From Alkalispirochaeta sp. (GTDB taxonomy: Bacteria > Spirochaetota > Spirochaetia > DSM-27196 > Alkalispirochaetaceae): a stretch of DNA of 64,000 nt. Shown one piece after another: positions 1 through 64,000 of this stretch. Location of the stretch: positions 2,176,001 through 2,240,000 of the forward strand of contig OZ271854.1 in assembly GCA_965601925.1 (NCBI GenBank). The letters run 5' to 3'. The translations under genes were made by a program, and so were the position numbers. The notes beneath the pieces were generated by a model. It ran no database searches. It was not told the origin of the DNA and worked only from the letters and a program-made list of their open reading frames with translations. Numbering within the stretch: the stretch's first letter is position 1; each line of letters begins with the position of its first letter.

Positions 1-462
1 GTGCGACGCGGCCGGCAACGTTTCGAGCTGTGCGGCTCCGTGTTCGCCAAAAAATCGCTTGATCGGCAAAAACGGCGCACCCGAATCCAACTCGGCACGT
101 TTAGCCGGACCAAACGGATCGACGCGCGTCTCGAAGTAGCGGCACGCTGCCAGCAGCAGGCGAAAGCCGTACGTCTCGGCAAAGAACCACTCGCTGTCGT
201 GCCAGCGATTTCCCGCGTACGGAGCGTAGCAGCGTTGCCACGTGTCGTGGTCCCACGCCGGCAACTGCAGCGCGGGAATCGGCGCGTTAGTACCGATCGC
301 ATCGGCCAAGTGTAAGACCGCGTCACGAATCGCCGCCGGATACTCAGGGTGTGCCGACACCACATTCACCAGGTTTTTGGGTAAGCGGTGCGTCATCGTG
401 TCGTACGCAAAGCGGTTGCTACCATCGGTGCGCAGCGGCACCGGTTGCGGATAGGTCTTCAC
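1..462 (-). CDS. ARMT1/DUF89-like damage-control phosphatase (5' part, runs off window)
   Basis: Hand translation from GTG at 462: MKTYPQPVPLRTDGSNRFAYDTMTHRLPK...WFFAETYGFR...DPFGPAK, matching the FAxxTxxxRLP, WxxxExYxxR and DPF..K motifs of the family. Not in the ORF track. Confidence 0.7.
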   Translation of the reverse strand, partial: MKTYPQPVPLRTDGSNRFAYDTMTHRLPKNLVNVVSAHPEYPAAIRDAVLHLADAIGTNAPIPALQLPAWDHDTWQRCYAPYAGNRWHDSEWFFAETYGFRLLLAACRYFETRVDPFGPAKRAELDSGAPFLPIKRFFGEHGAAQLETLPAASH

Positions 463-778
463 GCAGTGAACGTTACACGACAAACGCCAGATGCTCCATG
501 CCCACATAGCGGCCGCTATGGGGTGAAATACACGCGCCAACCATCCTCTTGCACAAGCGCTTGGTCGCCGTGTCGTACCGTAAGGGAAAAGGGAGGTCGT
601 CCAATCTACTCCGCTAATGTGATAGTGCCGACATGTTCAACGCTGTACGTATACGACCCGCTGGCAAAAACGAACCGCTCCCAAAAACCACCCGGCTCCC
701 CGTTTCACTGTTTTCAGTACTATCTTCTTTTTGCATTTCTGTGGGACAACAGTGTTCCGGTTACGTCATCAATGCGTT

Positions 779-1174
779 TCATACCCAGTTTTCTACCGTC
801 AATCCCGGTACGCGGCGAAACTCTTTGTCATTGTTCGTCACTATCGTCATGTCGCGGGCAAGACCCTGAGACGCAATTTCCAAATCGTAGGCACCGATCG
901 GTTGTCCCCGTTTTTCCAATAGTGCTCGGACAACTCCGAATTGCTCCGCATCGCGATCGTCGAACGGAATGATTTCAAAGGCCGAGAGGAAATTTCGGAG
1001 CGCCGTCCGGTTTTGCTCGATATGCCGACTCTTTGCTACACCATATTCGAGTTCTGCTACACTGATTGCCGAAATCGCCACCTGATATGGTTTTTCTTTT
1101 TCTATCCGCTTTCGTACCGACTCGCTTCTCTTCGTAATGAGATAAATGCAAATATTGGTATCAATCAAATACAT
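779..1174 (-). CDS. vapC: VapC PIN-domain toxin
   Basis: MYLIDTNICI...ELEYG...IGAYDLEIA...VTNNDKEFRRVPGLTVENW; overlaps antitoxin stop. Confidence 0.95.
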   Translation of the reverse strand: MYLIDTNICIYLITKRSESVRKRIEKEKPYQVAISAISVAELEYGVAKSRHIEQNRTALRNFLSAFEIIPFDDRDAEQFGVVRALLEKRGQPIGAYDLEIASQGLARDMTIVTNNDKEFRRVPGLTVENWV

Positions 1175-1406
1175 GATCCATGTTCCGTCCGGTATCCATC
1201 GGCTGCCGTCGCCCATCTTCCATAAAGTCGTCACTAAATTGATCCAGGCTGTTACGGAAACTTTCCCACGGATCCGACACGGGAAGAAGCACGATTGCAT
1301 TTCCTACTCTTTGAATCTGAACCTCTCGCTCCGAGAACTGAAACTCCTTCGGTAAACGAACCGCCTGGCTGTTTCCACTCGTAAATACTTTTGCGGTATG
1401 TGTCAT
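1161..1406 (-). CDS. vapB: VapB antitoxin (AbrB/SpoVT type)
   Basis: TAKVFTSGNSQAVRLPKEF signature; GGAGG RBS; upstream of vapC. Confidence 0.95.
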   Translation of the reverse strand: MTHTAKVFTSGNSQAVRLPKEFQFSEREVQIQRVGNAIVLLPVSDPWESFRNSLDQFSDDFMEDGRRQPMDTGRNMDHVFD

Positions 1407-1554
1407 GAGGACCTCCTTGGAAAGGATATACTTGTGTATATACTATCATGAAACAGATCGCTCATCCAGAGAAGCCGATGCAACAATGCGTTGTATAAAT
1501 TGTCGCGTCTTTTTTCTTTTTGTTGATGATTTCACTCTTCGTATGCGACGCGCC

Positions 1555-1644
1555 GTCTAACACTGAGCTGACCCGCAAGATGCGGCCCGGAGTCGCGTAG
1601 CGGCGGAATGATTGGCGTGGCGGTTGCGTACGCGAGCGCCGTGA
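1555..1644 (-). repeat. attC site, long family, truncated (R''/L'' arm missing)
   Basis: GTCTAAC-actgagctgacccgcaagatgcggcccggag...gccgtga aligns with the attC at 23663 and then diverges abruptly. Confidence 0.8.
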
Positions 1645-1826
1645 TGATATGAGAACGCCGCACCCCACCGTACAAGGTGAGGTACCCTTACCTCGTACAG
1701 CGTTCATATCCCGCGCGGAAGGAGGTGCAACCATACGCAGTATATCGCCTTTGATTCGCACAAGCGATATACGTGTGCATCGGCCGAAGATCACGACACC
1801 GGTGTGATCGTTGACCGGAGGATCGA

Positions 1827-2462
1827 TCATGAGCGCGGACCGTTCGCGGGTTTAATAGCTGAACGATAGACCTCAAGTATATCATCTGAGAATTCGCAAG
1901 CAACAAATGCTTGTATTTGGCTTGGTTTTTTTAGGAGCTCATCGGCGGCTTCAAATCCACCCGCCGTCACAATGGCCACCGGACCTGCGAGAGTCGAGAG
2001 CGAGTCATCGATCCAACCCCTTTCTGCCAGTGCCTTGATCAAGGAGCGTAGTTCTTCCCCGTGTTTGCAATAGCCTAACGAGTAGTCACTGTCCTGAGTT
2101 GCAACCTGATCCCCGAAGTAATCTTACTTGCGAGCGAGGGCGGAAATAAGCTTGTGCATTTTCTGGTTTACGCTTGTGGGGATACGCGCGCCATCAACGA
2201 CTAAACTTGGATTGTCAGGTTTAGTCGTAGGCGTTTCGATTCCACGTTCATGATTCTCCCTCAAGTAGCCTGATATGTTATGTCGTTCGGGAAGTTCGGA
2301 GGACCGTCCCCGACGAAGTTCGGAGGGCAGGTCTTCTATCGCTTCGTGAGTTATGGAGTAGGCGCCGCAGGTAGGACACTCTAAGGTGAAGATATCCGTT
2401 CGGAAATCTCCTCGAGCTTGAACGTTCGGCGTTCCGCAAAATGGACACCCAACGTCTTTCAT
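1827..2462 (-). pseudogene. Zn-ribbon + wHTH + TIR-like/nucleoside 2-deoxyribosyltransferase-like protein, in-frame stop and 3' truncation
   Basis: CPFC...CPTC N-terminus; in-frame TAA at 2124-2126; continues in frame to QAFVACEFSDDILEVYRSAIKPA, then similarity stops. Confidence 0.65.
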
Positions 2463-2562
2463 TAACCAAGCATACCAAACAAATGGATCGGCAGACAGAA
2501 GGACGCGATGCCTATCATCAACCACCAACTGGCGGTTCATTCCTGGAATGTACCGGCAAGCA

Positions 2563-2640
2563 ACATAACAACCGCATCACCTGCGCCCTCGCAGGAGCGA
2601 AAACTCCGAGAAAGCGACCGTTGCATGCGCCATGCTATGT
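2563..2640 (-). repeat. attC site, short family (R'' mutated)
   Basis: + strand ACATAAC-aaccg-CATCAC...TTGCATG-cgccat-GCTATGT; near-copy of 5648-5724. Confidence 0.8.
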
Positions 2641-3068
2641 GGCGATAGATCAATCCGTTTACATCGTCTTCGGGTATACAGGCCTCGAGATCGGCAGGTC
2701 GTCGCCTGGTTTCTTCTTGATCACCTATGCGAACTGCGTCCTCGTGTACGGCAGGTGAGTAACGTGTGTCTATTACCCGCCCAAAACCAACCGGAAACTG
2801 TACATTTCTCGCCGGTTGTCACGTGTGCATCTTCATTCGAGCGGTTAGGCCGACGTGTGTATCCGTGCGAGCGGCTCGTGTGAGCGCATTTTCGTGCGAA
2901 CCTACCTTTTGCGCCTTCTGCTCCGTATACCGTTTCCATAACCTGCATTTGTAATATAGGACCAATTTTGACCTGTATAGCCGGTACACTATGAATGAGC
3001 AGCTGGTATTTCGGTTCGATCTATGAAGTACTGCGAAGTTTTGAAGATGTATCATAGGAGGGGATGCA

Positions 3069-3581
3069 ATGAGTCAATCACACAAGGTTCAACCAGTTCC
3101 CCAAGACAAAGGCTCTGTTACGCCGTACATCGTCGTCAAAGGCGTCGTACGGTTCATCGACTTTCTGAAAGCGGCTTTTGATGCTGTGGAACGAGGTCGC
3201 GGGTACAACGAGGATGGGACGATCGGACACGCCGAAGTCTTAATCGGGAACAGAATTGTGATGATGTTCGATGCAAAACCGGAGTGGCCGGACACACCCG
3301 CTTTTTTATCCCTGTATGTCGAAGACTGTGATAGCGTCCATCAGCGAGCAGTACGGGCCGGCGGCACCACGGTCACCGCTTTGTCCACCAGTGCATGGGG
3401 TGATCGCGGCAGTCGCGTCCGCGATCCCTTCGGCAACATCTGGTGGATTCAGACCCATGTGGAAGATGTGACTGAAGCCGAGAGCGTCCAGCGGATGCAG
3501 GAGGATAGATATCTTGAGGACATGCGAATAGCGCAGGAGACGCTCGACCATGAACTTCGAAGCCGGGGCGGAAGAGGATAG
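3069..3581 (+). CDS. VOC/glyoxalase (PhnB-like) protein
   Basis: VTPYIVV...FLKAAFDA...GHAEV...WGDRGSRVRDPFGNIWWI. Confidence 0.9.
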   Translation: MSQSHKVQPVPQDKGSVTPYIVVKGVVRFIDFLKAAFDAVERGRGYNEDGTIGHAEVLIGNRIVMMFDAKPEWPDTPAFLSLYVEDCDSVHQRAVRAGGTTVTALSTSAWGDRGSRVRDPFGNIWWIQTHVEDVTEAESVQRMQEDRYLEDMRIAQETLDHELRSRGGRG

Positions 3582-3593
3582 ACTCCTACCGTC

Positions 3594-4083
3594 TCATAAT
3601 GAGCGCATCGCGACCGAGTCCTCGGGCTCGAAGCAGATCTTGATACGTCGCGCGCCCGCGGTAGCAAGCAGGTCGATGCCCTTGGTAAGCACGTGGCGGG
3701 CAATTCCTTTTCGTCGGTGCCTATCGATCGTGCGCACAGGCTCGACCATACCCGTAGCGGAAAGCGGATCCATCCAAAACAACCCATATGACGACATGGG
3801 AGAGGAGTTCCTCTTTTCCGTCCGGCATGAAGTGCAGGGCCAGAGCAACATGGTCGCCCCAGTCGGTTGCCGTTACCGTCGCCTGAGGACGGTCTGCCGA
3901 ATCAAACCAAAACAACTGGGGAAACCCGTCCGTCTTTGGGCGTGGAAGACGCCACCACCATTGCAGGTCGGCGGCCTCAAACAGGCCTGCGGTCGGGTGC
4001 GCAACACGGGCCTGTTGCAGCAATCTCGTTGCCGCCAAGTAGTCAGACCCAGTAAGAAACCGTTCTCGTAATCCGTTCAACAC
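3594..4083 (-). pseudogene. GNAT acetyltransferase, frameshifted/deleted
   Basis: N-terminal part in ORF 3721-4083; VEPVRT..HRRKGIARHVL acetyl-CoA motif in a different frame (3594-3851). Confidence 0.65.
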
Positions 4084-4143
4084 ACTGCACCTTTGGTCCG
4101 ATTAGACCCTATCCCTTCTTGGGACATCACATGCCACAACGGT

Positions 4144-5103
4144 TTATAGCGAACGAAGGTCCAGCACCAGCTTTCCCACGTGATGGCCGACCACCCGTTC
4201 GTGAGCCGAGGCGGCTTCAGATCCTCGCACGACCGCACTTACATGCGGCTTCACGCCGTGCCGTTCAATCGTGTCGAACAGGCGTTCGGTAATCTCCCTG
4301 TTGGGTTCCCCGTAGTAGGGGGTGCACGTAATATCCTCAGGTACCACGGGCGTAGGAGTCACTCCCGACGGGAAAGTCACAACTCCGCCGGCTTTCGTCA
4401 ACCGACATACCTCATTCGCCCGCGAGCCTCCGGCTGTCAGTAGCACGTTGCCGAGTTTGCCACTTTCGGCTGCAAGCAGCGACGCAAAATCCGTTTCGTC
4501 TCGTCCGTCAAACACCGAGTTACACCCGAGTCGTCGCACCAACTCGACCCCGTCGGGCCCCGATGCCACTGCATTGACCTCGGCTCCGATGGCGTTTGCA
4601 AGTTGTACCGCCACGTGTCCAACTCCGCCGGAGGCCCCGAACACGCACAAAGAGTCGTTCGAGCGGAGACCTAGAACATCTGCGAGCCCACGCAGGGCGG
4701 TGATACCGACACCAAGGACGGCGCTTGCTTCAACCATCGAGTATCCCGCCGGAACTGGGGCGACCGTCTCCTCGCCGACGGCCACGTATTCGGCGTAGAA
4801 GCCGCCTTTTGGATTGAGAAAGCCCGATGCCATGACGCGGTCGCCTCGCGCGAATTGTGTCACGGCGTCGCCGACGGCCACGATTTCTCCGGCTCCCTCG
4901 GATCCCAAGACATAGGGGAAGGTCGGAGCGATGCCGAGCATCTCGGCGTATCCGCCTTGACGCTCGAACACGTCCCACGAACCGACACCGGCGTACTCGA
5001 TACGAATCAGAACTTCGTTGCTCGCAATGTCGGGAACCGGAACCGATCCGATAGAAAGCTCCGACTCGTCACCGAAACGCTCAATCACAACCGCTTTCAT
5101 CAT
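4144..5103 (-). CDS. NADP-dependent quinone oxidoreductase (MDR superfamily)
   Basis: MKAVVIERFG, FPYVLGSEGAG, GFYAEY, GASGGVG, HVGKLVL. Confidence 0.92.
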   Translation of the reverse strand: MMKAVVIERFGDESELSIGSVPVPDIASNEVLIRIEYAGVGSWDVFERQGGYAEMLGIAPTFPYVLGSEGAGEIVAVGDAVTQFARGDRVMASGFLNPKGGFYAEYVAVGEETVAPVPAGYSMVEASAVLGVGITALRGLADVLGLRSNDSLCVFGASGGVGHVAVQLANAIGAEVNAVASGPDGVELVRRLGCNSVFDGRDETDFASLLAAESGKLGNVLLTAGGSRANEVCRLTKAGGVVTFPSGVTPTPVVPEDITCTPYYGEPNREITERLFDTIERHGVKPHVSAVVRGSEAASAHERVVGHHVGKLVLDLRSL

Positions 5104-5177
5104 TTTCACAGGCTTCCTCCCATCACTACGGCCCCCCGGCCGCACCTTGCGATGGGTCAGGCTACCACGACGAAGTG

Positions 5178-5534
5178 TCAGGTCTTGTCAGCAGCCGTTC
5201 GCACCCCGGTCCGCCTCGCGAGCAGCTTTTCTCGTCGGTTCCATCGTTCGAACAGTGCGGTGTGCGAAATCGGCGTTCGCGACCGATCGAGAGACCAATC
5301 CAATATCCGATCGCTTCGAAAGTGGCGAAAGTCCGAACGCATTTCGCACCACGCTGCGACCAGACGCGCGGTCGTGAAGTATCCGATCGCTATCGGCCAT
5401 ATCGTGCGATTACTCTCCGTCCCGCTCACCTTTCGGTATCGTATGCGGACCTTCCTCCCGTCTCGGATTGAGTCGCGTAAGCATTTGAGAAGTTTATCGT
5501 CACCTTTCTGCGTTTGTTTGGGGCCCCAATACAA
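5178..5534 (-). pseudogene. WYL-domain fragment of YafY-like regulator (HTH missing)
   Basis: IRY....RTIWPIAIGY....LVAWCEMRSDFRHFRSDRI; no intact N-terminus. Confidence 0.75.
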
Positions 5535-5647
5535 GACCGCAAGCCCGTGACAATCGTTCCGTCGTGCTCGAAACGGTTGTCGATACCTTATCTATCGCGG
5601 TCCTCGCGGAGGCGCTTAACGCGCGATCCCGTTTGCAGCCGTCCGCC

Positions 5648-5724
5648 ATATAACAATCGCATCACCTACGCCCTCGCAGGAACGGAGTGACGAAAAGGCG
5701 ACTGATGCATGCGCCATGTTATGT
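5648..5724 (-). repeat. attC site, short family
   Basis: ATATAAC-aatcg-CATCAC...ATGCATG-cgccat-GTTATGT with an extra G in the minus-strand L''. Confidence 0.85.
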
Positions 5725-5814
5725 GGCGATCGATGAATACATCTCCTCATCTGAAGTAACCATGTTCTTTTTCCGGTCTTATGACATGTGAGCACGGCGG
5801 TCTCTGTTGCGACC

Positions 5815-6030
5815 ATGGAAGCGAACCGGTACGTCCCTCGTGGTCGCAATGAGCTCCATACCATCTTGGAGCGGCACTTCGGCGACTTCTGCGAGCAATA
5901 CGATAAGAAGTGCGCGGCCACCTACGGCAAGTACCGCGCTGAGCGTATCGAGGAAATCGGCGAGCGCTTTTCTACGTGCGGCAACTATCTTCAAGGCGTC
6001 GCACGCATCCGTTGTACCAACCCCGACTGT
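5815..6030 (+). pseudogene. IS91-family transposase zinc-binding N-terminal fragment
   Basis: YVPRGRNELHTILERHF...FSTCGNYLQGVARIRCTNPDC, then similarity is lost. Confidence 0.75.
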
Positions 6031-6128
6031 CCTCCCGATTCGAATCGGAGTCTGCGTTGCACGGCCGTTTTGCGCTTGCGCTCGGAGATTACTTCTCCTA
6101 TTATTTAATATTATTCCCAGGAGTCGCG

Positions 6129-6620
6129 ATGAAGCGGTGGGTTCTCGTTTTGATAGTCGCCGGTGTCTCGTCGGTCGCCGTTGGTGCGCTCGAGCTACTG
6201 CCGGGTGTTGCAGCGGTTTGGAAGGACGCGGAGACGATTCCCCGTGCGGGGTTGTCGTTAAAGGGAGTTGCCCTGGATATGAGCGGCGGCGTCATCGCGT
6301 GGACCGCCTTTGAGCTACGGACATTTGCCGATCTTCGAAACGGCGACTCCCAGATTGACCTGTCGTGGCCCGGTGTTTTCGGGTTTGTCTATCCCGGTGT
6401 CTCGATAGAGATCGGTAACGATGGCGTAGTTCCGTGGTTCTACGGCGAGGTGGATCTTTTCTATTTTCCATTTCTGTTTGCAGCGATCATTGCGTTTGAA
6501 CGTCCGTGGTTTATCCCGTCGGTCTATATGGGACCTCGATTTGGCCCGGCCGATGTCGGCTGGAATACAGGAATACGTCTATCGATTCCGGTGGGCCTGG
6601 GGAAACTTATCGATGAGTGA
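6129..6620 (+). CDS. Hypothetical exported/membrane protein
   Basis: GGAG RBS, signal peptide MKRWVLVLIV...; stop overlaps next gene. Confidence 0.6.
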   Translation: MKRWVLVLIVAGVSSVAVGALELLPGVAAVWKDAETIPRAGLSLKGVALDMSGGVIAWTAFELRTFADLRNGDSQIDLSWPGVFGFVYPGVSIEIGNDGVVPWFYGEVDLFYFPFLFAAIIAFERPWFIPSVYMGPRFGPADVGWNTGIRLSIPVGLGKLIDE

Positions 6621-6936
6621 CACACCGCGCCCCCGCAACCGCCCATTGCGTCGCCTCCTGATCATCATGGACGTGATCTACTCGGGCGTCCTTGTATTCT
6701 CGATCGTCCCGGCGATATTTTCCATCATGCTGGCCGCCGGCGGAAACACGCTACGCGTGCACATCCAGATATTCAGTCTGATGACGTTTCCCTTTGTGCT
6801 CCTCTTTGGGATTCTTGTCCCGTGGATATTCTACGCGCTGAGAATGGGCCGGACCGCCAAGGTACTCCTCTTCCTTCCGTGGGTCAGTGCCGTGATCATA
6901 CTCTTCTATATTGTTATCCCCGAGTGGTTGGCGTAG
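6613..6936 (+). CDS. Hypothetical membrane protein (about 3 TM)
   Basis: Hydrophobic helices; overlaps the upstream gene's end. Confidence 0.6.
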   Translation: MSDTPRPRNRPLRRLLIIMDVIYSGVLVFSIVPAIFSIMLAAGGNTLRVHIQIFSLMTFPFVLLFGILVPWIFYALRMGRTAKVLLFLPWVSAVIILFYIVIPEWLA

Positions 6937-6957
6937 CGGGTGACCTGCTCCCTGAAA

Positions 6958-7758
6958 CTAGACCACTGCTTGAGTGAGTCCGTCCTCAAAGCTTCGCCAG
7001 ATTTCTTCCGGCGTGTGATTGCCAAGCGAGCTGTGTGGCCGGTACCGATTGTACTCATCGCGCCACAAAGCCAGTTTCTCCTGAGCGTCCCTCACGCCCA
7101 GGAACAGGTTCTCGTTGAGGAACTCGTCGCGTAGCTTTCCGTTGAAGCTCTCGACAGAGGAGTTCTCGATCGGCTTGCCCGGCGTGATCAGACACTGCTG
7201 AATGCCGCGCTGGATCGTCCACGCGATCATGGCCCGGGACGTGAACTCCGGCCCGTTATCACTCTTCAAACATTCCGGCTCACCGTGCATGATCGTCGAT
7301 TGCTCCAACGCCCGGATGACATCAGCGCTCGAACATGAACGAGCAATTCGTGCTGTGATCAGATACCGTGTGTACTCGTCCAACACGACCAGACACTTCA
7401 ACGACCGTCCGGATTCAGTCGTGTCGAAAACGAAATCCAATCCCCAGATCTGATTGGGCCGCATCGCTGCACTGGCCCTATTGCGCTGCACGATGAGCTT
7501 CTTCCGGCGTCGTGAGCGGAGCATCAACTGTTCCTCGCGATAGATCCGGTACACTTGCTTGTGATTCGCTTCACTATGGTCTCGCCGCAGTAACACGTGG
7601 ATCCGACGATACCCGAACCGCTTGTGCCTCTCGGCCAGTTCCTTGATGCGCGCCCGAATCCGAAGATCGTTCGGTTTCTTTGCCTCATACCGACATGTCG
7701 ATCGATGCAGCGACGCCAGTTCGCACGCTCGTCGCTCACTGACCCCATGGTGTTTCAA
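6958..7758 (-). CDS. IS3 transposase OrfB (DDE)
   Basis: WGLDF...SDNGPEF...ESFNGKLRDE...RPHSSLG. Confidence 0.95.
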   Translation of the reverse strand: MKHHGVSERRACELASLHRSTCRYEAKKPNDLRIRARIKELAERHKRFGYRRIHVLLRRDHSEANHKQVYRIYREEQLMLRSRRRKKLIVQRNRASAAMRPNQIWGLDFVFDTTESGRSLKCLVVLDEYTRYLITARIARSCSSADVIRALEQSTIMHGEPECLKSDNGPEFTSRAMIAWTIQRGIQQCLITPGKPIENSSVESFNGKLRDEFLNENLFLGVRDAQEKLALWRDEYNRYRPHSSLGNHTPEEIWRSFEDGLTQAVV

Positions 7759-7793
7759 CGCCCCGACAGCCGATCGTCGCTGATGAGGCGTCG

Positions 7794-8057
7794 TCAGTTT
7801 TTTGACAGCACCTCCTTCATCGCGTCGATCTCAAGCGCCTGGTTGGCGACCAGCCTTTTCAGTCTGGTGTTCTCGTCTTCCAGTTCTTTCAGTCGCCGCG
7901 CCTCGCTGGTGGTCATTCCGCCATAGCGAGATTTCCACCGGTACAACGTATTCTCCGCAAACCCGTACTTCCGACAGATCTCCTTCGCCGGAACACCGGA
8001 CTCGGCTTCCCCCAAGATCGCAATGATCTTCTCGACCGAATACTGCCCCTTCTTCAT
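7794..8057 (-). CDS. IS3 transposase OrfA
   Basis: HTH ICRKYG..ENTLYRWKSRYGG; LKELEDENTRLKRLVA zipper. Confidence 0.95.
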   Translation of the reverse strand: MKKGQYSVEKIIAILGEAESGVPAKEICRKYGFAENTLYRWKSRYGGMTTSEARRLKELEDENTRLKRLVANQALEIDAMKEVLSKN

Positions 8058-8129
8058 AATGTCTCTCCCTCCTGTTATATCCGGGAAAGACCCACCTTCC
8101 TGCTGGACCAGTTTTCAGGGAGCAGGTCA

Positions 8130-8280
8130 GAGGTGCGACACGAATCCTCTTTTTCATGTGTTAAGGTCGAACGAAGTGAGCCCGAAGGGCTTGGCCTTTA
8201 CACATGAAAACGAGGGCGTACAATGAAAAAACTGCGGGAGGACCTTTCGGTTTGGGCGATTATGCGAAGTAGGCTGTTCT
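8130..8280. promoter_or_regulatory. Conserved hairpin/promoter element, copy 1 (cut by IS3 on the left)
   Basis: Stem 8146-8215, inner agcccGAAgggct, TTTACA(8197)-16-TACAAT(8219); homologous to copies at 11210 and 22821. Confidence 0.75.
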
Positions 8281-8290
8281 GGTATATCGC

Positions 8291-8602
8291 CTACATCGCC
8301 CGTTGTTCCGGGAGTTTCCCAATGATCTTGCGAACTTCGTCGGTCTCAACGAGTTGATCCGTCACATATCGGTGGACGATTGAACTGATGAGCGTTTGAT
8401 AGGGGATTCCTTCCTTGACCGCCTTTTTTTTCGTCAATTGCAGATCCTCTTCCGAAATTCGCAAGCTAATAGTCTGCGTCTTTCGCGCCCGATCGAGAAT
8501 GGCTTCAATCCGTTCGCGTTCTTCACCAACGACACTTTCCATCTGATCGATGGAATCTTCGATTTCTTGTTCTTCAGGCGTCAGGTCAAATATGTTCATC
8601 AC
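8291..8602 (-). CDS. CopG/RHH antitoxin (BrnA-like)
   Basis: KTQTISLRISEEDL...GIPYQTLISSIVHRY; overlaps toxin stop. Confidence 0.85.
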   Translation of the reverse strand: MMNIFDLTPEEQEIEDSIDQMESVVGEERERIEAILDRARKTQTISLRISEEDLQLTKKKAVKEGIPYQTLISSIVHRYVTDQLVETDEVRKIIGKLPEQRAM

Positions 8603-8862
8603 GAGCCTCCATATTGTTTGTGGTATTTCCGGCTTGGGAATGCCGTTTTCAGGACGACAGCTTCATCGTCATCGACGACAAATGGAACAATCCAGGTGTA
8701 ATCACGCATTCGAAGCACGAAGTATCGTTGTCCCGGCCGGGTCGGATTTTTGATGATATCGACATATCGCTTTTCCATGATGATGCCGGCAATTTCTTCA
8801 AATGAGACGCCGCGAGTTTGCTTGAGTACCTCATTTTTGTCCTCGTCCCAGATGATTTTCAT
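8599..8862 (-). CDS. brnT: BrnT-family toxin
   Basis: IWDEDKNEVLKQTRGVSFEEI...VPFV...LKTAFPSRK. Confidence 0.85.
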   Translation of the reverse strand: MKIIWDEDKNEVLKQTRGVSFEEIAGIIMEKRYVDIIKNPTRPGQRYFVLRMRDYTWIVPFVVDDDEAVVLKTAFPSRKYHKQYGGS

Positions 8863-9012
8863 TCGGTATCATGATACATCCAGCGTATATACATTGTAAA
8901 CAATCGCATCGATCAATGTGTTACGAACGTTCTCCGGGATGCGTGTGCTTTTGCATTTTGATCTGGTAGAGGCTATTTCTTGGTGATTTGCGCTTAGGCT
9001 CCGCCGGGCGCA

Positions 9013-9134
9013 ATGTAACACCGAGCTGACCTGCAAGATGCGGCCCGGAGTCGCGAAGTGACGGAGGGATTGGCGCGTGCCTTGCGCATCGCAAGGCGCG
9101 TGACAAAGCAGATTGACTGGTCCAGCGTTATGTT
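9013..9134 (-). repeat. attC site, long family, IS1182 inserted at R''
   Basis: ATGTAAC-accga-GCTGACC...GGTCCAGC-gttat-GTT|IS. Confidence 0.9.
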
Positions 9135-10796
9135 GAGACTGTCGCACAACGCAGTCGTGGTCTGCTAGCATCGTGCCTGGGAGGAGCCAATGCCGAACTA
9201 CCGAGGAAACGAGGGGCAGGATCTCATGATTCCGGTGTGCCTGGATGATCAGCTGGTGCCGGGTACCATCGAACACGCCATCACCTGGATCGTCGACCAC
9301 GAGATCGATACGTCGGTGTTCGATGCAGCCTATCACAACGACCACGGCGGTCGCCCGGCCTGTGATCCGGCCGCGCTGGTGAAGATCATCTTGTTCGCCT
9401 ACTCCCGGGGCATCCTCTCCTCACGGAAGATCGAGGAAGCCTGCCGGACCAACATCGTGTTCATGGCCCTCAGTGGTGATATCCGGCCCGACCACGCCAC
9501 GATCGCCCGGTTCGTTACCGGCCATCCCGCGGCGGTTCGTCGTGTGTTCCGGGATGTGCTGATGATTGCGGCACAGGGCGATCTGATCGGTGGGGACGTG
9601 TTTGCACTGGACGGCTGCAAGATCAGCTCGAACGCCGCCCGAGAGCACGCGGGGACGCGACGGGAACTGGAGAAGAAGAGAGCGAAGCTTGAAGCACGTC
9701 TTGAGGCGATACTGCTCACTCATCGCGGCGCAGATGAGGCATGCACCTCCGATAACGACGATCAACAGGGCAGACCCGGTTCAGGGACAGCTGATCGCTA
9801 CCGGGCGCAGATCGACCGCATCAAAGGATTCCTCGACGCCCATCCACCCCGCACCGGCACCAGCGGACGCGAGGTGAAATCCAACATCACCGACAATCAG
9901 AGTGCCACACTGAAAACCGGGAGTGGCTACATCCAGGGCTATAACGCGCTGGCGATGGTGGATGCGAAGCACCAGATCGTGCTACACGCTGAACCGGTCG
10001 GTCAGATCCATGAGGCACCGCTGCTGCCACGGATGGTGCGCCGGTCACTGCATACACTGCGCAGGTTCGCACATCCCCAGGCCTGCACACCGACCATCCT
10101 CGCTGATACCAACTATTTCACCGAATCCAACGCCCGGTTCCTGATCGACTCTGATCTCGACGGCTATATCCCCGACCATCAGTTCCGGAATCGGGACATG
10201 CGATTCGCGGATCGGAGTCGATCGCGCCGGGCGGCACACCGGCGCTTCACCCAAGCCGATTTCCTCTACCAGAGCGACACCGACAGCTATCGTTGTCCGG
10301 CCGGCAAGACGTTGCGACGGCGCACCCGGGAGGTGGTTGCCGGGCGTCGTGGTACGCGCTATGAAGCGAAGCAATCAGACTGCAGTGCATGCGATCTCAC
10401 CTCCCGCTGTCTGATCCGTACTGCAACCCGGCGTAGACTCTTCCGCGGTGACGGTCCAGCCGGGACCTATGCCCAACAGATGCGTGATCGGATCGACACC
10501 GAACGGGGTCGACGGATGTACGCCAGACGCATGGGTATCGTGGAGCCGGTCTTTGCGAACATCACCGCCACCAAGGGCATGCGACGATTCACGCTCCGAG
10601 GCCGGGCGAAGGTCCGCATTCAATGGCTCCTGTACACGCTGGTGCACAACATCGAAAAGATCGCCACCACCGGGCTGATTCATCGGTTAGTCGGAGTTTG
10701 ATCCGGGTGGGTGGCGGGTTGAAGAATGCCTGGCCACGATCACTGGCCGTGAACTACTCGCTCCGCGTGGGTTCCCACGCGTTGTGCGACAGCCTC
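9135..10796 (+). mobile_element. IS1182-family element, copy 1 (1662 bp)
   Basis: IRs GAGACTGTCGCACAACGC / GCGTTGTGCGACAGCCTC (17/18); flanking GTT duplication. Confidence 0.95.
9190..10701 (+). CDS. IS1182-family DDE transposase
   Basis: SSRKIEEAC, PDHATIARF, LDGCKI, QGYN, CPAG, VEPVFANI. Confidence 0.95.
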   Translation: MPNYRGNEGQDLMIPVCLDDQLVPGTIEHAITWIVDHEIDTSVFDAAYHNDHGGRPACDPAALVKIILFAYSRGILSSRKIEEACRTNIVFMALSGDIRPDHATIARFVTGHPAAVRRVFRDVLMIAAQGDLIGGDVFALDGCKISSNAAREHAGTRRELEKKRAKLEARLEAILLTHRGADEACTSDNDDQQGRPGSGTADRYRAQIDRIKGFLDAHPPRTGTSGREVKSNITDNQSATLKTGSGYIQGYNALAMVDAKHQIVLHAEPVGQIHEAPLLPRMVRRSLHTLRRFAHPQACTPTILADTNYFTESNARFLIDSDLDGYIPDHQFRNRDMRFADRSRSRRAAHRRFTQADFLYQSDTDSYRCPAGKTLRRRTREVVAGRRGTRYEAKQSDCSACDLTSRCLIRTATRRRLFRGDGPAGTYAQQMRDRIDTERGRRMYARRMGIVEPVFANITATKGMRRFTLRGRAKVRIQWLLYTLVHNIEKIATTGLIHRLVGV

Positions 10797-10850
10797 GTTA
10801 CATTGCGACCTGCTTACCAGTATACGAGGAGATTTCCTGTTCTTCTTCTC

Positions 10851-10895
10851 TTTTTCACCGAGTGGCTGAAGCACCACGGTCAACCACCCGGTAAT
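10851..10895. repeat. Conserved hairpin downstream of the 88-aa ORF (copy A)
   Basis: accgagtggctg...caaccacccggt, shared with 22466-22510. Confidence 0.65.
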
Positions 10896-10916
10896 GATTA
10901 TTGGAATGGGGCCTTT

Positions 10917-11183
10917 CTATGAGGCCTTTTCTTGGCGGTGCGTCTGCTTGCCGGCGCGCGCCGCCACTTTGAAGATACATCCGTCGCACTGACCCTTTGT
11001 GCTTTTGCACCTGCAAGCGACGCATACGTCATAGAGATCATAATCATCAATCGCATCGAGGATGAGGCGATTCAGTGTCCTTGTCATTGGCTCATTCTTG
11101 AACCACGCCATTCGCCTGAGAGCAAACACCGCATCGCGGCTCACCTTGGGGACATACGTACCGGCAGTTTTTGTTGTGTGCAT
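10917..11183 (-). CDS. 88-aa hypothetical RHH-like protein with C-terminal Cys cluster (copy A)
   Basis: GGAGG RBS before ATG 11183; YVPKVSRDAVFALRRMAW...PMTRTL; CxxCxC...CxxC; close paralogue at 22529. Confidence 0.8.
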   Translation of the reverse strand: MHTTKTAGTYVPKVSRDAVFALRRMAWFKNEPMTRTLNRLILDAIDDYDLYDVCVACRCKSTKGQCDGCIFKVAARAGKQTHRQEKAS

Positions 11184-11209
11184 TTTCTGCACCTCCATAA
11201 TGAGATGTA

Positions 11210-11385
11210 TGCGAGACAACTCTCGCACCGGAGGTGCGACACGAATCCTCGTTTTCCTGTGTCAAGGTCGAACGCAGAGAGCCCGAAGGGCTTGGCCTTT
11301 ACACAGGGAAACGAGGACGTAGAATGAAAAAACTGCGGGAGGAAATCCTGGTTTAGGCAATTACGCGAAATAGGCCGATTCGGTT
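11210..11385. promoter_or_regulatory. Conserved hairpin/promoter element, copy 2
   Basis: Stem 11247-11316 with compensatory change; TGTCAA in left arm; TTTACA(11298)-16-TAGAAT(11320) in right arm. Confidence 0.8.
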
Positions 11386-11413
11386 TTTGCTTGTGCCGCC
11401 CATCGATGCGTTA

Positions 11414-11812
11414 CTATTTCGCCCAGTTTTCGATATCCAGGCCGTTTATTCGCTCGAAGTGTTTTTGATTGTTCGTTACCAATATCAAATTGTGAGTGAG
11501 CGCCGTTGCAGCGATCAGCAGATCCATATCGGCGACAATATTTCCTTGCTTCTCTAATGACGTTTTGATTTCTCCGAATGTCTCAACCACGGCGGGGGTG
11601 ATGTCTATGATCGGAAACAATTCAGCAATCCGGTATGCTCGAGCAAGATTCTTTTCGACTGCCTTCGATTTCTTAGCTCCGTACACAAGTTCGCCATACG
11701 TGATGACCGATAACGATTTTGGCGAGTTCCGGTATTCATGGAAATTCTGCTTCACTCGTTCATCGCCTTTCAGGCTATAAATGACGATGTCGGTATCGAT
11801 CAAATAGTTCAT
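11414..11812 (-). CDS. vapC: VapC PIN-domain toxin
   Basis: YLIDTDIVI...GELVYG...DLLIAATAL...VTNNQKHFERI. Confidence 0.95.
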   Translation of the reverse strand: MNYLIDTDIVIYSLKGDERVKQNFHEYRNSPKSLSVITYGELVYGAKKSKAVEKNLARAYRIAELFPIIDITPAVVETFGEIKTSLEKQGNIVADMDLLIAATALTHNLILVTNNQKHFERINGLDIENWAK

Positions 11813-12074
11813 TTGTATTTGTAAATCGCGCTGATTCAGTTCGTCCGTTTCGAATGGATTTCACAATATCTTCGGCCGATCGATCATCTTCCCAACTTCC
11901 AGATAGTTTCAGAAATTCATCAGTTGGATTGATATCGAAGGCGCGAGGGAGGGACAGATATTTTTCCAGGATATGGACGACTTCTTGACTGATTGAACGT
12001 CGTTCTTTTGATGCGCGAACGCGCAACGATTCATAGAGTTTTTCGTCGATATCACGTACTTGCAAATTGGCCAT
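11775..12074 (-). CDS. FitA/Arc-like RHH antitoxin
   Basis: MANLQVRDIDEKLYESLRVRASKERRSISQEV; upstream of vapC. Confidence 0.88.
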   Translation of the reverse strand: MANLQVRDIDEKLYESLRVRASKERRSISQEVVHILEKYLSLPRAFDINPTDEFLKLSGSWEDDRSAEDIVKSIRNGRTESARFTNTNELFDRYRHRHL

Positions 12075-12240
12075 AGGTTCTTCTCCGAGTCTCAGTATAC
12101 ATCCATTCATGAATTATGTGTAGATTTGCATGATTCCCATCGTGTGGTCTGGGAATTACGATTAAAGCATTCTCGCACCAGCATTTTGATCTGGTAGAGG
12201 CTATTTCTTGGTGATTTGCGCTTAGGCTCCGCCGGGCGCA

Positions 12241-12362
12241 ATGTAACACCGAGCTGACCTGCAAGATGCGGCCCGGAGTCGCGAAGTGACGGAGGGATTG
12301 GCGCGTGCCTTGCGCATCGCAAGGCGCGTGACAAAGCAGATTGACTGGTCCAGCGTTATGTT
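12241..12362 (-). repeat. attC site, long family, IS1182 inserted at R''
   Basis: Identical to 9013-9134. Confidence 0.9.
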
Positions 12363-14024
12363 GAGACTGTCGCACAACGCAGTCGTGGTCTGCTAGCATC
12401 GTGCCTGGGAGGAGCCAATGCCGAACTACCGAGGAAACGAGGGGCAGGATCTCATGATTCCGGTGTGCCTGGATGATCAGCTGGTGCCGGGTACCATCGA
12501 ACACGCCATCACCTGGATCGTCGACCACGAGATCGATACGTCGGTGTTCGATGCAGCCTATCACAACGACCACGGCGGTCGCCCGGCCTGTGATCCGGCC
12601 GCGCTGGTGAAGATCATCTTGTTCGCCTACTCCCGGGGCATCCTCTCCTCACGGAAGATCGAGGAAGCCTGCCGGACCAACATCGTGTTCATGGCCCTCA
12701 GTGGTGATATCCGGCCCGACCACGCCACGATCGCCCGGTTCGTTACCGGCCATCCCGCGGCGGTTCGTCGTGTGTTCCGGGATGTGCTGATGATTGCGGC
12801 ACAGGGCGATCTGATCGGTGGGGACGTGTTTGCACTGGACGGCTGCAAGATCAGCTCGAACGCCGCCCGAGAGCACGCGGGGACGCGACGGGAACTGGAG
12901 AAGAAGAGAGCGAAGCTTGAAGCACGTCTTGAGGCGATACTGCTCACTCATCGCGGCGCAGATGAGGCATGCACCTCCGATAACGACGATCAACAGGGCA
13001 GACCCGGTTCAGGGACAGCTGATCGCTACCGGGCGCAGATCGACCGCATCAAAGGATTCCTCGACGCCCATCCACCCCGCACCGGCACCAGCGGACGCGA
13101 GGTGAAATCCAACATCACCGACAATCAGAGTGCCACACTGAAAACCGGGAGTGGCTACATCCAGGGCTATAACGCGCTGGCGATGGTGGATGCGAAGCAC
13201 CAGATCGTGCTACACGCTGAACCGGTCGGTCAGATCCATGAGGCACCGCTGCTGCCACGGATGGTGCGCCGGTCACTGCATACACTGCGCAGGTTCGCAC
13301 ATCCCCAGGCCTGCACACCGACCATCCTCGCTGATACCAACTATTTCACCGAATCCAACGCCCGGTTCCTGATCGACTCTGATCTCGACGGCTATATCCC
13401 CGACCATCAGTTCCGGAATCGGGACATGCGATTCGCGGATCGGAGTCGATCGCGCCGGGCGGCACACCGGCGCTTCACCCAAGCCGATTTCCTCTACCAG
13501 AGCGACACCGACAGCTATCGTTGTCCGGCCGGCAAGACGTTGCGACGGCGCACCCGGGAGGTGGTTGCCGGGCGTCGTGGTACGCGCTATGAAGCGAAGC
13601 AATCAGACTGCAGTGCATGCGATCTCACCTCCCGCTGTCTGATCCGTACTGCAACCCGGCGTAGACTCTTCCGCGGTGACGGTCCAGCCGGGACCTATGC
13701 CCAACAGATGCGTGATCGGATCGACACCGAACGGGGTCGACGGATGTACGCCAGACGCATGGGTATCGTGGAGCCGGTCTTTGCGAACATCACCGCCACC
13801 AAGGGCATGCGACGATTCACGCTCCGAGGCCGGGCGAAGGTCCGCATTCAATGGCTCCTGTACACGCTGGTGCACAACATCGAAAAGATCGCCACCACCG
13901 GGCTGATTCATCGGTTAGTCGGAGTTTGATCCGGGTGGGTGGCGGGTTGAAGAATGCCTGGCCACGATCACTGGCCGTGAACTACTCGCTCCGCGTGGGT
14001 TCCCACGCGTTGTGCGACAGCCTC
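12363..14024 (+). mobile_element. IS1182-family element, copy 2
   Basis: Same IRs, length and GTT duplication as copy 1. Confidence 0.95.
12418..13929 (+). CDS. IS1182-family transposase
   Basis: Protein identical to 9190-10701. Confidence 0.95.
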   Translation: MPNYRGNEGQDLMIPVCLDDQLVPGTIEHAITWIVDHEIDTSVFDAAYHNDHGGRPACDPAALVKIILFAYSRGILSSRKIEEACRTNIVFMALSGDIRPDHATIARFVTGHPAAVRRVFRDVLMIAAQGDLIGGDVFALDGCKISSNAAREHAGTRRELEKKRAKLEARLEAILLTHRGADEACTSDNDDQQGRPGSGTADRYRAQIDRIKGFLDAHPPRTGTSGREVKSNITDNQSATLKTGSGYIQGYNALAMVDAKHQIVLHAEPVGQIHEAPLLPRMVRRSLHTLRRFAHPQACTPTILADTNYFTESNARFLIDSDLDGYIPDHQFRNRDMRFADRSRSRRAAHRRFTQADFLYQSDTDSYRCPAGKTLRRRTREVVAGRRGTRYEAKQSDCSACDLTSRCLIRTATRRRLFRGDGPAGTYAQQMRDRIDTERGRRMYARRMGIVEPVFANITATKGMRRFTLRGRAKVRIQWLLYTLVHNIEKIATTGLIHRLVGV

Positions 14025-14039
14025 GTTATATGGCGGGCA

Positions 14040-16031
14040 TTAGGCGCCTTGATACCATTCTGACGGTATTAACTTGCGTCCGGCACGCCATTCCTCAACC
14101 TCATGTATATTCCCTATTTCGCCGTATATGCTTTTATCTGCGTGATCCAGAATGATGGCCTGCCATTCGCCATCACTTTCTGCCACGGCATCGGCAAGTG
14201 TACGGAAAATTTGCCTTACAGCTTGCTCATCATCTTCGTCATCGTATCGAGAATCCTCTTCTTCTACTTCCTCACCGCTCTTTACCTTAGGGAAATAGAC
14301 CTGACTTGGCTGATCAAATACGGCGAAACTCGGTACTACCGACCAGCTTTGCTCTAAAAAAAATTTTTGAAGCGCGCATATCAGAGCTAAATGGAAGGAA
14401 ACCCAGTTTGATGCGCTGCCAATTTCTGACAAATAATGCCAGTTTCTATCGGTACTTATTACCTGCATATTCAAGTCTTTAACGTTCAATGACGGTGGTG
14501 TTTCGCGGTATTTTGCTTCTACGTCTAAAGTTTGAAGATAGTTCAAAATGTATTGCGAAATACGCATTTTAGCCGCAGAGAGACGCCTTTCCACCGCTTT
14601 AGGATCAATAACTTGCAAAAGATGCTCTCGGCGGGCTACAAGAGTTGCAATACGTTCTTCGAGCTCGCCACCGGCTTGAAGCTTTTCAAATGTTTCAACC
14701 GAGGCTTTCAGATGGCCCAAGAACAAAAAAAGAGTTTTTGCCTTTTGAAACTCTTCCTTTGTTTTTTGGTCACGAAGAAACAGCGTGTCATACCGATCTC
14801 TTAGAATTCTTTGCTCCTCGATTAAGCTTTCAAGTTCTTTATTTAAACGTTCTTCTTCTCTGTCGAATGATGTCGGGATTTCCTCAACGCGCTTCGACTC
14901 GGCTTCATATTCCTCGAACACCGAAGCTATTCTTGACATTTCTTCACTACTTCTTGGATGATCATCGCTTCCACATAGAGGGCAGACCTTGGCATCAGAG
15001 GCCAGATCTGTTAGCCAGTTGGAAATATGCAACCTGTCAGAACGTCTTTTTACAGTCACGCTATACTCTGTTAGACTGGTCTTAAGCTGCTTCACGTCGT
15101 CGAGTCGTTTACGTAGCTTTGCCAATCGCTGGCTTAAATCATCCTCTTCCTTGTCTAATTCAATTAGCGCCTGACTCGCTTTTTGAAAATTACTTAACTC
15201 TGCAATTGAATAATTCGGGGCCTCTTGGACTAGTTGTCTTGCGATTAGGATTAGTTCGTCTGGGTCCGAAACATCTCGTGGGTCTCGATCGAGCAAACCA
15301 TATTGTTGGGCTATTCTGAGTTGCCCCTGTAGATTATTCGACCACGATTTTGAGTGAGCTTTCGCTCGTTCAAAATCGCGTTCAAGTGCTTTTAGACGCT
15401 GTTCGAGCTCCTGCAGTTCCTGTCTAGCTTTCAGAACCTCTATATTCTCTGCGCCCAGTATGAAAGGAAGCCAGTTGCGAAGTCGTTCGCGATGTTCATG
15501 AGCATGCGTTTTATAGAATAGGATGTTCTGATTTGCGACTATGTCTTGGCTTTGAAAGACCAACGCAACCAAATCTCGGAAGCCCAAACGTGCTTGATAG
15601 GCTTTTCTTTCGAACTCGCCCTCGAGAGAAAAATATGGCACATTGGAAATTGTGTTTAAGATGTTTTTGACCCCTTCGGGGTTCTCGTTGGCCGTTTCAA
15701 TGACGGGGGGAACTGAAATTTCCTTTGCGCGGGTCACATAGAAATTTGAAGACACCTTATTGTCTTTCGGCACGGCACGAGCGATAAGAATTTGCTCAGA
15801 TTGTGTTTGAAATGCGACACCGTACCAGGAGGCATAGTCGCGTATGACATCAATAGGCACATTACATTCTGTTGAAGCAAGACAGTAATCAATCAGTGGT
15901 ATTATTGCAGATTTTCCTGTTCGAGATGCGCCGGTTATCACGTTCAGCTTTCCTGGTACAAATTCAACAACTCTTGGTGGGAATGTTGAATCGATTGGCC
16001 AAATTAAAACTTTTAACAGTTGGAATTGCAT
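14040..16031 (-). CDS. lmuB: Lamassu LmuB-like SMC/ABC ATPase (DUF3732)
   Basis: Walker A GASRTGKS, coiled coil with CPLC hook, GSASNW signature, FDQPSQVYFP; ATG coupled to upstream TAA. Confidence 0.88.
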   Translation of the reverse strand: MQFQLLKVLIWPIDSTFPPRVVEFVPGKLNVITGASRTGKSAIIPLIDYCLASTECNVPIDVIRDYASWYGVAFQTQSEQILIARAVPKDNKVSSNFYVTRAKEISVPPVIETANENPEGVKNILNTISNVPYFSLEGEFERKAYQARLGFRDLVALVFQSQDIVANQNILFYKTHAHEHRERLRNWLPFILGAENIEVLKARQELQELEQRLKALERDFERAKAHSKSWSNNLQGQLRIAQQYGLLDRDPRDVSDPDELILIARQLVQEAPNYSIAELSNFQKASQALIELDKEEDDLSQRLAKLRKRLDDVKQLKTSLTEYSVTVKRRSDRLHISNWLTDLASDAKVCPLCGSDDHPRSSEEMSRIASVFEEYEAESKRVEEIPTSFDREEERLNKELESLIEEQRILRDRYDTLFLRDQKTKEEFQKAKTLFLFLGHLKASVETFEKLQAGGELEERIATLVARREHLLQVIDPKAVERRLSAAKMRISQYILNYLQTLDVEAKYRETPPSLNVKDLNMQVISTDRNWHYLSEIGSASNWVSFHLALICALQKFFLEQSWSVVPSFAVFDQPSQVYFPKVKSGEEVEEEDSRYDDEDDEQAVRQIFRTLADAVAESDGEWQAIILDHADKSIYGEIGNIHEVEEWRAGRKLIPSEWYQGA

Positions 16032-16534
16032 TACAAGACAACCTTCAGGTATTGTGCCGCCGATGAAACACTTATTTGGGAAAACCATTTGCCGAGAATT
16101 TGTGCTTTTTCCCCATTTTTCATATGCATTTCATTAATTAACCCTCTTTTTATATTCCCATATTCATGAATTCGTGGATAAATCTTTGCGGAATCTTTAT
16201 CCCAAACTATAAGCCCCGACTTTATTGCAATATCAATTGCCGAAATTGTTACGCTTCGCTTCTTTTTTATTCTTTCTTGTAGAGAAACCAGCAAATCGAT
16301 TTCTTTCTTCTGCTCGAAACCTCTTACGTAAGACTGAAGGCTTTTCCGGCGATTATTAACAGAAAGCAAGAAATGATCGGTTGTGAGCAGTGGATACGCC
16401 ATGAAGTGTAATAATGCCACAGGAGCGTCTCCAGTTGAATGATGACTAACGAAACCAACAGTGAAGTTCCAGAGTTGGTATGCTCCTATCACTGGAGAAT
16501 TCCAGTTTCTAACTTCATCTACTAAGCTTTCCAT
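16031..16534 (-). CDS. lmuC: ABC three-component middle component (LmuC-like)
   Basis: NSPVIGAYQLWNF...AQILGKWF; lies between effector and ATPase. Confidence 0.8.
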   Translation of the reverse strand: MESLVDEVRNWNSPVIGAYQLWNFTVGFVSHHSTGDAPVALLHFMAYPLLTTDHFLLSVNNRRKSLQSYVRGFEQKKEIDLLVSLQERIKKKRSVTISAIDIAIKSGLIVWDKDSAKIYPRIHEYGNIKRGLINEMHMKNGEKAQILGKWFSQISVSSAAQYLKVVL

Positions 16535-16546
16535 GTTTTGCTCTCT

Positions 16547-17692
16547 CTATGCTTTTTGAATCAAGTTTTGCCAGCGTGGATGCCAACCCAGGAGTTCGTT
16601 ATCTGCTAATGTATGATACGTCCCCGCAATGGTTGAGCTTGGAGGAGGCATGTTCCTTATTGTTGCTTGATGAGTTGAGCAATCAAGTAGCAACAGTTGT
16701 CCTCGGACTTCTTCGGGTTTGTCTTGTTGAGTTAGAAAAATTCTCTTTTTTGAATGGACCCAGAACTCCGATAACTTGTTCTGAAAATCCACAGCGGAGT
16801 CCTCGTCTATGATTTCATTTTCGATCCACTTTTGACGGTTGACTTTCGCCTTTAGAAACGCAGTGACCGACTCAACAATCTCTTCTTCTGTGCAGTCAAT
16901 TAGTTCTAACTGTTTAATATATGAAGGGCGTAGCTTTAATTGCATTTTTTTCATTTTATCGTCGATAGGATCTATCAAAGTGAAATCTATCAACTCTCTT
17001 TGTCGCACACGATCAAAAAGAACGGATTTCTCTTTGTAAAAATCGTCCCAAGTAATGCAAGCTATTTGGTTTTCAGCGATCATTTCGGTCAGTGTATTGT
17101 GCAACCAGCCAGTAAGATTTTGAACAAGGAAAGGGATTTGGGTTTCAGGTACAAGTATTCGCTTTAGTTCGTCACGTACTTCATCTAAGCCCGCACCGTC
17201 TCCTATTATTAAACTAAATTTCTTAATTATTTCAATAAATAAATTTTCATTATTCAATAAATAGCTATAATATTTCCAAATATTGTGTTCATTATTAATA
17301 TCAGAGAAGCCTTTCTTGATTTCTGAAATAACTTGACGAGCGTCATCGGTATCTTTCGCAGAATTTAGTCTATTAACAAGGGCTGGCTTACCATGATTGT
17401 TGGCGTAGAGAATGAAGCATGTGGTTTCCGTGTCAATATTGCTTTCTTGAACAAGAATTGCCCAGTTATAAAATGTTTTCCAAAGATTTGTAGATCTATC
17501 TGTTAAAGGATTTCCCAGGACTGAGGACTTATCTTCCTCAGAAACCATATCTCCTTCACGAGAAGTTACAGATACATCTCCATTGAACTCAACATATACA
17601 GTTCCACCGGGGCCAGTACGCAATAAGTGAAAAAGTGCTCGAGGAATTTGGATAGAATAGCCCAGAAATTGACCAGATGCATTCGAACTCAT
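16547..17692 (-). CDS. lmuA: Lamassu effector LmuA-like (Cap4-like nuclease plus C-terminal domain)
   Basis: ASGQFLGYSIQ..RAL, E...D...EEDK, NPLTDRSTNLWKT, GTYHTLAD...GWHPRW. Confidence 0.8.
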   Translation of the reverse strand: MSSNASGQFLGYSIQIPRALFHLLRTGPGGTVYVEFNGDVSVTSREGDMVSEEDKSSVLGNPLTDRSTNLWKTFYNWAILVQESNIDTETTCFILYANNHGKPALVNRLNSAKDTDDARQVISEIKKGFSDINNEHNIWKYYSYLLNNENLFIEIIKKFSLIIGDGAGLDEVRDELKRILVPETQIPFLVQNLTGWLHNTLTEMIAENQIACITWDDFYKEKSVLFDRVRQRELIDFTLIDPIDDKMKKMQLKLRPSYIKQLELIDCTEEEIVESVTAFLKAKVNRQKWIENEIIDEDSAVDFQNKLSEFWVHSKKRIFLTQQDKPEEVRGQLLLLDCSTHQATIRNMPPPSSTIAGTYHTLADNELLGWHPRWQNLIQKA

Positions 17693-17844
17693 AAATCTGC
17701 AACCTTAGTAATTCTATGCCAACCTCGTAGATAGTCAAATAGTAATATCGACGTTACAAAACCATCTCGCCAATATTAAACACATCGGGCCAGCGTCATT
17801 GTTTAGCATCCTCCATCGTGAAGAATCTTACCTGCTCTAAAGCC

Positions 17845-17961
17845 ATATAACACCGAGCTGACCTGCAAGATGCGGCCCGGAGCCGTAGGCGGAGGGATTG
17901 GCGCGGTTTTTGCGCACGCAAAAGCCGTGACAAAGCAGATTGACTGGTCCAGCGTTATGTT
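17845..17961 (-). repeat. attC site, long family, IS1182 inserted at R''
   Basis: ATATAAC-accga-GCTGACC...GGTCCAGC-gttat-GTT|IS with variant internal hairpins. Confidence 0.9.
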
Positions 17962-19623
17962 GAGACTGTCGCACAACGCAGTCGTGGTCTGCTAGCATCG
18001 TGCCTGGGAGGAGCCAATGCCGAACTACCGAGGAAACGAGGGGCAGGATCTCATGATTCCGGTGTGCCTGGATGATCAGCTGGTGCCGGGTACCATCGAA
18101 CACGCCATCACCTGGATCGTCGACCACGAGATCGATACGTCGGTGTTCGATGCAGCCTATCACAACGACCACGGCGGTCGCCCGGCCTGTGATCCGGCCG
18201 CGCTGGTGAAGATCATCTTGTTCGCCTACTCCCGGGGCATCCTCTCCTCACGGAAGATCGAGGAAGCCTGCCGGACCAACATCGTGTTCATGGCCCTCAG
18301 TGGTGATATCCGGCCCGACCACGCCACGATCGCCCGGTTCGTTACCGGCCATCCCGCGGCGGTTCGTCGTGTGTTCCGGGATGTGCTGATGATTGCGGCA
18401 CAGGGCGATCTGATCGGTGGGGACGTGTTTGCACTGGACGGCTGCAAGATCAGCTCGAACGCCGCCCGAGAGCACGCGGGGACGCGACGGGAACTGGAGA
18501 AGAAGAGAGCGAAGCTTGAAGCACGTCTTGAGGCGATACTGCTCACTCATCGCGGCGCAGATGAGGCATGCACCTCCGATAACGACGATCAACAGGGCAG
18601 ACCCGGTTCAGGGACAGCTGATCGCTACCGGGCGCAGATCGACCGCATCAAAGGATTCCTCGACGCCCATCCACCCCGCACCGGCACCAGCGGACGCGAG
18701 GTGAAATCCAACATCACCGACAATCAGAGTGCCACACTGAAAACCGGGAGTGGCTACATCCAGGGCTATAACGCGCTGGCGATGGTGGATGCGAAGCACC
18801 AGATCGTGCTACACGCTGAACCGGTCGGTCAGATCCATGAGGCACCGCTGCTGCCACGGATGGTGCGCCGGTCACTGCATACACTGCGCAGGTTCGCACA
18901 TCCCCAGGCCTGCACACCGACCATCCTCGCTGATACCAACTATTTCACCGAATCCAACGCCCGGTTCCTGATCGACTCTGATCTCGACGGCTATATCCCC
19001 GACCATCAGTTCCGGAATCGGGACATGCGATTCGCGGATCGGAGTCGATCGCGCCGGGCGGCACACCGGCGCTTCACCCAAGCCGATTTCCTCTACCAGA
19101 GCGACACCGACAGCTATCGTTGTCCGGCCGGCAAGACGTTGCGACGGCGCACCCGGGAGGTGGTTGCCGGGCGTCGTGGTACGCGCTATGAAGCGAAGCA
19201 ATCAGACTGCAGTGCATGCGATCTCACCTCCCGCTGTCTGATCCGTACTGCAACCCGGCGTAGACTCTTCCGCGGTGACGGTCCAGCCGGGACCTATGCC
19301 CAACAGATGCGTGATCGGATCGACACCGAACGGGGTCGACGGATGTACGCCAGACGCATGGGTATCGTGGAGCCGGTCTTTGCGAACATCACCGCCACCA
19401 AGGGCATGCGACGATTCACGCTCCGAGGCCGGGCGAAGGTCCGCATTCAATGGCTCCTGTACACGCTGGTGCACAACATCGAAAAGATCGCCACCACCGG
19501 GCTGATTCATCGGTTAGTCGGAGTTTGATCCGGGTGGGTGGCGGGTTGAAGAATGCCTGGCCACGATCACTGGCCGTGAACTACTCGCTCCGCGTGGGTT
19601 CCCACGCGTTGTGCGACAGCCTC
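17962..19623 (+). mobile_element. IS1182-family element, copy 3
   Basis: Same IRs, length and GTT duplication. Confidence 0.95.
18017..19528 (+). CDS. IS1182-family transposase
   Basis: Protein identical to the other copies. Confidence 0.95.
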   Translation: MPNYRGNEGQDLMIPVCLDDQLVPGTIEHAITWIVDHEIDTSVFDAAYHNDHGGRPACDPAALVKIILFAYSRGILSSRKIEEACRTNIVFMALSGDIRPDHATIARFVTGHPAAVRRVFRDVLMIAAQGDLIGGDVFALDGCKISSNAAREHAGTRRELEKKRAKLEARLEAILLTHRGADEACTSDNDDQQGRPGSGTADRYRAQIDRIKGFLDAHPPRTGTSGREVKSNITDNQSATLKTGSGYIQGYNALAMVDAKHQIVLHAEPVGQIHEAPLLPRMVRRSLHTLRRFAHPQACTPTILADTNYFTESNARFLIDSDLDGYIPDHQFRNRDMRFADRSRSRRAAHRRFTQADFLYQSDTDSYRCPAGKTLRRRTREVVAGRRGTRYEAKQSDCSACDLTSRCLIRTATRRRLFRGDGPAGTYAQQMRDRIDTERGRRMYARRMGIVEPVFANITATKGMRRFTLRGRAKVRIQWLLYTLVHNIEKIATTGLIHRLVGV

Positions 19624-19624
19624 G

Positions 19625-22306
19625 TTATGTTGATTCTTTGAGAGCGTACTTTCGCTCCCTCTTTTCGAATGCCTCGACACCACCCTCAAGGTTTAATAGC
19701 GAGTTTCGGTGGGATAGGTCTTCAATTGTAGCAAAGTCGACGTTGGTCTTAGCCTCGGGCATTGATAAGATAGTAGTTAGCTCGGCGTCAGCATTGACTA
19801 CAATGTTGGCATTGTGTGTAGCGAATATCATCTGCCGTGAAGACTTCTTTTCCTTGATCAGGTCAACCAGGTAGTTCGCGATCAAAGAACTATCTAGATG
19901 GGCCTCTGGTTCATCAATGATGATTGGGTTATTTCCAAACAACAACAGAATCACGATCACCGTCGTGCAACGTTGACCAAACGAGGACGCTTCGATTGGC
20001 CGTCCTCGATATCTCACATTGACTCGAATCACTTCGTTAAAATCGAAATAGGCGACTCGTGCAAGATGTTTATAAATCGAAAAATTAATCTCATCGGCGA
20101 ATACCTTCGCAAGATATCGTCGAGAATTTGTGTCCCCAACAACGTGGTTACGTAAGTCATCTATGGATACACTCTCGTCTATTAGTGCTTTCGGATCGAT
20201 TCCAAACAGACACTCTTTGACCCTATCAGACCTATAGTTGAACTCTGTTCCCAAATCACCGAAATGATCTATGAAACGCGCGAACAGATTCTCTGTTGCT
20301 GTTTCTTCGTCTATCCCTACATTCAGTTCGATTCTATCAATTTCGTTTGGATTACTCCTGTTAACGTTCTCCAAAACTGATTTCAATGCGCCTATTTCGT
20401 TGGTGACTACACTAACCAGGTTGTTGAATGAAGCTTGAAGCTTCGATTCATCGTGTTCCTCAATCTGATCGTCGATCATCGATATCCGCGAATCAATATC
20501 GTCAAGTTCGGCTGATAGAGAATCAACGAGGCTCCCTGAGTTCTTTATATCTTCTATGTTCTCAGGTGTTACTCCGATTCCCTCAAGATATTGACCCAGT
20601 TCGTCTTGTCTTTCTCGATGTTGAGTCTGGAGTTTATTTTCAGTCTCGATTTCTTTATCGAAGATAGACTCGGACAGGAACGATGTGTGTAGCTGCGAGA
20701 GCCCTTTCAAAAACTCGTTATATGCGACCAGATAATGGGAGCTATCTTCATTGTTTTGGACTGGAGGATGGTTCTTAAGCAACTCATTGACGTCATCTCT
20801 CAGTCTTTCCAAACGTGTTCGTTCGGCCCTAATACCGACAAGTTTTCTATTAGATTCGGTCACGGAATCGTTCAGGGTTTTGTAGTCGTCTCCTTCAATT
20901 GTCGCTGATACTTTCTTGTTGCTGTCTAAACTCAAGACAATACGACGACGTTCAGTGATTGCCTGTTGCTTCTCGACTAATAGACGGATGATATCTTCTA
21001 CTTCGGAAGTAGCTGTTGTTACAGCCAGTTCTTTCTCCGCGACATGAGAGTTACGGCGTCGAATCCGATCGTAAATGGCGTCGGTGAACTTCCGAGGATT
21101 GGTGGCATATTCTTCGATCTCGTTCTGTTCGAGAAACTCTAACCCCTCCGCTGAGTGGTCCACCTGAACAAAATCCGAATGACTTACATTTGAACCATCG
21201 GGGGTGATCGTGTTTTCCTTGTTAAACGTTGTAGAGGCCCCACTACGGATTACATCGACCAGCACGTTGAGCAAAGTGCTTTTCCCGGTTCCCCGGCCCC
21301 CGGTTACACACGTCAGAAAGGGACTAAGTTCCCAGTCTATCCTTACACCGGCGAAACAGAATGTCGAAGGTTCCGTACCGGTTCTGTTGATGATCACATT
21401 TTCGGGATAGTCCATATTCATTCTGGTTATACGTTTAGGCGCAAAAGGAGGACGAGCCTCGCCGATCTTTACTCTGTGCGCAGGCTCGAAGAAGACCTGG
21501 CGGAGCCCTTCAAAAGTTAGATCAGCTTTTATCCAAGTGATGTCTTTGTGGATTTGGCCGTTTTCTTCGCATCGTTTTCCGAGATAGTGATCAAGATCGT
21601 CGAACGAATGAGCATCGCTTCCAGAAAAAACGGGTTTGGGTATTGATGCCGAACTTGAGTCATCATATCGATTGGCAGACAGAAACCATTCAACGTTCTG
21701 TGATCCACCAAAAAATCCATCGGAAATCTTATCGATCTCATCGCTTATTATGCGTTTGCGTGGAGATTTGGAATCCGCTCGAATACCGGCATTGTTTGCG
21801 GCGGCAAGAATAAGAAATGGACGCATATCACCGAATACTTCGTGGAGTTTTTCTAATACTTCATGCTGGTTGACGCATGCAGAGACATATTCCGAAGGTT
21901 CGAGCTCAATACAAGATACTCTTGCGCCGTTTATAGTTTTGGATATCTTCAACTCATGCAGAAATCTCTCGATCTTCGACCGATCAAGTTGACTATCGAA
22001 AATGACATGGAGGTTTACCTCTTCCGCTGCTTTGTTGACTGACACATCAAGACGAAGCTCGATATTCGGGAAAAAAACTTTACCTGAGTTGGGATAAAGG
22101 CGCTTGTATTCGCTTAGGAACTCGAAATGACGGGCGACGGAGAAATAGTCGGTGATTCCAAACGCAATAACATCTGATTCATGAAGTTTGCGACAAAAAT
22201 CAACCAGACTGTTAGCGTTTGTCGCCAAATCGTAGCCGTCATTGAGATTTGTACCCGGAGGATGCACATGCAGATCCCATTTCCGCCAAATGGACCCGGT
22301 TGACAT
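19625..22306 (-). CDS. PHP domain + SMC-like ATPase (TrlF/Ppl-like anti-phage protein)
   Basis: WRKWDLHVH, ITDY, GSDAH (PHP); GGRGTGKST, SFGQR, IIIDEPE, FATHN; stop codon inside the R'' box ACATAAC. Confidence 0.85.
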   Translation of the reverse strand: MSTGSIWRKWDLHVHPPGTNLNDGYDLATNANSLVDFCRKLHESDVIAFGITDYFSVARHFEFLSEYKRLYPNSGKVFFPNIELRLDVSVNKAAEEVNLHVIFDSQLDRSKIERFLHELKISKTINGARVSCIELEPSEYVSACVNQHEVLEKLHEVFGDMRPFLILAAANNAGIRADSKSPRKRIISDEIDKISDGFFGGSQNVEWFLSANRYDDSSSASIPKPVFSGSDAHSFDDLDHYLGKRCEENGQIHKDITWIKADLTFEGLRQVFFEPAHRVKIGEARPPFAPKRITRMNMDYPENVIINRTGTEPSTFCFAGVRIDWELSPFLTCVTGGRGTGKSTLLNVLVDVIRSGASTTFNKENTITPDGSNVSHSDFVQVDHSAEGLEFLEQNEIEEYATNPRKFTDAIYDRIRRRNSHVAEKELAVTTATSEVEDIIRLLVEKQQAITERRRIVLSLDSNKKVSATIEGDDYKTLNDSVTESNRKLVGIRAERTRLERLRDDVNELLKNHPPVQNNEDSSHYLVAYNEFLKGLSQLHTSFLSESIFDKEIETENKLQTQHRERQDELGQYLEGIGVTPENIEDIKNSGSLVDSLSAELDDIDSRISMIDDQIEEHDESKLQASFNNLVSVVTNEIGALKSVLENVNRSNPNEIDRIELNVGIDEETATENLFARFIDHFGDLGTEFNYRSDRVKECLFGIDPKALIDESVSIDDLRNHVVGDTNSRRYLAKVFADEINFSIYKHLARVAYFDFNEVIRVNVRYRGRPIEASSFGQRCTTVIVILLLFGNNPIIIDEPEAHLDSSLIANYLVDLIKEKKSSRQMIFATHNANIVVNADAELTTILSMPEAKTNVDFATIEDLSHRNSLLNLEGGVEAFEKRERKYALKEST

Positions 22307-22340
22307 GCAAAAATTATGGATTGATTTGTCGGGATAAGCA

Positions 22341-22366
22341 ACATAATACAGACACCACCTGCGGCC
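22341..22366 (-). repeat. Degenerate attC half-site
   Basis: aagcaacataaT-acaga-caccacctgcgg resembles aagcaacataaC-aaccg-catcacctgcgc at 2558. Confidence 0.45.
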
Positions 22367-22465
22367 CGAAGCTGCTCTGCTAATGAAGGAGTTGGTAAGG
22401 GTTTAGCGCATACAAAACCGCCGGCTGATAAAAAATCATACTATGTCTTGGTTTTCGAAATAGCG

Positions 22466-22510
22466 TTTTTTACCGAGTGGCTGAAGCACGAAGCCCAACC
22501 ACCCGGTAAT
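22466..22510. repeat. Conserved hairpin downstream of the 88-aa ORF (copy B)
   Basis: Matches 10851-10895. Confidence 0.65.
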
Positions 22511-22528
22511 AACTAATGGGACTAAGCC

Positions 22529-22795
22529 TTACGAGGCTTTTTCTTGGCGGCATGTTTGCTTGTGGGCGCGTGCCGCCACTTTGAAAATGCATCCATCGCA
22601 TGGACCCTTCGGACTTTTGCACCGACAGGCGGCGCAGACATCATAGAGGTCATAATCATCGATTGCATCGAGAATGAGGCGATCCAATGTCCTGGTCATT
22701 GGCTCATTCTTGAACCACGCCATTCGCCTGAGAGCAAACACCGCATCGCGGCTCACCTTGGGGACATACGTACCAGCGCCAATCTTTTTGTGCAT
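22529..22795 (-). CDS. 88-aa hypothetical RHH-like protein with Cys cluster (copy B)
   Basis: Paralogue of 10917-11183: same length, RBS and conserved Cys. Confidence 0.8.
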   Translation of the reverse strand: MHKKIGAGTYVPKVSRDAVFALRRMAWFKNEPMTRTLDRLILDAIDDYDLYDVCAACRCKSPKGPCDGCIFKVAARAHKQTCRQEKAS

Positions 22796-22820
22796 TTCCT
22801 GCACCTCCATGAATGATGTA

Positions 22821-22982
22821 TGCGGGAAAGCCATGCTTGGTCCCGCACCGGAGGTGCGCGACGCTCCTCGTTTTCATGTGTCAAGGTCGAACGAAGTGAG
22901 CCCGAAGGGCTTGGCCTTTACACATGAAAAAGAGGACGTACCATGAGAAGACTGCGGGAGCAGGTTAGGTTGAGGCAATTTC
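22821..22982. promoter_or_regulatory. Conserved hairpin/promoter element, copy 3
   Basis: Same stem and inner hairpins; TTTACA(22917)-16-TACCAT(22939). Confidence 0.8.
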
Positions 22983-22988
22983 GGGGTG

Positions 22989-23309
22989 TTACCGGAGGTT
23001 TCTTCGGAGCAATATGTCTTCGATGTTTCGCCGCCCATCAATTACGGCAAGGATCAATACTCGATCGGATTCTTGCGTATAGAACACGCGCCATGGCGCG
23101 ACGATGATCTCTCGATATTTGGTGATGTTCTGCCGTTCGAGTTCCGGAATGACCCGTCCGGTTTCCGGAAATTCTGATAGTCGCGATACTTCGGAATCAA
23201 TCTTTTCTGCGATGTTCTTCGCAATAGTCGCTGAAGAATGACTGATAATCCAATCAATGATTTCTCGGAAGTCTATCGCCGCGCTCGCGGCCCATGTTAT
23301 TTGTGCCAT
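22989..23309 (-). CDS. RelE/ParE-family toxin
   Basis: ITWAASAAIDFREI...FPETGRVIPE...YREIIVAPWRVFY...AVIDGRR. Confidence 0.92.
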   Translation of the reverse strand: MAQITWAASAAIDFREIIDWIISHSSATIAKNIAEKIDSEVSRLSEFPETGRVIPELERQNITKYREIIVAPWRVFYTQESDRVLILAVIDGRRNIEDILLRRNLR

Positions 23310-23315
23310 CGAACA

Positions 23316-23588
23316 TCAATCAGGAATACGACTATAGATGTCGTCCATGACCGATTGATGATCGACGGTTCGGTTGTCTGCAATATCCTTTTCACTTTGC
23401 GATATGAGTTTCATCAGTCCGAGGGCATCTTTCATTTCTTGATAGGTTTCGGTGTCGAGTAGTACCGCTCGTGCTTCACCATTTTGAGTGATTAATATCG
23501 GATTATGAGTGTCATTGACTTGCCGCAACATTTCCGCGGCGTTGCTTTTCACATACGAAATAGGGCGAATATCTGAACGAAGATTCAT
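23316..23588 (-). CDS. Phd/YefM antitoxin
   Basis: IRPISYVKSNAAEML...PILITQNGEARAVL. Confidence 0.92.
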   Translation of the reverse strand: MNLRSDIRPISYVKSNAAEMLRQVNDTHNPILITQNGEARAVLLDTETYQEMKDALGLMKLISQSEKDIADNRTVDHQSVMDDIYSRIPD

Positions 23589-23662
23589 AACCAGCCTCCC
23601 GGTTCAAATAACGTACTTTATTTAGTCTGTTTACGCAATTCATGTGGGGTAACGCAGAAGCA

Positions 23663-23783
23663 ACATAACACCGAGCTGACCTGCAAGATGCGGCCCGGAG
23701 CCGCAGGCGGAGGGATTGGCGCGACTTTTGCGCATGCAAAAGTCGTGACAAAGCAGATTGACTGGTCCAGCGTTATGTTATGA
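23663..23783 (-). repeat. attC site, long family, intact and IS-free (121 bp)
   Basis: Minus strand TCATAAC-ataac-GCTGGACC...GGTCAGC-tcggt-GTTATGT. Confidence 0.92.
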
Positions 23784-23791
23784 CGCCGTCT

Positions 23792-24604
23792 CTATAAAAT
23801 AAACGTTGGATTTCGTAATACGATTTGATCGATATCGGAAAAAAAGGACATTAAGTTGAACTCGCTTATTGTTACCTGACCGGGATGTGCGGACTGGTTT
23901 CGTATATCGAAACAGCTTTTTAAACGAGTATGTTGGTTAGAGTCAATGAATCCCATACCTTCGATTATCCAAAGAACATTTGTATCAAACACCTCACGAA
24001 GCTCACTTAGTGTAGAGACACTTTGTGGAGAACTGAATCGCTTGTATCTGCCTTTCGTTTGCGTCGCCATTCGAACTGAAGCGACATTGAATTTCTGAAT
24101 TCCGAAATCGACTATTTTCCTGTGAATACGATCAATTGCGGCGCACCATCCCATAACAGCTGCAGCTCGAAAGAAGCCTCGTTGCGCGCATTTCACCGCT
24201 TCGGACAAATACTCATTTTCATCTTCGTTGGGCAAGTCTGCTAAAAGTCTATGCAATAAAGCAATTGAACCAATCTCACTTGGGTTGGTTTGTGCTGGTA
24301 TTATCAATTCTGTGTTGAAAGACTTTATCAGTGCCTCGAAAGTCTGCAAGTACGATTTTTTCAGATTGTTATTCGCTACGAGTGAGAGAAGTCGACCTGC
24401 TGCTTCACCGTATTTCTCGAGTATATCGGAACTCATGCCTAATTCATCGATTAAACGAGGTTGAAGACTGGAAAACCACGCCGTTGCCAGGTTTTCAACT
24501 CGTGTTTTTAAGTCCTTTTTCGAAACGCGATCGACTTCAAGCTTGCGTATGTCCTGCTTGATTCCCTTTGCAATGGCAAGAAACTCTTTTAAATCAGCGA
24601 TCAT
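23792..24604 (-). CDS. Hypothetical protein with HEPN-like domain
   Basis: YLSEAVKC...FRAAAVMGW helix plus RNQSAH (Rx4H). Confidence 0.7.
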   Translation of the reverse strand: MIADLKEFLAIAKGIKQDIRKLEVDRVSKKDLKTRVENLATAWFSSLQPRLIDELGMSSDILEKYGEAAGRLLSLVANNNLKKSYLQTFEALIKSFNTELIIPAQTNPSEIGSIALLHRLLADLPNEDENEYLSEAVKCAQRGFFRAAAVMGWCAAIDRIHRKIVDFGIQKFNVASVRMATQTKGRYKRFSSPQSVSTLSELREVFDTNVLWIIEGMGFIDSNQHTRLKSCFDIRNQSAHPGQVTISEFNLMSFFSDIDQIVLRNPTFIL

Positions 24605-24605
24605 G

Positions 24606-25208
24606 TTATTCGATCTCTTTGATTACCTTTGCAAGTTCTGCTTTCCCTTGTTCAGATAGGTTTATGCTCTTTACGTCTTTGTTATACTTTTCAAAATCAA
24701 ATAGACCGCTATTGTTGGTAAAATTGTTCGCAAAGTTATTTTTGTCATAGCACTTTCGGTCAGTGGCCTCGGATCTGATTTGCTCGACATCTGTTGAAAA
24801 ATCACCTGTTTTCAATGCGTGAAGAAGGCATTGAAGAAGTGCTATACGGATTTGACTCTCAGATGTTCGCGTAGTCCTTAAATCATCATAAAGAGGTAAA
24901 AAGGTGTCGTCTTCTTTATAGAAGATTAGGTTTAAATCATCTATTGACAACGCCTGTTTCTCCAAGAACCTACGAACTTTGACGTGAATATCGGTGTCGG
25001 AAATATCTTGCTGAGTCTTTTCAGCCTGGTCGATAGGATCGGGAACACCTGGTATCTCATTTTTTTGCGGACCTTTAGGAGCCGAGTTTACTGTTCCTTG
25101 TTGTAATTCGTGTTTTAGCAAGATTTCGAAACAAGCCTGTTGTAGGTTTTCCGGGCATTCCTTCACTATTGCAAGAATATCCATCACTTTCTTTTTTAGA
25201 TTATCCAT
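24606..25208 (-). CDS. Hypothetical protein, partner of the HEPN-like gene
   Basis: GGAGG RBS, 200 aa, 1-bp gap to the next gene, same cassette. Confidence 0.8.
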   Translation of the reverse strand: MDNLKKKVMDILAIVKECPENLQQACFEILLKHELQQGTVNSAPKGPQKNEIPGVPDPIDQAEKTQQDISDTDIHVKVRRFLEKQALSIDDLNLIFYKEDDTFLPLYDDLRTTRTSESQIRIALLQCLLHALKTGDFSTDVEQIRSEATDRKCYDKNNFANNFTNNSGLFDFEKYNKDVKSINLSEQGKAELAKVIKEIE

Positions 25209-25279
25209 TCAATGCCTCCAGTGATTTTGATTGTATCAATGAAATGGCAACTATGCTTTATCGAGTTAGCCGTTAGGCG

Positions 25280-25313
25280 ACATAACATATTCCCTCCGCA
25301 CTTTTCCACATAA
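25280..25313 (-). other. Candidate attI site
   Basis: First-cassette core GTTATGT (25286-25280) is not preceded by an attC hairpin; a direct repeat GTTATGT lies 27 bp upstream. Confidence 0.55.
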
Positions 25314-25379
25314 CAGCCCAATGCCAACTCGTCTGTAATCGCCGAAAAGCACGGAACCTCACACCTCGATGTACTTCTA

Positions 25380-25740
25380 TTGAAAAGGAGTAAACACCGG
25401 CATAGAGGTGTTGTTGTTGCAAACCATTTCGGTCGTTTCACTAACCGCATCACAAAGACAGATGTAATCGCGGCGTTTTGGGCGACGGCCCGGCGTCCAA
25501 ACCATGAACGGCACCTGATGCGGGCCGTGGAGCGGCTACGCTCGCGTGATCTCGGTCGTACACGTTGCGGGCTTTGAAACGGAAAACGCTATCGACCGAC
25601 TATGAAAGGGCTTCAAGGTGCCTTCTTCGTCGGCCTTTAACGGAGGCGCATCAATCCGAAGCGCGCGACTTTTTGAACCCACTCAGCGTGCACCGCTCTC
25701 CGTCACGCGTGATTCGGTTCAGTGTGTGCGCCGACCACGC
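25380..25740 (+). pseudogene. Possible decayed integron integrase 5' remnant
   Basis: Divergent from attI; RRPLTEAHQSEARDFLNPLSVHR weakly resembles the IntI SAM motif P..L...EV..FL.HLAV.R. Seen by eye only. Confidence 0.3.
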
Positions 25741-25747
25741 CCCGACT

Positions 25748-27595
25748 TCACGTGTAGGAAAAGAGTCGCCGGTAGTCGTCGCACCGCGCCATTAACTCGT
25801 CATGGCTACCGATCTCCAGTACGCGGCCGCGCCGGAGTAGTAGCACACGGTCGGCGCGCCGAATTTGGCTCAATCGATGCGTGATGATGAGCGTCGTGCG
25901 ATCCGCGGCGATCCGTTGCATCGCCTGTTGAATCTCGTCCTCGGTGCGACTGTCGATAGCGCTTGTGCTGTCGTCGAGAATCAAAATGCGCGGGTCCGTC
26001 AGAAAGGCGCGGGCGATCGCCAGGCGTTGTTTCTGTCCGCCCGACAGGGTCACACCGCGCTCGCCGATCTCGGTTTCATATCCGTCGCGAAATCCGCGTA
26101 TGAAATCGTCGGCCTGGGCCAGCTTCGCCGCCTCAACGATCTCTTCAGGGGTTGCCGTCGGTCGCCCGAAGGCGATGTTCTCTCGGATCGTCATGGAGTA
26201 CAGGAAGATATCCTGCTCGATCGCCGAGATCTGACTGCGAAGACTCTCAAGGTTCCAATCGCGGACATCGATGCCGTCTACCGATACGGCACCCCGCGTT
26301 ACGTCGAAGATACGATTAATGAGTCGCGTGAGCGTTGTTTTGCCCGCGCCGGTGCGACCGACGATCGCGACGGTCTCCCCGCTTTGAATGCTCAGGGATA
26401 TATCGTCGAGATCGAATCCGTCCGCGGTCCCGTCGAAGGAGAACCCTACATCTTTGAGTTCGATCCCACCGACCATGCGGCCGCTATGACCCGCGGTATT
26501 CTGGTCGAGCGTCGTCTCCTGCGCGATGAGTTCCAGAATACGCGCCGACGATGCAAGGCCCATCTGCACCAGATTGAATGAGAACAGGGAGATGAAGGTC
26601 GCGAATCGAAAGGTGCCGAAGAGTCCCATGAAACCCACCACCTCGCCGAGGGTCAACACCCCGCCCCGCCACAACCAGAGCGAGTGAAAGAGTCCCAGAC
26701 CCCACGAAACGGCGAAGGCCATCATCGGCCAGTAGCGAGCTTGGATCTCTCCCTGACGCACGAAGTAATTACGAAATGACCGCGCATTGGTGAAGAACGT
26801 CTTTGACTCCGAACGTTCCCGCACGTTCCCCTTTACCACCTCGATACCACCGATCGCCTCGGCGAGATGGCTGTTCATGACGCCGAACTGCTCGCGTTGC
26901 GCAATGCTGACCGGCGCCAGGCGGCGGTTGTAGTCCCACACCGTCAGCGCGAGAAGTACCGTGAAGAGTGTTGGAACGATCCAGAGGCGCGGATCGATGA
27001 GGAGAATCATCGCGAAGGGAACGAACAGTGCAAGGGTCGAGTCGATAATCAGCATGATTCCCGGGGAAAACATCATATTCAGGGCCCGTACATCGTTGGT
27101 GGCCCTGGCCATGATATCGCCGACACGTTGGGCCGCATGGAAGCTTTGACTCTTACCGAGAAGGCTCGTGTAGAGCTCCTCGCGGCTGTCGCGCTCGACT
27201 CGTTGGGCCAAGAACTCGGTAGCGATGTTTCTCAAGAGCCCCGTTACCCCTTGAAAGACCGCGGCGAGGGCCACGACCGCGGCGACAACCAACAGATCGT
27301 CCCGTCTCCAGCCCGGCTCCCGAATGACGTCGAATCCGCGGCCGATGTAGAGCGGGATAGTGCCGTATGCCGCATTGTTTATGACCGAGGTTGCGACCAG
27401 CACGGCGGGGAGCCACCAATATCTCATCGTGTGCGAGACGATCCAGCGCAACGGCGAGGATGTGTCGTAGTGCCTCACGTGGTCGAGGTGAAACTCGCGC
27501 GTGGTCGATCCGCCCTCCACGGAACTTGTATGAGTGGGCGCGCCGTGTTTCCGGGCGTGCGGCGGTTGCCGAGCCTCGACACCTTTGTCGGCCAT
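25748..27595 (-). CDS. ABC exporter, fused permease/ATPase
   Basis: TM domain; GRTGAGKT, LSGGQKQR, ILDD. Confidence 0.95.
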   Translation of the reverse strand: MADKGVEARQPPHARKHGAPTHTSSVEGGSTTREFHLDHVRHYDTSSPLRWIVSHTMRYWWLPAVLVATSVINNAAYGTIPLYIGRGFDVIREPGWRRDDLLVVAAVVALAAVFQGVTGLLRNIATEFLAQRVERDSREELYTSLLGKSQSFHAAQRVGDIMARATNDVRALNMMFSPGIMLIIDSTLALFVPFAMILLIDPRLWIVPTLFTVLLALTVWDYNRRLAPVSIAQREQFGVMNSHLAEAIGGIEVVKGNVRERSESKTFFTNARSFRNYFVRQGEIQARYWPMMAFAVSWGLGLFHSLWLWRGGVLTLGEVVGFMGLFGTFRFATFISLFSFNLVQMGLASSARILELIAQETTLDQNTAGHSGRMVGGIELKDVGFSFDGTADGFDLDDISLSIQSGETVAIVGRTGAGKTTLTRLINRIFDVTRGAVSVDGIDVRDWNLESLRSQISAIEQDIFLYSMTIRENIAFGRPTATPEEIVEAAKLAQADDFIRGFRDGYETEIGERGVTLSGGQKQRLAIARAFLTDPRILILDDSTSAIDSRTEDEIQQAMQRIAADRTTLIITHRLSQIRRADRVLLLRRGRVLEIGSHDELMARCDDYRRLFSYT

Positions 27596-27714
27596 CAGTC
27601 GTCGTCCTCCTTCCGGTGAAGCTACAAGCTACTCGCTGGAGGAGAGTGCGGCAAGTGAATTGCGAATAGCGCGATGAGCCTCCGGCCCCACGGGCCGGAG
27701 GGGAGGGCGGCGAG

Positions 27715-28740
27715 CTAAAACTCTCCGGGATCGGAGGTGTTCGTACCGATAACAGCCTGAGGCGGTGAGGAGATATAGAGATAGAAATCATCCTCTACGC
27801 CGAAGGTGATCGTCCCGTAGTCGAATCCCGCCTTGACGGCCGAGAAGTTATACACGCCGTTGGGAGCGTTGAAGAGCGCTACGCCGCCGTCGACCGAGGA
27901 TCCGATCTGCGTCGGATCGGGTACAACCTGCTCGTTGAAATAGAGCGTGATGAGGGGAGAGTTGGGAAGCAACACCTCACCGGTATCGGCGTTAATGAGG
28001 AACGCACCGGGGTCTCCGTGGGGGAGTCGATCGTCGGTCATGGAAGCCCACGACTTGCCGATCGTCGTAACCAAGATGGTGTCGATCGTATAGTTCGGGT
28101 CGCCGGTAGCGGCACGAATCGCCTGCTCCACATCGAAGGCGGCGGCGGTAAGGTACAACTCGTCGGGAAGCTGGATAGCGCGATCGGTGATGTCCTCGTT
28201 CTCCACGATGAACGTCTCGGACTTGACCGTCACGTCCCGATACTGAATCGGGATACCGGAGATTGCGTTGAAGCGATCCTCGGTCGCCGCGTCGAAGAAA
28301 TCCTTGTTATACACAATCGACAGATCGAGGGGACGATCCGCCCGCTTGAGGATCTTTACCTCCCACTCGCCCTGAGCGTCGGATCGAACATTGAGGAAGC
28401 GCGTGAACGGATACTCGGCAAACCAAATGTGGGTATCCGGTTCGCCGGCGCCGTGTTCCTTGAACTCGCCGGTAAAGACGTCTACTCCGAACTCGAAGAC
28501 CTTTCCTCTGAGCGTCACCAATGTGAGACGGGGGAAAAGAATACCGCTCGCGTCTACGCCGGAAGAGGATTGCTCTATCTGCCGGAGCGCCTCTTCCTCG
28601 GAGATTGCAATTCCCTGCGTTAGATCCATTACCATATCGTCCTCCGTTACCGCGTCGTCCGAGCCGAGCGATAGGCTACACGCCGAAAAGAAAGCGACCA
28701 GTACACCCGCCAATAATAATCGATATAATATTTTGTTCAT
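27715..28740 (-). CDS. Hypothetical lipoprotein
   Basis: Signal peptide with FSAC lipobox. Confidence 0.75.
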   Translation of the reverse strand: MNKILYRLLLAGVLVAFFSACSLSLGSDDAVTEDDMVMDLTQGIAISEEEALRQIEQSSSGVDASGILFPRLTLVTLRGKVFEFGVDVFTGEFKEHGAGEPDTHIWFAEYPFTRFLNVRSDAQGEWEVKILKRADRPLDLSIVYNKDFFDAATEDRFNAISGIPIQYRDVTVKSETFIVENEDITDRAIQLPDELYLTAAAFDVEQAIRAATGDPNYTIDTILVTTIGKSWASMTDDRLPHGDPGAFLINADTGEVLLPNSPLITLYFNEQVVPDPTQIGSSVDGGVALFNAPNGVYNFSAVKAGFDYGTITFGVEDDFYLYISSPPQAVIGTNTSDPGEF

Positions 28741-29067
28741 CTTGTGCCTCTTTTGCCATTATTGGACATTAGGTGACGTTGCACAACCTATTTCTCGAGT
28801 GAAAGGGTAGCGGAAGGCCGACGAGTTTCGACCGTCGGTTCACGATTGGGCCCGGACGCGTGTGCGGAACACCTCGTATCCGATCGGTATGACGATCCCG
28901 GACGCCGCACATCAGTGCTTCACACGATCGTCTATGAAGTCATGCGCCACGTGCGGCCGCCGCGGTGGTGTCGCTTCGTATCCGGAGTTTTCGTAAGCCG
29001 TTATTGTGGGTATTGCCCCACAGGATCACAATATGGAACCTGTGGGGCGGTGTCGCATCGCGCGCTG

Positions 29068-29694
29068 TTACGCCGATGCGCGCTCGCCGACCTCGCCTAT
29101 CCTCTCGCCGTTGAGGTAGAGCTCGGTCACCGACGGAGTCTCCCGGGCGACGGTCTGAAGCGCCATGCACGCCTGCTGTACCCAGGCGACGAACTCCTCG
29201 AGTTTCTCCGGCGCCTCGGGACTCTCGATCACAAGGTGCATCTCGTTTTTTTCTCCGGAGCCGAAGATATCTTTCGGGTGCATGGCGCCCAAGGTCCACG
29301 TGGTGGAGTACGAGGTCTTCTGCTCCAGTATCACTCTATCGAGCCGAATATCGAGCTGCTTAGAGACGATCTCAACGTGTGACATGAGGCAGAATCCGAT
29401 GCCGACGGTAAGATACATGAGCGGCGAGGGGGCGAGGCCGTTACCCCCGATGGCCGTGCCTTCATCGGAAACGAACTCCCAGGTGCCGCCGTTGGGCACA
29501 TTCGAGAAGAGCGTTGCACGTTTGAGATAGTCGGCTTCCGGGACGAGCTCCACGTTGACATGGGCATCGAACTGAAGGCGCTCGCCCTCTCGTACCTTCT
29601 TGAAAAACGGCGCCTCGAAGGTCTTTTGCGAACCGTCTCGATCAACGCGTCTTACGATGGCGCGTTCGGACATATCAAACTTCGGTAGACCCAT
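29068..29694 (-). CDS. OsmC-like protein
   Basis: SDEG...GG...APSP...GFC...C pattern. Confidence 0.8.
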   Translation of the reverse strand: MGLPKFDMSERAIVRRVDRDGSQKTFEAPFFKKVREGERLQFDAHVNVELVPEADYLKRATLFSNVPNGGTWEFVSDEGTAIGGNGLAPSPLMYLTVGIGFCLMSHVEIVSKQLDIRLDRVILEQKTSYSTTWTLGAMHPKDIFGSGEKNEMHLVIESPEAPEKLEEFVAWVQQACMALQTVARETPSVTELYLNGERIGEVGERASA

Positions 29695-29829
29695 AGGTTA
29701 CTCCTTACGTTCCGTAGATTGCGGTGTTTTTATACTGACCGCTCACTACAATTATAACTCTGAAAAAAAATACGTCAACCGTTTCGAGACAATTGTTGAG
29801 AAAAAAAGTCAACGTCTTGCGAAGACCTT

Positions 29830-30405
29830 TCAAAGGCGGGGTGCGACGATATCTTCGATGATCCGGTGGACGAACTCGCGGTCGGTCCGCGCATCGGTGA
29901 GTAAGCTGTGCATCACCAAACCACTGAATAGAAGCTCGGCCGTTGCGGCGTGCCGCGGATGATCCTCGGCGTCGGCTTCGTATGCGCGCGCGATGAAGGT
30001 CGCGAGGAGTTGTTGGGCCCTATCGGCGAGTCGTGCCAGTCCGTCCGCACCCTCCGACTCGCTCAACCACGCGTGAAATGCGACGCGGACAACCTCAATC
30101 CGAGAACGGAGCTCACCGAGGATCGTAAGGGAGAGATCGACCATCGCGGCGGTCGGCTCGGCGGTCGGGATCGATTGCGCCATATCGGCGAAGTGTCCTT
30201 CGAGACTTCGCTCGGCGAGAATCGCGTCCAGTATTTCTCGCTTGGTCTTGAAGTGGTAAAAGAGCAGCCCTGCGGCGACGCCGGCTCGCGAGGCGATCTC
30301 TTTGGTAGTGGTGGCGGCGAAGCCTTTGTGAGAGAATAGATGCAGTGCGGCGTTGAGTATTTTCTCCCGTCCGGCGGCGCCGGACGGCGCTGTCGGTGCC
30401 GTCAT
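29830..30405 (-). CDS. TetR-family regulator
   Basis: ILNAALHLFSHKGFAATTTKEIA...LFYHFKTK. Confidence 0.93.
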   Translation of the reverse strand: MTAPTAPSGAAGREKILNAALHLFSHKGFAATTTKEIASRAGVAAGLLFYHFKTKREILDAILAERSLEGHFADMAQSIPTAEPTAAMVDLSLTILGELRSRIEVVRVAFHAWLSESEGADGLARLADRAQQLLATFIARAYEADAEDHPRHAATAELLFSGLVMHSLLTDARTDREFVHRIIEDIVAPRL

Positions 30406-30515
30406 GGAAGATCTCTATTTGTACCCGACTCCGGCGAGTGAGACAAGGCGCCCGGATAGTCTGTCCCGGGAACCACTTTTCGCGCAAAGACGGCTCGCCG
30501 GGTCGAGTGGCACGC

Positions 30516-30932
30516 TTACACCGTAACGGCTTGCCGCCAGGATTTCACGTAGGGTGTGTATTGCTTATCCTGTTGTACGATGTGGTCGGCCACCCAGCGT
30601 TGCAGGAAGTCGAGCGTTTCCACACTGAGAAGCATCGCACCGGACTCGAACCGACGTTGCAGTGCACTCACCTCGTCCAAGAGTCTCTTGTGGGCCGCGC
30701 GGTGGGCGGCGAGATCGGGGAACTTACACATCGCACAGATGTGCTCTTCGTGCTTGAAATGCTCTGTGGTATAGTCGCCGACCTTCTTGAGGATCTCACC
30801 TAACACGGCGTTCCCCTTCCCGGAACGCATGGCGTGGTATAACTCATTGAGAAGGTCTACGAGTTTTTTGTGCTCGGCATCGAGCTCGTCATCTTCGACC
30901 GAGAGCTCGTCGGTCCAATCGAGTAGTTGCAT
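30516..30932 (-). CDS. Bacteriohemerythrin
   Basis: W...LSV...DAEHKKL, HFKHEE, HRAAH, WVADHI..QD. Confidence 0.93.
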   Translation of the reverse strand: MQLLDWTDELSVEDDELDAEHKKLVDLLNELYHAMRSGKGNAVLGEILKKVGDYTTEHFKHEEHICAMCKFPDLAAHRAAHKRLLDEVSALQRRFESGAMLLSVETLDFLQRWVADHIVQQDKQYTPYVKSWRQAVTV

Positions 30933-31085
30933 CTCGCCTCTCCTTGCCGGTCTCTTTTGGTGTGCCCGTATCGTCGCCCGTCGCCGGCGCAACGCCTGCA
31001 GCGTGCCGAATCGCGCCTCGCATGGGGCATGCTCCGTCGAACGGCGCGACGCGCGTATCGATCAAATGGACAAAATGAACCGGTG

Positions 31086-31933
31086 ATGCGGAATGATAGG
31101 AAAAACTCTCTCGCTGCGCAAGTCTACGGCAATAGGCGGTGGTACACGTCGGAATCCAGCGGACACTATCGTGCCGCGACACCGCCGACGGTCGCATGGC
31201 CGGCGATCCACATAAATGATGCGTTGACCGACCCCGCGCTCATGGTGCTGCACCAGTTCGGCCTCGTGTCTCGCGAGCTGGAACGCGGAAGCGAGCGCCT
31301 GCTTAACGTTCGGTGCAACTACGGCGTCTCGATCATGACGAGTCAACTCGGGTGTGAAGTCGTGCCCATGGCGCGAGAACACAACTCGTTGCCGACGACG
31401 CGACCGCTGACCGGCGGGCGGGATGGGATTCGAGCCGCGCTCGAGGAGGGGGGCACCGCCCTTTTCCGCCGGACAAGGGGGGCGACGTCTTTCGTACCGG
31501 AGAACTCTTTCTCGAAACGTTGGAGCGGTATCCGGTGCTCAAGCGCTGGGTTCGCCTCTACCATCCCGATACCCAGGGCCCGATGGATAACGCTGAGCTC
31601 GCGTGGGGCAGCGATATCTTTCTCGCCTTTTACGATACGCCCGATCTCCTGGCGGCGTTTCTGGACCTGATGGCCGACCACTTTATCCATTTTCTGAACG
31701 GTTGGTTCGCCTTAGCGAAGCCGGAGGAGCGCTTCAACACGCACTGGGGCATGATGTTTCGCGGTGCGGTGATGCTTCGTGACGACTCGCTGATGAACCT
31801 CTCTCCGGAGATCTACGAAACCTTCGTTCGCGATCGCGAACAACGGTGCCTTCGCGAGCTCGGCGGCGAAGGGTGCCGGGCGCGATCTCCTGGGGCGTGT
31901 CCACTGTTTTTCGGAAGAGCCGACCGCTCATAG
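31086..31933 (+). pseudogene. Frameshifted uroporphyrinogen-decarboxylase-like/methyltransferase-fold protein
   Basis: Two frames (…NYGVSIMTSQLGC… then PDTQGPMDNA…DDSLMNLSPEIY); truncated. Confidence 0.5.
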
Positions 31934-32004
31934 TGCGGCGGACCACTCGTAAGCCGCGGATCGGCGACACAGCCGCCCGCCTCAACTCGTGTTACACTAC
32001 GCGC

Positions 32005-34389
32005 ATGTTCGGGCGCAGGATGCCGGGCGCGGAGACGAAGCCGGCCGGAGGTGTGTCAGGCGGCGGGTTGGGATCTCTCCTCTCTACCGCTCGCGGGCTG
32101 CGAAACGGTCCTATGGCGCGACACCTCATTCTGCTTCTTACCGTCGGTGTCGTCGCCGTCTCAGTGCCGATCCTCGTTCTGTACTGGCGCTCCGAGCGCG
32201 CCGTACGGGAGAGTATTCACCTTCGATCCGTGGAGTCGCTCGCCCAGGTGCGACACTTCTTTCGCTCCCAGCACACCGATACCATCTCTCTCCTACTTTC
32301 CCTCTCACGGGATCGCACGGTGGAACGACTGATGTACTCCGACGATCCGCCGCTCCTGGACGTCTATTTTGCCTTGGAACGACTGGACGACGCCGTCGCC
32401 GTGTCCGAGGTGATTAACGCCCTCGTCGTCGTCAACGTCGAGGCGGAGATACAGTACTCCACCGTAGACGGACCGGGGACGGGGAGTGAGTTTCTCGATG
32501 CCATTCAATCCGGCGCGCTCTTTGCCGGCGGCGACGGGGTGTGGCCGTTCTATCAGTACCTGCCGGTTACCTACCGCGACGCCGACCATCTTGCCGTTAT
32601 CGCCCCGGGCGGGGCGTTGCGTTCCCACGGCGAACGAGGGCTGATCGTCGTGCTCATCGCCGCCGCTCAGTTGCGCGAGCTCATGACTGCCGGCAATCCG
32701 ACTCTCGAGGACGGGCTTGTCGTCGTGAACCGGAATGGAGTGGTGCTCTCTCATCGCGACGGAAGTACGATGGGATCACCGTTCGCGCCCTCCCTATGGA
32801 TAGAGGAGATCCTCGGCGACGAGACCGGAGAGACGAGCTTCCTGGCCGAGACAGCGGACGGACGCGTGCTCGTCTCGGCGGTGCGCGAGCCGACGGCGGA
32901 CTGGATGTTCTTCAACGTGCTCTACGAGGGGCGAGCCTTCGAGCGGCTGTCTGCGTTGCGCAATTTCGTGTTGACGCTCATCGCGATCGCTGTGGCGTCT
33001 CTCGTGTTCGTCCTCCTGTTTACCTCCCTACGTCTGTATGCGCCCGTTCGGCGCGCCGTCGCCTTTGCCGAGGAGGTCCGGAGCCAGCTCGCGGCGACCG
33101 ACGAACGGGCGACTCAGATAGGAGAAGGCGTTCAAACCGAGCTTCTCTTCGACCGCACCGTGGAACGGCTCCACCGGTTGAACCGCCAACTGGCTCTCCA
33201 CAAACATCACCATATCGAGGAGGTTCTCCGGGGAGTGCTCGAGGGGCGGTTGCACTATGACGCGTTTGCCGACGTCTCCGAGGAACTGAGCTTGGTGCGT
33301 GGTTCGCCGCTGATGGTGGTGACGGCCGTGCGCATCGACAACATGAACGGCGCGCTGCGCGATCAACCCGCCTTGTCGCCGGCGCTTCTGCGCGACGAGT
33401 TGGTGGCCGCCGCCTGCGAGGAGTTGGGCGCCCGGGTCCATGTGATCGACATGGGCGGCGATCGAATAGCGGCCATTGTAGAGCTTGTGCGATGGGACGG
33501 ACCCACCATTCGAGACCACGTGACCGCACGGTTCGCACCGCTGCGCGAGCGGTTCGCACGTCGCAGGGGACTCACGGTAACCATCGGCGTCGCCGACCCC
33601 ATTATGGATTTCGCCTCCCTGCCGATCGCCTACACCGAGGCGCGGATCGCGACGGACTACCGTTTCGCCTTCGGGAGCGGGCGGACGCTCTTCTATTCCG
33701 AGTTGGAGGAGCGAAGCCTGGCACCGTATCACTTTCCTCAGGAAGAGGCGGAGGCGGCGGTGGAATCGTTGAGGCGCGGCGATGCAGGTGCCGCATTGTC
33801 ACGTGTTCAAGCTATCCTGGAGCGGACGCAGAGCAACTCCTACGAGAACTACGCGTTTTCCGTACAGTTGTTGATCCATCTCCTGTTTCGATGCTTCCGC
33901 GATTCCGGACTGTTCCTGCAATCCGAGCTCTCATTTTTTCGCCGTTTGCGGGAGGATCTGGCGTGGGCCGAGACGGTCGACGAGGTGGCAAACGAGTTGG
34001 AGCGTTGGTTTCAACGGTACGTGCGACGCGGCAAGCCCGATCACGCGCGCCGACGTACCGATCTCGTCGAACGTTCACTTGCGCTCATCGCCGACTCCTT
34101 TACCGATCCCAATCTCAGTTCCGATTCCGTAGCGGCGACCCTGGAGGTCTCCACGAACCACGTTCGGCAGGTGGTGAAGTCTCTTACCGGATTCTCGATC
34201 GCTGAGCATATCAACAAGCACCGCCTCGACTATTGCAGGGAACACCTTCTCGACGGCGATCGAACCGTCAAAGAGATCGCGAGCGACGCGGGATTCGTCA
34301 GTTACAACAGCTTTTTCTCCACCTTTCGAAGGTATTACGGGATGACACCCGGTACCTTTCGCCGGACCCACGGTACGCAGCGCCGGTGA
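32005..34389 (+). CDS. Membrane-anchored AraC-family regulator with Cache-like sensor
   Basis: Two TM segments, C-terminal HTH (KEIASDAGF.SYNSF...FRRYYGMTPG); start uncertain. Confidence 0.88.
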   Translation: MFGRRMPGAETKPAGGVSGGGLGSLLSTARGLRNGPMARHLILLLTVGVVAVSVPILVLYWRSERAVRESIHLRSVESLAQVRHFFRSQHTDTISLLLSLSRDRTVERLMYSDDPPLLDVYFALERLDDAVAVSEVINALVVVNVEAEIQYSTVDGPGTGSEFLDAIQSGALFAGGDGVWPFYQYLPVTYRDADHLAVIAPGGALRSHGERGLIVVLIAAAQLRELMTAGNPTLEDGLVVVNRNGVVLSHRDGSTMGSPFAPSLWIEEILGDETGETSFLAETADGRVLVSAVREPTADWMFFNVLYEGRAFERLSALRNFVLTLIAIAVASLVFVLLFTSLRLYAPVRRAVAFAEEVRSQLAATDERATQIGEGVQTELLFDRTVERLHRLNRQLALHKHHHIEEVLRGVLEGRLHYDAFADVSEELSLVRGSPLMVVTAVRIDNMNGALRDQPALSPALLRDELVAAACEELGARVHVIDMGGDRIAAIVELVRWDGPTIRDHVTARFAPLRERFARRRGLTVTIGVADPIMDFASLPIAYTEARIATDYRFAFGSGRTLFYSELEERSLAPYHFPQEEAEAAVESLRRGDAGAALSRVQAILERTQSNSYENYAFSVQLLIHLLFRCFRDSGLFLQSELSFFRRLREDLAWAETVDEVANELERWFQRYVRRGKPDHARRRTDLVERSLALIADSFTDPNLSSDSVAATLEVSTNHVRQVVKSLTGFSIAEHINKHRLDYCREHLLDGDRTVKEIASDAGFVSYNSFFSTFRRYYGMTPGTFRRTHGTQRR

Positions 34390-34538
34390 GCCGCGCGTTT
34401 CTATCGCCGTTTCCGTGAGTGCGAAGAGAAAAAACGAGCCGATATCCGCGCTTTCCCGAGTCCTCGAAGAATATCTGAGTGGCGTCTCGACTCGGTGGGT
34501 GGTTCCATGGATGCAAGACGTTCACAAGGAGGAAACGC

Positions 34539-35843
34539 ATGACGTTACGACGGTGTATCACGATTCTAACGCTTTTCACGGTGGCGGCAGGCTTACTGGC
34601 GGCGGGAGGGCAAGACGAGGCGGCCTCCACCGAAGATGGGCCCGTTACCATCACGTATTATCTCTGGGACGATCCCACGTACCTGAGTATCGTCGAGGCC
34701 TACAACGCGAGTCAGGACGAGATCTTCGTGCAGGCCGAGATAATCCCCGCCGACGACTACACGACCAAGATGGCGACGCTTTTGGCCGCCGGAGGCGACG
34801 TCGACGCGTATATGCTGAAACAAATTAACAATCTCTTCCCTCAGGTCGCCAACGGATTCGTGGAACCGTTGGATGACTACGCTGCGCGCTTCGGTTACGA
34901 CTTCGGCACGATCGCATCGTATGTGGATCAGGTAAGCGTCGACGGAGTGGTCCACGCAATCCCCTTTCGCGGCGCATCGTACTTCACCTACTTCAATCGC
35001 GCCATCTTCGAGGAGGAGGGGATTCCCACTCCCGACGTCTACGTCGAGAACGGTGACTGGACGTGGGAGCGCTTTGCCGAGATCGCCGAGCGACTCTCCG
35101 ATCCCGACCGCAACCGCTACGGCGGACTGATTTACACATGGGGTCATCAACTCGTCATCCCAGCCTGGCAGTCCGGAATCGATTTCATTACTCCCGACGG
35201 CACGGTCGATGTCAACGAGTCGGTGCCGTACAGCTTCGCGATGCGTCGTCGTTTGGAGGAGTCCGGGGCGATATGGCCGCTCATCGAGTTGAAGGTGACG
35301 CGTACCCACTACAGCCGGGCGTTCTTCTCCGGTGAGGCCGCGATGCTTACAATCGGTGAATGGTTTCCCGGCATGATGCTTTCGGCGCGAGACGACGGCA
35401 TGTTGGAGGGATTCACATGGGACGATTGGGGAATCACACGTCTACCGCAGTACGGAGACAGCTACCGTACCTACGGAACCGCGACGACCAACGTGATCCA
35501 TTCCCGCGCGAGCCAGGAGCGTAAGGACGCGGCGTTTCAGTTCATCGCTTGGATGGGCGGACCGGAGGGAGCCCGGGTCGTCGCCGAAGCGGGCTTTTTA
35601 CCGCCGGTCATCGACGACGATGTGCGGGAGATCCTCGCACGTAACTTGCCCGACGAATCGTCGCTGGCATACTTCACCGAGAGCGTTCCGATCCACGCGA
35701 CCTTTGCCAACCAGTACGGCTCGGAGGTGCGGAGCCTCATCGAAGAGAGCTTTGAGGTCTATCTTACCTCGGAGGTGAGCGCTGAGGAGATTACCGCCGA
35801 TCTTGTCCGGGAACTTCGAGAGATCGCCGACGCGCGCAACTGA
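34539..35843 (+). CDS. Sugar ABC transporter substrate-binding protein
   Basis: AAGGAGG RBS, signal peptide, WTWERF, upstream of permeases. Confidence 0.92.
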   Translation: MTLRRCITILTLFTVAAGLLAAGGQDEAASTEDGPVTITYYLWDDPTYLSIVEAYNASQDEIFVQAEIIPADDYTTKMATLLAAGGDVDAYMLKQINNLFPQVANGFVEPLDDYAARFGYDFGTIASYVDQVSVDGVVHAIPFRGASYFTYFNRAIFEEEGIPTPDVYVENGDWTWERFAEIAERLSDPDRNRYGGLIYTWGHQLVIPAWQSGIDFITPDGTVDVNESVPYSFAMRRRLEESGAIWPLIELKVTRTHYSRAFFSGEAAMLTIGEWFPGMMLSARDDGMLEGFTWDDWGITRLPQYGDSYRTYGTATTNVIHSRASQERKDAAFQFIAWMGGPEGARVVAEAGFLPPVIDDDVREILARNLPDESSLAYFTESVPIHATFANQYGSEVRSLIEESFEVYLTSEVSAEEITADLVRELREIADARN

Positions 35844-35931
35844 TAGCGCGCGCGGTATCTATTCCGCATCGGCGCGCGGCCCCTTGTGTGCCGCCGGCCG
35901 ATGCGGGCCTGTGTGAGGGAGAGATACGACT

Positions 35932-36837
35932 ATGAGCCGACGACGAGCTCGTCTAACCCAATCGAGGTGGGATGTACCGATTTTTTTGTTTCCCAGCTTG
36001 ATCGGATTTTCCATTTTCATATTGGTACCGATCATCGCCTCGGTAGGACTTTCGTTTACCAATTATACCGGGGGACCGCGATTTCGTTTCATCGCCTTCG
36101 AGAACTACATCGATGCCCTCACCGACGATCGTTTTTGGAGCTCTCTCGGGATCACGGTGCGTTTCGTCGTGGGCGTCGTGACGTTGCAAGTCGGACTCGG
36201 CCTCACCTTTGCCCTCTTACTCAACCAACAGCTCCGCCTACGGACGTTTTTTCGCGGTGTAATCTTTGTTCCGACGATCCTCTCCTCAGTCGCGATCGGC
36301 CTCTCTTTTGCGCTCTTTCTCAACCCGCGACGCGGTCCGGTGAACGGGTTTCTGGAGTCGTTGGGCCTCGCCGCGCAGCCCTGGCTTGCGAGTCCCGACA
36401 CCGCGCTTGCGACCGTCGTGATGGTCACCGTATGGCAGTTTGTCGGGTACTACATGGTACTCTATCTCGGCGGGCTCTCGACGATCAGCCCGAGCCTCTA
36501 CGAGTCGGCGGAGATCGACGGCGCCAACACGATGCAAAAGCTCGTGCGCATCACCATCCCGATGCTGTCGCCTACTACCTTCTTCTGCGTAACGATCTCG
36601 ATTATCCGGGCGTTTAAGGTTTTCGACCAGATATTCGTCATGACCGGAGGACAGGAGGGCGGAGGACCCGCAGGCTCCACGATGGTGCTCGGATTTCGTA
36701 TCTACCGTAACGCATTCGTCAACTTTCGCATGGGATACGCCTCCGCGGAGGCGGTGTTACTCCTTGCGATCGTCCTGGTCGTGACGATTCTTCAATATCG
36801 CGGACAGAGGAAGTGGGTGAATTATGATCTCTCTTAG
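35932..36837 (+). CDS. Sugar ABC permease
   Basis: LYESAEIDGA EAA motif. Confidence 0.95.
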   Translation: MSRRRARLTQSRWDVPIFLFPSLIGFSIFILVPIIASVGLSFTNYTGGPRFRFIAFENYIDALTDDRFWSSLGITVRFVVGVVTLQVGLGLTFALLLNQQLRLRTFFRGVIFVPTILSSVAIGLSFALFLNPRRGPVNGFLESLGLAAQPWLASPDTALATVVMVTVWQFVGYYMVLYLGGLSTISPSLYESAEIDGANTMQKLVRITIPMLSPTTFFCVTISIIRAFKVFDQIFVMTGGQEGGGPAGSTMVLGFRIYRNAFVNFRMGYASAEAVLLLAIVLVVTILQYRGQRKWVNYDLS

Positions 36838-37684
36838 CAGCTCAGCCGGTTCGGTGGGACGTGCCGATATCGGTCGCCTCGTCCGGCGGGCGACGGTCTA
36901 TTTCGTGTTGGCCGTGGCCGCGTTGCTCGTCCTGCTTCCCCTGGCGCTGATCGTTTCCAACGCCTTCAAGACCGAGAACGAGATTTTCGCCTACCCCGTA
37001 TCGTGGATACCTCGGAGTCCGACGCTCGATAACTTTCTCGCGCTGCGCGCCGACTTTCCGCGCTACATCTTCAACTCGTTCAGGGTAACCATCATTATCG
37101 TAGCGGTCCAGTTGGTTACCGCCACGACGGGGGCGTACGCGTTTGCCAAGTTGCAGTGGCGTCTGCGGGAGGTGCTCTTTATCGTCTACATCGCTTCGAT
37201 GATGGTGCCGGTGCAGACATTTATCATTCCGCAGTTCATCATTGTACGAAATCTTGGTCTGTACGATTCCCACGCCGCGTTGGTCTTCGTTTCGGCGTTT
37301 ACCGCGATCGGAACGTTTATGACCAAGCAGTTTTTTATGTCGATTCCCGATTCGCTGCTCGAGTCGGCGCGAATCGACGGGGCCGGGAGCGTGCGCATAT
37401 TTCTCGAGATCGTCCTACCTTTATCCAAGCCCGTGATCGCCGTCGTGGGCGTGCTCTCGTTTCGCTGGTTTTGGAACGAGTTTTTCAACGCTCTGATCTA
37501 TATCACGAGCGAAGAGCTCAAGACGCTGCCGCTCGGGCTCTCGGATTTCGTAAGTGAGTACGCCGTCTTTTACGGACCGCAGATGGCCGCCTCTCTCGTG
37601 TCGATTATTCCCGTTCTCATCGTCTTCTTCGCCGGGCAGCGCTACTTCGTCGAGGGCGTCGCCACGACCGGTATCAAGGGGTAG
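36824..37684 (+). CDS. Sugar ABC permease
   Basis: LLESARIDGA EAA motif. Confidence 0.95.
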   Translation: MISLSSSAGSVGRADIGRLVRRATVYFVLAVAALLVLLPLALIVSNAFKTENEIFAYPVSWIPRSPTLDNFLALRADFPRYIFNSFRVTIIIVAVQLVTATTGAYAFAKLQWRLREVLFIVYIASMMVPVQTFIIPQFIIVRNLGLYDSHAALVFVSAFTAIGTFMTKQFFMSIPDSLLESARIDGAGSVRIFLEIVLPLSKPVIAVVGVLSFRWFWNEFFNALIYITSEELKTLPLGLSDFVSEYAVFYGPQMAASLVSIIPVLIVFFAGQRYFVEGVATTGIKG

Positions 37685-37729
37685 TCGCCCCATAAGCAAC
37701 ATGACCGACATCAACAGTAAGGAGCAAGC

Positions 37730-39523
37730 ATGAACCTCTATCCTACCCAATCGGAAACGCGTACGATCCAACGTCTAGACGGCGTATGGCGATTCGTTGC
37801 AGACCTCTCCCACCGCGGGCTTGAGGAGGAGTGGGCGGCACACACGCTGAGCGACGCGGTACCGATGCCCGTACCGGCGAGTTACAACGATATCATCCCC
37901 GACGCACGCATCCGCGATCATGTCGGGTGGGTGTGGTACGAGCGCACCGTTACCGTAGCCGGCGGGCGCGACGATCGCGCCTATCGGTTGCACTTCGAAG
38001 CGGTGACCCACCGCGCCAAAGTATGGCTCGACGGGGAGTACTTAGGTGAGAACCGCGGCGGATATCTCCCCTTTTCCTTCGACGTATCGGAGCGCATCCG
38101 TCGGGGAGCTTCCCATCGTCTCACCGTGGCGGTCTCGAATGTGCTGGACTGGACGACGGTGCCGGCGGGGGACGTACTTGCACCGAAGGACTCCGATCAG
38201 TACCCGGTGGGCTACGCTAAGCAGAAGATCTACCATGACTTTTTTAATTACGCGGGTATTCATCGGAGCGTCTTCCTCGTTGAGACGCCCCGAAGCTACA
38301 TCGACGACTGTACCGTGGAACCGTCGGTCGACGGTACTGCCGGCACGGTCGCCTATACCGTCGAGGTACGCTCGAGTGACGACGCCGGCGGTGTTGAGGG
38401 ACTCTCGGTAGCCGCGCGCCTGATTGACGGCGACGATACGATCGTTGCGGAATCCGCCGGCGAGCGGGGGGCCCTCGTCCTCGACACATGCCGACTGTGG
38501 AGCCCCGACGATCCGTATTTGTATCGCGTGCAGTTCCGCCTGACTCGAGGCAACGAGTTGGTTGACGTGTGCGAGGTACGCACCGGGTTCCGAACGGTCA
38601 CGGTCGAAGCCGACGGCATATATCTCAACGGAAAGAAGATCTACCTTAAAGGATTCGGCCGCCACGAGGATGCACCGGTGCGCGGCAAGGGATACGACGC
38701 GGTCACTCTGGTCAACGATGTTCACTGGATGCAGTGGATCGGCGCCAACTCCTTTCGAACCTCCCACTACCCGTATGGGCAGGAGGTCATGGACATGGCC
38801 GACGAGTTGGGCTTTCTCGTGATCGACGAGGTGCCGATGGTGGGGCCGCGGGACAAGACCGCGCCGGTGTTTGTCGAGGGTCGCGTGGGGCCGGATCTCA
38901 CCGCCGCGCACAAGGACGCGCTGAAGCGTCTGGTAGGTCGCGATCGCCACCACCCCTCGGTCATCATGTGGAGCGTCGCCAACGAGCCCGCGTGTTGGGA
39001 GCCGGGCGCGCGCGAGTATTTCACCGACATTATCAACTACACCCGCTCCCTCGACTCATCGCGACCGATCACCGTCTGCCTGGTCGGCACGGTCGACACT
39101 AGTACCATCTACGACCTTCTCGATGTGATTTCGATCAATCGTTACTTCTCGTGGTACACCGATCCCGGCTCATTGGAGGTGATCGGGCCGCAGCTCTCCT
39201 CCGAGATGAAACGGCTCCACGACCGAACCGGCAAGCCGGTACTCGTAACGGAATATGGGGCCGATGCGGTCGCCGGGATTCACGCGGAGCCGCCGGTAAT
39301 GTTCTCCGAGGAGTATCAGGTACGTATGCTCGAAGCCTTTCACGACGTACACGATTCGCTTTCTTTTTGCGCCGGGGAACACGTATGGAACTTTGCCGAC
39401 TTTCAGACCGACCAAGAGTTCCGCCGCGTCGACGGCAACAAAAAAGGCGTCTTTACGCGCGATCGTCGTCCCAAGATGGCGGCTCACGCTTTGCGAAAAC
39501 GCTGGCGAGAGGATCTTCGGTAA
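37730..39523 (+). CDS. uidA: Beta-glucuronidase (GH2)
   Basis: HDFFNYAGIHR, FRTSHYPY, ANEP, TEYG, WNFADF, GNKKG. Confidence 0.95.
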   Translation: MNLYPTQSETRTIQRLDGVWRFVADLSHRGLEEEWAAHTLSDAVPMPVPASYNDIIPDARIRDHVGWVWYERTVTVAGGRDDRAYRLHFEAVTHRAKVWLDGEYLGENRGGYLPFSFDVSERIRRGASHRLTVAVSNVLDWTTVPAGDVLAPKDSDQYPVGYAKQKIYHDFFNYAGIHRSVFLVETPRSYIDDCTVEPSVDGTAGTVAYTVEVRSSDDAGGVEGLSVAARLIDGDDTIVAESAGERGALVLDTCRLWSPDDPYLYRVQFRLTRGNELVDVCEVRTGFRTVTVEADGIYLNGKKIYLKGFGRHEDAPVRGKGYDAVTLVNDVHWMQWIGANSFRTSHYPYGQEVMDMADELGFLVIDEVPMVGPRDKTAPVFVEGRVGPDLTAAHKDALKRLVGRDRHHPSVIMWSVANEPACWEPGAREYFTDIINYTRSLDSSRPITVCLVGTVDTSTIYDLLDVISINRYFSWYTDPGSLEVIGPQLSSEMKRLHDRTGKPVLVTEYGADAVAGIHAEPPVMFSEEYQVRMLEAFHDVHDSLSFCAGEHVWNFADFQTDQEFRRVDGNKKGVFTRDRRPKMAAHALRKRWREDLR

Positions 39524-39650
39524 CCGAGGTGCGGCGATCGGCGCGTCCGATTCAAGGATGCCTCCGCGGAGTGACGCGTGAGTGCCGCACCTTCGCGTGT
39601 CGATCGAGTGCGGCCAAGGGCCCCGTATCCGTTCAGGCTCGCCGCGGCCT

Positions 39651-40142
39651 CTACTCGACGGCCCGGCGCCACACGATCGAATTGTCGGTCTCGAAGTCGA
39701 ACGCGAATCCGAAGCGCTCGTGGAGGGCGATCGATGCGTCGTTCGACCTCAGTGTTCGACTCACTATCCAACGGATATCGGTCTTCCGGCACTCGGCCAG
39801 CATATCCCTCATCAGGGCGCTCGCGAGTCCCTTTCTCCGAGCGCGGCGTTCGACCGTGATATCAAGGAGATGAACGGTTACCGTGCGGACGGCGTCCCGC
39901 GGCCACCGAGTGTAGCGCAGGAATCCGATGTTCGCCCCGCGGTCGTCCCGGAGCAGCTTCAGCGTGTCCGTTGTCGGGTTGTAAGAATCGGCCATCAATC
40001 GGACCAACTCCGCGTCGGTCTTTTCTCCCCACTCGCCGGGCCACTCGTCTCGAATAGGATCGATGATCTCTTGGAAATCGAACGCGCCCCTCACCGTAAC
40101 GATTTCAATGTCGGACCGCATAGTGTTGTCCTTGTTCGGCAT
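39651..40142 (-). CDS. GNAT acetyltransferase
   Basis: V...ARRKGLASALM; N.ASIALHERFGF. Confidence 0.85.
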   Translation of the reverse strand: MPNKDNTMRSDIEIVTVRGAFDFQEIIDPIRDEWPGEWGEKTDAELVRLMADSYNPTTDTLKLLRDDRGANIGFLRYTRWPRDAVRTVTVHLLDITVERRARRKGLASALMRDMLAECRKTDIRWIVSRTLRSNDASIALHERFGFAFDFETDNSIVWRRAVE

Positions 40143-40204
40143 CCTTTACATAGGTTCACGCATAATAGTCGATTTTGTGCTTTGGTGCTGAACGGTGGAC
40201 CCAA

Positions 40205-40708
40205 TCAGTCCGCTCGGGAGTAGAGCGTTACACCCACACGGCGTATGTACTCGATGAGCTCGGCGTTCGTCACGTGGTGCAGGAGCGCGATGTCGACCAT
40301 GTGTGGCAACAGGAGGTCGTCGATCGCCGTCTCAATCCGCAGAAGATCCAATGTGTCCAGCGCTTCCCCCACGATCATCATGTCGATGTCCGAGCCTGTA
40401 TCGTGTGTGCCTTTGGCGCGCGAACCGTAGAGCACCACCCGTTCGACGCCACGATATGCGGTGAATACGGAGCGCAGTTTCTCTATCGTCGCCGGTGAGA
40501 GGCCCCCGAGGCCGCGTGGTGCGACGGTGTGCGACTCGTCCTCACCGTGGCGCGCAAGCTCGTGAGTAAACTCAAACGACTTGATCAGGCCCTGGCGTTC
40601 CAAGTCCGAGAGTGGTCGCTCCGTCTGCACGGCGACGGCGGCCCGCAACTGCCCCAGTGCCTTGGCATAACTCGCAAAGCGTTGCTTCCACCGGATATCC
40701 GCCTCCAT
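40205..40708 (-). pseudogene. In-frame fusion of truncated HEPN (HI0074-like) N-terminus to minimal nucleotidyltransferase
   Basis: DIRWKQRF...GLIKSFEFTHELA joined to LYGSRAKG...SDID. Confidence 0.75.
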
Positions 40709-40954
40709 CGATGTCATGGTATCCCTGGCGGAACGGGGCGACAACGTGCGGCGTGTTTGTATTGTGCTCGGAGTGTCGATCGTGTGTCGGTATGGGGGGA
40801 ACGACCCCGTGTGTTCGCGCGCGCGTCCGGCGTATCCGGCTCCTCGCGCCGGCGCATTGCCGGTGCGTCGGGCTCCGTCTCCGGGTGTAGCCGACGTCTC
40901 GTGCGAAACGCGAGCGACTCACCGGTTGACTGAGGCGAAGAATGCCCAGACAAT

Positions 40955-43000
40955 TTGATCATGGAACGACCGGTTGGGGGCGATGGGACCGTCAAGCAGA
41001 GTCGATTTACGTTACTCTTCCGCCCCGCGGAGGAGGAGGCCTACCGATCTTCGCTCTATCGCCGCGATATGAACCTCACGCGTATCGCGCTGATTGCGGC
41101 GGTCATATTTTGGTCGATCTATGCGACGGTCGATGTGTGGTTGTTTCCGGATCAATCCGGAACGCTTTTACGGGTACGTTTCTTCATATTCCCTCCGCTT
41201 GCGACGATCGTACTCGTACTCACGTTCTTCGACTTCTTCCGAACGATACGCCAGCTCGTTCTCGCCGGTGCGATCGTCGTCGCCGGAGTGTCGATCGTTG
41301 CGTTTCTGGTTATCGCTCCGCCACCCTACGATTCCAGCTATCTTCCGGGCGTCGTTGTGGTCTTTCTCTTCGGATACGCCTTCAGTCGCGTGCAGTTCGT
41401 TACCGCGTCGATCGCGGGCCTCATTATCGTCGCGTCGTATGTCGCCGCCGCCGTCACGGTGGAACACGTTCGATCAATAGATCTTCTGACGAACACCATG
41501 ATTCTCACGACGGCCAATGCGGTCGGCATGTTGGCCTGCTACACCATAGAGAGCAGCCTGAGAGCCGAGTACCTGTATCGTAGCGCTCTCGAGGCGGACG
41601 CCGATCGCGCCCTGGAGGTAAATGCGCGGCTCGAGGAGTTGGTAACCCGCCGTACTGCAGAGTTGGAGGAGATGAACAACGCCTTACGCGCGGAGAACGA
41701 GGAGCGTCGGCGCGTGGAGGATCAGCTCCAATACCTGGCAACGCACGACGTACTGAGCGGTCTGTCCAATCGGCGCTTCTTCGAGAAGCAGTTGGAGCAG
41801 GCCGTCGAGCGCGCCCACGAGACGCACGGCGAGTTTGCCGTCCTGCTTATCGATCTGGACCGGTTCAAAACCGTGAACGACCGACATGGACATCGTTGCG
41901 GCGATGAGGTACTGCAACGTGTCGGCCGTCGTATTCAACGGGCGGTCCGCATCCTCGACACGGTTTCGCGTATCGGCGGCGACGAGTTCACCGTTTTGTT
42001 ACCGCGCCCGGCGACGGACGCCAACATTCGGATGGTCGTTACGCGAATTCTGGAGGCGATCGCAGCGCCCATCAAGTTGGATGTGCTTCGTTTCGAGATT
42101 ACGGCGAGTATCGGCATAGCGCTCTTTTCTCGCGATGCATTGGACGCGGTCGGACTTATGCGGTGCGCCGACAGCGCTATGTATCAGGCCAAGGTAGCCG
42201 GGGGAAACGGCGTCCGGTTTTTCTCCTCGGAGTTCGATGTGCGTATAAAACGACGCGCCGCCATCGAACGTCGTATTCTGCCCGCACTCCACGCGAATGA
42301 GTTCGCGCTCTTCTATCAACCGAAGGTCGAGCTTTCTTCCAACGCGATCCACGGATTCGAAGCGCTGATTCGTTGGGAATGCGACGACGAGACCGTTGCA
42401 CCGGACGAGTTCATTCCGATCGCCGAGGAGTCGGGCACCATTATCGCGATCGGCGAATGGGTGCTCTCCACGGCGTGTTCTTTCGCCACCGCACGCCGAA
42501 CGGCGATCAATGTGAACGTCTCGGCGCGCCAGTTCGCCGCCGGCGGTCTGGTTGCGCGGATCGTCGCCAATTTGAGCGCCGCCGCCCTTTCACCCAAAAA
42601 ACTGTGTGTAGAGATCACCGAGAGTACACTCATGGAAGACCTCGCCGACGCCCGCGAGACGCTTCTCGCCCTGCGCGAGACGGGAGTCTCCATTGCGATC
42701 GACGACTTCGGCACCGGATACTCCTCGCTCTCCTACCTCAGCCGCCTGCCGATCGACGAGCTCAAGATCGATCGATCCTTTATCGCCAGTATCGGATCGT
42801 CCACCCAGGACGAAGCGATCGTGAAGACCGTTATCAACTTGGCGCATAGTATCGGCGCACAGGCGGTTGCCGAAGGTGTCGAGACTCACGAGCAACTCGC
42901 GTTTTTGGCGGCCGAGGATTGCGACGCCGTGCAGGGATACCTCGTGGCGCGCCCGATGCGTATCGAGGAGGCGGTTGCGTTTCAGTGGCCCGCGTCGTAA
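40955..43000 (+). CDS. Membrane-bound diguanylate cyclase/phosphodiesterase (GGDEF-EAL)
   Basis: TM region; GGDEF; EAL; DDFGTGYSS. Confidence 0.95.
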   Translation: MIMERPVGGDGTVKQSRFTLLFRPAEEEAYRSSLYRRDMNLTRIALIAAVIFWSIYATVDVWLFPDQSGTLLRVRFFIFPPLATIVLVLTFFDFFRTIRQLVLAGAIVVAGVSIVAFLVIAPPPYDSSYLPGVVVVFLFGYAFSRVQFVTASIAGLIIVASYVAAAVTVEHVRSIDLLTNTMILTTANAVGMLACYTIESSLRAEYLYRSALEADADRALEVNARLEELVTRRTAELEEMNNALRAENEERRRVEDQLQYLATHDVLSGLSNRRFFEKQLEQAVERAHETHGEFAVLLIDLDRFKTVNDRHGHRCGDEVLQRVGRRIQRAVRILDTVSRIGGDEFTVLLPRPATDANIRMVVTRILEAIAAPIKLDVLRFEITASIGIALFSRDALDAVGLMRCADSAMYQAKVAGGNGVRFFSSEFDVRIKRRAAIERRILPALHANEFALFYQPKVELSSNAIHGFEALIRWECDDETVAPDEFIPIAEESGTIIAIGEWVLSTACSFATARRTAINVNVSARQFAAGGLVARIVANLSAAALSPKKLCVEITESTLMEDLADARETLLALRETGVSIAIDDFGTGYSSLSYLSRLPIDELKIDRSFIASIGSSTQDEAIVKTVINLAHSIGAQAVAEGVETHEQLAFLAAEDCDAVQGYLVARPMRIEEAVAFQWPAS

Positions 43001-43119
43001 CGCGCTCGGCGCATAAGTCGGCCGGGTAAAAAGGGGGCGCGAGGGCGTTTGCCGCTCCGTCGTCGCTACCCGCAGATACGACGTGCTGCGAGTTCGATGC
43101 CGGTGCACGGAATACACCT

Positions 43120-43515
43120 TCATGCACCGCTCGAGTGCGGCGGTTTCATGGTCGAAAACGCGCTCAGGTCGCCCAGAGGCACATATCCTGAGACGAGGGC
43201 GTCGAGGTCGAGGGAGCCGGCCGGCTCCGAGAAATAGACGGGTTTACCGGCTCCTTTAGCGTAGCCGATTTCTACCGTCACAAGGGTCCCGACATACCCG
43301 TCCGGATCGATGACGTACAGCGCCTCGGACTCACGAATAGCGCGAAAATGATCGTCCTCGAACGTGCGCATCATGTTCAACGTTATCGGACGGTGGGAGG
43401 GTAGCGGCTCAAGATTGGGAAACTTCGCCTCAATACCGATTCTCTCGCATTCGGCGATCGCGCGCTTTACAAGATGCACAAATCGTAGGCTGCAACTGAT
43501 GGTAATCGTTCGCAT
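43120..43515 (-). CDS. Hypothetical protein, nucleoside 2-deoxyribosyltransferase-like fold
   Basis: HFRAIRESEALYV...GYVG....EIGYA...GKPVYF. Confidence 0.6.
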   Translation of the reverse strand: MRTITISCSLRFVHLVKRAIAECERIGIEAKFPNLEPLPSHRPITLNMMRTFEDDHFRAIRESEALYVIDPDGYVGTLVTVEIGYAKGAGKPVYFSEPAGSLDLDALVSGYVPLGDLSAFSTMKPPHSSGA

Positions 43516-44094
43516 CACGTCTCCTCGGTGGTATGGAGCGAGTCTCGGTGCCGCCGCTCCGCACAATGAGCATGCACCTCCGCTTACCGCGTGTAGGTAT
43601 CGTTGCAGCCACGATAGGGGACCCATTCGACACCGACGAAGGATACCGGAACCGCAGCTGCCATCGTCACGACCGCAACGACGAAGAAAGGCCGGCGACC
43701 AAGACGACCTGCGCGATGCTATTCTGTGCGATGGGATACATCAAGGCCGGTATCAGCCGCTTGCACCGCCCCGGTACGAAGGCGACAAAGAGTGTCGACG
43801 GCGTGATGTGCGCCTTTTCCATCCGGGCGTGCGTATGCGTATGGGTCGGATGCCCCTTGGCCGGGCGGGATGTCGGGCGATGCGGGCTCAAGACCGGTTT
43901 CACGCACTGCGATATAGTCGCCGACACCACACATTTTGTGAAAAGCAGTTCACGTATTGCGGCTTCTTTGCGGGCAAACTCCGTCTTTATGAACGACGGA
44001 CCCTGTAATTATTTTTAATAAAAAGACTTATCCTGAGTTTGTTGTTGTGTCTCCTTGGCGCGTATTTTGCTTCCTGACGATCGGAGGATGAAAA

Positions 44095-45253
44095 ATGAAA
44101 AAAGCCGTCAGTTGGAGACTATCTTTACCCGCCATTGTTCTTATTGTGTTGCTCGGATGTGACAACCCGACAAGCAGTGACGGAACGAGCAACGACCAGC
44201 CTAACAATGATCGGCCCACGGACAGTGTGGTAAATGTCGATCAGGACTACGGGTTTCAGGTCGATCCCGACGATATCCAAGATCTGAGAGTGTTGGATCG
44301 TGTACCGGAGAATAATTCGACGTCAATAGCACCGAGCTCTCCGGTGATCGTGTATTTCGACGACATCGTCGATCCTGATTCAATCAGTTCACAAACGTTT
44401 TCCATCTCTGTCAGCGAACCTGCCGGAACATCCGGCGACGCAGTCGCGTTGCGTACACAAGCGAGCGTCGCAGCCTCGAATACCGGTACAGACGTGTTTG
44501 GAACCATAACCGTGACCAAGTCTGCCGACGGAAATGCCGCTATCATTATATTCACGCCGTTTGACGGATTCCCTACAAATAGCGAGATCACGATAACGAT
44601 TTCGGGCGATGCGCTACTCGACGACGGCGGCAACAGTATCGGCACGGCGTAGGTGTTCACATTTGTGACCGGAGATTCCGTCACGACTGATGCAGGCGCG
44701 TTAACCTTTGAATCGGGCGCCGACGGGCTAATGTTCGAGGGTAATACCGGCATTGTTACAACACCAGTCTGGGGAGTCCAATCGTTGGAGGGCAGCGCCG
44801 CTGCGGTATTGACAACCGGTAACGTCGTCGAGTCCGGGATTACCGGTTCCGCCCCGGTTCAATCAGTACTCCACGTTGACAACCGGAGTAATAGACGTGC
44901 CACCCGGCGCAACCACTCTTCGAGCCGACTACTATTTCATCTCCGATGAATTTCTGGATTTTTTAGGAAGTGAGTTTGACGACAATGCGACATTGACCGT
45001 TGCCGGTTCTTCCGGAGCGGAGTCAGTTGTACTGGCAAGCGTGAACCAGTTTGTAGAGGGCGAGTTGACGCCCCTGGAGTCGTTCCCCGACGATTCCGAC
45101 GGAGATGGTGACTTTTATCGTAGTGATTTACAAACAGCTTCGATAGAAATTCGTGACCTTGGGTCTCAGATTACCGTCGCGATAACGATTACGGATGTCG
45201 AAGACGAGCTTTTTACCAGCCTTCTCCTATTCGACAACGTACGATTTGAGTAA
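44095..45253 (+). pseudogene. Ig-like-domain lipoprotein, interrupted
   Basis: LLGC lipobox; in-frame TAG at 44650; frameshift near 44860. Confidence 0.7.
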
Positions 45254-45691
45254 TCGGCACATCCTGTTGTTGCTACCGGCCGGAACTTCTTCGCGTTCCG
45301 GCCGGCTGCACGGTGCGACGACCCACGTGTGACCGGCAGTCTTGCCGGAGCCTGCTCGCGTGCATATAACCGCGTCCCGGATGATAGAGTCATATCCCAC
45401 GTGTGTTATGGACCGATTGCGCTTCTTGCCGTCCGGTTGAAGGACTCTCTCTTGCATAAAGCGGACCGCGATCTATGACTTCGATTGCTTTGTCTTCGAT
45501 ACGAAAGCATTCGCTGTTCACGAATCGTGTGGCGGGCGCTTCTCATCGCTACATGCAATGTTAATTGGTAAGATTTGTATTTCGCTTCGTTGCGCCAAAG
45601 CTTTCTCTAACAGAGACTTACTTGCCTACAAAAACCGCCGAGACTTGGCACGAATAATGCAATGCGTTCTGTGTGCTGAAGGAGGGCATGC

Positions 45692-47086
45692 ATGAAGAAC
45701 AAAAAAATGACGTTCCAAGCTGTCAGTGTCGGGATGTTATGGATACTGTTGCTGTCATGTGGCGGCGGTTCGTCAAATGGGGGAGGATCAGCGGAGACGG
45801 TCGTTGCGTTCGGCGGTACGGTTATCGCGTTTGACGGTACGCCGATAGCCGAGGCGGATGTCACGGTCGAAGGGGAAACGGCCCAAACCGATTCCTCCGG
45901 CGCATTTTCTTTCGATATCGCGTACGCGCAAGTCCCGAATCGGATTACATATGAGATATCCAAAGAAGGGTACTTCGACTTTGTCGGCGGCGTGCGGCCG
46001 AGTCCCAACGGTGAGGCTACCGTTACCGTCGCACTCAACCAACGGACGCTCATGGGTACGGTGAACGGCTCGACGGGAGGGACGGTGAGTTCCAGCAGTA
46101 TGAGCATCGAGGTCGGATCCAACGCATTCGTCGACGACTCCGGCAATACGGTCTCCGGTGATGTAAATGTGTTCGCCAACGACATCTCCCCGGACGACGA
46201 GAATTTTTCAGCGGCAATGCCGGGGGGAGATTTTCAGGCGACCGATACGAACGGGGCAGATGGCAGTCTCACCTCGTTCGGAGCGCTGAACCTGGAGTTG
46301 GAGGATGCCGGCGGTAACAACGTGGACCTTCAGGACTCCGTCCAGATAACGCTTGCCATTCCGGCGAGTTTGCGGTCCGACGCGCCGGATACGATCGACG
46401 TGTGGATTCTTATAGCCACCGGTAGATGGGAGGTCGGCGGAACCGCCACGCGTGTCGGGGACAACTACGTGTTCACCATTCAGTCCGAGGGGGCGATCAA
46501 CTGCGACTTGTTCGGCCGCAACGCAATCGTTGAGGGTACCGTGTACGATTTCGGGACACCCGTTCCGAATATACCGGTTGAAATCGGCCAACTTACCACC
46601 TCGACCGACTCCTTGGGCGAGTACTCCGCACTGGTACCGAGCAACGTAGACCTCACGTTCGACGCCGGCACTTACGGGTCGGTCGACAAGCAGGCGGGAG
46701 AGCTTAGTACCACATCGGTAAACATCGTAGATATCGGTTCTTCGAGTGTGCCGACACTGGGCGAGGGTTCGTACACGTTTCTCGGAACCGCCTACAGCGG
46801 GTTTGCCGTCTTCTCATTGGGAGTGTGGGGCATAACCGATGCGTCGGGATCTGCCGTCCTAAGCATTTCCGGCGTTCCCGATAGCGGAAGCAGAACGGTG
46901 GCTGAGGGCGTATTTGTCGGACTATCCTTCCAGTTCGGGTCGGTTCTCTACTATGCGGCTTCCGGATCGGTAACGCGCAGCGGAAACAACCTCAGTTTTT
47001 CATTTGTGATGGCCGACGCCACGAACAATGCCGAAGTCGGCACCCTTTCCGGACAAATGGCAGCCACCGACGTCGGCGCTTTCTGA
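45692..47086 (+). CDS. Lipoprotein with carboxypeptidase-regulatory-like (CnaB-type) domains
   Basis: LLSC lipobox; G.V....G.P......V....TDS.G.F/Y repeats. Confidence 0.8.
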   Translation: MKNKKMTFQAVSVGMLWILLLSCGGGSSNGGGSAETVVAFGGTVIAFDGTPIAEADVTVEGETAQTDSSGAFSFDIAYAQVPNRITYEISKEGYFDFVGGVRPSPNGEATVTVALNQRTLMGTVNGSTGGTVSSSSMSIEVGSNAFVDDSGNTVSGDVNVFANDISPDDENFSAAMPGGDFQATDTNGADGSLTSFGALNLELEDAGGNNVDLQDSVQITLAIPASLRSDAPDTIDVWILIATGRWEVGGTATRVGDNYVFTIQSEGAINCDLFGRNAIVEGTVYDFGTPVPNIPVEIGQLTTSTDSLGEYSALVPSNVDLTFDAGTYGSVDKQAGELSTTSVNIVDIGSSSVPTLGEGSYTFLGTAYSGFAVFSLGVWGITDASGSAVLSISGVPDSGSRTVAEGVFVGLSFQFGSVLYYAASGSVTRSGNNLSFSFVMADATNNAEVGTLSGQMAATDVGAF

Positions 47087-47211
47087 GATGTACACGCTAT
47101 CGCACCGATCCGACTACAATGGCTCGGTGCGGACCGGCCGCGGTGACGCCTACGATCAATACGCGGGTGCGCGCATTCGAACGACCGTTCGGCAAAGCGC
47201 GAACGGCGGCG

Positions 47212-50200
47212 TCATGCGTCTTGTGATCGCGGTCTGTCCGCGATGGGCACGAGGATCTCCACGACCGTTGTGTAGATATCGGTACGACCGAAACGGAGGA
47301 TGCCGTGATGCTGTTCGACGATCGTTCGTACGATGGATAGGCCGAGTCCCGTTCCGCCCTCGGAAACGCGGGTAGAGGAAAACGGATTACCCGTCACGCC
47401 GTCGGCGTCGAGTATCGCACGAACGGGCATGCCGCGTCCTTGGTCGCATACTGCGAAAGAGACGTAGTCTTTCCCGTCCAAGGAAATACGTAGGGCGACT
47501 TTGGCCGATCGGTCGCCGAGTGCCTCGCACGCGTTTTTTATCAGATTGATGAGCGCCTGCTCGAGACGACCGGGGATCGCTTGAACAGGTGGGAGCGTCT
47601 CCGCGGCCTCATAGATGATACCGTCGGTGTGTTGATTCACCAGCAGACGGGTGAAACCGACGACTCGCTTCCCAATTTCGGCGGGCGATAGTCGTTCCCA
47701 CAGGTCGGTTCGGCCGCCGGCGGCGTACTCCCGTACCTGCGTCAGGATATCTCCGATACGCCGACTGGCATCGAGAAGGCTACCGAGTGCGCGGTCGACC
47801 CTGTCGGGATGCTCCGTGCTCTCGGCGGTGCCTATCTTGCTAAGCAGCAAACGTAGCGTCTCCCCGTTGAGTCGGAGGATGTGGTTGGCGTTTCCGATCT
47901 CGTGGGCCACGATAGACGAGAGCAGCCCCAGTGAGGACATGCGATCGGCGACGACGAGCTCTCGTTCGCGCGCCCTGAGCGTGGTTACATCGCGAAAACC
48001 GAGAGCCGCCGTCGGCGCAGGTGATCCGGCAACGGGATTCACCGAGACCATCAAAACGTGATTGTGCCATTCCAACTCTGCCTCGCGAGTAGCGGATGTG
48101 GCGATGGCGGAACTGATAAACGGCGCCAGTTCTCGCGCGAGGTCGCCACGCAGCTCGACTCGGTCATCGGAGTGGATGAGCAAAAATGGGGTGGCCACCG
48201 CGTTGTGAAAGAGTACGTCGAGGGAGTCGGTAACAAGTAGGATCGCGTCCCTCGTTGCGTCGAAAAGGATTTGAGTGTAGTGCCGTGTCCGTTCAAGCTC
48301 CCGCCGCGAAGGGTGTGGGGTCGACGATTCTCCGACGCCTTTTGACTCCCGTTTCGTCCGTTGTGCCGATGTCTGCGCCGGAAACGCGTTATATCGATCG
48401 AAACGCTCATACAGTCGTCGTAGTCGATCGGATACTCGTCGTGCCGCCGGTTTCGCACCCCACCTCTCGTACAGGCTGTGAGCCTCGTGAAGCGCCGCGA
48501 TCGCTTCGACCGATTGAGGGTTGTCGTGTAAGAGAAAATCGGCGTGGTACTCGGCGGTGATTGCGCCCTCATTGGAAAATCCGTCTTCTATCGCCGCGTG
48601 TCGTGCCTTGCGATAGAGGCGTCCCGCTCGTCTCTTATGACCGCGCCTACGGGCCCGCTCCGCTTCGAGGATATAAACCCGGTGAGGTCCCGAGGTATGC
48701 GGCCCGTAGCGCCGCGTCATCTTCACGGCTCGATCGAGCTCGTCATCATTTCCAACTTTTGCGACTACCAGACCGTAGTAGAACCAGAGTACCGTGTGTG
48801 CATACAAAGTAACACTGTGTATCTGGTCGATAGCGGCGTCCTGAAACATCCGATAGGCAAGTTCCGGGCGCTCGGCGTATACCGCTATCATCGTCTTCAG
48901 CATCTGCAAACCTGCTAAACCGAGATGATCTTCGCTCCGTTTAAGACCTTCAAAAAGGTCCGATTCCGAGGCGAGCGTAGTCTCGTCCTCCGCTCGTCCG
49001 AGTAAGCACTCGGCAGCTTGTCGATACTTTATCATGGAGGAGTTTAGCCGCACCAAACCGAGCTCATTCAGGCGGCGACCGTGCCTCGCCATAGCTGATA
49101 TTGTCTGCTCAAGTCTCCGACCACAAAAAAGCATATTTTGTAAATTTATGTTTCCACATGGTGTGGCCCACTGATAATAACCTTTGCGCATACCGTCCTC
49201 ATAAAGCTCGTCGAGTTCCGACATCGAGCGAGCGATATCGACCGTCCAGTGGGACCCACATGCGGCAGTTGCGGTACGTGTATCGTAGTACGCGATATCG
49301 TCGCCGTGGAGTCGCATGAACCACCTCGCCAGATCCAGGCCTATCTGCGCCACCTTCTGGCGTCGTTTTAGTGGTCCACCTTCAGCGGAGACCAACATGG
49401 ACCAGTACAAAAAACCGAAACTGCTGTAGGGGCTGGGCCCGTTGAAAAGAGCTTCCTTCAGGGTAATCCACGCTAAAACCGGTAGACGCTCCGGATCGAC
49501 GGTAATCAAGGAAAAAAGAAGGCCCGCGCACGTCACGGCGATAAGATCGGCGCGGGGGTTCGTCGGTCCGGCGGCGCGCACTATACTCCGATAGAGTCTT
49601 GTCGGTCGAGTTCGAGCAAGAAACGTATAGGCTTGCTTGATGTGTTTGTCGCGGACATCGTAGTCCTCGAAGTCGTCGCTCTCGACCGCTCCGAGATCGG
49701 CCAATACTCGCCAGCCGATCCTCGCGGCGCCGCGGATCCATGTTTTCGCGTAGGCACGGGAGATCCACAAAGAACGCGCGCGACTGACGTCTTCGATCGC
49801 TCCATGCGCTCGAATGAAGCGAAAATGTCGGCTCATCGCGTGACCGTCGTCGGCCGTAAAGGCGGCTTGGTGAGCGAGAAGGTGGAGGTCGAGTAGCGTA
49901 TCGCGGTCGGATGGGATATCGACATTCAGGCGCAACGCTTCCTCGTAAAAAAAGAGCGCTTCGCGCGGCACCAAAAGCGCCAGCGCCCGATCCGCCGCGG
50001 AGCGGAGTATGAGCAGCGTCTCCTCGGTCGTTACCAATCTTCTCAGCTCGGAGGCGATTCGTTCCTCTGTCTCATCGTCACCGGCGGCCACTCCGCCCGT
50101 TAGCATCCGCGCCAGGACGAACGCCGCTCGGTCGTCGCCGTTACGGACGCGATCCCTCAGTAGATTTGCCGTCGCGGCGATGCGCTCCGGTGAACCGGCC

Positions 50201-51564
50201 GCCCGCCTCCGTACCGCCGCCTCGATTGAGTCGTGACGAAAGACGATCGTGCCGGTTACCTCGTCGCGTTGAATGACCTCAGCGCGTTCCGCCTCGCGTA
50301 GGAGCGTTTCTCCCGAGTATTGCCCATACGCCGGCAGTTGAGCGACGAGCGACAGCGGGACCGGAGGGAGCAGGAGCGCCAGATACTCCAACATCGTCCG
50401 CGCCTCCGGCGACAACTCATCGATCTTGTGGTCTACGGGGTTTTCGGCTCGACGCGGTCCAGGTCGCGACCCATGCCCGAGATGAGCGAGTTGGCGCGCA
50501 GCCCGAGCGGTATCGACGATCGCCATGGGATTCCCGGGAGCCCGAGCGGCGACCCACGCCGCAAGACGTCGCTCCTCGCTACCGTGCCGGCCCGGGATAA
50601 GAAGCGATCGTAGGAGATCCTCGCTCTCTTCCGATGTCAGAGGCGCGACGGTGAGCTCTTCTAGTCGTAGACTCGAGGGAAGTTTTGATGACGCCGCAGG
50701 ACGGCCCAGAAAGACGACCAGTAATCTGTCCGGGTCATTTGCTACGATTCGCAAGACCGCCGCGCTTTGCTCGTCAAGCCATTGAAGGTCGTCAACGGCA
50801 AGTACGGTAGCTCCTTCCGCGGACCTCTCGGCCAGTCGACGTAGTAGGGCGGCGAGGGCGGCGGGAATGTCGATGCGGTGTTCCGCGGGGGCGCCCGTCG
50901 CCCACTCGTCGTCGATCAGTTCCTGGGAAAGAATCAAACGTAATACCCCGCGCCCTCCCTGGTGTCGTCCCGGAGAGGCCATGATCTCAGCCAAGACCTT
51001 CGACGCCGGAAGATCCTCCGCAGCGGACCGGGCGCGGAGCATTTGAACGAGAAGCGCCGAGTAGGTTAGATACGGTGAGCTACCGCTTTGGGGGCTCTTA
51101 TCGTACACCCAAATATCGCCGTCGCGTCGTTCGACCGCTTCCACCGATCGCCAGAGGTAGGTCTTACCGATCCCCGAGTCACCCGTCACCACTACCGCGT
51201 GTCCAGCCCCATTTCGGGCGGCGGTCACCAAAGCGACCAACCGCTCGAATAGTACCCTTCGGCTCGGTGGGATGCCGACTTGCGAGACGAGGAGACGCAC
51301 GTCGCGCTCCAAGTCAGCCGTAGTAGCGTAGCCGTCGCCGGTCGCAGTGACCGCCCGTGATATGATGCGATTGAGAATGCGCAACTGCACCGGGTCGATG
51401 TCGTCACGATCGACGACCCATCCGACCGTAGCTCCCTCTTGTGCGCCGGTGCTCACGATCGAGTATCCTACACGGCCGAGAGTACGGACACTCGTCGTCG
51501 AATCGGCGCGATCGATTCGACGTAACCACTCGGCCAGTGCGTCGGATAGTAGGAAGTAGTTCAT
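47212..51564 (-). CDS. AAA-ATPase-domain sensor histidine kinase
   Basis: GDSGIGKT, VDDLQWLD, AHEIGN, NLIKNA, DQGRG, GTGLGL. Confidence 0.88.
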   Translation of the reverse strand: MNYFLLSDALAEWLRRIDRADSTTSVRTLGRVGYSIVSTGAQEGATVGWVVDRDDIDPVQLRILNRIISRAVTATGDGYATTADLERDVRLLVSQVGIPPSRRVLFERLVALVTAARNGAGHAVVVTGDSGIGKTYLWRSVEAVERRDGDIWVYDKSPQSGSSPYLTYSALLVQMLRARSAAEDLPASKVLAEIMASPGRHQGGRGVLRLILSQELIDDEWATGAPAEHRIDIPAALAALLRRLAERSAEGATVLAVDDLQWLDEQSAAVLRIVANDPDRLLVVFLGRPAASSKLPSSLRLEELTVAPLTSEESEDLLRSLLIPGRHGSEERRLAAWVAARAPGNPMAIVDTARAARQLAHLGHGSRPGPRRAENPVDHKIDELSPEARTMLEYLALLLPPVPLSLVAQLPAYGQYSGETLLREAERAEVIQRDEVTGTIVFRHDSIEAAVRRRAAGSPERIAATANLLRDRVRNGDDRAAFVLARMLTGGVAAGDDETEERIASELRRLVTTEETLLILRSAADRALALLVPREALFFYEEALRLNVDIPSDRDTLLDLHLLAHQAAFTADDGHAMSRHFRFIRAHGAIEDVSRARSLWISRAYAKTWIRGAARIGWRVLADLGAVESDDFEDYDVRDKHIKQAYTFLARTRPTRLYRSIVRAAGPTNPRADLIAVTCAGLLFSLITVDPERLPVLAWITLKEALFNGPSPYSSFGFLYWSMLVSAEGGPLKRRQKVAQIGLDLARWFMRLHGDDIAYYDTRTATAACGSHWTVDIARSMSELDELYEDGMRKGYYQWATPCGNINLQNMLFCGRRLEQTISAMARHGRRLNELGLVRLNSSMIKYRQAAECLLGRAEDETTLASESDLFEGLKRSEDHLGLAGLQMLKTMIAVYAERPELAYRMFQDAAIDQIHSVTLYAHTVLWFYYGLVVAKVGNDDELDRAVKMTRRYGPHTSGPHRVYILEAERARRRGHKRRAGRLYRKARHAAIEDGFSNEGAITAEYHADFLLHDNPQSVEAIAALHEAHSLYERWGAKPAARRVSDRLRRLYERFDRYNAFPAQTSAQRTKRESKGVGESSTPHPSRRELERTRHYTQILFDATRDAILLVTDSLDVLFHNAVATPFLLIHSDDRVELRGDLARELAPFISSAIATSATREAELEWHNHVLMVSVNPVAGSPAPTAALGFRDVTTLRARERELVVADRMSSLGLLSSIVAHEIGNANHILRLNGETLRLLLSKIGTAESTEHPDRVDRALGSLLDASRRIGDILTQVREYAAGGRTDLWERLSPAEIGKRVVGFTRLLVNQHTDGIIYEAAETLPPVQAIPGRLEQALINLIKNACEALGDRSAKVALRISLDGKDYVSFAVCDQGRGMPVRAILDADGVTGNPFSSTRVSEGGTGLGLSIVRTIVEQHHGILRFGRTDIYTTVVEILVPIADRPRSQDA

Positions 51565-51667
51565 CGCCGGAGTCCTGTAAGGAATAACCGTAAGTGTTGC
51601 TTCTCAGTACATTAGTTCACAATGGCATTTTATGATACCATATCCAGTCACTATCAAAGGGGGGTAC

Positions 51668-52468
51668 ATGCATCGAGAAGCTTCGACCGTGATAGTCGTG
51701 CCCGGAGGACCCGGACTCCCTTATTCTTTCTACAAGGAGTTAGTCTCCGATATATCCGCGTTTTCTCGGCCCGTCACATACGCCCGACACGGACTGTTCC
51801 CGCATAACGATGGCGATTTTCCGCGATCGTTCGGTGAGGCGGCGGACGAGCTTGCCGACGCAGTGACGGAGGTCGGGGGTCGAGCCGTCTTTCTCGGCCA
51901 TTCGTTCGGTGCCGCCGTCGCATTAGAGGCGCTCTGTCGCGGCGTGGAGGTTGCCGGAGCCGTCCTGATAAGCGGCTTCTTCTCCGGACAAATGGTCCGT
52001 CGCGGCGTCCTTGCACGCATCGAAGCATTTCCTCATGAGTTCCACGAACGCTACAACGGTAGAGACGGCAGAGACCCGGAGACGATAGCCGAACTTCTCG
52101 CCACGCACTGGTTCCCCCGACATTTCTGTCGTGCTGAGTGGCCCGATTCATTTTCGGAAGGGCTCGAAACCTTAAATAGATCTTATCTCGAACACTTTCT
52201 GGGTGCGAATATTTTTGATCTTTCCGGAGTTGCGATGACGTGGGATCGTTCGGTCGATCTCGGACGAATCGATGTTCCTACGCTTCTCGTAACGGGACGG
52301 AACGACTACTTTCGACAGGAGGATGTCGAAGCGATGCACCACGCTATCCGCGGTAGCACGTTGTGGATCAGCGAGCCGTCGAGTCATTCGCCGTGGATCG
52401 AAGACCGAGAACCGACTATCGACGTAATTCGCTCTTTCGTGGAACGTCTCACACCGGATGGCCGTTGA
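51668..52468 (+). CDS. Alpha/beta hydrolase (proline iminopeptidase-like)
   Basis: GGPG, GHSFG, G.ND, SSHSP. Confidence 0.85.
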   Translation: MHREASTVIVVPGGPGLPYSFYKELVSDISAFSRPVTYARHGLFPHNDGDFPRSFGEAADELADAVTEVGGRAVFLGHSFGAAVALEALCRGVEVAGAVLISGFFSGQMVRRGVLARIEAFPHEFHERYNGRDGRDPETIAELLATHWFPRHFCRAEWPDSFSEGLETLNRSYLEHFLGANIFDLSGVAMTWDRSVDLGRIDVPTLLVTGRNDYFRQEDVEAMHHAIRGSTLWISEPSSHSPWIEDREPTIDVIRSFVERLTPDGR

Positions 52469-53922
52469 TGATACGAACTCGGAGCGCATCCGAACCCATT
52501 CTCCTCGTCGACGATGAGCAAGAGGTCCTGGCGGCTCAACGGGAGCTACTCGAGATAGAGGGATTTGCCAACCTATCCGAGGCATCCTCCGCGTCGAGGG
52601 CGCGGGAGGTAATGAAAAAAGCGGATATCTCCTTGGTAGTCCTGGATTTGAAGTTGCCGAAGGAGTCGGGGTTGGAGCTTTTGGCGTGGATGAGAGAACG
52701 CTACCCGGATACGGAGGTTCTCGTGGTCACCGGTTCCTCGGATATCTCGGTCGCGGTCGAATGCATGCGCACCGGGGCGTATGATTTTTTGGTGAAGGGG
52801 AGCGATACCGCACGCCTTCCCGCCGCGGTTCGCAACGCCCTTGACCACCGTCTCACCACGTTGGAAAACGCTAGACTGCGACGCGCATTGTTACTCGGAA
52901 CGCTGAGCCGTCCCGAGAGCTTCGCCGATTTTGTGACTGACAACTCGACGATTCGTCACATTTTTGTCTACTTGGAGGCGGTGGCGGAAACATCCGATCC
53001 AATTTTGATCACCGGCGAGACCGGGGTCGGCAAAGAGGTGGTTGCGCGCGCGGTTCATCGTGCCAGCGGCCGTACCCGGCCGTTCGTTGCGGTCAATCTG
53101 GGAGGATTGGACGATCAGTCGATCAGCGACACGCTCTTCGGTCATAGTCGTGGCGCGTTCACCGGCGCGGTCGAGCGTCGCGACGGACTGATCCGCAGAG
53201 CCGCCGACGGGACGCTCTTTCTGGATGAGTTTGCCGAGATATCGCCTGAGTCGCAGGTGAAGTTACTGCGCCTCATCGACACGGGTGAGTTCATGCCTTT
53301 GGGAAGCGACAAGGTGTACACGTCACAAGCGCGTTTGATATTCGCCACCAACCGCAAGATAGAAAGTGAAACGGAGGCGGGTCGATTTCGACGCGATCTC
53401 TTTTTTCGGATTTCCAACCACTGGGTCGAGATACCGCCTCTGCGAAGTCGCGTCGGCGATATCCGCCCCCTTTTGGACCACCTTGCGGGCCGCCACGCCG
53501 AGCGGCTCGGACGCGCGCCGTTGCCCGTCACCGACGACGTCGTCGAGCGGATAACGGCTCTTCCGCTGACCGGGAACGTTCGCGAACTGGAGCGAATCGT
53601 CGTCGGCTCGTTGATACGGGGTGAGTGGCATCTCGACGGTACGCCCGCGCCGGTGGGGCGACGCGGCGTCGGCGATGCCGCCGAGAGTCCGGTCACCGTC
53701 GATACGTCGGACGACGGGGGGGACGCCGATGAGGTGATCTTCGGCGCAACGCTTCCGACTCCCGACATCCTCGTCGAGGCGCTCCTGCGCGAGGCGGTCC
53801 GTCGCCATCCGGGGAACCGCGCTGCGGCCGCCGCGGCCGTCGGCCTATCGCCCCAAGCCTTTGCCAACCGGTGGCGGCGTATGGCGGGTAAACTCAGTCA
53901 TGAGACCGGCCGGATACCGTGA
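52468..53922 (+). CDS. Sigma54-dependent response regulator (NtrC family)
   Basis: Receiver domain, GETGVGKE, GAFTGA, LFLDE, GNVREL. Confidence 0.93.
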   Translation: MIRTRSASEPILLVDDEQEVLAAQRELLEIEGFANLSEASSASRAREVMKKADISLVVLDLKLPKESGLELLAWMRERYPDTEVLVVTGSSDISVAVECMRTGAYDFLVKGSDTARLPAAVRNALDHRLTTLENARLRRALLLGTLSRPESFADFVTDNSTIRHIFVYLEAVAETSDPILITGETGVGKEVVARAVHRASGRTRPFVAVNLGGLDDQSISDTLFGHSRGAFTGAVERRDGLIRRAADGTLFLDEFAEISPESQVKLLRLIDTGEFMPLGSDKVYTSQARLIFATNRKIESETEAGRFRRDLFFRISNHWVEIPPLRSRVGDIRPLLDHLAGRHAERLGRAPLPVTDDVVERITALPLTGNVRELERIVVGSLIRGEWHLDGTPAPVGRRGVGDAAESPVTVDTSDDGGDADEVIFGATLPTPDILVEALLREAVRRHPGNRAAAAAAVGLSPQAFANRWRRMAGKLSHETGRIP

Positions 53923-54003
53923 GCAGCGCTATGCGGCGCAGGGCCGTATAAGAATCGCAGGTATGTTGCTCCAGATGTAGATCTACGATCCCACCGCCGT
54001 CTG

Positions 54004-55539
54004 CTATTCTTGTCCAGTCGTGTCAACGAATCCTTGATTCTTGTAGTTTCCGCCGAACATCGGCCACGGCGAGCGTTCGTCCGGACCGGCGACATCGCTG
54101 TACATAGCGATAACATAGGTGAAGTAGCCGAAGTACAGTGTGCCCCTCGGTCCAATTACAATCGGACTCCTTATTTGCGCCGTTCCATTGTCGTTGTTCA
54201 ATACCAATCCCATCTCCTCCAGGGACTCATTGAGGTGTACGCTTGTCCATTTATGTGTGCCGTTTGCGTTCACGGCTTCGATGGTCTGCGCGCGCGAGAA
54301 AAAAATCGTACCATCATTTGCGACGGCACCGGAGCGACCCATCGCTCCACCGTCCCCCAGTACATACGTCCATAGCACGAATCCGTCATCCGGCGAGATA
54401 GCGTGTGCATCACCACGAACGTGGACGGTGTAGATGGTGCCGTCGCCCGCTATCACCGGCGCTACTCCTACGCCTGCTTTTCGCCAAAGCTCCGTTTCGT
54501 TCGGCAAATCGTATGCTCTCAGAATGTTGCTTCCGAACGACCCGGCGTACAGTACGCCCGTGTTTGTCACCGCGGGATGAGGAACTATGCTCATATTCAG
54601 TTTGTCCGAGTAATCTAACTGTAAGGCGCCCGCTAACCACTTGAACTCCGATCCACCGGAAATGATCACGTCGAACGTCGTACCAAACTCACCGATTATC
54701 GGTGAGGAGATGAAACTCTCGGTAATAGATCGAACCAACGTCCCGTCCGGCCGTACCAATCGCAATGCGTTGTCGTCGTTGAAAACGATTGCGTTGTTCG
54801 GTCCCGAGATTGCGGGGGAGTACTCACCCGGGCTAAGAGTATCAAGGTTCCACCGAAAACTTCCGTCGGAGTTCATCACCAAGAGCCCCCCGCCCTCGAT
54901 TCCTCGAGCGCGAAGTTCAATGGTGAATACAACGTACCCATCATCAGAAACAGAAGCGCCGACGGGACCGGGAGTACCGGTGTCGGTTAACTCATACGAC
55001 CATTTCGTTTCGCCGCTTGGGAAAAGTGCCTCTATTCTCCCGGGGCGTCCCGTGTACAGGATACCGTTATCGTCGAGCGCCGGCCTCTCAACAGTATCCG
55101 TGAGCGTTGTGTCGTATATCCATTTTATCTCTCCGACTCTGCCGGTCGTTGCAGAGACCGTAACCGGATCCGAAGTGATCCCGGCTGAAGATACCGAGGC
55201 AAGCTCTATTGACAACGTGGTCCCTTCCGACAGCTCGCGAATTTCAAGGTATTCTGCTGTCGGGTCCGCCACCGCCGATCCGGCGGCGCCTCCGGTCCAT
55301 CGTATCTCGACGGAATCGACAGCGTCATCGTCCGGAGCCTTCCAATAAATTCCGAGGTAGTCTATACCTCGATCTACGTGAACGTCGTCCACCTTCCGAG
55401 GTACTGTGCCGTTTCCTGGTGTTAGTTCGCCGCCTCCTGAAATTGCACACGTTGTCAACATAGGTATGACTATTGAAGAAACTACGAACATGAATGCTTG
55501 TCTCGGGATGATTGCCTGAACTATTTTGTTTTTCCGCAT
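54004..55539 (-). CDS. Exported protein with FN3-like and PQQ-like beta-propeller repeats
   Basis: Repeated P....DGT.Y...A..P.G...W blades. Confidence 0.8.
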   Translation of the reverse strand: MRKNKIVQAIIPRQAFMFVVSSIVIPMLTTCAISGGGELTPGNGTVPRKVDDVHVDRGIDYLGIYWKAPDDDAVDSVEIRWTGGAAGSAVADPTAEYLEIRELSEGTTLSIELASVSSAGITSDPVTVSATTGRVGEIKWIYDTTLTDTVERPALDDNGILYTGRPGRIEALFPSGETKWSYELTDTGTPGPVGASVSDDGYVVFTIELRARGIEGGGLLVMNSDGSFRWNLDTLSPGEYSPAISGPNNAIVFNDDNALRLVRPDGTLVRSITESFISSPIIGEFGTTFDVIISGGSEFKWLAGALQLDYSDKLNMSIVPHPAVTNTGVLYAGSFGSNILRAYDLPNETELWRKAGVGVAPVIAGDGTIYTVHVRGDAHAISPDDGFVLWTYVLGDGGAMGRSGAVANDGTIFFSRAQTIEAVNANGTHKWTSVHLNESLEEMGLVLNNDNGTAQIRSPIVIGPRGTLYFGYFTYVIAMYSDVAGPDERSPWPMFGGNYKNQGFVDTTGQE

Positions 55540-55839
55540 TTAGTTGCTCATCCTTTCATAATGGTCTTTGAACGTGGAACTACTCGACAGCACCAAGTAA
55601 TTTTTATGCCAGGAATAGCTTTCGTTGAAATTTCGCTTTCCAAACTCGTAAGTCTTTATGAACAAGACTTATACGGAGCTCGTTGCTAATATCGCGGCGA
55701 CTCTTGCAAAACCGGCCGGAGGAGCAACGACACGAATCGTGAATGACCGCGTATCGGTTTGTGCATGCTTCGTGAAGTGCGATCGTGAGGAAAGTGACTA
55801 GGCAGAGTTATTTCGGACTCGCAGGATGACGAATCGAAC

Positions 55840-56050
55840 CGCGTCGTGATCCTGGCCTTTCCCCGAACGGCACGGGTGATGTCCAAATCGCGCATCAGGC
55901 GTTCCACCGTACATCGGGCCACCTGAATATCGTCCCGTTCGAGTTCCCTAAAACGCTTCCGTTTATCGGTGGTCACCCCTGCGCGTTGGCTACCGTCCCG
56001 TTCGGCCCGGCGCACCCGGTCGTGGGAGCGTTTTCTGGGTGCAGCCGATC
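55840..56050 (-). pseudogene. IS3-family (IS51-like) transposase remnant
   Basis: VARCTVERLMR...VRGK...TT. Confidence 0.75.
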
Positions 56051-56548
56051 TTCACGGCCACCGACTCGATCATCGCCCATTGCGATTCGTAGTGGTTCTG
56101 TTGTTCCGACACGAGCCGAACGATCTCGCGGTAGGAATAGTCACTCGCTTTCGCGCTGGATCAACCATCCGAGAACACGCGACCTGCAGTAATGCGCGTA
56201 ACCGTACGAAAAGTGTTGGTGGCCGCGTCGACGCATCGCGTGTTGCAGGCGGCTTGTAAGGCGTTACGCACGTCTCTCATAGGCTTCTCGTAAGAATCAT
56301 TGATTCGATCTCCCTCAGAGGAGGCGACACAAAAGGTTTAGTCCGCGACACGGTTCGTGTAGATCCGCAACGGGACACTGGTGCCTTAGAGAAGCATATG
56401 CGGAGCACAAAACGGTGACATTCGGCTTTTGTGTTTCTAAGTCATTCTGTGAAATAGGGCTGCGCGAAAGACCCGCCTCTTGCTCAGCCCGAGCGACGCT
56501 CGTGTGCGGTATGGCACGATTATTGATAGGTGAGGGCAGGAGGCACAT

Positions 56549-57553
56549 ATGAAACGAACCATGGTGCGTATAACGTTCTTCCTCATTGCTGCGCTTTTCA
56601 GTCTGTTACTGTACGGCTGTAGCAATCTTTTCGGCGGTGACGATAACGGTCAAGGAGGCGACGGCGATACGCCCAACGACACGGTGGTCGTCGACAGTCC
56701 CGATGATCTCATGAACGCCCTCGATATACCGGGTGCAACTGCGCAGACGGGTGACATTCCCGCTCCGCCGGGATCTCCCGGCACGACGCTCGCACTCGAC
56801 ACGGAGGAGATCGTCGTGACCGCAAACTCCGAGCATCGACTTCGATACTCCGTCTCGGATGGCGTAGATGATCCGGTGGCAATGTACATTCAGTTCGAAG
56901 GAGTTGATGGCCACTTCGTCGTCGACCTCACCGAGACATCGGCTTCTCAGGCCATCGCGAAGGTTATCGAGACGCAAGTCGTCGGCCCCGTATCGACGTT
57001 GCCGCCTGGAATAACAGGGGTGAGGCCGATTCGCGGTCTACCGGGATTACAACCTAGCGGGGTCTATGAAAGCACTCCTTTGGAAGTCAGTACCACCGTT
57101 CAAACGTACTCTGCTCCTCTCCAAGCCGGAGTTCCCGACTTCAGCTTTATAACCGACCCCAATCGATGGAGCAATCCCGTGACGGTTACGACACGTGTGG
57201 TAAACGTCGGATCCGGCGAGTTCCAAGTTAGCTTGACGTGGAACACGACGGCAGACTTAGATCTGTGGCTAAACCAGCCCGATGAAAGCAGAATCTGGTA
57301 TCAGGCGCCTACATCTGAGGCGTCCGGCGGTCAGCTCGATGTTGACGATACCGACGGATACGGCCCTGAAAACATCTTCTTCGACGGCCGGCCGGGCCTT
57401 ACCGGTCCTTATACCATCGTCGTATCCCATTTCAGTGGACAGTCACCGACAAACTACACTGTGACGGTCACCATAGACGGGTCGACGGAAACCCATTCCG
57501 GAGCGATTACGATGTTTGATCGAGTACTGATCGATACGGTAACGATCGAGTAG
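56549..57553 (+). CDS. Lipoprotein with YfaP-like C-terminal domain
   Basis: LYGC lipobox; VSLTW...DLDL...LDVDD..GYGPENI. Confidence 0.8.
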   Translation: MKRTMVRITFFLIAALFSLLLYGCSNLFGGDDNGQGGDGDTPNDTVVVDSPDDLMNALDIPGATAQTGDIPAPPGSPGTTLALDTEEIVVTANSEHRLRYSVSDGVDDPVAMYIQFEGVDGHFVVDLTETSASQAIAKVIETQVVGPVSTLPPGITGVRPIRGLPGLQPSGVYESTPLEVSTTVQTYSAPLQAGVPDFSFITDPNRWSNPVTVTTRVVNVGSGEFQVSLTWNTTADLDLWLNQPDESRIWYQAPTSEASGGQLDVDDTDGYGPENIFFDGRPGLTGPYTIVVSHFSGQSPTNYTVTVTIDGSTETHSGAITMFDRVLIDTVTIE

Positions 57554-57645
57554 ATACGATTGGCATACGGCCATGATCGTATGTTCCTCGGCGTGAGTGA
57601 GTCGCGGTGCCGTTTCCACGTTGGCGCAGGGACCGCCCGGCTCGC

Positions 57646-58974
57646 TCATCCTCGCTGCGGTACGACGAGCCGCCCCCGCGTCTCGTCGGTGACGGGGCGG
57701 CCGCGCAAAAGCACCCGACGAATCGTCCCACGCAGCGCTTGCCCGACGTAGGGACTGAGCTTGTGTTTGTCTCGGAGTTCCCCGTCGGTAAGCGGCGCCG
57801 GCGCGGTGTCCTCGACGATCACGAAGTCGGCGTCGTTCCCTACCTCGATCGAGCCTTTGCCGGGAAGCCGAAAGCGGTACGCCGGCATCTCGGCGAGCGT
57901 CTGCGCGATCCGCGGGAGCGGCACGTCCAAGGTCATGAGGGTGCGGAGGGTCGTCTGTACGCCGGCGATGCCGCCCCAGACGTCGAAGAAGTCATCGCGA
58001 TCCTTGAGATCCGCCGACGAGGGGGAGTGGTCGGACCCGACGGTATCGATCCGCCCGGCGATCAGTTCCTGTAGGAGCGCCCGGCGCGTCGCATCGTCCC
58101 TCAAGGGCGGCGCGCATTTTGCTCGCGGACCGATCGATTCCATGTCGCGATCGGTGAAGAAGAGATAGTGGGGGCACGTCTCGCACGATGCGTCCACTCC
58201 GTGTTGTGATGCGGCGCGGCGAACAAGCTCCACCCCTCGCCGGTTGGAGACGTGGACGATATGGACGCTGCACCCCGTCTCCTCGGCGTAGAGCAGCGCG
58301 CGACCGATCGCCTCCAACTCGGCGATCACGGGACGACTCTCGAGAAACGCGCGTACATCACGACGCCCCTCGCCGCGTAGCGTTGCGGTAAGGGTCGCGG
58401 TCATGGAGGCGCTTTCGGCGTGGAGGAGCACCGGCAGTCCGACTCCGGCGGCGATCTCCATGCCGCGGTAGAGCGTCACGTCGTCGGCATGGGTGAAGTC
58501 GTCGATACCGCTGGGGCACATGAACGCCTTAAATCCCGCAACGCCGCGATCGGCAAGCTCCTCCATATGCGGGAGGCTCTCGGGTGTGAGGCCGCCGTAG
58601 AGGGCGAAGTCGGTACGCGATCGAGCGTCGCACACGGCGCGTTTGGCGTCAAAGGCCGGGCCGTCCAGCGTCGGAGGCGATGAGTTGAGCGGCATATCGA
58701 TGAAGCAGACGCCCCCTCCGGCGGCAAGGGCGGCGGAGCCGGTGGCGACTCCCTCCCAGTGTGCACGCCCCGGATCGTTGAAGTGCACGTGCGAATCGAT
58801 CACGCCGGGAAAGACGAGCAAACCACGCGCATCGATTTCTTCGGGAGGGTTCGGTCCCGACGCTATTTCCGGCGCGAGCTCGACGATGCGTCCCCCGGCA
58901 ACGCCGATGTCCGTGCGTTCGATACCACTTCCGCGAACGACGTGCCCTCCGCGAACGAGTAGATCGTAGTTCAC
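57646..58974 (-). CDS. allB: Allantoinase
   Basis: DSHVHFNDPG, DMPLNSSPP, ETCPHYL, SDHSP; operon context. Confidence 0.93.
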   Translation of the reverse strand: MNYDLLVRGGHVVRGSGIERTDIGVAGGRIVELAPEIASGPNPPEEIDARGLLVFPGVIDSHVHFNDPGRAHWEGVATGSAALAAGGGVCFIDMPLNSSPPTLDGPAFDAKRAVCDARSRTDFALYGGLTPESLPHMEELADRGVAGFKAFMCPSGIDDFTHADDVTLYRGMEIAAGVGLPVLLHAESASMTATLTATLRGEGRRDVRAFLESRPVIAELEAIGRALLYAEETGCSVHIVHVSNRRGVELVRRAASQHGVDASCETCPHYLFFTDRDMESIGPRAKCAPPLRDDATRRALLQELIAGRIDTVGSDHSPSSADLKDRDDFFDVWGGIAGVQTTLRTLMTLDVPLPRIAQTLAEMPAYRFRLPGKGSIEVGNDADFVIVEDTAPAPLTDGELRDKHKLSPYVGQALRGTIRRVLLRGRPVTDETRGRLVVPQRG

Positions 58975-58976
58975 GC

Positions 58977-59351
58977 TCAGCTTCCTCGATAGGTGCTGTA
59001 CGACCAGGGCGTCACCAAAAGCGGCACGTGATATCCCACCTCCGTGTCGGCAATGCGGAACTCGATAACGACGCGCTCCAAGAACACGCCCGCATCGGGG
59101 TGGCGACGAGCGCGATAATAGTCGCCCACCGCAAAGACGAGGCGCCATGCGCCGGCGCGTACCGCGTTACCGGCAAGCAGAGGGGTATCGGTGCGACCGT
59201 CGGTGTTTGTGGTCGCCCGTGCAACGAGCGTATCGCCGCCGGACTCGTCCCGACTCGATGATGCTCCGAGGTACCACGCCTCGATCGCGACGCCCTCCGC
59301 AGGGTGTCCCAATGCGGTATCCAGGACGTGAGTACTCAGTCTCCCGCTCAC
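58977..59351 (-). CDS. uraH: 5-hydroxyisourate hydrolase
   Basis: LSTHVLD...YHVPLL...YSTYRGS. Confidence 0.95.
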   Translation of the reverse strand: MSGRLSTHVLDTALGHPAEGVAIEAWYLGASSSRDESGGDTLVARATTNTDGRTDTPLLAGNAVRAGAWRLVFAVGDYYRARRHPDAGVFLERVVIEFRIADTEVGYHVPLLVTPWSYSTYRGS

Positions 59352-60226
59352 CGACTCGCCTCGCGGGACACGGTACCGGTGATAATGCCGAAGGGTGAAT
59401 CGGTGCCGAAGTAGATCTCGTCCGGATTCTCCAGCCCGAGCGGCGATAGGTCGAATCGGATGTGGTGCTGATTGGGCATGGTAAACGTGATGCCGTCTAT
59501 CTCGGGAACCGCCTCGAGCACGCTCTCGCCCATGCGATAGAGCGTCGCCTGAACGCTCTTGCTCTCGTGGGTTGCAAAGATGGTGGCGACCGAATCGTAG
59601 ACGCGAGACCATATCGCGTTCCAGTCGGGACTCTTCGTGTCGACGGTTTCCACCGGGGTGTGCTCGGCCGCGATGTTCCACTCCGCCTCGACGGTAGTGG
59701 CGAAGATACGCTCGTCGGTCTCCGCCAACGTCGTATACTCGTCGCGGTAGAAGCCGGAGAAGCCGGATCCGGAGCTCTTGAAGACCTCCAACCCCGAGAT
59801 TCCTCCCCGCACCGAGAGGGCCTCGGCGTCGCGGCGTACCGTCGCGGTACGCTTTCCGTGCGCTTTTACAAAGGAGTGAGCGTGAGGCCGACCGTCCACC
59901 ACGATCCGCTCCCACCGCTCCATAACGATCGACGCTTCGACCCCGAAAACTTGAGGGAAGCGGGTGAAAAATCGATCGCAGAGGGCGATTCCGAACCGTT
60001 CCGGTGCGTCGAAATCGGTCAGGTGCGCGACGGCGTATACGGTGTTTTTCATCGTGTCCGTGGGGACGCAGGCCGAGTTGTCTCCATCCGTGTAGATCGC
60101 CGCGAAATCACCACGGAGGGTGATTTCCACCGTGTACTCGTGTACGGAGTGTGAGCTGTCGGTCCGAATAACCTTGGTGAGTCGCACCCGTTGTTTGCCG
60201 TACGAGTTATCGGTCAGATGAGCCAT
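59348..60226 (-). CDS. pucL: Urate oxidase (uricase)
   Basis: YGK, PTDTMKNT, SKSVQ, MPNQH. Confidence 0.95.
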   Translation of the reverse strand: MAHLTDNSYGKQRVRLTKVIRTDSSHSVHEYTVEITLRGDFAAIYTDGDNSACVPTDTMKNTVYAVAHLTDFDAPERFGIALCDRFFTRFPQVFGVEASIVMERWERIVVDGRPHAHSFVKAHGKRTATVRRDAEALSVRGGISGLEVFKSSGSGFSGFYRDEYTTLAETDERIFATTVEAEWNIAAEHTPVETVDTKSPDWNAIWSRVYDSVATIFATHESKSVQATLYRMGESVLEAVPEIDGITFTMPNQHHIRFDLSPLGLENPDEIYFGTDSPFGIITGTVSREASR

Positions 60227-60764
60227 GTTCGTCCTCCTTGATGGCATCGGTCATTCTGAGCCACGCGATTTGGCCTATTTCGCCCAGTGCGGTGCCGATT
60301 TCGGTCGCGCGATCATTATTGAGCCGTATCGGAAAAGCGTTCAGAATCGCCTCTTTTCGGTTTTTGCGGGCACAGATTACGAAGGGAAAGCCGAACCGCT
60401 CGCGATACGCCGCGTTGTAGCGTTCAAACGCCGCTATCTCGTCGTCTTCGAGGGCGTCGAGGCCCGCCGCCGCCTGTTCGGAGGTAGACTCGCGACCGAG
60501 CCTCCCCTCCTGTGCGAGGCTCCCCACGAGGTCCGGGTGTGCATTAATGAGTGCGAGCCTCCGGTCGGTCGGTGCGTGCTCAACCACCTCCAGGCACGCG
60601 GCGTGAAACGCTCGCAGGGATGCGAAGGGTCGATGTGCGAGAGCGGCCTCAACGATCCACGGCGAATGTTCGAAGAAACCGCCGCAGAGACGGAGCGCTT
60701 CGGACATATCCATTGCGTTGAGCTCTTCCATCGTGATCGAAGTCGGATACGGGGTGGCGTTCAT
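60207..60764 (-). CDS. uraD: OHCU decarboxylase
   Basis: FEHSPW, AHPDL, SEQ..AGL, FGFPFVIC. Confidence 0.95.
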   Translation of the reverse strand: MNATPYPTSITMEELNAMDMSEALRLCGGFFEHSPWIVEAALAHRPFASLRAFHAACLEVVEHAPTDRRLALINAHPDLVGSLAQEGRLGRESTSEQAAAGLDALEDDEIAAFERYNAAYRERFGFPFVICARKNRKEAILNAFPIRLNNDRATEIGTALGEIGQIAWLRMTDAIKEDEHGSSDR

Positions 60765-60831
60765 CGGCGACGCTCCTCACCTACCGTCGCGATGTCGAGT
60801 TCGCCTGCGTGCGCGCGATGGGTGGTACCCT

Positions 60832-62163
60832 TCATCGAGGTTCTCCTCCGCCGGGCGTATCGGACGGAGCGACACCCTCCGGGTGGGCTGCGATCGTGCG
60901 GGCTAATACACGTGCGGCCAAGGCGATGTCCTCGGGCCGACTGAACTCCGCCGGGTTGTGGCTGATGCCGTCCCGGCTGGCGACGAATACCATCGCGGTA
61001 GGCAGGTGCGGCGCCAGTATCGCCGCGTCGTGGAGCGCCCCGCTCGCCACCGTCGGCATCTCCTCCCCGATTTCCACGGCGCTCGTGCGCAGCGCGTTAC
61101 AGATGTGCTCATCCAGAGGAGCGGGCGCGATCCTCTCGCTTCGTGAGATCGATATCGCGAGACGTCGTTTCTCGGCGGCTAAATGGACGAAACGGCGAAT
61201 TTCGGTCTCGCCGCGCTCCAACATCGACTCCTCGCGGGCGCGGAAGTCGATGGTAAGTCGCACTTCGCCGGCGATCACGTTGACCGCGTTGGGAGCCGCG
61301 GTGATGGACCCCACCGTGAGTACCGTAAAGGGCAGCTCCCGCGCAAAACGGCGTCCCATATCTTCCAGTATGGCGATGATCTCCGCCGCACCCGCCAAAG
61401 CGTCTCGCCGGCCCTCCATCCCAGTGGAACCCGCGTGATTCGCTTGGCCGGTAAGGGCGAGATCGAACTGCCTTCTCCCGTTGATCCGATTGACCGCCGC
61501 GATGGAACGCTCGGTGTCCCACAGGTGTAGCCCCTGCTCGGCGTGAATCTCTACAAAGCCGACGTACCGCGAGGCGTCGAAGCGTTGCGTCCACCCGGTC
61601 CCGGCTTCAATCGGCGGCGTGGGTTGAAGGAGGTGCTCTTGTACACCGTGATCGACTCCGGCCTCCAAATAGGTCGAGCCGTGGCGATTCTTAACCGTCG
61701 AGAGCGTCTCTACCCCGATCGCACCGGTCCACGCGCGGCTTCCGAGCATCCCAAGGCCGAAGGTGGTCCCCTCTTCCTCGGCGAATATGACGATCTCCAG
61801 GGGCAACGCCGGATTCGAACGCACGATCTCCAGCGGGACCACAATGCCCATCACACCGTCGTATTTGCCGCCTGAAGGGACCGAATCGATGTGCGACCCC
61901 GAGAGCCAGACGGGACGATCCCATCCGACATCCTTGTGGCGGATGTGTACGTTTCCCGCCGCATCCACGACGTGTTCCGCCCCTGCGGAGGCGGCCCGAG
62001 AGATGACGTAGTCGCGCGCCTCGCGCCACGAAGAAGAAAATGTCGGCCGGCTGTGTCCGACATCGGGCGGACTCTCGGAGAAGCGGGCGATCGCCTCGAT
62101 ATCGGCGTGGATTCGCTCCGCACTCGGTGCGTCGCCCCCGAGGGTTCCCGTGTGGTCGGTCAT
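60832..62163 (-). CDS. Allantoate amidohydrolase (M20 family)
   Basis: GSHIDSV..GG.YDG, EEEG, EIHAEQG, HAG, SGALHDA, SHNP.E. Confidence 0.88.
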   Translation of the reverse strand: MTDHTGTLGGDAPSAERIHADIEAIARFSESPPDVGHSRPTFSSSWREARDYVISRAASAGAEHVVDAAGNVHIRHKDVGWDRPVWLSGSHIDSVPSGGKYDGVMGIVVPLEIVRSNPALPLEIVIFAEEEGTTFGLGMLGSRAWTGAIGVETLSTVKNRHGSTYLEAGVDHGVQEHLLQPTPPIEAGTGWTQRFDASRYVGFVEIHAEQGLHLWDTERSIAAVNRINGRRQFDLALTGQANHAGSTGMEGRRDALAGAAEIIAILEDMGRRFARELPFTVLTVGSITAAPNAVNVIAGEVRLTIDFRAREESMLERGETEIRRFVHLAAEKRRLAISISRSERIAPAPLDEHICNALRTSAVEIGEEMPTVASGALHDAAILAPHLPTAMVFVASRDGISHNPAEFSRPEDIALAARVLARTIAAHPEGVAPSDTPGGGEPR

Positions 62164-63143
62164 ACGCCGAACTGGTCGCGCCATTCGGCGCCGGTCTGTT
62201 CCATCGTGCTCTCGGCCGCGGAACGCCGCAGGCGGTGAAGTTGGGGCATGCCCAACTGCCACTCCTGCATCCAATCTCGGGCAAAGATGCCTCGTTCGGT
62301 TTCGCGAAAGATCTCGCGCACGGCGTCGTCGTTAATGACGCGAGGACCCCGGGTCCGGACCGCGAACTCGCAGGTACGGCTGGAGCGTGTAGTGAGGTAG
62401 CTTTCGATACCGTGCTCGTCCATGACGTCGATGACGCTTCGCAGAGAACGGATCGACTTGGCGTAGGCGAAACTCGGCGCGTACCCGTTGTCCACCATCG
62501 TTTGAAAGCACAGCCGCATGAGGTGTATGACCCCACCGTAGAGAATCTGCTCCTCGAAGTTGTCGCCCTCGGTCTCGTGCTGAAAGGTGAGGTTTACCAC
62601 ACCTGCGCGCGTCGAGCCGACCGCCTTGGAAAGTGCGAGGGCGATCTCGAGTGCGTCGCCGGTCGCGTCGTGGTCGACGCTGACGCAGCCGTAGATACCC
62701 TCGCCCTTGAGATACTTCTCTCGCACGAACGCTCCCGGGGCGTTCGGGACGAACAGCACCGTGTTCACGTCCTCGGGCGGTACGATTGCGCCGTACAGCA
62801 CATTGAAGCCGTGACAGAAGCACAATGTCTGACCCGCCCGTAGATTGGCCTTGATATGATCGCGATAGACCGCCGGTTGGGCGGGGTCGGCGAGTTCGAT
62901 TAACACGATGTCCGCCTTACGAACGGCATTAGCGTAGTCGAAGACTTCGAACCCGTCGGCCTCGGCCGCGTCTCGTGACGCACTCTCGCCCGCCGGTCTC
63001 GTTCCTACCACGACCGTGCATCCCGAGTCGCGGGCGTTGGTAGCCTGAGCCTTTCCCTGAATACCGTAGCCCAGGACCGCCAACACTTTGCCGTCGAGTA
63101 TCGAAAGGTCCACGTCCTCGTCGCGATAAATTTTCTCGTCCAT
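62160..63143 (-). CDS. Divergent ketol-acid reductoisomerase-like (IlvC-like) oxidoreductase
   Basis: GYGIQG Rossmann fold, HGFN, TF.HETE.D.F.EQ; embedded in the purine operon. Confidence 0.8.
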   Translation of the reverse strand: MDEKIYRDEDVDLSILDGKVLAVLGYGIQGKAQATNARDSGCTVVVGTRPAGESASRDAAEADGFEVFDYANAVRKADIVLIELADPAQPAVYRDHIKANLRAGQTLCFCHGFNVLYGAIVPPEDVNTVLFVPNAPGAFVREKYLKGEGIYGCVSVDHDATGDALEIALALSKAVGSTRAGVVNLTFQHETEGDNFEEQILYGGVIHLMRLCFQTMVDNGYAPSFAYAKSIRSLRSVIDVMDEHGIESYLTTRSSRTCEFAVRTRGPRVINDDAVREIFRETERGIFARDWMQEWQLGMPQLHRLRRSAAESTMEQTGAEWRDQFGV

Positions 63144-63155
63144 CGGTGCCTCCTG

Positions 63156-63968
63156 TTACTCCCCCAACGCGATTTCGCGGTTGACGTTTTTGTAGTAGAT
63201 ATAGCGTGTGGCGGTAGGGCCGGTTGCGTAGTAGCTCTGGGGGCAAAATGGTCCCATCCATATGAAGTCGCTCGCCTCCACCTCCATCCATGCATCGTCC
63301 AAGTAGTAGAGTCCCTTCCCCCCAAGAACGTATAGGCCGTGCTCCATCACGTGCGTTTCGGTCACCGGTAGGCTGTGGCCGGTCTGAAAGGTGAAGATGT
63401 TCATCGCCATGTCAAAGGCGAGCTCGTCGGGGATGAGGGTTTGGAGTAGCGCCCCCTCATCGCCCATGTAGACCTCGCCGGCCACATCGCGCTCGTTCGC
63501 AATGACGGGAGCAAACTCGTCGATACCCGGCGCCGTCTCGTACCGTTTTCGTAAGAGGAGGAGTGTGGCGTCGTCGGTCGCTTCAACCCGATATCCGTAC
63601 GACGGCGGGATCAGGGCGTAGCCGCCGGGGGCTACGGTATGGGGACCGAGGGCGGTGTGGTGTGACGACGCATCGCCGGTGAAGCCCACTACGCCGCGAC
63701 CGCCTGAAAGGGTAAGACGCGCGCTGCCGCTCAAAAGAAAGATAAAGTGCTCGATCTCGCCGTCGCTCGGATGCTCTCCCACCGCTCCCGCATCGAGCTC
63801 CAGTCGATATTCGACGAACTGGGCCCCCAGAGCCGGTGCTGCCAAGATGTGTACCCGCGCCTCGGGCCACTCCGGAAGTCTGGAGTACGGAACACCTTCC
63901 AAGGGGATCAATGCGTAGCGCGCCTTTACGCGCGTTCGACTCGTCAAAAGCTCGGTCTGTTTTCTCAC
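63156..63968 (-). CDS. allE: (S)-ureidoglycine aminohydrolase
   Basis: Bicupin; ETHVMEHGLY, PFCPQ, YIYYKNVNR. Start lies near the window edge. Confidence 0.92.
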   Translation of the reverse strand: MRKQTELLTSRTRVKARYALIPLEGVPYSRLPEWPEARVHILAAPALGAQFVEYRLELDAGAVGEHPSDGEIEHFIFLLSGSARLTLSGGRGVVGFTGDASSHHTALGPHTVAPGGYALIPPSYGYRVEATDDATLLLLRKRYETAPGIDEFAPVIANERDVAGEVYMGDEGALLQTLIPDELAFDMAMNIFTFQTGHSLPVTETHVMEHGLYVLGGKGLYYLDDAWMEVEASDFIWMGPFCPQSYYATGPTATRYIYYKNVNREIALGE

Positions 63969-64000
63969 TTGTATAGCATCCTTTCGAGCATGATTTCTGA

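Follow-up and report, generated by a model that had tools for sequence, protein, structure and literature searches.

Positions 1-25,500 of the window, the 64,000-nucleotide stretch of an Alkalispirochaeta sp. genome analysed here, form an integron cassette array whose cassettes are read on the minus strand. The array has no integrase of its own in the window; the intI gene of the same genome (genome 3568638-3569561; TIGR02249 match of 396.7 bits, cut-off 265) lies 1.3 Mb away. BLAST finds the attC repeat of about 127 nt at 13 places in the genome, two of them no more than 10 kb from intI and oriented as in the window. The array is probably not an orphan but a displaced part of the genome's own integron. 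For groups of attC sites that have no integron integrase there is reportedly the term CALIN, said to be that of Cury et al. in NAR in 2016. The present array is like a CALIN in being attC-bounded and far from intI, here on the same chromosome, and unlike one in that its attC family is the family beside the genome's own intI.

The attC repeat consists of inverse R''/R' cores, 5-nt spacers and a central stem, with the arms L'' GCTGGACC and L' GGTCAGC and an extra base on the minus-strand 5' arm. An intact site lies at 23658-23784 (its top strand being the minus strand) and is of the repeat family that also occurs near intI; a strict attC-type scan of 1-27000 passed this site alone (23663-23783). 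A second attC class occurs in the window at 2563-2644 and 5650-5735. The ends of the cassettes are attC core sites, and three units have complementary ends (10797/12247, 14025/17851 and 19624/23669). In the first of these, 12 of 13 bases agree between 10797-10809 and the reverse complement of 12235-12247. An earlier note on this DNA had seen the matching ends of this first unit correctly but had taken them for the ends of a new element, whereas they are standard attC inverse cores.

Three attC sites are split by a 1,662-bp IS1182-family element. Copy 1 (9135-10796, plus strand; transposase 9190-10701, Pfam DDE_Tnp_1_6, DUF772 and DDE_Tnp_1) separates the minus-strand attC body closing cassette c2 (9020-9134, 85.6% identical to the intact attC) from its R'' core, which lies beyond the insertion at 10797-10809 (minus strand, GTCGCAATGTAAC). 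Copy 2 (12363-14024) stands between an attC body (12248-12362) and the R'' core of the ABC-3C cassette (14025-14038), and copy 3 (17962-19623) between an attC body (17840-17961) and an R'' core (19624-19636). All five full copies in the genome are 100% identical and sit in the GTT/AAC triplet of the attC R'' box with a common left junction (...CCAGCGTTATGTT-IS-GTTA...); comparison of the split attC with an intact paralogous site at genome 3558302-3558426 implies a 3-bp duplication of GTT. Copies 1 and 2 belong to a longer exact duplication (8953-10796 = 12181-14024; 1,844 bp, no mismatches), which comprises 55 nt of cassette start, one attC and the IS. Its left edge at 8953/12181 is abrupt, with no residual similarity beyond it. 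At this edge lie the first 67 nt of cassette c1 (8953-9019, minus strand; R' core GTTACATTGCGCC and 55 nt more), which match the first 67 nt of c2 exactly (12181-12247, minus strand; likewise an R' core plus 55 nt).

All genes of these cassettes lie on the minus strand. Cassette c1 encodes a BrnT-like toxin (8599-8862; Pfam BrnT_toxin at E 5.4e-6 and 27.1 bits, short of the curated cut-off of 34.5) and a CopG/BrnA-like antitoxin (8291-8602; CopG_antitoxin, 30.1 bits, cut-off 28). Cassette c2 encodes a VapC toxin (11414-11812; PIN, 2.8e-17) and a FitA-like RHH antitoxin (11775-12110, likely start 12074; FitA-like_RHH, 7.9e-10), with a promoter-like site upstream on the minus strand (12122-12094). 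Cassette c3 encodes a ParE toxin (22989-23309; ParE_toxin, 4.8e-15) and a Phd antitoxin (23316-23588; PhdYeFM_antitox, 3.2e-16). Neighbouring genes, assigned by Pfam, are those of a three-gene cassette (14040-17692; DUF3732 protein, ABC-3C middle component MC3 and CTD7 protein), whose unit ends match, and an 893-aa AAA_21-type ATPase gene (19625-22306). The ATPase gene and cassette c3 are now in one unit with matching ends (19624/23669); between them, local alignment picks out a likely remnant of an attC 3' half (22336-22375, minus strand), which scores 27 against the intact attC (300 shuffles: mean 15.0, sd 2.1, maximum 26).

A conserved module behind the toxin-antitoxin operons

The observation in the earlier note that three toxin-antitoxin (TA) pairs of unrelated families each precede the same hairpin is borne out by the Pfam matches and by the direct-repeat family D4 (8130-8283, 11231-11384 and 22850-23003; 100, 86 and 69% identity, ungapped). 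The hairpin, of about 90 nt, opens a module of about 530 nt that continues with an anti-Shine-Dalgarno stretch, an 88-aa gene and a small hairpin. The genome holds five diverged module loci (four places each for hairpin, ORF and small hairpin, five loci combined), each directly 3' of a type II TA operon, namely BrnTA, FitA/VapC and three times Phd/ParE. All five are in cassette arrays, and none is found elsewhere in the 5.05 Mb. The scope of the TA link is these five paralogous loci of one genome together with partial contig evidence.

Copy c1 retains only the hairpin leader (8130-8283, minus strand, by D4 alignment), which starts 8 nt past the BrnA stop; its ORF is missing because an IS3-family element (6941-8129, minus strand; orfA 7794-8057, orfB 6958-7758; Pfam HTH_Tnp_1, rve and rve_3) cuts it. 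This element ends in perfect 17-bp inverted repeats (6941-6957 and 8113-8129) and shows no target duplication, the flanking bases not matching. In c2 the hairpin element starts 30 nt past the VapC stop. Here, on the minus strand, the module comprises a structured leader recognised from individual and consensus folds (11184-11384), the 88-aa gene (10917-11183), with an RHH-like N-terminus and a Cys4 C-terminus, and a small 3' hairpin block with a 9-bp stem (10851-10915; repeat D9, four genome copies), which has no significant likeness to attC. Copy c3 (22466-23003, minus strand) has the same parts at 22796-23003, 22529-22795 and 22466-22530, and the ParE stop codon falls inside its hairpin element. 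The ORFs of c2 and c3 are 85% identical in nucleotides and 89% in amino acids, and their 65-nt small hairpin blocks 80%, so that two copies do run into the same ORF and terminal hairpin as had been proposed. The hairpin itself does not end the cassette and lies inside it between TA operon and ORF. Gapped alignment gives 83-88% identity among the hairpin copies and 96% between c3 and the fourth genome copy. Behind copy c4 comes a HigBA operon lacking an attC, hence the module is not universally the 3' end of its cassette. In c3 and c4 an 8-bp direct repeat, ACCTCCGG, flanks the hairpin part. Exactly this part is missing from c5, where the ParE stop codon has been lost along with it and phd carries a frameshift.

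In the predicted folds of c2, c3 and c4 the imperfect hairpin is followed by CACCTCC, able to pair with the GGAGGTG of the gene. A consensus fold of the four hairpin copies contains 29 pairs, one of them compensatory and located in the stem; a single such pair from four copies is thin support for a role as RNA, and a role of the palindrome at the DNA level fits equally well. No terminator-like site was found on the minus strand between TA stop and ORF start, and the 88-aa gene is likely to be co-transcribed from the TA promoter, judging from the sequence. The hairpin arm also carries a promoter-like site on the opposite strand (TTTACA-16-TAGAAT, TACAAT or TACCAT) with a terminator-like stem downstream, and an antisense RNA is possible, outside the model that we favour.

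Contigs of other samples cover parts of c2. In X1 one contig matches 11133-12210 with no differences and a second spans 10797-11082; these contigs are not independent, as the source sample may be X1 itself. In X5, which belongs to another study, contigs bridge ORF and hairpin as well as hairpin and VapC (the latter in record 20, 11287-11444). A 17-kb contig of X4 has the VapC 3' end, with 28 differences in 201 nt, and then continues into unlike sequence that is not the module.

The 88-aa protein

The paralogous ORFs share 84-88% of their nucleotides with a dN/dS of 0.05-0.17 and a dS of 0.43-1.0, and the gene is under strong purifying selection. The module is hence an old, selected, protein-coding unit beside BrnTA, FitA/VapC and Phd/ParE. 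Searches of Pfam, PHROG and NCBIfam gave no family match for the protein. Beyond this genome its relatives amount to 17 proteins of at least 80% identity and 39 representatives at E ≤ 1e-3, and the family conserves the motifs YTPQxS, LRRxAW, PMTxTL and CxxC...CxxC.

The AF2 model (mean pLDDT 81.4) retrieves Arc, CopG, AmrZ, TacA and ParG as top Foldseek matches (rmsd 1.6-2.0 A over 35-37 residues), every E value being above 1. The top VIA matches are mostly RHH proteins (Z 3.9-3.2) and include Rv0298, MazE, TacA1, ParD2, VapB12, FitA and omega repressor. Modelled as a homodimer, the protein scores 0.43 (best control 0.00) and passes the mark. Among proteins of solved structure, 20 of 30 pairs and 1 of 23 single chains passed it as well; as many RHH dimers have been solved, the result may stem from mere likeness. 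Between runs at least 80% of contacts agree, the partner pLDDT is at least 61, and the interface residues (11-15, 17-28 and 33-48) are RHH-like. The product is predicted from these weak structural scores to be a dimeric ribbon-helix-helix DNA-binding protein with a Cys4 tail. It would resemble Arc, CopG, omega, ParD, TacA and FitA in its beta-alpha-alpha N-terminal half and intertwined dimer, and is unlike them in having a C-terminal CxxC...CxxC and no sequence-family match.

Distant homologues (31-55% identity) are found in phage, plasmid and island contexts, with type II TA genes beside none of them in 19 metagenome loci and 16 genome loci. The TA link therefore appears lineage-specific, and the enrichment of homologues beside TA genes on which the earlier note had staked its proposal is not seen. 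Of the cassette family that it envisaged, what holds is a mobile-type, attC-ended set with varied TA operons and a constant 3' module; its generality does not.

Discussion

The explanation that we consider probable is that five paralogous cassettes, in an array lacking an integrase, carry a 3' passenger module behind varied type II TA operons, likely co-transcribed from the TA promoter and with a predicted dimeric RHH product. At the RNA level, the hairpin between the cistrons would serve in processing, stability or uncoupling, and CACCTCC would gate translation by pairing with GGAGGTG. Illegitimate or template-switch recombination, at the palindrome or close to it, may have produced the combinations of TA operon and module.

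An alternative, which we regard as unlikely, is a lasting chassis of 5' leader, slot, module and attC, with one TA operon replacing another in its slot. It draws on the fact, already recognised in the earlier note, that c1 and c2 are homologous on both sides of unrelated TA operons (the 67-nt starts being identical and the hairpins 88%), and their hairpins resemble each other slightly more than those of c3 or c4. However, the 5' match is perfect over 1,844 bp and takes in the IS, indicating a recent copy event, whereas the modules differ by 12%. The 67-bp leader is thus indeed shared, but as the edge of a duplication and not as a conserved chassis part, and the ParE cassettes lack a leader common to c1 or c2. 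Furthermore, no mechanism or site of slot exchange is visible, and joining the module onto different TA cassettes would yield the same pattern.

It is rather improbable that the module moves as a non-autonomous element (MITE- or PATE-like, with its enzyme elsewhere) and inserts behind TA operons. Its boundaries are discrete, other samples showing loose ends at the hairpin edge and near 10840, two hairpins lie near its ends, and the module bins reach 3-5 times the depth of the VapBC bins in three runs (X1, X4 and X5). Yet the module ends show neither terminal inverted repeats nor target duplication, the confinement of all copies to cassette arrays argues against it, and 12-17% divergence, the high dS and purifying selection indicate old paralogues rather than recent transposition. 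The 8-bp repeat around the hairpin of c3 and c4 and its exact absence from c5 might suggest an empty site, but the lost stop codon and frameshifted phd of c5 fit deletion by palindrome slippage better.

We find it similarly doubtful that the 88-aa protein is a third TA component, as a shared RHH regulator or second antitoxin-like factor. TA genes are adjacent at five of five loci and the predicted fold is typical of antitoxin DNA-binding domains, but the BrnTA, FitA/VapC and Phd/ParE families are each widespread as two-gene systems. A single protein is unlikely to serve three toxin folds that are unrelated, an antitoxin bearing a DNA-binding domain is already present in each pair, and the distant homologues lack type II TA neighbours.

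That the hairpin represents another type of attC, making TA operon and 88-aa gene separate adjacent cassettes, was rejected as very improbable: it is a long imperfect palindrome between two gene units in a window that does hold a second attC class, but no copy has AAC...GTT inverse cores around the stem, the strict scan passed only the known site, units with matching cores enclose TA operon and module together, and five separate places in the arrays show the same order of neighbours. Assembly artefacts, conceivable given three identical 1.66-kb IS copies and the exact repeat within 11 kb, have a negligible chance in view of a single 5.05-Mb contig without N and the X1 and X5 contigs.

According to Richard et al. 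(Sci Adv 2024, PMC13108822), type II TA cassettes with their own promoters lie between homogeneous attC sites in the Vibrio cholerae superintegron and stabilise large arrays of mostly silent cassettes. The present array is like such sedentary chromosomal integrons in having type II TA operons as cassettes between attC sites, and differs in that each TA operon is joined in its cassette by a conserved extra gene with a structured leader, no integrase is adjacent and IS insertions recur in the attC sites. The accessible portions of the literature searched held no mention of a shared passenger module in TA cassettes. The IS1111-attC group and group IIC-attC introns are reported (PMC11187229, PMC3001079) to insert in one orientation at a fixed attC position. 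The IS here does likewise, but with a DDE transposase (IS1182 type, DDE_Tnp_1_6 plus DUF772) instead of a DEDD enzyme or reverse transcriptase, and titles and abstract openings yielded no report of an IS1182-type IS targeting attC. Chromosomal integrons have also been presented as stores of anti-phage defence (bioRxiv 10.1101/2024.07.02.601686), with which the neighbouring ABC-3C set and AAA_21 ATPase, both assigned by Pfam, would accord.

The integron cassette frame is already known, and the non-trivial part is the conserved module behind varied TA operons. Integron cassettes are usually promoterless, while TA cassettes supply their own promoter. The 88-aa gene would therefore gain both expression and retention, through addiction, from whichever TA operon lies upstream.

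The array lacks an adjoining integrase

The frame of the array is an approximately 127-nt repeat, located by BLAST and by scanning, which is intact at 23658-23784 with the minus strand as its top strand and is split by an insertion sequence (IS) at three further sites in the window. At 23663-23778 the repeat carries inverse cores (ACATAAC...GTTATGT), and its predicted folding energy is -31.4 kcal/mol with DNA parameters; the other attC copies likewise have R'' (..AAC) and R' (GTT..) inverse cores at the palindrome ends. The inner repeats on the minus strand are L'' GCTGGACC and L' GGTCAGC, one arm having one extra base, and there are two unpaired 5-nt spacers (ATAAC and TCGGT) and a central stem. 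In attC sites the extra base of the inner repeat marks the 5' arm of the top strand. This top strand is the strand of nearly all the cassette genes, and its being the minus strand fits the position of intI, which is on the plus strand and has its own array to its left.

The earlier note had taken the matching ends of 10797-12247 for those of a new element. They are attC cores, and complementary ends, as in cassettes, are found in three units (10797/12247, 14025/17851 and 19624/23669), where the cassette start agrees with R'' of its own attC at 12 of 13, 10 of 14 and 12 of 14 bases. The repeat and the units that it bounds thus combine the cores, inner repeats and complementary starts of attC sites and cassettes with an integrase in the genome. 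A strict scan of positions 1-27000 for this attC type returned only the intact site (23663-23778/23783). A second, shorter attC type is present at 2563-2644 and 5650-5735, one copy having GCT rather than GTT as R', and a truncated remnant of the long type lies at 1550-1644.

The window, genome 2176001-2240000, is part of a single 5.05-Mb contig, on which intI lies at genome 3568638-3569561 (TIGR02249, 396.7 bits against a cut-off of 265). Neither intI nor attI adjoins the window array: the scanned ORFs, which extend to 30.4 kb, include no integrase, and the distance to intI is 1.3 Mb. The window array is therefore an integrase-less cluster. BLAST places the 127-nt repeat at 13 sites in the genome, two of which (genome 3558302 and 3564646) lie less than 10 kb from intI and are oriented like the window copies. 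Further attC hits at genome 2156716-2164932 show that the array reaches past the left end of the window. Approximately 170 kb beyond intI, genome 3734243-3738715 holds two more long attC sites and one IS copy, inverted. The integron seems to have become fragmented, with part of it inverted, and the identical IS copies may have mediated this.

The cargo of the neighbouring units was also noted. The cassette at 14040-17692 encodes an ABC-3C-type three-gene set (DUF3732, MC3 and CTD7) and 19625-22306 an 893-aa AAA_21 ATPase, both of which, by sequence, would be defence-like cargo in the integron array.

An IS inserted in the attC R'' triplet

ORF maps and a repeat search gave three identical copies of a 1,662-bp IS in the window (9135-10796, 12363-14024 and 17962-19623). 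With those at genome 3564765-3566426 and 3736942-3738603 there are five full copies in the genome, all 100% identical. The 503-aa transposase matches the Pfam families DDE_Tnp_1_6 (7.3e-27), DUF772 (1e-16) and DDE_Tnp_1, and the ends, GAGACTGTCGCACAACGC and GCGTTGTGCGACAGCCTC, are terminal inverted repeats. A DDE transposase with DUF772, terminal inverted repeats and identical copies are the features of the IS1182 family, to which, from the Pfam domains and ISfinder usage, we take the element to belong.

All five copies share one junction, with CCAGCGTTATGTT before the IS and GTTA after it. An intact paralogous attC (genome 3558302-3558426) reads GTTATGTTATGTTGATTCC and the IS-bearing attC reads GTTATGTT, IS, GTTATGTTGATTC, which implies a 3-bp GTT duplication. 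The target is hence the AAC/GTT triplet of the attC R'' box in five of five copies, in a single orientation. A limited literature search gave no paper describing a DDE IS that targets this triplet; a DDE-type IS at the same attC triplet in every copy would be a third kind of attC-targeting element. Such an IS may explain the split of the array from its integrase.

Positions 8953-10796 and 12181-14024 are identical over 1,844 bp without a mismatch, a stretch made up of 55 nt from the cassette start, the attC and the complete IS. The left border of the identity is abrupt; the right border is the end of the IS plus GTTA. The modules of the two cassettes concerned differ by 12% while the leader is identical, so the shared leader reflects recent copying linked with the IS and attC. 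The 67-bp leader, previously read as part of a conserved chassis, is the edge of this duplication and no ancient conserved component.

One module behind different TA operons

A 154-nt repeat lies behind three TA operons (8130-8283, 11231-11384 and 22850-23003; six-frame ORFs and repeat search). Two further repeats are each present twice in the window: one of 281 nt that covers a small ORF, and a block of 65 nt that follows it. Pfam identifies, above cut-off, CopG_antitoxin (8291-8602), PIN (11414-11812), a FitA-like RHH protein (11775-12110), ParE (22989-23309) and Phd (23316-23588). The partner of the first, at 8599-8862, is BrnT-like, its BrnT_toxin score of 27.1 bits being below the cut-off of 34.5. 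These adjacent small toxin and antitoxin genes of known families are predicted type II TA pairs. Pfam and the repeat search thus agree with the earlier observation that three TA pairs of different families each precede the same repeat.

A genome BLAST of the module parts, together with ORF maps, gave five module loci, c1 to c5. The 5' partner is BrnTA in c1, which is cut by an IS3-family element; FitA/VapC in c2, where the attC R'' follows 55 nt further on; and Phd/ParE in c3, which is followed by a likely attC remnant (alignment score 27 compared with 15.0 +/- 2.1 for shuffles, maximum 26). Copy c4 (genome 3557111-3557647) has Phd/ParE as its partner and is followed by HigB/HigA (HigB/HTH_3) with no attC. 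Copy c5 (genome 3563606-3563966), behind ParE, is decaying. Its hairpin is exactly absent between two copies of ACCTCCGG, the ParE gene has no TAA stop, this being lost with the hairpin, so that a 144-aa read-through ORF results (genome 3563606-3564600), and the phd of this locus has a 1-nt deletion. We read c5 as a probable slippage deletion across the palindrome in a decaying copy. The IS3-family element of c1 (6941-8129; Pfam) has 17-bp perfect inverted repeats, and the bases on its two sides do not form a target duplication; the sequence suggests that an adjacent deletion removed the 88-aa gene of c1.

The modules become homologous 10-45 nt past the stop codons of the TA operons, and remain so through the small hairpin. 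The module could in principle be a non-autonomous transposon of the MITE or PATE kind. The five-copy alignment shows no terminal inverted repeats, matching subterminal hairpins or target duplication, and the copies, 83-88% alike (96% for c3 and c4), occur in cassette arrays alone. Nor does the small 3' hairpin look like a decayed attC, with alignment scores of 14 and 13 that equal the shuffle means of 13.4 and 14.0.

Three runs from a single sample, which may be the source, contain nearly the whole c2 cassette, and coral-reef and marine metagenomes of other studies contain part of it. Four runs (X1, X4, X5 and X7) were compared at 80% likeness. In X1, X4 and X5 the module bins have 3-5 times the depth of the VapBC bins, with up to 10-11 distinct contigs over the 88-aa gene. 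Contigs of X5 join the gene to the hairpin and the hairpin to VapC. In X4, a 17-kb contig runs from the VapC 3' end into unlike sequence in place of the module, and likeness in another contig stops at about 10840, the 3' edge of the module. As these are contigs, they show only presence and joins.

The hairpin leader

The large hairpin folds as an imperfect stem of approximately 21 pairs with an inner GC hairpin, and four copies share 29 consensus pairs with one compensatory change. The stretch CACCTCC, immediately on its 3' side, can pair in the predicted folds with GGAGGTG of the gene. Rfam gave no match at gathering score in the whole window and none at E<=1 in 10780-12260. In 19 metagenome loci no comparable hairpin stood out upstream of distant homologues.

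The possibility that the hairpin (11231-11384 and its copies) promotes the 88-aa gene as a single-stranded promoter finds no minus-strand promoter-like site listed there. An attC identity fares no better, as the aligned copies have no AAC/GTT inverse cores and the strict scan of 1-27000 gives the intact attC alone. A promoter-like site is found on the plus strand, in the right arm of the hairpin: TTTACA, 16 nt, then TAGAAT, TACAAT (the c1 variant) or TACCAT. It is conserved at 11298-11390, 8195-8295 and 22917-22997, directed towards the TA operon's 3' end; a terminator-like stem lies downstream at the TA stop. An antisense RNA of approximately 60 nt from the hairpin arm is possible on the plus strand.

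Scans revealed no minus-strand terminator-like site between the TA and 88-aa genes. In the mechanism that we propose, the 88-aa gene would be co-transcribed from the TA promoter, the hairpin would act at the RNA level and the anti-Shine-Dalgarno stretch CACCTCC would gate translation of the gene, whose product may act as a dimeric RHH DNA binder.

The 88-aa protein

Judged on its sequence, the 88-aa gene is real and under selection. Four paralogues have 84-88% nucleotide identity, with dN/dS of 0.05-0.17 and dS of 0.43-1.0. At least 80% identity to the 88-aa protein was found in 17 of 18 candidate proteins; the family representatives number 39 at E<=1e-3 and four at E<=1e-10. Their alignment shows the motifs YTPQxS, LRRxAW and PMTxTL and four near-invariant cysteines.

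No meaningful match was found in Pfam, PHROGs, NCBIfam or a PDB sequence search (no Pfam families; nothing in the PDB below E 0.28). TacA1 was matched by one of 32 family members, at E 0.11, which does not place the protein in an RHH family by sequence. The AF2 model (mean pLDDT 81.4) has helices at 16-29 and 33-47 after an extended N-terminus. Foldseek gave nothing at E<=0.001, all E values being above 1, with Arc, CopG, AmrZ, TacA and ParG in the top rows. The VIA matches were weak (Z 3.9-3.2) and mostly RHH proteins, and the nearest named clusters in a language-model atlas are RHH families at 0.89-0.90. A homodimer model scored 0.43 compared with 0.00 for the best control, which may mirror its similarity to RHH dimers already solved. 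The runs concur on at least 80% of contacts, partner pLDDT is at least 61 and the interface is RHH-like; of proteins with solved structures, 20 of 30 pairs reach the homodimer mark, against one of 23 single chains. On these models the product may have the beta-alpha-alpha fold and intertwined dimer of RHH proteins, and would then be a dimeric RHH DNA binder.

Homologues in other genomes and metagenomes

Among 61 related genomes, the 88-aa protein was found in its own genome (four places) and as one weak match (38% identity), with no others. The family profile found a homologue in 11 of 400 other genomes of the class; a scan of genome contigs with the protein itself gave nothing beyond a 12-residue match. 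A metagenome scan with a 12-row alignment gave 19 loci, at which 70 of 113 neighbouring ORFs were scanned, the 43 dropped being from loci repeating the gene order of a scanned one. The neighbours include SSB, ArdC-N, D5 primase, serine recombinase, tyrosine integrase and DUF2958, with no type II TA family among the 70 ORFs of the 19 loci. Distant homologues directly adjoin SSB, ArdC-like and D5-primase genes at six loci (L019, L025, L031, L016, L015 and L013), a context that resembles early or leading regions of plasmids or phages. Some distant homologues are fused into proteins of 165-171 aa.

In genomes there were 16 loci, with 66 of 84 ORFs scanned (the remainder being 11 homologues themselves and seven other short ORFs). 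Here the neighbours include integrases, ResIII helicases, AbiU2, RloB/AAA_21, IS3, a capsid protein, reverse transcriptase and HTH_17, one locus has AbiEi/AbiEii, and again no type II TA was found (16 loci, 66 ORFs). Mobile or island DNA is thus the setting of the wider family, and the association with TA is lineage-specific. This tabulation of 19 metagenome and 16 genome loci weighs most strongly against the general family of TA chassis that had been proposed.

Implications for integron arrays

Collectively, the sequence strongly supports a structural reading in which the units are integron cassettes ending in attC cores, the IS targets attC sites, part of the array was duplicated recently, and a conserved module under selection stands behind TA operons of varying type. 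The large integrons of chromosomes carry silent cassettes by the hundred, and a proposed role of TA cassettes is to stabilise these arrays. A bolder proposal, which we regard as rather unlikely, is that the hairpin and its RHH/Zn gene are an unrecognised cassette passenger in silent arrays, which would recombine at its palindromic leader onto any TA operon, borrowing promoter and addiction, as a modular 'TA-hitchhiker' that would yield new TA cassette combinations.

At each of its loci in this genome, a conserved gene under strong selection, of an unnamed family, shares its cassette with a TA operon irrespective of the toxin family. This suggests that cassette genes can draw on TA operons to be both expressed and retained, and that cassettes also arise by the joining of modules, besides being captured whole. 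One small protein, one hairpin and three TA partners provide a concrete case, and the protein would add an uncharacterised, predicted RHH/Cys4 family with phage, plasmid and island contexts.

Follow-up and report, generated by a model that had tools for sequence, protein, structure and literature searches.

We report an insertion sequence (IS) assigned to the IS1182 family that likely transposes selectively into the GTT/AAC triplet closing the stem of attC sites, and duplicates this triplet (we put the probability of this reading at about 0.82). The window, i.e., the whole stretch of 64,000 nucleotides of an Alkalispirochaeta sp. genome that was analysed, carries three copies of the element, each at the end of an attC site, together with several sites without IS. 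These features are the following:

1547-1644, minus strand: long-family attC, truncated at about 1636, without the target end and without IS
2552-2670, minus strand: member of a "short" attC-like family, IS-free
5637-5754, minus strand: second member of the short family, IS-free
9013-9134, minus strand: long-family attC with an R' box (9013-9019), L boxes and a branched centre, its R'' end split by IS copy 1
9135-10796, plus strand: IS copy 1, with IRL at 9135-9152, transposase ORF at 9190-10701 (503 aa) and IRR at 10779-10796
9132-9134 and 10797-10799: left and right GTT flanking IS copy 1, the remaining R'' box running to 10803
12241-12362, minus strand: long-family attC identical to 9013-9134, split by IS copy 2
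12363-14024, plus strand: IS copy 2, with transposase at 12418-13929 and GTT at 12360-12362 and 14025-14027
17845-17961, minus strand: long-family attC, another variant, split by IS copy 3
17962-19623, plus strand: IS copy 3, with transposase at 18017-19528 and GTT at 17959-17961 and 19624-19626
22332-22417, minus strand: degenerate relative of the long attC, with CATAAT in place of CATAAC, IS-free
23663-23783, minus strand: empty long-family attC, with the target GTT at 23777-23779

Motif and flank comparison showed that the three copies of the window are 1,662 bp long, all on the plus strand, and 100% identical. They are bounded by terminal inverted repeats of 18 bp (IRL, GAGACTGTCGCACAACGC; IRR, in reverse complement, GAGGCTGTCGCACAACGC) that agree at 17 of 18 positions, and between these lies a single ORF encoding a transposase of 503 aa. 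IS1182-family elements are about 1.3-1.95 kb long, a range that includes this one. The best NCBIfam model for the transposase is that of IS1182 (NF033551, 283 bits for a cut-off of 270, residues 11-493), and Pfam shows only DUF772 (PF05598, N-terminal, 1e-16), DDE_Tnp_1_6 (PF13751, 7e-27) and DDE_Tnp_1 (PF01609, 2e-11). Residues D141, D306 and E452 are unchanged across 24 close relatives and would form the DDE catalytic triad. On these sequence grounds we assign the element to the IS1182 family, with a predicted DDE-type transposase. The element looks active. Contigs from two metagenome runs connect position 9131 to 10797 and thus omit 1,665 bases, the IS plus the duplication, which points to a precise insertion of copy 1, the sides of these joints being short (33 and 26 letters, 90% likeness). 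We found no solo IS ends or miniature copies elsewhere in the genome, and a scan of the IS and its flanks for consensus promoters and terminators gave none of either, which is uninformative on an outward promoter.

A preliminary description made from the window had claimed three copies of an IS1182-family element at one nucleotide of attC, with a GTT duplication, and the mapping of copies across the genome had been set beforehand as a test. There are five copies in total, the two outside the window being at genome positions 3564765-3566426 (plus strand) and 3736942-3738603 (minus strand); both also lie in attC sites, with the same junctions. The family assignment and the shared junction stand. 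The junction reads ...GGTCCAGCGTTATGTT/IS/GTTA in all copies of the window, slashes marking the IS ends, and the five copies all interrupt attC at one base (...CCAGCGTTATGTT/IS/GTTA), with a 3-bp duplication of GTT in each. The motif CCAGCGTTATGTT occurs exactly eight times in the 5.05 Mb genome. These are the eight exact target sites of the long attC family (about 120 nt), five filled and three empty, including the one already noted at 23777, whose target site (23760-23783) reads ...GGTCCAGCGTTATGTTATGA. As the genome contains 14,144 GTTA sites (IS copies collapsed), the chance of finding all five copies in these eight is about 6e-17.

The sites have the hallmarks of attC in their folds: the palindrome is imperfect and is closed by RYYYAAC…GTTRRRY, the L boxes contain unpaired bases, and the centre is variable. 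Compared with empty sites, the filled ones have lost no length; they represent at least four distinct variants, with five different right flanks. In particular, the attC at 17845-17961 differs from that at 9013-9134, as had been noted, and the differences include compensatory changes in the stem. An integron integrase gene (intI) is located on the plus strand at genome positions 3568638-3569561 (TIGR02249, 397 bits), 2.2 kb to the right of one filled attC. The array of the window is about 1.37 Mb away from it and is therefore an attC cluster without integrase. With Rfam, we found no match at the gathering score in the whole window, so no group II intron was found, and none at E<=1 over positions 1400-5800; these searches gave no group II intron or other RNA that would explain the truncated attC at 1547-1644. 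An ad hoc hairpin scan of positions 1-27000 returned only noise and missed the true attCs.

To identify attC sites with a model built from other genomes only, we used a covariance model made from 13 relatives (R2), an earlier model with automatic structure and 7 pairs (R1) having been set aside. The four best R2 matches in the window are the four long attCs, on the minus strand. The empty attC ranks first (23667-23783, 17.4 bits), and the interrupted ones score 16.6-16.8 bits (16.8 for the match at 9017-9138, 16.6 for the variant of copy 3). In five further regions of the genome, the top four matches are its other four long attCs. Its E-values here are only modest, at 0.02-0.08, and a search of the whole genome gave nothing at E<=10, because R2 lacks the power for 10 Mb of sequence. 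Among 24 loci of relatives that were not used for training, 19 have an R2 match directly adjoining the IS (same strand as the IS in 8, opposite strand in 11) and 5 have none there; many of the 24 carry 2-5 matches at cassette-like spacing.

The ORFs flanking the IS copies are on the minus strand and stop just to the right of each IS, which is on the opposite strand. At copy 3, the right GTTA overlaps the stop codon of the cassette ORF at 19625-22306, and cassette ORFs end just ahead of attC sites, i.e., the attCs are 3' of the ORFs. Since the direction of the ORFs, the position of intI and the R2 matches, with the IS at the 5' end of the model, all agree, the cassettes are on the minus strand. 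The IS therefore lies in the gene-proximal R'' box in this genome, antisense to the cassettes, and interrupts no gene. The end of the IS together with the duplication leaves TCTCAAC, which resembles an R box. The preliminary description had thus been right for this genome on the R'' box, the opposite orientation, the intact genes and the rebuilt R''-like sequence. It had also stated that short-family attCs are not hit. All five copies are indeed in the long family, and the statement holds in a weak sense only, since the short family has two clear members in the window and a few more in the genome; about five diverged long-family sites of the genome are IS-free as well. As a separate observation, the GC skew has its minimum around 1.6 Mb and its maximum around 3.8-4.0 Mb, is flat around the window, and supports no call of leading or lagging strand.

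One might suppose that the transposase recognises only a word of about 9-13 bp (…GCGTTATGTT/A) and that the structure of attC is irrelevant. All five target sites belong to one attC subfamily, in which 16 or more bases around the insertion point are identical, and sequence and structure are thus inseparable in this genome. Several observations fit such a word: CCAGCGTTATGTTA is common to the five filled and three empty sites, diverged long-family sites that have a different spacer carry no IS, and the R' ends of the same attCs (GGTGTT/A) are occupied in none of 8 cases. The genome contains 15 occurrences of GTTATGTTA and 8 of CAGCGTTATGTTA, and the first of these words, a 9-mer, would already place five of five copies in attC with p of about 0.04. 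We nevertheless consider this explanation improbable given the relatives of the element, whose unrelated flanks retain only GTT/A, the hairpin and the L-box context. Furthermore, the polarity of the hairpin relative to the IS is fixed, and a short-word specificity like that of IS5 would not account for insertion at the foot of the stem across many different attC families.

The relatives were collected by genome and metagenome scans and comprise 151 loci with 36-72% identity. Duplications are GTT/GTT at 63 loci, AAC/AAC at 16 and GCT/GCT at 17; a triplet is visible at one end only at 28 others (15 GTT, 6 AAC, 7 GCT), and 27 are other or unclear. We searched the sites for an attC-like hairpin foot, defined as at least 16 terminal-arm pairs in a fold forced to pair AAC with GTT, counting only GTT sites with enough flank. 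It was present at 36 of 49 GTT sites of relatives, compared with 15 of 150 random GTTA sites; the test is crude, and 13 of the 49 fail it. In the GTT group the hairpin is on the left (36/49; right, only 9/51), and the AAC group is its mirror image (right, 9/14; left, 3/15). No hairpin was seen in the subclade with GCT duplications. The target logo of 57 sites, GTT/A(84%)G(63%)G(63%)C(58%) with GCT at -16 to -14, agrees with the attC consensus, a GTTRRRY core plus L box.

Relatives from many phyla show GTT/IS/GTTRRRY at the foot of an attC hairpin, in cassette arrays, the hairpin being consistently on the IRL side or, in the AAC subclades, consistently on the IRR side. Some have instead taken the R' end of attC, where they point in the same direction as the cassettes. 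The five genomes of relatives tested all have intI, which in two of them is on the same contig, less than 3 kb from the IS. When the protein was searched against 72,556 plasmid records, three weak matches came up, located on large marine replicons; clinical integrons gave no match. Simple folding of 170-nt flanks to minimum energy gave results that were too noisy. A test for a complementary R-box partner (6 of 7 positions) was dropped as ill-conceived, because the last six bases of R' in arrays belong to the next cassette. A table of bulge arm against ORF strand, drawn up for the 36 sites that reached 16 pairs (12 vs 3, 3 vs 7), is only suggestive, and the model-based call is the better evidence on the strand. 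The GTT/AAC habit is present throughout the sampled tree. In other words, it is not private to one element and is shared by a wide IS1182 clade, so that the single attC-specialised DDE transposase of the preliminary description was too narrow a claim, even though all copies do sit at one attC nucleotide.

The element could also be a generic hairpin hunter for which attCs are merely the commonest strong hairpins in these genomes. Passages of two papers (PMC4923244, PMC5678879) describe IS1272 and TnSha1 of staphylococci, members of the same family, as targeting DNA hairpins or inverted repeats without sequence preference, and the former quotes Siguier 2015 for some IS1182 members targeting palindromes. 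The element thus shares with IS1272/TnSha1 its family and a hairpin-associated target. According to the same passages, IS1272 makes no duplication and removes part of the hairpin (PMC4923244, PMC5678879), whereas our element enters attC always at the same triplet, duplicates 3 bp cleanly and leaves the hairpin whole. Transposition of the hairpin-replacing IS1272 type is ruled out, as GTT is duplicated in five of five copies and the filled attCs are full length. None of the five copies is in a terminator or other palindrome, the flanks carry the attC-specific signal of GTTRRRY and L box, and IS copies are found in cassette arrays next to intI, which makes a generic hairpin hunter very unlikely. 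There is next to no chance that the element inserted only once and that homologous or IntI recombination later multiplied the attC+IS block, without target choice: copies 1 and 2 do share 182 identical bases on the left (attC plus 60 nt) with a sharp boundary, and are thus not independent on that side, but the right flanks of all five copies differ from the fifth base on, leaving GTTA as the only homology there, the attC halves differ among at least four copies with compensatory changes, IntI exchange occurs at R' and not on the IS side, and the junction recurs in diverged relatives from other phyla. Block duplication, named earlier as a possible refutation, therefore finds support only in the left flanks of copies 1 and 2.

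To our knowledge, attC targeting is so far known for two kinds of elements only, the RNA-guided DEDD elements of IS1111 and group IIC introns. Insertion sequences of the IS1111-attC group were reportedly treated by Tetu and Holmes in 2008 and by Post and Hall in 2009, and these elements are not known to make a classical target duplication. As described in parts of PMC3001079, the group (ISPa21, ISPst6 and relatives, of the IS110/IS1111 family) inserts near the attC 5' end, antisense to the array; IS1111 elements use an RNA-guided DEDD transposase according to a portion of PMC11187229. Our element resembles them in its insertion near the attC 5' end, antisense to the cassettes, a similarity of geometry and not of membership. 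It differs by its DDE-type IS1182 transposase, its terminal inverted repeats and the GTT duplication at the R-box triplet. Membership of the IS1111-attC group is ruled out, since the transposase has no DEDD (IS110-type) domain, only the three Pfam domains given above. Group IIC-attC introns are presented in sections of PMC3001079 as a monophyletic group specialised on attC within a family that seeks hairpins; the group enters the attC bottom strand, opposite to cassette transcription. The IS likewise sits in attC, opposite to the cassettes, but these introns belong to the retroelements and possess both a ribozyme and a reverse transcriptase; such an identity is ruled out by the absence of Rfam matches at the gathering score in the window and by an ORF that encodes a transposase. 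Finally, IS1202-family elements home in one orientation beside XerC/D dif/pdif sites, 5 bp from the binding site, as stated in extracts of PMC10132070. The two cases have in common an IS homing beside a tyrosine-recombinase site in one orientation. They differ by the IS family, the type of site and the position, which here is the crossover triplet itself. Our search of the literature on attC-targeting elements returned no description of an attC-targeting IS1182, in line with what had been supposed.

The element is likely part of an IS1182 lineage that homes into integron cassette arrays. Its transposase would read the foot of the attC stem, possibly folded, together with the GTT-A sequence. 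Either strand of attC could be used, which would account for the R'' insertions in this genome and the R' ones of other branches. The IS termini start with GAG, so that a GTTRRR-like R box would persist at the junction GTT/GAG; IntI may for this reason still be able to use the attC, in which case the IS could move along with a cassette. The rebuilding of the R box may be a by-product of the GAG termini, because these are retained in the GCT subclade too, which does not target attC. More tentatively, and with the odds somewhat against it, this phylum-spanning branch could be a dedicated integron parasite that reads the folded foot of attC (the AAC/GTT triplet cut by IntI), with insertion at a fixed polarity on whichever attC strand is extruded, GAG termini that keep attC recombinogenic, and carriage of the IS between arrays in cassettes.

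If true, a third, DDE-type lineage acting on the strand-exchange triplet of the integrase would show attC feet to be a general landing pad for selfish DNA. The lineage would also offer a natural means of learning if, when and on which strand attC folds in vivo. It is on this very point that the R'' and R' branches diverge. In the chromosomal integrons of environmental bacteria, it would be an additional source of array rearrangement, cassette silencing or cassette-linked spread of IS. For annotation, such IS1182 copies or their miniature derivatives would disrupt the attC calls of integron finders, and a GTT-flanked IS1182 copy would be a cheap marker of attC sites.

The element is a 1,662-bp IS of the IS1182 type, of which five copies, 100% identical throughout, are present in the genome of Alkalispirochaeta sp. 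(G000, a single 5.05-Mb contig, of which the window spans 2176001-2240000). Three of them lie in the window, where they were located by exact-motif search and flank extraction, and no base differs between any of these three. The two copies outside the window have the same junctions.

9135-10796, + strand, IS copy 1, 1,662 bp
12363-14024, + strand, IS copy 2, 1,662 bp
17962-19623, + strand, IS copy 3, 1,662 bp
G000 3564765-3566426, + strand, IS copy outside the window
G000 3736942-3738603, - strand, IS copy outside the window

The IS ends in 18-bp terminal inverted repeats matching at 17 of 18 positions, and each copy encodes a single 503-aa protein (ORF 9190-10701 in copy 1). The protein scored 283 bits against the curated IS1182 transposase model of NCBIfam (cut-off 270) and carries the Pfam domains DUF772, DDE_Tnp_1_6 and DDE_Tnp_1. 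Neither solo IS ends nor miniature derivatives were found in G000.

In the window, the left flank of every copy is ...GGTCCAGCGTTATGTT and the right flank starts with GTTA, while the unoccupied target at 23760-23783 reads ...GGTCCAGCGTTATGTTATGA. Hence, insertion duplicates GTT. The preliminary description had placed the three copies at one attC nucleotide with this duplication and had reported an empty site; both statements hold, and they extend to the other two copies, since all five lie in attC sites of the long family (about 120 nt). The 13-mer CCAGCGTTATGTT occurs eight times in G000, at five filled and three empty sites. With the IS copies collapsed, the genome has 14,144 occurrences of GTTA, 87 of TATGTTA, 15 of GTTATGTTA and 8 of CAGCGTTATGTTA. 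On the evidence of G000 alone, the IS may recognize a longer sequence word: the local sequence TATGTT/A (the slash marking the IS position) may contribute to target choice, and none of the R' ends (the other outer box) of the same eight attCs is occupied (0/8). Duplication of a single attC+IS block, envisaged earlier, is not borne out, as the filled attCs fall into at least four variants in the alignment of the eight sites, whose central stems differ by compensatory changes, and we count at least four independent events. Chance landing among GTTA sites is excluded by their number (probability about 6e-17). To the left of copies 1 and 2, 182 bases are identical (8953-9134 and 12181-12362, i.e., the attC plus 60 nt), the sequences being unrelated beyond a sharp boundary, and the right flanks diverge after GTTA. 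A common cassette leader could account for this shared left flank, as could gene conversion or a recombination scar.

We aligned contigs from four metagenome runs to positions 8900-10950 with a likeness threshold of 90%. In two runs, one contig each joined 9131 to 10797 and skipped 1,665 bases, corresponding to the IS and one GTT; with sides of only 33 and 26 letters, these contigs give weak but direct support for a clean insertion. Variants of the IS in these runs again have GTTA after the right end. At 8969-9175, the attC had a greater summed contig depth than the IS in coral and marine metagenome runs: it was as high as about 170 in one coral run and 4-20 in the marine run, against roughly 2-30 on the IS. 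Loose contig ends continue past 9134 with ATACC…, a sign of numerous unoccupied long-family attCs with GTTATAC boxes.

To orient the insertions, we used a covariance model (R2) of 13 attC-like target sites of relatives of the IS, all from other genomes. These were picked from 23 sites for being short (<=70 nt) with bulges on the 5' arm, which left out loci L089, L099, L012, L127 and six longer ones. With filters off, R2 ranked the long attCs of the 64-kb window as its best four matches there, each on the - strand and with the IS at the 5' end of the model, and the best four matches in five further 20-kb regions were the other four long attCs of G000. The ORFs beside the IS copies are also on the - strand, ending just right of each IS, and encode a PIN/RHH pair, a BrnT/CopG pair, a three-gene ABC-3C set and a large AAA_21 ATPase. 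The sole integron integrase of G000 (3568638-3569561, + strand, TIGR02249 397 bits) has a filled attC 2.2 kb to its left, in the usual divergent layout. Taken together, ORF strand, integrase position and R2 strand place the IS in the gene-proximal R'' box and in antisense orientation relative to the cassettes, in agreement with the preliminary description. The interrupted attCs scored 16.6-16.8 bits and the empty one 17.4, as the IS end and the duplication leave TCTCAAC in the place of R''. R2 also has a weak match inside each IS copy (10656-10724, 13884-13952 and 19483-19551, - strand; 12.5 bits, E 0.62), a CGCCACC…GGTGGCG hairpin near the 3' end of the transposase gene that is probably a chance match.

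The attC-like sites of G000, long and short families together, are found at 2.12-2.20, 3.55-3.57 and 3.73-3.76 Mb, with singles near 1.17, 1.54, 2.42 and 3.23 Mb. Of these scattered loci, the 3.55-3.57 Mb array alone has an integrase; the window array is a cluster without one, about 1.37 Mb away. It looks rich in defense genes, with toxin-antitoxin pairs (PIN/FitA-like, BrnT/CopG) in cassettes neighboring the following two.

14040-17692, three-gene cassette, ABC-3C-type set (DUF3732, MC3, CTD7)
19625-22306, next cassette, 893-aa AAA_21 ATPase

Elsewhere in the window, in the region 1547-1700, a long-family attC stops at about 1636 and gives way to a GC-rich palindromic stretch (…CCGTACAAGGTGAGGTACCCTTACCTCGTACAG…). 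This stretch, which resembled an intron domain at first sight, had no Rfam match.

In a protein search, some 24 metagenomic proteins showed 59-87% identity, ahead of a broad shelf near 45-50%. From an alignment of the top 24, we fetched 77 genome and 74 metagenome loci, and tallied duplications in these 151 loci using the conserved IS ends (GAGnCTGTnG…). There were 63 GTT/GTT, 16 AAC/AAC and 17 GCT/GCT duplications, 15, 6 and 7 one-ended cases of the same triplets, and 27 other or unclear loci. Of the GTT/GTT sites, 49 had a left flank of 150 nt or more. At 36 of these, terminal arms with 16 or more pairs form a hairpin closed by AAC…GTT, against 15 of 150 random GTTA sites of G000 (Mann-Whitney p = 3e-14). 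In the GTT group, the hairpin lies on the side of the left inverted repeat (36/49) and at only 9/51 sites on that of the right one; in the AAC group, it is on the right in 9/14 and on the left in 3/15. The GCT group gave no hairpin signal on the two sides (2/11 and 3/14). The logo of 57 distinct GTT sites is GTT/A(84%)G(63%)G(63%)C(58%), preceded by GCT at -16 to -14, and corresponds to the GTTRRRY core and L box of the attC consensus.

An R2 match adjoins the IS in 19 of the 24 loci outside the training set (all but L011, L027, L099, L105 and L127), and many loci have 2-5 matches a few hundred bases apart, with the appearance of a cassette array. All five relatives' genomes tested encode an integron integrase, in two cases on the contig of the IS, 1.6 and 2.9 kb from its ORF. 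At 11 of the 19 loci, R2 matches the strand opposite to that of the IS and overlaps the IS by 4 nt, i.e., an antisense R'' insertion as in G000. At the other 8, it is on the IS strand and ends at the base that precedes the IS, i.e., an R' insertion co-oriented with the cassettes, which agrees with both integrase-linked relatives. The branch nearest to G000 is mostly of the R'' type, with L089 (R') as the exception. With two modes and a fixed hairpin side, the polarity between IS and hairpin is constant and either attC strand can be read, which points to a structural cue in targeting. In one locus (L020, about 2978-3010), the IS right end is followed by GTT and a second left end (GAGGCTGTCGAAAAAG…); two tandem copies share one GTT here, as if the GTT/GAG junction were itself a target.

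In a FastTree phylogeny of 96 transposases, rooted at midpoint with no outgroup, GTT duplications are spread over the whole tree, AAC duplications are seen in a few subclades, and those of GCT in a single derived one (L014, L017, L018, L113, L116-L119, L124-L126, L129, L130, L132 and others). The targets of the latter are …CTGCT/AT… sites without hairpin signal, and this is a target switch within the clade.

Group IIC-attC introns, as described in PMC3001079, enter the attC bottom strand opposite to cassette transcription, and the same source has elements of the IS1111-attC group inserting close to the attC 5' end, in antisense orientation to the array. Their geometry resembles that of the G000 IS, but the machinery differs. 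Within the IS1182 family, IS1272/TnSha1 is described as entering hairpins with no sequence preference and no duplication, part of the hairpin being lost (PMC4923244; PMC5678879), and some members target palindromes (Siguier 2015, as quoted in PMC4923244). A full-text search of openly accessible papers found no description of attC-targeting IS1182-family elements.

The G000 element selects the R-box triplet, duplicates 3 bp, keeps a fixed polarity and disrupts no gene. The probable cue for its transposase is the base of the attC stem combined with GTT-A. Since GAG is the first triplet of the IS termini, the left junction has the sequence GTTGAG, which fits GTTRRR; IntI may still act on such an attC, and the cassette could then carry the IS along. 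GAG termini are also a feature of the GCT subclade, whose targets are not attC sites, so R-box retention may be incidental. Among 60 relatives' genomes searched, only 1 of the 16 of the same genus had a match, to a fragmentary relative (67-73% identical, AAC left flank), and one genome of the same order had a 50-nt match. Together with the five identical copies, this suggests recent acquisition and a burst in G000. The attC-specialized IS1182 transposase of the preliminary description is thus supported, but not as a lone element: the G000 IS is better seen as belonging to a wide branch of IS1182-family elements that home to attC.

Follow-up and report, generated by a model that had tools for sequence, protein, structure and literature searches.

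We describe an 88-residue protein, encoded four times in the genome of an Alkalispirochaeta species, for which the explanation we favour, with moderate confidence, is that of a small DNA-binding transcriptional regulator of mobile elements. The protein is predicted to be a homodimer of the ribbon-helix-helix (RHH) class, to which a likely metal-binding knuckle of four cysteines is added, and its gene is under purifying selection, as judged from the divergence of its copies. Its family is large and unnamed, and on the predicted models it belongs to the well-known RHH class as a new branch; no new kind of system is predicted, and current understanding is not overturned by these findings.

Gene copies and selection

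Two copies of the gene (the RHH-Cys gene) lie in the window, the whole 64,000-nucleotide stretch analysed here. Both are on the minus strand, copy 1 at 10917..11183 (with its stop codon; supported by translation, dN/dS and homologues) and copy 2 at 22529..22795 (supported by translation, alignment and dN/dS). The initial annotation had described two diverged copies of equal length with a GGAGG ribosome-binding site, many synonymous differences and three conserved motifs, and all of this was borne out. Both open reading frames translate to 88 residues plus a stop, GGAGG stands 8 nt 5' of the ATG in each, and YVPKVSRDAVFALRRMAW, PMTRTL and CxxCxC-x6-CxxC are found in both translations. The two proteins differ at ten of 88 residues (89% identity), and their DNA shows 25.5 synonymous and 13.5 non-synonymous differences, for a dN/dS of 0.10 (Nei-Gojobori).

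Two further full copies, at genome positions 3557173-3557439 and 3563668-3563934, bring the total to four in the genome, which is a single 5.05-Mb contig. All six copy pairs have dN/dS between 0.05 and 0.17, at dS of 0.43–1.01; copy 1 against the three others gives 0.05–0.10, and the copy at 3563668-3563934 gives 0.09–0.17. These values are not near 1, the outcome that had been named beforehand as telling against the initial inference, and therefore we read the open reading frame as a translated gene under purifying selection and not as a chance ORF. When the copies are compared by region, the N-terminal tail has pS 0.44 and pN 0.20, and the RHH part has pS 0.42 and pN 0.03. An in-frame ATG occurs further upstream in some copies; because the copy ending at 3557439 has no such ATG (CTG stands in its place), MH(T/K) is taken as the conserved start. 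Judged by their sequences, the four copies are old, and each of them is maintained independently.

A large unnamed protein family

Searches of Pfam, NCBIfam and PADLOC with the 88-residue protein gave no match at E-values up to 10, and PHROGs returned just two rows at E 0.1, both for families without a known function. A word-indexed search returned 17 close homologues at 80%–97% identity, none of them named. When 1.84 billion cluster representatives were searched exhaustively with phmmer, 39 of them, each standing for a cluster at 50% identity, reached E ≤ 1e-3, and four of these E ≤ 1e-10. Five of the 39 were left out of the alignment: three long repeat proteins, which match via several short stretches (Ig_7, Calx-beta and a Cys-rich repeat), and two that have no C-terminal part. 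The other 34, together with seven close homologues, make up a 41-row alignment, and a profile search with it gave at least 627 clusters (90% identity) at E ≤ 1e-5 among 2507 candidates.

None of the 120 relatives listed carries a precomputed Pfam domain. Their names are "hypothetical protein", "recombinational DNA repair protein RecR" (four entries) and, in one case, "predicted Zn-ribbon and HTH transcriptional regulator". We rejected identity with RecR, a JGI name, as an apparent automatic mislabel, given the 88-residue length and the lack of a Pfam domain. None of the 39 representatives matches the Pfam model of any curated RHH family above its cut-off. The initial annotation had also foreseen that the protein might match a characterised family with an unrelated role, and no such family turned up. 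Full-text literature searches likewise brought up no publication that describes a cassette or phage family of the RHH-plus-Cys4 kind.

Seven residues are invariant in a 113-sequence alignment (R23, R24, W27, M33, C54, C57 and C69), and a further seven are at least 90% conserved (Y10, P12, L22, A26, P32, T34 and C66). The family consensus reads MAYTPELS...LRRIAW...PMTKTLE...VCxxC(K/R)D..xCxxCxF. Some members of 155–174 residues bear an additional conserved domain that has no Pfam match, and one relative is fused to a RadC-like JAB domain; matches of this fusion protein to phage records cover the RadC part alone.

Predicted fold and dimer

AlphaFold2 models built from the 41-row and the 113-row alignments have mean pLDDT of 82 and 80, respectively, with a pTM of 0.61 each. 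Both predict an extended segment over residues 1–15, a helix at 16–29, a second helix from 33 to 45 or 47 and a short helix at 50–56, followed by a loop that holds the cysteines and then by a helix from residue 70. Each model was searched with VIA-align against 48,161 PDB chains, and both resulting lists consist almost wholly of RHH proteins, aligned over residues ~7–50. The best match was the RHH domain of PutA in both cases, with Z 5.2, rmsd 3.4 and 44 residues aligned for the first model, and Z 5.6, rmsd 2.5 Å and 44 of 44 target residues for the second; Z-scores of 5–6 are under the tool's own level for more than a common arrangement. The next matches were Rv0298, CdbA, HP0222, MazE9, NikR, SvtR, Arc, AmrZ, TraM, ParD, omega and ParG. 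Only three titles in the lists name the RHH fold (2rbf, 7ycv and 2bnw), and at least three rows are not RHH proteins (NasR, COMMD9 and pA104R). Among the other rows we take Arc, NikR, AmrZ, omega, ParG, ParD, FitA, TraM, NikA, MatP, TacA and MazE6/9 to be RHH proteins. In these searches it is the consistency of the lists, and the fact that small target domains are covered in full, that we count as support, rather than the score. A domain of 45 residues can hardly exceed a VIA-align Z of 5–6.

Foldseek gave nothing at E ≤ 0.001 in PDB or BFVD, the best E-value being 0.66 (PDB). Its PDB list is headed by Arc, ORF56, AmrZ and CopG, and its BFVD rows include Arc-type RHH proteins, NikA, a repressor and CopG-like proteins. 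The closest named ESM-Atlas clusters are RHH_9, RHH_5 and RHH_1 at 0.89–0.90, which we treat as leads only. Neither window copy matches an RHH sequence model (Pfam RHH_1, 3, 5, 7, 8, 9, Arc and others). Profile searches of the PDB gave only noise from the Cys motif, with a best E-value of 0.04 for an aspartyl protease N-terminus. Alignment by hhalign to the FitA-like VapB of the window and to a phage CopG-like protein gave probabilities below 2%, a weak test, as the targets were single sequences.

A homodimer model reached an ipSAE of 0.58 (0.54, 0.58 and 0.59 in separate runs), compared to 0.00 for the best of three controls. Of 30 proteins solved as pairs of one chain, 20 attained this mark, as did one of 23 solved as single chains; these figures are approximate, because our own alignment was supplied for the model and two Zn rode along. 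Contact agreement among the runs was at least 81%, and the pLDDT of the partner at least 67. The predicted interface involves, in both chains, residues 10–15, both helices, and residues 56–58 and 69–71. This result may owe something to the model's memory of solved RHH dimers.

Two features that define the RHH class are thus both seen here, by prediction only: a beta-alpha-alpha fold of ~45 residues, and an intertwined homodimer with the N-terminal strands in its interface. To our knowledge, neither the invariant P12 in the putative ribbon nor the invariant RR..W in helix 1 is among the standard RHH features. The initial annotation had proposed an RHH DNA-binding protein, and had suggested a dimer model and a Foldseek search as the way to check it. 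The fold and the dimer held up as predictions: the models and structure lists read as RHH, the dimer passes its controls and the top Foldseek rows are RHH proteins, although at a best E-value of 0.66. The proposal of an RHH DNA-binding protein stands in part, as the scores are low and no RHH Pfam model is matched.

The cysteine module

Three of the four shared cysteines (C54, C57 and C69) are invariant and the remaining one (C66) is at least 90% conserved among 113 family members, and together they form two CxxC pairs. A fifth, C59, which completes the CxxCxC pattern of the window copies, occurs only in the close subfamily (18 of 18 sequences). The third cysteine is absent from two relatives. 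One relative has a sub-threshold Pfam match to a 2Fe-2S ferredoxin model (19.6 bits, against a cut-off of 21); the remaining sub-threshold matches among the representatives are to zf-piccolo, zf-CXXC and a B-box. On its sequence pattern, the four-cysteine knuckle is likely to bind a metal, and a metal module in the 88-residue protein is plausible.

Integron arrays and toxin-antitoxin neighbours

The first 25 kb of the window form an array of attC sites of ~115 nt (AACATAAC...GTTATGTT), and most of the intervening genes are on the minus strand. One full-length site, with both AACATAAC and GTTATGTT, was located from repeat families at 23660..23781 (minus strand), on the Phd side of the cassette that holds copy 2. 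Genes of the array include toxin-antitoxin (TA) pairs, an ABC-3C defence system and an AAA_21 ATPase, and three copies of an IS1182-family element abut attC sites in it. An integron integrase is encoded at 3568638-3569561 (396.7 bits, compared to a curated cut-off of 265), 5–11 kb from the gene copies at 3557173-3557439 and 3563668-3563934. Given the attC array and the nearby integron integrase, we therefore consider the RHH-Cys gene to be integron cargo.

A type II TA pair stands upstream on the same strand at all four gene copies and at one remnant. Directly upstream of copy 1 is a VapB (FitA-like RHH) and VapC (PIN) pair at 11414..12074 (minus strand; PF22513 at 39.4 bits and PF01850 at 63.9 bits), and directly upstream of copy 2 a Phd and ParE pair at 22989..23588 (minus strand; PF02604 at 59.3 bits and PF05016 at 56.3 bits). 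The remnant, cut by an IS3-family element, directly follows a BrnT and BrnA-like pair at 8291..8862 (minus strand), in which PF12441 scores 30.1 bits, above its cut-off, and the BrnT model PF04365 scores 27.1 bits, below its cut-off of 34.5. The copy at 3557173-3557439 has a Phd-ParE pair directly upstream; that at 3563668-3563934 has ParE upstream, and a Phd ORF was not recovered there. The three ParE-linked cassettes are whole-cassette duplicates whose likeness ends at the 3' stem-loop described below, with most 60-column windows 77%–100% identical in the TA genes and 78%–93% in the RHH gene, and a few lower. Downstream neighbours differ at all four copies (an IS-interrupted attC, the gene of an 893-residue ATPase, a HigA-like XRE gene and a methylase block on the opposite strand), and hence the conserved adjacent toxin that marks a type II antitoxin is not found.

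According to PMC13108822, on the integrons of Vibrio cholerae, cassettes are generally promoter-less and otherwise mostly silent, and TA cassettes bring their own promoter.

Hairpin, leader and 3' stem-loop

A 110-nt hairpin, identified by RNA folding, lies upstream of copy 1 (11236..11345, minus strand), with an outer stem of 16 bp and an inner stem that has a UUCG loop. Its counterpart upstream of gene copy 2 is at 22855..22962 (minus strand; folds and genome search). A third element, at 8130..8283 (minus strand), is the remnant of a module and is cut after CGCACCTC by the IS3-family element (about 6943-8129), with the junction at window position 8129/8130; the IS3 proteins were identified, and no remainder of an RHH-Cys gene is present past the element. 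Of this fifth module only the upstream hairpin, cut by the IS3-family element, survives. In 5.05 Mb there are four copies of the hairpin, always placed between a TA pair and an RHH-Cys gene or remnant, and three of the four gene copies carry it. The copy ending at 3563934 is without it through a deletion between two 9-bp ACCTCCGGT repeats, which also removed the ParE stop codon. The outer stem shows one compensatory pair among the copies. As plus-strand RNA the hairpin folds at -48.8 kcal/mol (z -6.1), and as gene-sense RNA at -36.6 (z -3.9). No copy of it turned up in 60 relatives, and the RHH-Cys gene is missing from them too. A promoter-like site is present on the plus strand at 11298-11325.

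Several known identities were tried for these elements and rejected. As an attC site the hairpin lacks the RYYYAAC (R'') and GTTRRRY (R') boxes and has no blastn similarity to the attC sites of the genome; as a terminator it has no T-run after it on either strand. In the window no Rfam model reached its gathering score for the hairpin, leader or stem-loop, and over 10780-11420 none gave E ≤ 1.

The leader of copy 1 (11184..11241, minus strand) is predicted to pair an anti-Shine-Dalgarno (anti-SD) sequence, CACCUCC (plus-strand positions 11230-11236), with the SD, GGAGGUG (plus-strand positions 11190-11196). It folds at -27.4 kcal/mol (z -5.1, with none of 200 shuffles as good), leaving the SD an unpaired probability of 0.001. 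The leader of copy 2 (22796..22862, minus strand) has a like predicted SD-masking structure by RNA folding, at -32.4 kcal/mol (z -4.6) and an unpaired probability of 0.0. Masking of the same kind, in which CACCUCC pairs with GGAGGUG around an inner hairpin, is predicted in four of four leaders, with unpaired probabilities for the SD of 0.00–0.15, and one base pair of the inner hairpin has changed in compensatory fashion from A-U to G-C.

On the 3' side a stem-loop follows all four genes. For copy 1 it lies at 10851..10915 (minus strand), with a 15-bp stem that has G.U pairs on the gene-sense strand, and for copy 2 at 22466..22530 (minus strand; repeat family and genome search); across the copies the G.U pairs occur on the sense strand only. 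The sense fold of copy 1 has -23.0 kcal/mol (z -2.7), compared to a z of -0.15 for the antisense.

Four marine or coral-reef metagenome runs hold many diverged copies of the module, in 3 to 60 contig pieces per run. Contigs that match the module diverge into differing sequences at 11341/11342, close to where the hairpin has its outer edge, and at 10797 they run into an intact attC, where copy 1 has an IS.

Distant relatives

Family members were found in three of 400 other genomes of the same phylum. None was found in the genomes searched of 40 relatives, nor in 401 genomes of another phylum, that of a Rhodobacteraceae MAG; a genome-contig match in that MAG spans 12 residues only and was set aside as chance. 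Two scans for close homologues in metagenome contigs returned no relative. At two of the relatives' loci the gene is divergent from an XRE-type repressor, and one genome has two prophage-like loci that include a major head protein. In two IMG/VR contigs the gene is surrounded by small early genes, with a small terminase and a Holliday-junction resolvase nearby, and a Thiospirochaeta plasmid carries one relative as a hypothetical gene. A large inverted repeat upstream was present at none of six distant-relative loci, and no conserved partner gene occurs across the loci of the distant relatives. These contexts (phage early regions, prophage, plasmid, next to XRE genes) fit a small regulator of mobile elements.

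A model for the regulator and its rivals

On the reading that we favour, residues 9–15 (T-Y-V-P-K-V-S) of two chains would form an antiparallel ribbon that enters the major groove of DNA, and helices 16–29 and 33–47 would form the intertwined core of the dimer. The CxxC...CxxC knuckle (C54, C57, C66 and C69) would be the site of a structural metal and would lie packed on the other chain. The gene likely borrows the promoter of the upstream TA pair, a view that we take because cassettes are generally promoter-less and TA cassettes have their own promoter (PMC13108822), and the anti-SD of the leader is predicted to mask the ribosome-binding site, such that translation would be gated. Autoregulation would be the default guess for a regulator of this class.

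Four other accounts of the protein deserve weighing. The occurrence of relatives among unnamed early genes of phages and prophages, one of them fused to a RadC-like JAB domain, and the defence-rich arrays of the window, with their ABC-3C system and AAA_21 ATPase, would also suit an early protein of phage type that targets a host or defence protein instead of DNA, with the RHH-like core as a dimerisation scaffold only; the anti-CRISPR AcrIE10 appears at Z 3.8 in the second structure search. We nevertheless consider this rather unlikely, as T9, T11 and K13 and the T34/T36 helix cap appear from the alignment to be placed as in DNA-binding RHH proteins, and two loci hold the gene in a Cro-like position opposite an XRE repressor. 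An antitoxin-like RHH protein, either an orphan or a third component, that neutralises a toxin via its Cys-rich C-terminus and for which DNA binding is secondary, is unlikely in our view. Many of the top structural matches are indeed RHH antitoxins (Rv0298, MazE9, TacA, VapB12, ParD2, FitA and PrpA), and each copy comes right after a TA pair in a TA-rich array. However, the upstream pairs belong to three families (VapBC, Phd-ParE and BrnTA) and each has its own antitoxin, no gene is conserved downstream of the four copies, and the distant relatives stand alone in phage early regions.

The initial annotation had suggested that the protein binds the hairpin element or controls the maintenance of the cassette. 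A target in the 110-nt hairpin or the leader, as cruciform, single-stranded DNA or RNA, within a self-regulating or cassette-stabilising module, could account for a hairpin that occurs only four times in 5.05 Mb, each directly 5' of the gene or its remnant, that is missing along with the gene from 60 relatives, and near whose edge (11341/11342) metagenome contigs of four runs lose their match. Against this, the copy at 3563668-3563934 has lost its hairpin and still has dN/dS of 0.09–0.17, none of the six distant-relative loci has a comparable upstream inverted repeat, and the better fold of the hairpin is on the strand opposite the gene. RHH proteins are, moreover, established double-strand DNA binders. 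The suggestion thus found no support, and we judge it quite unlikely. We regard as just as improbable a knuckle that carries an iron-sulfur cluster or a redox disulfide in place of structural zinc, and that would make the protein a redox- or metal-responsive switch with a logic like that of NikR. The five cysteines of CxxCxC-x6-CxxC, invariant in all 18 close-subfamily sequences, and the sub-threshold ferredoxin match of one relative speak for it; but the family as a whole conserves only four cysteines, arranged in two CxxC pairs as is typical of zinc knuckles, the other sub-threshold matches are to zinc-finger models, and two relatives do without the third cysteine. Most speculative, and very improbable, is that hairpin, SD-masking leader, RHH-Cys gene and 3' stem-loop together make a portable regulatory module that settles behind TA promoters in integron cassettes, in which the cysteines sense metal or redox state and binding to the structured element gates either the expression of the cassette or recombination around it. 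If true, such a module would be a cassette-borne controller of integron arrays.

The small DNA-binding regulator with a structural knuckle remains our preferred reading. At least 627 clusters (90% identity) have no coverage in Pfam, NCBIfam or the PDB, and their fold and function can now be tested. Going by the literature searches, an RHH core with a short Cys4 knuckle is an uncommon combination of domains. A passenger gene that sits in its cassette behind TA pairs of three families, with a predicted masked ribosome-binding site, is also a checkable case of how such a gene might be expressed, yet restrained, in arrays said to be largely silent.

Comparison with known systems

RecR is a protein of ~200 residues with HhH and Toprim domains. 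The RHH-Cys protein shares with its zinc finger the CxxC...CxxC motif, and there is a weak profile match to RecR (4o6o) at E 1.1; unlike RecR, it has 88 residues, no HhH or Toprim domain and no Pfam RecR match. The RHH antitoxins (ParD, FitA/VapB, MazE9 and TacA) have the same predicted fold and a TA-filled neighbourhood, but here no conserved cognate toxin gene lies beside the gene, and the upstream TA pairs are complete without it. The C-terminal domain of NikR is ACT-like, spans ~80 residues, serves tetramerisation and binds nickel via His and Cys. Like NikR, the protein has an N-terminal RHH domain (structural match at Z 4.7–5.1) followed by a C-terminal part that is likely metal-binding; in contrast to NikR, that part is only a short CxxC-x5-8-CxxC knuckle, and the two have no sequence relation. 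From Arc/Mnt (phage P22), CopG (pMV158) and omega it differs in matching no sequence model, in a ribbon with an invariant Y-x-P and a helix 1 with an invariant RR..W, in DNA binding that we only infer here, and in the addition of a 35-residue Cys4 knuckle and helix. With these same proteins it shares a similar size class, a ribbon that starts at residue 2–10, a predicted beta-alpha-alpha core in a symmetric dimer, and carriage by phages, plasmids and cassettes.

Loss of one hairpin and interruption of a hairpin-gene module

A deletion has altered one cassette, that of the integrase-proximal RHH gene copy at locus L003 (whole-genome contig G000:C1, 3563867-3564301). Lying between two 9-bp ACCTCCGGT repeats, it took out both the hairpin and the stop codon of ParE, the upstream toxin gene. 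The ParE reading frame now gains ~38 codons: it crosses the leader and enters the RHH gene in a different frame from that gene's own.

The fifth module, a hairpin remnant at window positions 8130-8283, is interrupted by an IS3-family element on the minus strand (~6943-8129; OrfA, 7794-8057; OrfB, 6958-7758). No matching target duplication is present in the flanks of this element, and the rest of the module was therefore probably lost by deletion beside it. IS1182-family elements, each encoding a 503-aa DDE transposase, are found at window positions 9090-10800, 12318-14030 and 17917-19630, and at genome positions 3564820-3566331. These copies are identical to one another, and every one adjoins an attC site at that site's AACATAAC end.

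Hairpin motif and neighboring cargo

One hairpin arm carries a sigma-70-like promoter motif, TTTACA-N16-TA(G/C)(A/C)AT, on the plus strand (window 11298-11325 and 22917-22944, with further copies at ~8200 and in the hairpin at genome 3557495-3557604). Conserved in all four hairpin copies, the motif points toward the 3' end of the toxin-antitoxin genes and is antisense to them. A short plus-strand ORF start (M-K/R-K/R-L-R-E) overlaps it, with conservation ending after seven codons.

Two low-G+C segments of minus-strand cargo are found in the window: a three-gene ABC-3C system within the attC array (14040-17692; G+C 0.40-0.45), comprising a DUF3732 ATPase, MC3 and a CTD7 effector-associated protein, and, directly downstream of RHH copy 2, the gene for an 893-aa protein (19625-22306) whose C-terminal part is an AAA_21 (AbiEii-like) ATPase and whose N-terminal 680 residues match nothing in Pfam. 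The two integrase-proximal RHH copies are separated by a plus-strand block (genome 3558640-3563413) that carries a gene for a Vsr-like endonuclease, a gene resembling those of C5 DNA methyltransferases and genes for two large unnamed proteins, all recognized solely through visual inspection of ORF translations.

Longer relatives

Seven metagenomic relatives of 155-174 aa (proteins P0058-P0060, P0073, P0075, P0087 and P0112) share a second conserved C-terminal domain, without a match in Pfam, that contains the sequence QVSVL(I/V)SKK(I/V)GKNFCSWS.

What the first reader, a model, noticed from the sequence alone, without database searches (positions are those of the whole stretch)
11210..11345. 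Thrice-repeated hairpin that looks like a single-stranded-DNA promoter on the attC bottom strand
SEEN: the element occurs at 8130-8241, 11210-11342 and 22821-22960. It forms a ~21-bp stem with a compensatory change (tttcAtgtg/cacaTgaaa versus tttcCtgtg/cacaGggaa). The + strand carries in-register c(GNA)g triloops: gccc-GAA-gggc, c-GAA/GCA-g and cgcacc-GGA-ggtgcg. The right arm reads TTTACA-N16-TACAAT/TAGAAT/TACCAT. The left arm holds TGTCAA (complement of TTGACA, copies 2 and 3) opposite the -35 and is unpaired opposite the -10. KNOWN: c(GNA)g loops are exceptionally stable in DNA; Frpo/sso signals are hairpins that make a promoter on ssDNA; IntI recombines the folded attC bottom strand, which here is the + strand. 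INFERENCE: when the + strand is single-stranded (for example an excised cassette), RNA polymerase would copy it leftwards, giving sense mRNA for the adjacent 88-aa ORF and/or a primer for second-strand synthesis. I know of no description of such an element in integron cassettes.
Basis: partly seen in the sequence, partly recalled or inferred. Interest (0 to 1): 0.92.

Follow-up and report, generated by a model that had tools for sequence, protein, structure and literature searches.

The report
Single-strand promoter-like hairpin in integron cassettes
A conserved DNA hairpin in front of a small gene in an integron cassette array belongs to a hairpin family that also sits in front of the first-entering genes of conjugative plasmids, and it likely works as a promoter that is read only while that DNA strand is single-stranded.

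Summary
The hairpin occurs at 8130-8241, 11210-11345 and 22821-22960, with a fourth copy elsewhere in the genome. All copies lie on the same strand, directly 5' of a minus-strand 88-aa ORF; copy 1 lost its ORF to an IS3 insertion.

Diverged copies keep the stem through compensatory changes. The N of two c(GNA)g loops varies while G and A stay fixed.

A 42-nt apical core is shared with hairpins in conjugative plasmids. There they stand upstream of ssb, radC and methyltransferase operons in leading-like regions. The core is also shared with a rolling-circle replicon, an integrase/excisionase island and two IS110 elements.

Across 13 family members the outer stems covary. G.T wobbles fall on the strand equivalent to the window's + strand (28 cells) rather than the other strand (7). 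That strand is the template of the neighbouring genes, the inferred attC bottom strand and the lagging-strand template.

The only sigma70-like site nearby is TTTACA-N16-TAGAAT in the 3' arm of the + strand. No Rfam family matches.

I read it as a likely Frpo-like single-stranded-DNA promoter or primer site (confidence about 0.5). No transcript data exist. It is a new variant of a known kind.

The parts
11242..11320 (+). Main hairpin P1, copy 2. The 21-position stem is 11247-11267 with 11296-11316, plus an ACG/CGT extension. It folds better on the + strand.
11262..11301 (+). Conserved apical cap: TCAAGG..c(GNA)g..GCCC-GAA-GGGC..CCTTTA. It is shared at about 90% identity with hairpins of plasmids and other mobile elements.
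11298..11303 (+). -35-like TTTACA in the 3' arm, paired with TGTCAA at 11260-11265. No variant was listed in the metagenome copies.
11320..11325 (+). -10-like TAGAAT (TACAAT in copies 1 and 4, TACCAT in copy 3). T1, A2, A5 and T6 are invariant. It is unpaired apart from T1.
11333..11342 (+). Conserved CTGCGGGAGG tail (the last base is C in copies 3 and 4). Contigs of other copies diverge at 11339-11343, which marks the right boundary of the module.
11224..11238 (+). Mini-hairpin cgcacc-GGA-ggtgcg. Its complement, GCACCUCC, is the anti-Shine-Dalgarno of the minus-strand leader. The start predicted for a hairpin promoter lies at about 11226-11232 (inferred).
11211..11226 (.). Inner leader hairpin GCGAGA/TCTCGC. 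It is GCGGGA/TCCCGC in copies 3 and 4 and in most metagenome copies, a compensatory change (11214 A>G with 11223 T>C).
10917..11196 (-). 88-aa ORF (10917-11183) with its Shine-Dalgarno GGAGGTG (11190-11196). The protein has an RHH-like N-terminus and CxxC..CxxC motifs, and no Pfam family.
10851..10903 (.). Second inverted repeat (TACCGAGTGG..CCACCCGGTA) at the 3' end of the module. The left boundary of the module is about 10851-10857.
8130..8241 (+). Copy 1. The hairpin is 8146-8215, with TTTACA at 8197-8202 and TACAAT at 8219-8224. An IS3-family element (orfA 7794-8057, orfB 6958-7758) cuts off the leader and ORF at 8129.
22821..22960 (+). Copy 3. The hairpin is 22866-22935, with TTTACA at 22917-22922 and TACCAT at 22939-22944. 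It is followed on the minus strand by the 87-aa ORF 22529-22792.
23663..23783 (.). A canonical attC of the array (ACATAAC...GTTATGT). It bounds the cassette that holds Phd/ParE, copy 3 and the ORF.

Best explanation
The hairpin is a strand-specific DNA structure of the + strand that likely acts as a Frpo-like single-stranded-DNA promoter, and possibly as a primer site. It is predicted to start minus-sense RNA just upstream of the ribosome-binding site of the 88-aa ORF.

Shown:
- The hairpin is conserved and covaries.
- Its wobble pairs and GNA loops are on the + strand.
- Its 3' arm carries the only sigma70-like -35/-10 pair near the ORF.
- The same capped hairpin family stands upstream of ssb, radC and methyltransferase operons on the template strand of leading-like regions in conjugative plasmids.
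- It also occurs on the coding strand of a rolling-circle replicon.

Inferred:
- When the + strand is single-stranded, the stem rebuilds a duplex -35 and spacer with an open -10. This could happen on the lagging-strand template at replication, in an attC bottom strand during cassette recombination, or in transferred DNA.
- RNA polymerase then copies the + strand leftwards.
- The RNA would begin at about 11226-11232, past the anti-Shine-Dalgarno. It would therefore be translatable, whereas read-through RNA from the upstream toxin-antitoxin genes would keep the ribosome-binding site sequestered.
- The module probably descends from a leading-region unit made of a promoter and a small gene.
For: 1. 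Structure under selection. There are two-sided changes at 11257/11306 and 11214/11223, and T.G to C-G at 11268/11295, among the 4 genomic copies and dozens of metagenome contigs. Across 13 family hairpins, 84.3% of cells are paired against 69.4% in shuffles (0 of 500 reach it). The covariation score is 0.402 against 0.166, and 0.10-0.14 when partners are slid. 14 outer-stem pairs change on both sides.

2. Strand.
- G.T occurs in 28 cells (13 column pairs) on the + equivalent strand, against A.C in 7 cells (3 column pairs).
- 8 of 8 hairpins fold better on that strand with both RNA and DNA parameters.
- One-sided C>T changes at 11256, 11269 and 11282 all give T.G on the + strand.
- The covariance model scores 84-87 bits on + against 30-33 on the minus strand.

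3. GNA loops. The N of the second loop is A, C, G or T across copies and relatives, with G and A fixed. The apical loop is GAA, GCA or GGA.

4. Promoter. The + strand site 11298-11325 scores 10 of 12, and no site is found on the minus strand. The -10 varies only at positions 3 and 4. It is unpaired in the DNA fold.

5. Family context.
- The core is found in 8 plasmid records. The long form is found in 14 records, 12 of them typed conjugative.
- pMSMB0852 has 3 copies on one strand, next to an ssb, DNA-methyltransferase, DUF3560 and kleA run that points at the T4CP/MobF side.
- pAOVO01 has 3 hairpins directly upstream of radC, a methyltransferase operon and ssb. All these genes point to the gap beside TraD/TrwC.
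- In 9 of 10 annotated plasmid hairpins, the next gene on that side is read from the hairpin strand as template.
- L011/L012 is a Rep_trans replicon whose genes lie on the hairpin strand, as a single-strand origin would require.

6. Single-stranded exposure. dnaA and the skew minimum lie at 1.6 Mb and the skew maximum at 3.8 Mb, so the + strand of both arrays is the lagging-strand template. intI at 3,568,638 (+) diverges from the minus-strand cassettes, so + is the bottom strand by the usual integron layout.

7. Leader logic. The Shine-Dalgarno has an unpaired probability of 0.0 in read-through RNA, against 0.24-0.33 in RNA starting at 11232-11226.

8. A remote homologue of the 88-aa protein is fused to a RadC JAB domain, and radC is a gene of those leading regions.
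Against: - No transcript, 5' end or priming data exist. No RNA run was listed.
- The hairpin is small. Its DNA folding energy is -25 kcal/mol for 86 nt and -41 for 177 nt. PMC12672017 mined plasmid single-stranded-DNA promoters with a threshold below -75 kcal/mol (passage read).
- A -10 at the right spacing is not evident in several relatives: pMSMB0852, L011 and the Methylocystis plasmid. In the plasmid members, GTCAAGG/CCTTGAC is palindromic, so TTGAC lies in the 3' arm of both strands.
- No member of this family has been tested, and its core motifs are absent from the Frpo/ssi sequences of PMC11541004.
- One metagenome copy has the apical loop TGC, which is GNA on the other strand.
- Position 11308 also occurs as C, giving a T.C mismatch.
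- One ORF copy (L007) persists without the hairpin.
- In two metagenome loci the hairpin follows an IS110-family transposase gene. That is not a context known for single-stranded DNA.
- The 13 aligned hairpins are not independent: 4 come from this genome and 3 from one plasmid. The relatives were found through a 20-mer, which fixes part of the likeness.
- ATG at 11324 with GAGG 7 nt upstream could explain part of the conservation of the -10.
Confidence: 0.5

Rival explanations
1. The hairpin folds on single-stranded + strand DNA but does something other than promote mRNA synthesis. Options are a primase- or polymerase-dependent priming signal for the complementary strand (ssi/sso-like), a recognition site for a recombinase or transposase, or an inert relic of captured leading-region DNA.
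For: - The same strand asymmetry and GNA loops apply.
- The rolling-circle replicon context fits a single-strand origin, where no gene needs expressing.
- A conserved A-run followed by CTG lies 3' of the hairpin. A CTG start is what DnaG-type signals use; this is recalled, not tested.
- The hairpin is associated with IS110 in L016/L017.
- Plasmid copy 2 of pMSMB0852 and the pIPM3H3 copy precede a dnaG-like primase gene.
Against: - The -35/-10 pair, with variation confined to positions 3 and 4 of the -10, is not needed for primase signals.
- Position directly 5' of operons in 9 of 10 annotated plasmid cases suggests expression.
- Compensatory changes among many diverged cassette copies argue against an inert relic.
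- There are no attC R boxes and no CS-6 TAGCGT.
Confidence: 0.2
2. The hairpin is a cis-regulatory RNA in the 5' leader of the minus-strand mRNA for the 88-aa ORF. It would be made by read-through from the upstream toxin-antitoxin genes, and would act as a processing, stability or translational-control element.
For: - It lies between the toxin stop codon and the ORF with no attC or terminator.
- The minus RNA folds with z = -4.7.
- The leader has an anti-Shine-Dalgarno helix GCACCUCC:GGAGGUGC, and an inner hairpin with a compensatory change.
- In L016/L017 the hairpin is in the sense orientation behind a transposase gene.
Against: - Wobble pairs would be A.C mismatches on this strand: 28 against 7 cells.
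- The minus strand folds worse in 8 of 8 hairpins.
- UNC loops have no known stability (recalled).
- There is no Rfam match.
- In the rolling-circle replicon the hairpin strand is the opposite one relative to the genes.
- The anti-SD part of the leader is compatible with the main explanation, so it does not decide between the two.
Confidence: 0.15
3. TTTACA-N16-TAnnAT is an ordinary double-stranded promoter firing rightwards. It would give an antisense RNA against the 3' end of the upstream toxin genes, or insulate the ORF. The inverted repeat would be an operator or a cruciform.
For: - The match is 10 of 12 on the + strand.
- CTGCGGGAGG is conserved just after the expected start.
- A weak terminator-like site lies at 11372-11386 on the + strand in copy 2.
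- The 88-aa protein looks RHH-like and could bind an inverted repeat (lead only).
Against: - Sequence beyond 11343 is not conserved between copies, so there is no common antisense RNA.
- A duplex promoter does not need the 5' arm, the GNA loops or G.T asymmetry.
- In the plasmids such a promoter would fire away from ssb, radC and the methyltransferase operons, against the run of genes.
Confidence: 0.1
4. The hairpin is a dispersed palindromic repeat spread by mobile elements. It would have no function of its own in the cassette.
For: The 42-nt core turns up in unrelated mobile contexts. One ORF copy lives without it.
Against: - There are only 4 copies in 5.05 Mb, all in one orientation and all tied to the same ORF.
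- Position in plasmids is non-random.
- Compensatory changes and strand asymmetry point to selection.
Confidence: 0.05

Closest known systems
Frpo/ssi single-stranded-DNA promoters of conjugative plasmid leading regions (F, ColIb-P9, pESBL classes 1-3)
   Same: - A stem-loop on the strand that is single-stranded.
- -35 and -10 rebuilt by the stem, with an open -10.
- Placed 5' of genes for which that strand is the template.
- Relatives of this hairpin stand before ssb and methyltransferase genes, as Frpo does (PMC11541004 and PMC12672017, passages read).
   Different: - No sequence likeness to the listed Frpo/ssi elements; only motifs were checked.
- Far shorter and weaker than those stems.
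- Capped by a conserved 42-nt three-way tip with two c(GNA)g loops.
- Sits in a chromosomal integron cassette, not beside an oriT.
- Untested.
Single-strand origins (sso) of rolling-circle plasmids and the minus-strand origin of filamentous phages
   Same: Orientation-dependent hairpins on the displaced strand that RNA polymerase reads as a promoter to make a primer (recalled knowledge). One relative lies in a Rep_trans replicon on the coding strand.
   Different: No CS-6 TAGCGT; RSB was not checked. Here a gene with a ribosome-binding site follows, so an mRNA rather than a short primer is expected.
Integron attC sites
   Same: A strand-specific hairpin that is functional on the bottom strand of a cassette array. 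It is exposed on the lagging-strand template.
   Different: No RYYYAAC/GTTRRRY boxes. It lies inside a cassette, between the toxin-antitoxin genes and the ORF, and not at a cassette boundary.
Translational leaders with an anti-Shine-Dalgarno helix
   Same: GCACCUCC pairs with GGAGGUGC in the minus RNA.
   Different: This covers only the part of the element next to the ORF. It does not explain the main hairpin, whose pairing favours the other strand.

Membership tests
Frpo/ssi-type single-stranded-DNA promoter | Large stem-loop predicted with DNA parameters on the strand that becomes single-stranded | tested here: inconclusive
   A hairpin is present with z = -6.0. Its energy is only -25 kcal/mol for 86 nt and -41 for 177 nt. 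This is weaker than the below -75 kcal/mol cut-off used in PMC12672017 (passage read). Plasmid relatives reach -92 to -131.
Frpo/ssi-type single-stranded-DNA promoter | -35 and -10 boxes rebuilt in the stem, with the -10 region imperfectly paired | tested here: met
   TTTACA-16-TAGAAT scores 10 of 12. The -35 pairs with TGTCAA, and the -10 is unpaired apart from T1. This is not evident in every relative.
Frpo/ssi-type single-stranded-DNA promoter | Lies 5' of genes for which the hairpin strand is the template | tested here: met
   Met in 3 of 3 intact window or genome copies with an ORF, and in 9 of 10 annotated plasmid hairpins.
Frpo/ssi-type single-stranded-DNA promoter | Sequence similarity to known Frpo/ssi elements | tested here: not met
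   The core motifs CCCGAAGGG and CCCTTCGGG are absent from the supplementary Frpo/ssi table of PMC11541004. GCGAAGC occurs there only incidentally. No full alignment to those sequences was made.
Frpo/ssi-type single-stranded-DNA promoter | Transcription or priming on single-stranded but not duplex DNA | not testable with these tools
   No RNA holder was listed. This needs in vitro transcription or a transfer-based reporter.
attC recombination site | R''/R' boxes RYYYAAC...GTTRRRY flanking an imperfect hairpin at a cassette boundary | tested here: not met
   There is no RYYYAAC in copies 1-3 and a single GTTRRRY at 22964. The element lies inside the cassette.
ssoA-type single-strand origin | Conserved CS-6 TAGCGT in the terminal loop (recalled definition) | tested here: not met
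   TAGCGT is absent on either strand of copies 1-3.
Any Rfam RNA family | Match at the gathering score | tested here: not met
   0 matches in the whole window. At E up to 10 the only hit is a chance mir-351 match at 16.7 bits against a gathering score of 70.

The most novel reading that the evidence does not exclude
Integron cassettes can carry their own single-stranded-DNA promoter. The cassette gene would be silent on duplex DNA, with its ribosome-binding site sequestered in read-through RNA. It would be switched on only when the attC bottom strand is single-stranded, at fork passage, cassette recombination or DNA transfer. The hairpin belongs to an undescribed, widespread class of GNA-capped single-strand signals. 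This class is shared by conjugative-plasmid leading regions, rolling-circle replicons, integrative islands and integron cassettes.
Probability: 0.4. Interest if true: 0.88.

Novelty: new variant of a known kind. Interest (0 to 1): 0.72.

Why it matters
Cassettes are usually taken to be promoterless and read from Pc. How a cassette far from Pc, or a freshly excised one, is ever expressed remains an open point. A promoter that exists only on the folded bottom strand would tie cassette expression to the same single-stranded state that drives attC recombination.

It would also extend single-stranded-DNA promoters beyond enterobacterial IncF/IncI plasmids. They would become a sequence-defined class that can be searched for in Burkholderiales plasmids and other mobile elements. 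The 42-nt cap gives a handle for that search and for direct tests.

Tried and rejected
Searches that found nothing:
- Rfam at the gathering score and at loose thresholds.
- Protein-guided scan of metagenome contigs: 291 pattern hits, 0 confirmed.
- The 20-mer in genome contigs: 2 loci, neither a member. L009 is coding sequence and L010 is another hairpin.
- Of the 8 metagenome loci, L014, L015 and L018 share only the 20-mer or part of the core. They were left out of all counts.
- Viral contigs pattern scan: 0.
- Phage records: 0.
- 400 other genomes of the same phylum: 0.
- blastn of the window element itself against plasmids: 0. Only the cap of L011 and the long pMSMB0852 hairpin found plasmids.
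- tblastn of the 88-aa protein against plasmids: 0.
- PDB profile search: nothing below E = 0.98.
- Earlier findings of this scan: none.

Not obtainable:
- No RNA holder was listed for the stretch.
- The fold comparison of the 88-aa model could not be run because the machine was busy.
- My crude attC finder recovered only one clear attC. The bottom-strand assignment therefore rests on ORF and intI orientation plus one hand-read bulge.

Ideas rejected:
- The hairpin as an insertion with a 9-bp target duplication. L007 lacks the hairpin between two ACCTCCGGT repeats, but the junction removes the ParE stop codon and the repeat is part of the conserved leader. A microhomology deletion is simpler.
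- A + strand small ORF starting at the ATG of 11324 (MKKLRE...). Its length and sequence are not conserved (10 aa in copy 2).
- A group II intron or known RNA downstream of the L016/L017 hairpins. Only Acido-Lenti-1 and tRNA hits were found.

Left open:
- Whether the L016/L017 hairpin is part of an IS110 bridge/seek RNA.
Full report
**What is there**

The three copies are at the stated coordinates. The genome holding the window is one 5.05-Mb contig with 60% G+C. It has exactly four copies, all on the + strand: the three in the window and one at 3,557,485-3,557,604.

Each copy lies directly 5' of a minus-strand ORF of 87-88 aa that has a GGAGGTG ribosome-binding site. Copy 1 is the exception. 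There an IS3-family element ending at 8129 has replaced the leader and the ORF.

The conserved unit is larger than the hairpin. Contigs of other copies diverge from copy 2 at about 10851-10857 on the left and 11339-11343 on the right. The module is therefore about 490 bp: hairpin, leader, ORF and a second inverted repeat.

Upstream, in the sense of the ORF, are three different toxin-antitoxin pairs: BrnT/BrnA, a FitA-like RHH with a PIN toxin, and Phd/ParE. There is no room for an attC between the toxin stop codon and the module. For copy 3, the cassette bounded by the attC at 23663-23783 and the attC-like site near 22335-22455 holds Phd, ParE, the hairpin and the ORF together.

**The hairpin is real and selected**

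The + strand DNA folds with z = -6.0 and the minus RNA with z = -4.7. None of 200 shuffles does as well in either case.

Among the four genomic copies, and among dozens of diverged copies in public coral-reef and marine metagenome contigs:
- 11257/11306 changes on both sides (C-G in copy 2, A-T elsewhere).
- 11214/11223 in the small leader hairpin changes on both sides.
- 11268/11295 goes from T.G to C-G.

The stem is not perfect. 11263/11300 is always a mismatch. 11251/11312 is mispaired in three of the four genomic copies. 11308 occurs as G, A or C opposite T.

**Relatives**

A 20-mer from the tip found eight metagenome loci.
- Five of them share a 42-nt cap at about 90% identity with the window copies, but have quite different and much longer outer stems. 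These are L011 and L012 (identical copies 4,938 bp apart on one contig), L013, L016 and L017.
- Three (L014, L015, L018) share little more than the 20-mer and were set aside.

Contexts of the five:
- L011/L012 is a small Rep_trans replicon with its genes on the hairpin strand.
- L013 has a tyrosine integrase upstream, and an AlpA-like HTH gene and an AAA_22 ATPase downstream.
- L016 and L017 have an IS110-family transposase gene upstream.

The cap of L011 then found eight plasmid records from Burkholderia, Caballeronia, Mycetohabitans, Janthinobacterium and Methylocystis. It found none in phages. The long hairpin of one of these plasmids found 14 plasmid records with 44 places, and 12 of the 14 are typed conjugative.

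**Context in plasmids**

In Burkholderia savannae pMSMB0852, the three copies are all on one strand.
- One precedes a hypothetical gene and ssb. These are followed by a run of small genes and a DNA methyltransferase.
- One precedes DUF3560 and kleA.
- The whole run points towards the side of the T4CP and MobF genes.

In Acidovorax pAOVO01, three hairpins stand directly upstream of radC, of a methyltransferase operon and of ssb. All genes from 33.5 to 46 kb point to the gap beside TraD and TrwC.

By physical reasoning, a transferred strand can serve as template only for genes that point to its 5' end at oriT. This is an inference, not a tool result. On that reasoning the hairpin strand in both plasmids is the template, T-strand-like strand.

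Counting the annotated plasmid hairpins I examined, the next gene on that side is read from the hairpin strand in 9 of 10. The exception is copy 2 of pMSMB0852, where two small oppositely annotated ORFs precede a dnaG-like gene. Two Caballeronia records carried no annotation and could not be counted.

This is the setting in which single-stranded-DNA promoters are described. Frpo lies upstream of ssb. In pESBL and F, six leading-region operons are each preceded by a large stem-loop that rebuilds -35 and -10. These fall into three sequence classes and have 5' RACE support (PMC11541004 and PMC12672017; I read the passages found by term search, not the whole papers).

**Which strand folds**

I aligned 13 family hairpins: 4 from this genome, 4 from metagenomes and 5 from plasmids. 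I then counted a structure that I wrote from copy 2.
- 84.3% of cells pair, against 69.4% in shuffles (0 of 500 reach it).
- The covariation score is 0.402, against 0.166 in shuffles and 0.10-0.14 when the partners are slid.
- 14 outer-stem pairs change on both sides.

The sequences are related and the structure was derived from one of them, so these figures overstate independence.

On that structure, G.T occurs in 28 cells at 13 column pairs on the strand equivalent to the window's + strand. A.C, which would be G.U on the other strand, occurs in 7 cells at 3 column pairs.

Further points in the same direction:
- All 8 hairpins that I folded on both strands fold better on the + equivalent strand, with RNA and with DNA parameters.
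- The one-sided changes C>T at 11256, 11269 and 11282 in metagenome copies all give T.G on the + strand.
- The loops agree. The N of the second c(GNA)g is A, C, G or T across copies and relatives, while G, A and the closing C-G stay fixed. The apical loop is GAA, GCA or GGA.
- One contig has TGC instead, which is GNA on the other strand. This is the only exception I saw.

**Promoter-like features**

The mechanical scan of 10800-11900 lists one strong site, TTTACA-16-TAGAAT on the + strand at 11298-11325 (10 of 12). It lists none on the minus strand.
- The -35 lies in the 3' arm, paired with TGTCAA.
- The -10 starts at the base of the stem and is unpaired apart from its first T.
- Among copies, the -10 varies only at positions 3 and 4: TACAAT, TAGAAT, TACCAT.

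In relatives a -10-like hexamer is sometimes present at an internal loop:
- L017: TTGACT-N19-TACAAT.
- L016: TTGACG-N16-CATACT.
- Mycetohabitans: TTGACC-N16-TACGGT.
- L013: TTGACG-N15-TACCCT.

It is sometimes not evident, as in pMSMB0852, L011 and Methylocystis.

In the plasmid members the cap ends GTCAAGG/CCTTGAC are palindromic, so TTGAC by itself does not mark a strand.

**When the + strand is single-stranded**

dnaA (1,593,386-1,594,750) coincides with the minimum of cumulative GC skew, and the maximum is near 3.8 Mb. Both cassette arrays therefore lie on the replichore where the parental + strand is the lagging-strand template. This is an inference from skew.

The integron integrase is at 3,568,638-3,569,561 on the + strand (396.7 bits; cut-off 265). 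It diverges from minus-strand cassettes that include copy 4 and the hairpin-less copy. By the usual integron layout the + strand is then the attC bottom strand. One attC that I read by hand has its extra base in the 3' arm of the + strand, as bottom strands do (one site only). The window's own array has no integrase and is CALIN-like.

**A mechanism that fits the leader**

If the hairpin acts as a promoter on the + strand, the template runs leftwards from the 5' arm. The start, about 7 nt past the -10, falls opposite about 11226-11232. This is inferred by counting, give or take a few bases.

That position is just past GCACCUCC, which pairs with the ribosome-binding site in the minus RNA. The Shine-Dalgarno has an unpaired probability of 0.0 in RNAs that begin upstream (11345 or 11240). 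It is 0.24-0.33 in RNAs that begin at 11232-11226, and the same holds for copy 3.

So read-through RNA from the toxin-antitoxin genes would be poorly translated, while hairpin-initiated RNA would be translated better. This is a prediction from folding only.

**The gene**

The 88-aa protein has no Pfam family.
- 17 close clusters are at 80-97% identity.
- 39 distant representatives share YTPxxS..LRRxAW..PMTKTL followed by CxxC...CxxC.
- The AlphaFold model (pLDDT 80.3) is helical.
- The nearest named Atlas clusters are ribbon-helix-helix proteins at 0.89-0.90, which is a lead only.
- One distant homologue is fused to a RadC JAB domain, and radC is one of the genes behind the plasmid hairpins.
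- No homologue was found in the plasmid collection by tblastn.

**Points against, and open points**

- Nothing here shows transcription or priming.
- The hairpin is far weaker than the plasmid stems: -25 kcal/mol against -92 to -131. It is also below the cut-off used to mine such promoters (PMC12672017 passage).
- No member of this family has been tested. Its core is not among the Frpo/ssi sequences listed by PMC11541004 (motif search only).
- A fifth ORF copy (L007) has lost the hairpin by a deletion between two ACCTCCGGT repeats. This also removes the ParE stop codon, so the ORF can persist without the hairpin.
- The IS110 context of L016/L017 is unexplained.
- Searches for 'single-stranded DNA promoter', Frpo or 'ssDNA promoter' together with integron or attC gave no paper whose title or abstract describes such an element in cassettes (listings only). 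Subscription journals are not covered.

**Verdict**

I put about 0.5 on a Frpo-like single-stranded-DNA promoter or primer signal, and 0.2 on another single-strand role. About 0.15 goes to a minus-strand RNA leader element, and the rest to an ordinary antisense promoter or a functionless repeat.

Noticed in passing
window 9190-10701, 12418-13929, 18017-19528 (+): Three near-identical copies of an IS with a 503-aa DDE transposase (DDE_Tnp_1_6, DUF772). Each is inserted in or beside an attC-like repeat of the array. This suggests an attC-targeting IS.
   Followed up: partly
window 14040-17692 (-) and 19625-22306 (-): The array carries an ABC-three-component (ABC-3C) set: a DUF3732 ATPase, MC3 and a CTD7 effector. 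It also carries an 893-aa AAA_21 ATPase. These look like defence genes within the cassette array.
   Followed up: partly
L007 (G000:C1:3563671-3563934 and upstream): A fifth copy of the 88-aa ORF lacks the hairpin. The deletion lies exactly between two 9-nt repeats ACCTCCGGT, and it fuses ParE's reading frame into the leader. A long hairpin flanked by direct repeats is a classic deletion hotspot (recalled).
   Followed up: yes
G000:C1:3568638-3569561 (+): The genome's integron integrase (TIGR02249, 396.7 bits) is 1.33 Mb from the window. The window's array has no integrase of its own. Both arrays have their inferred bottom strands on the lagging-strand template. As far as I recall, this is the opposite of what is reported for large sedentary integrons.
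   Followed up: partly
L016 1369-1700 and L017 1501-1900 (metagenome loci): Behind the IS110-family transposase gene and the long capped hairpin lies about 250 nt conserved between the two loci. Acido-Lenti-1 RNA hits are nearby. Whether this is a bridge/seek RNA region is open.
   Followed up: no
window 11324-11356 (+), 8223-, 22943-23107 (+): An ATG overlapping the -10-like hexamer, with GAGG 7 nt upstream, opens a + strand ORF starting MKKLRE or MRRLRE. Its length differs between copies (10 aa in copy 2, 54 aa in copy 3). Beyond the first 6-7 residues it is not conserved.
   Followed up: partly
window 10904-10935, 22515-22545; L003 1175-1200: A small hairpin overlaps the stop codon of the 88-aa ORF. 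It keeps pairing with different sequences: GGCCTCATAGAAAGGCC against AGCCTCGTAAGGCT. It has no U-tract.
   Followed up: no
plasmid loci L043 (pAOVO01) 4674-5771 and 8203-8968; L030 (pMSMB0852): Large unannotated gaps of 0.7-1.1 kb in leading-like regions of Burkholderiales MOBF plasmids are each filled by a hairpin of about 230-270 nt of this family. The outer stems are conserved between plasmids while the apical cap differs.
   Followed up: partly
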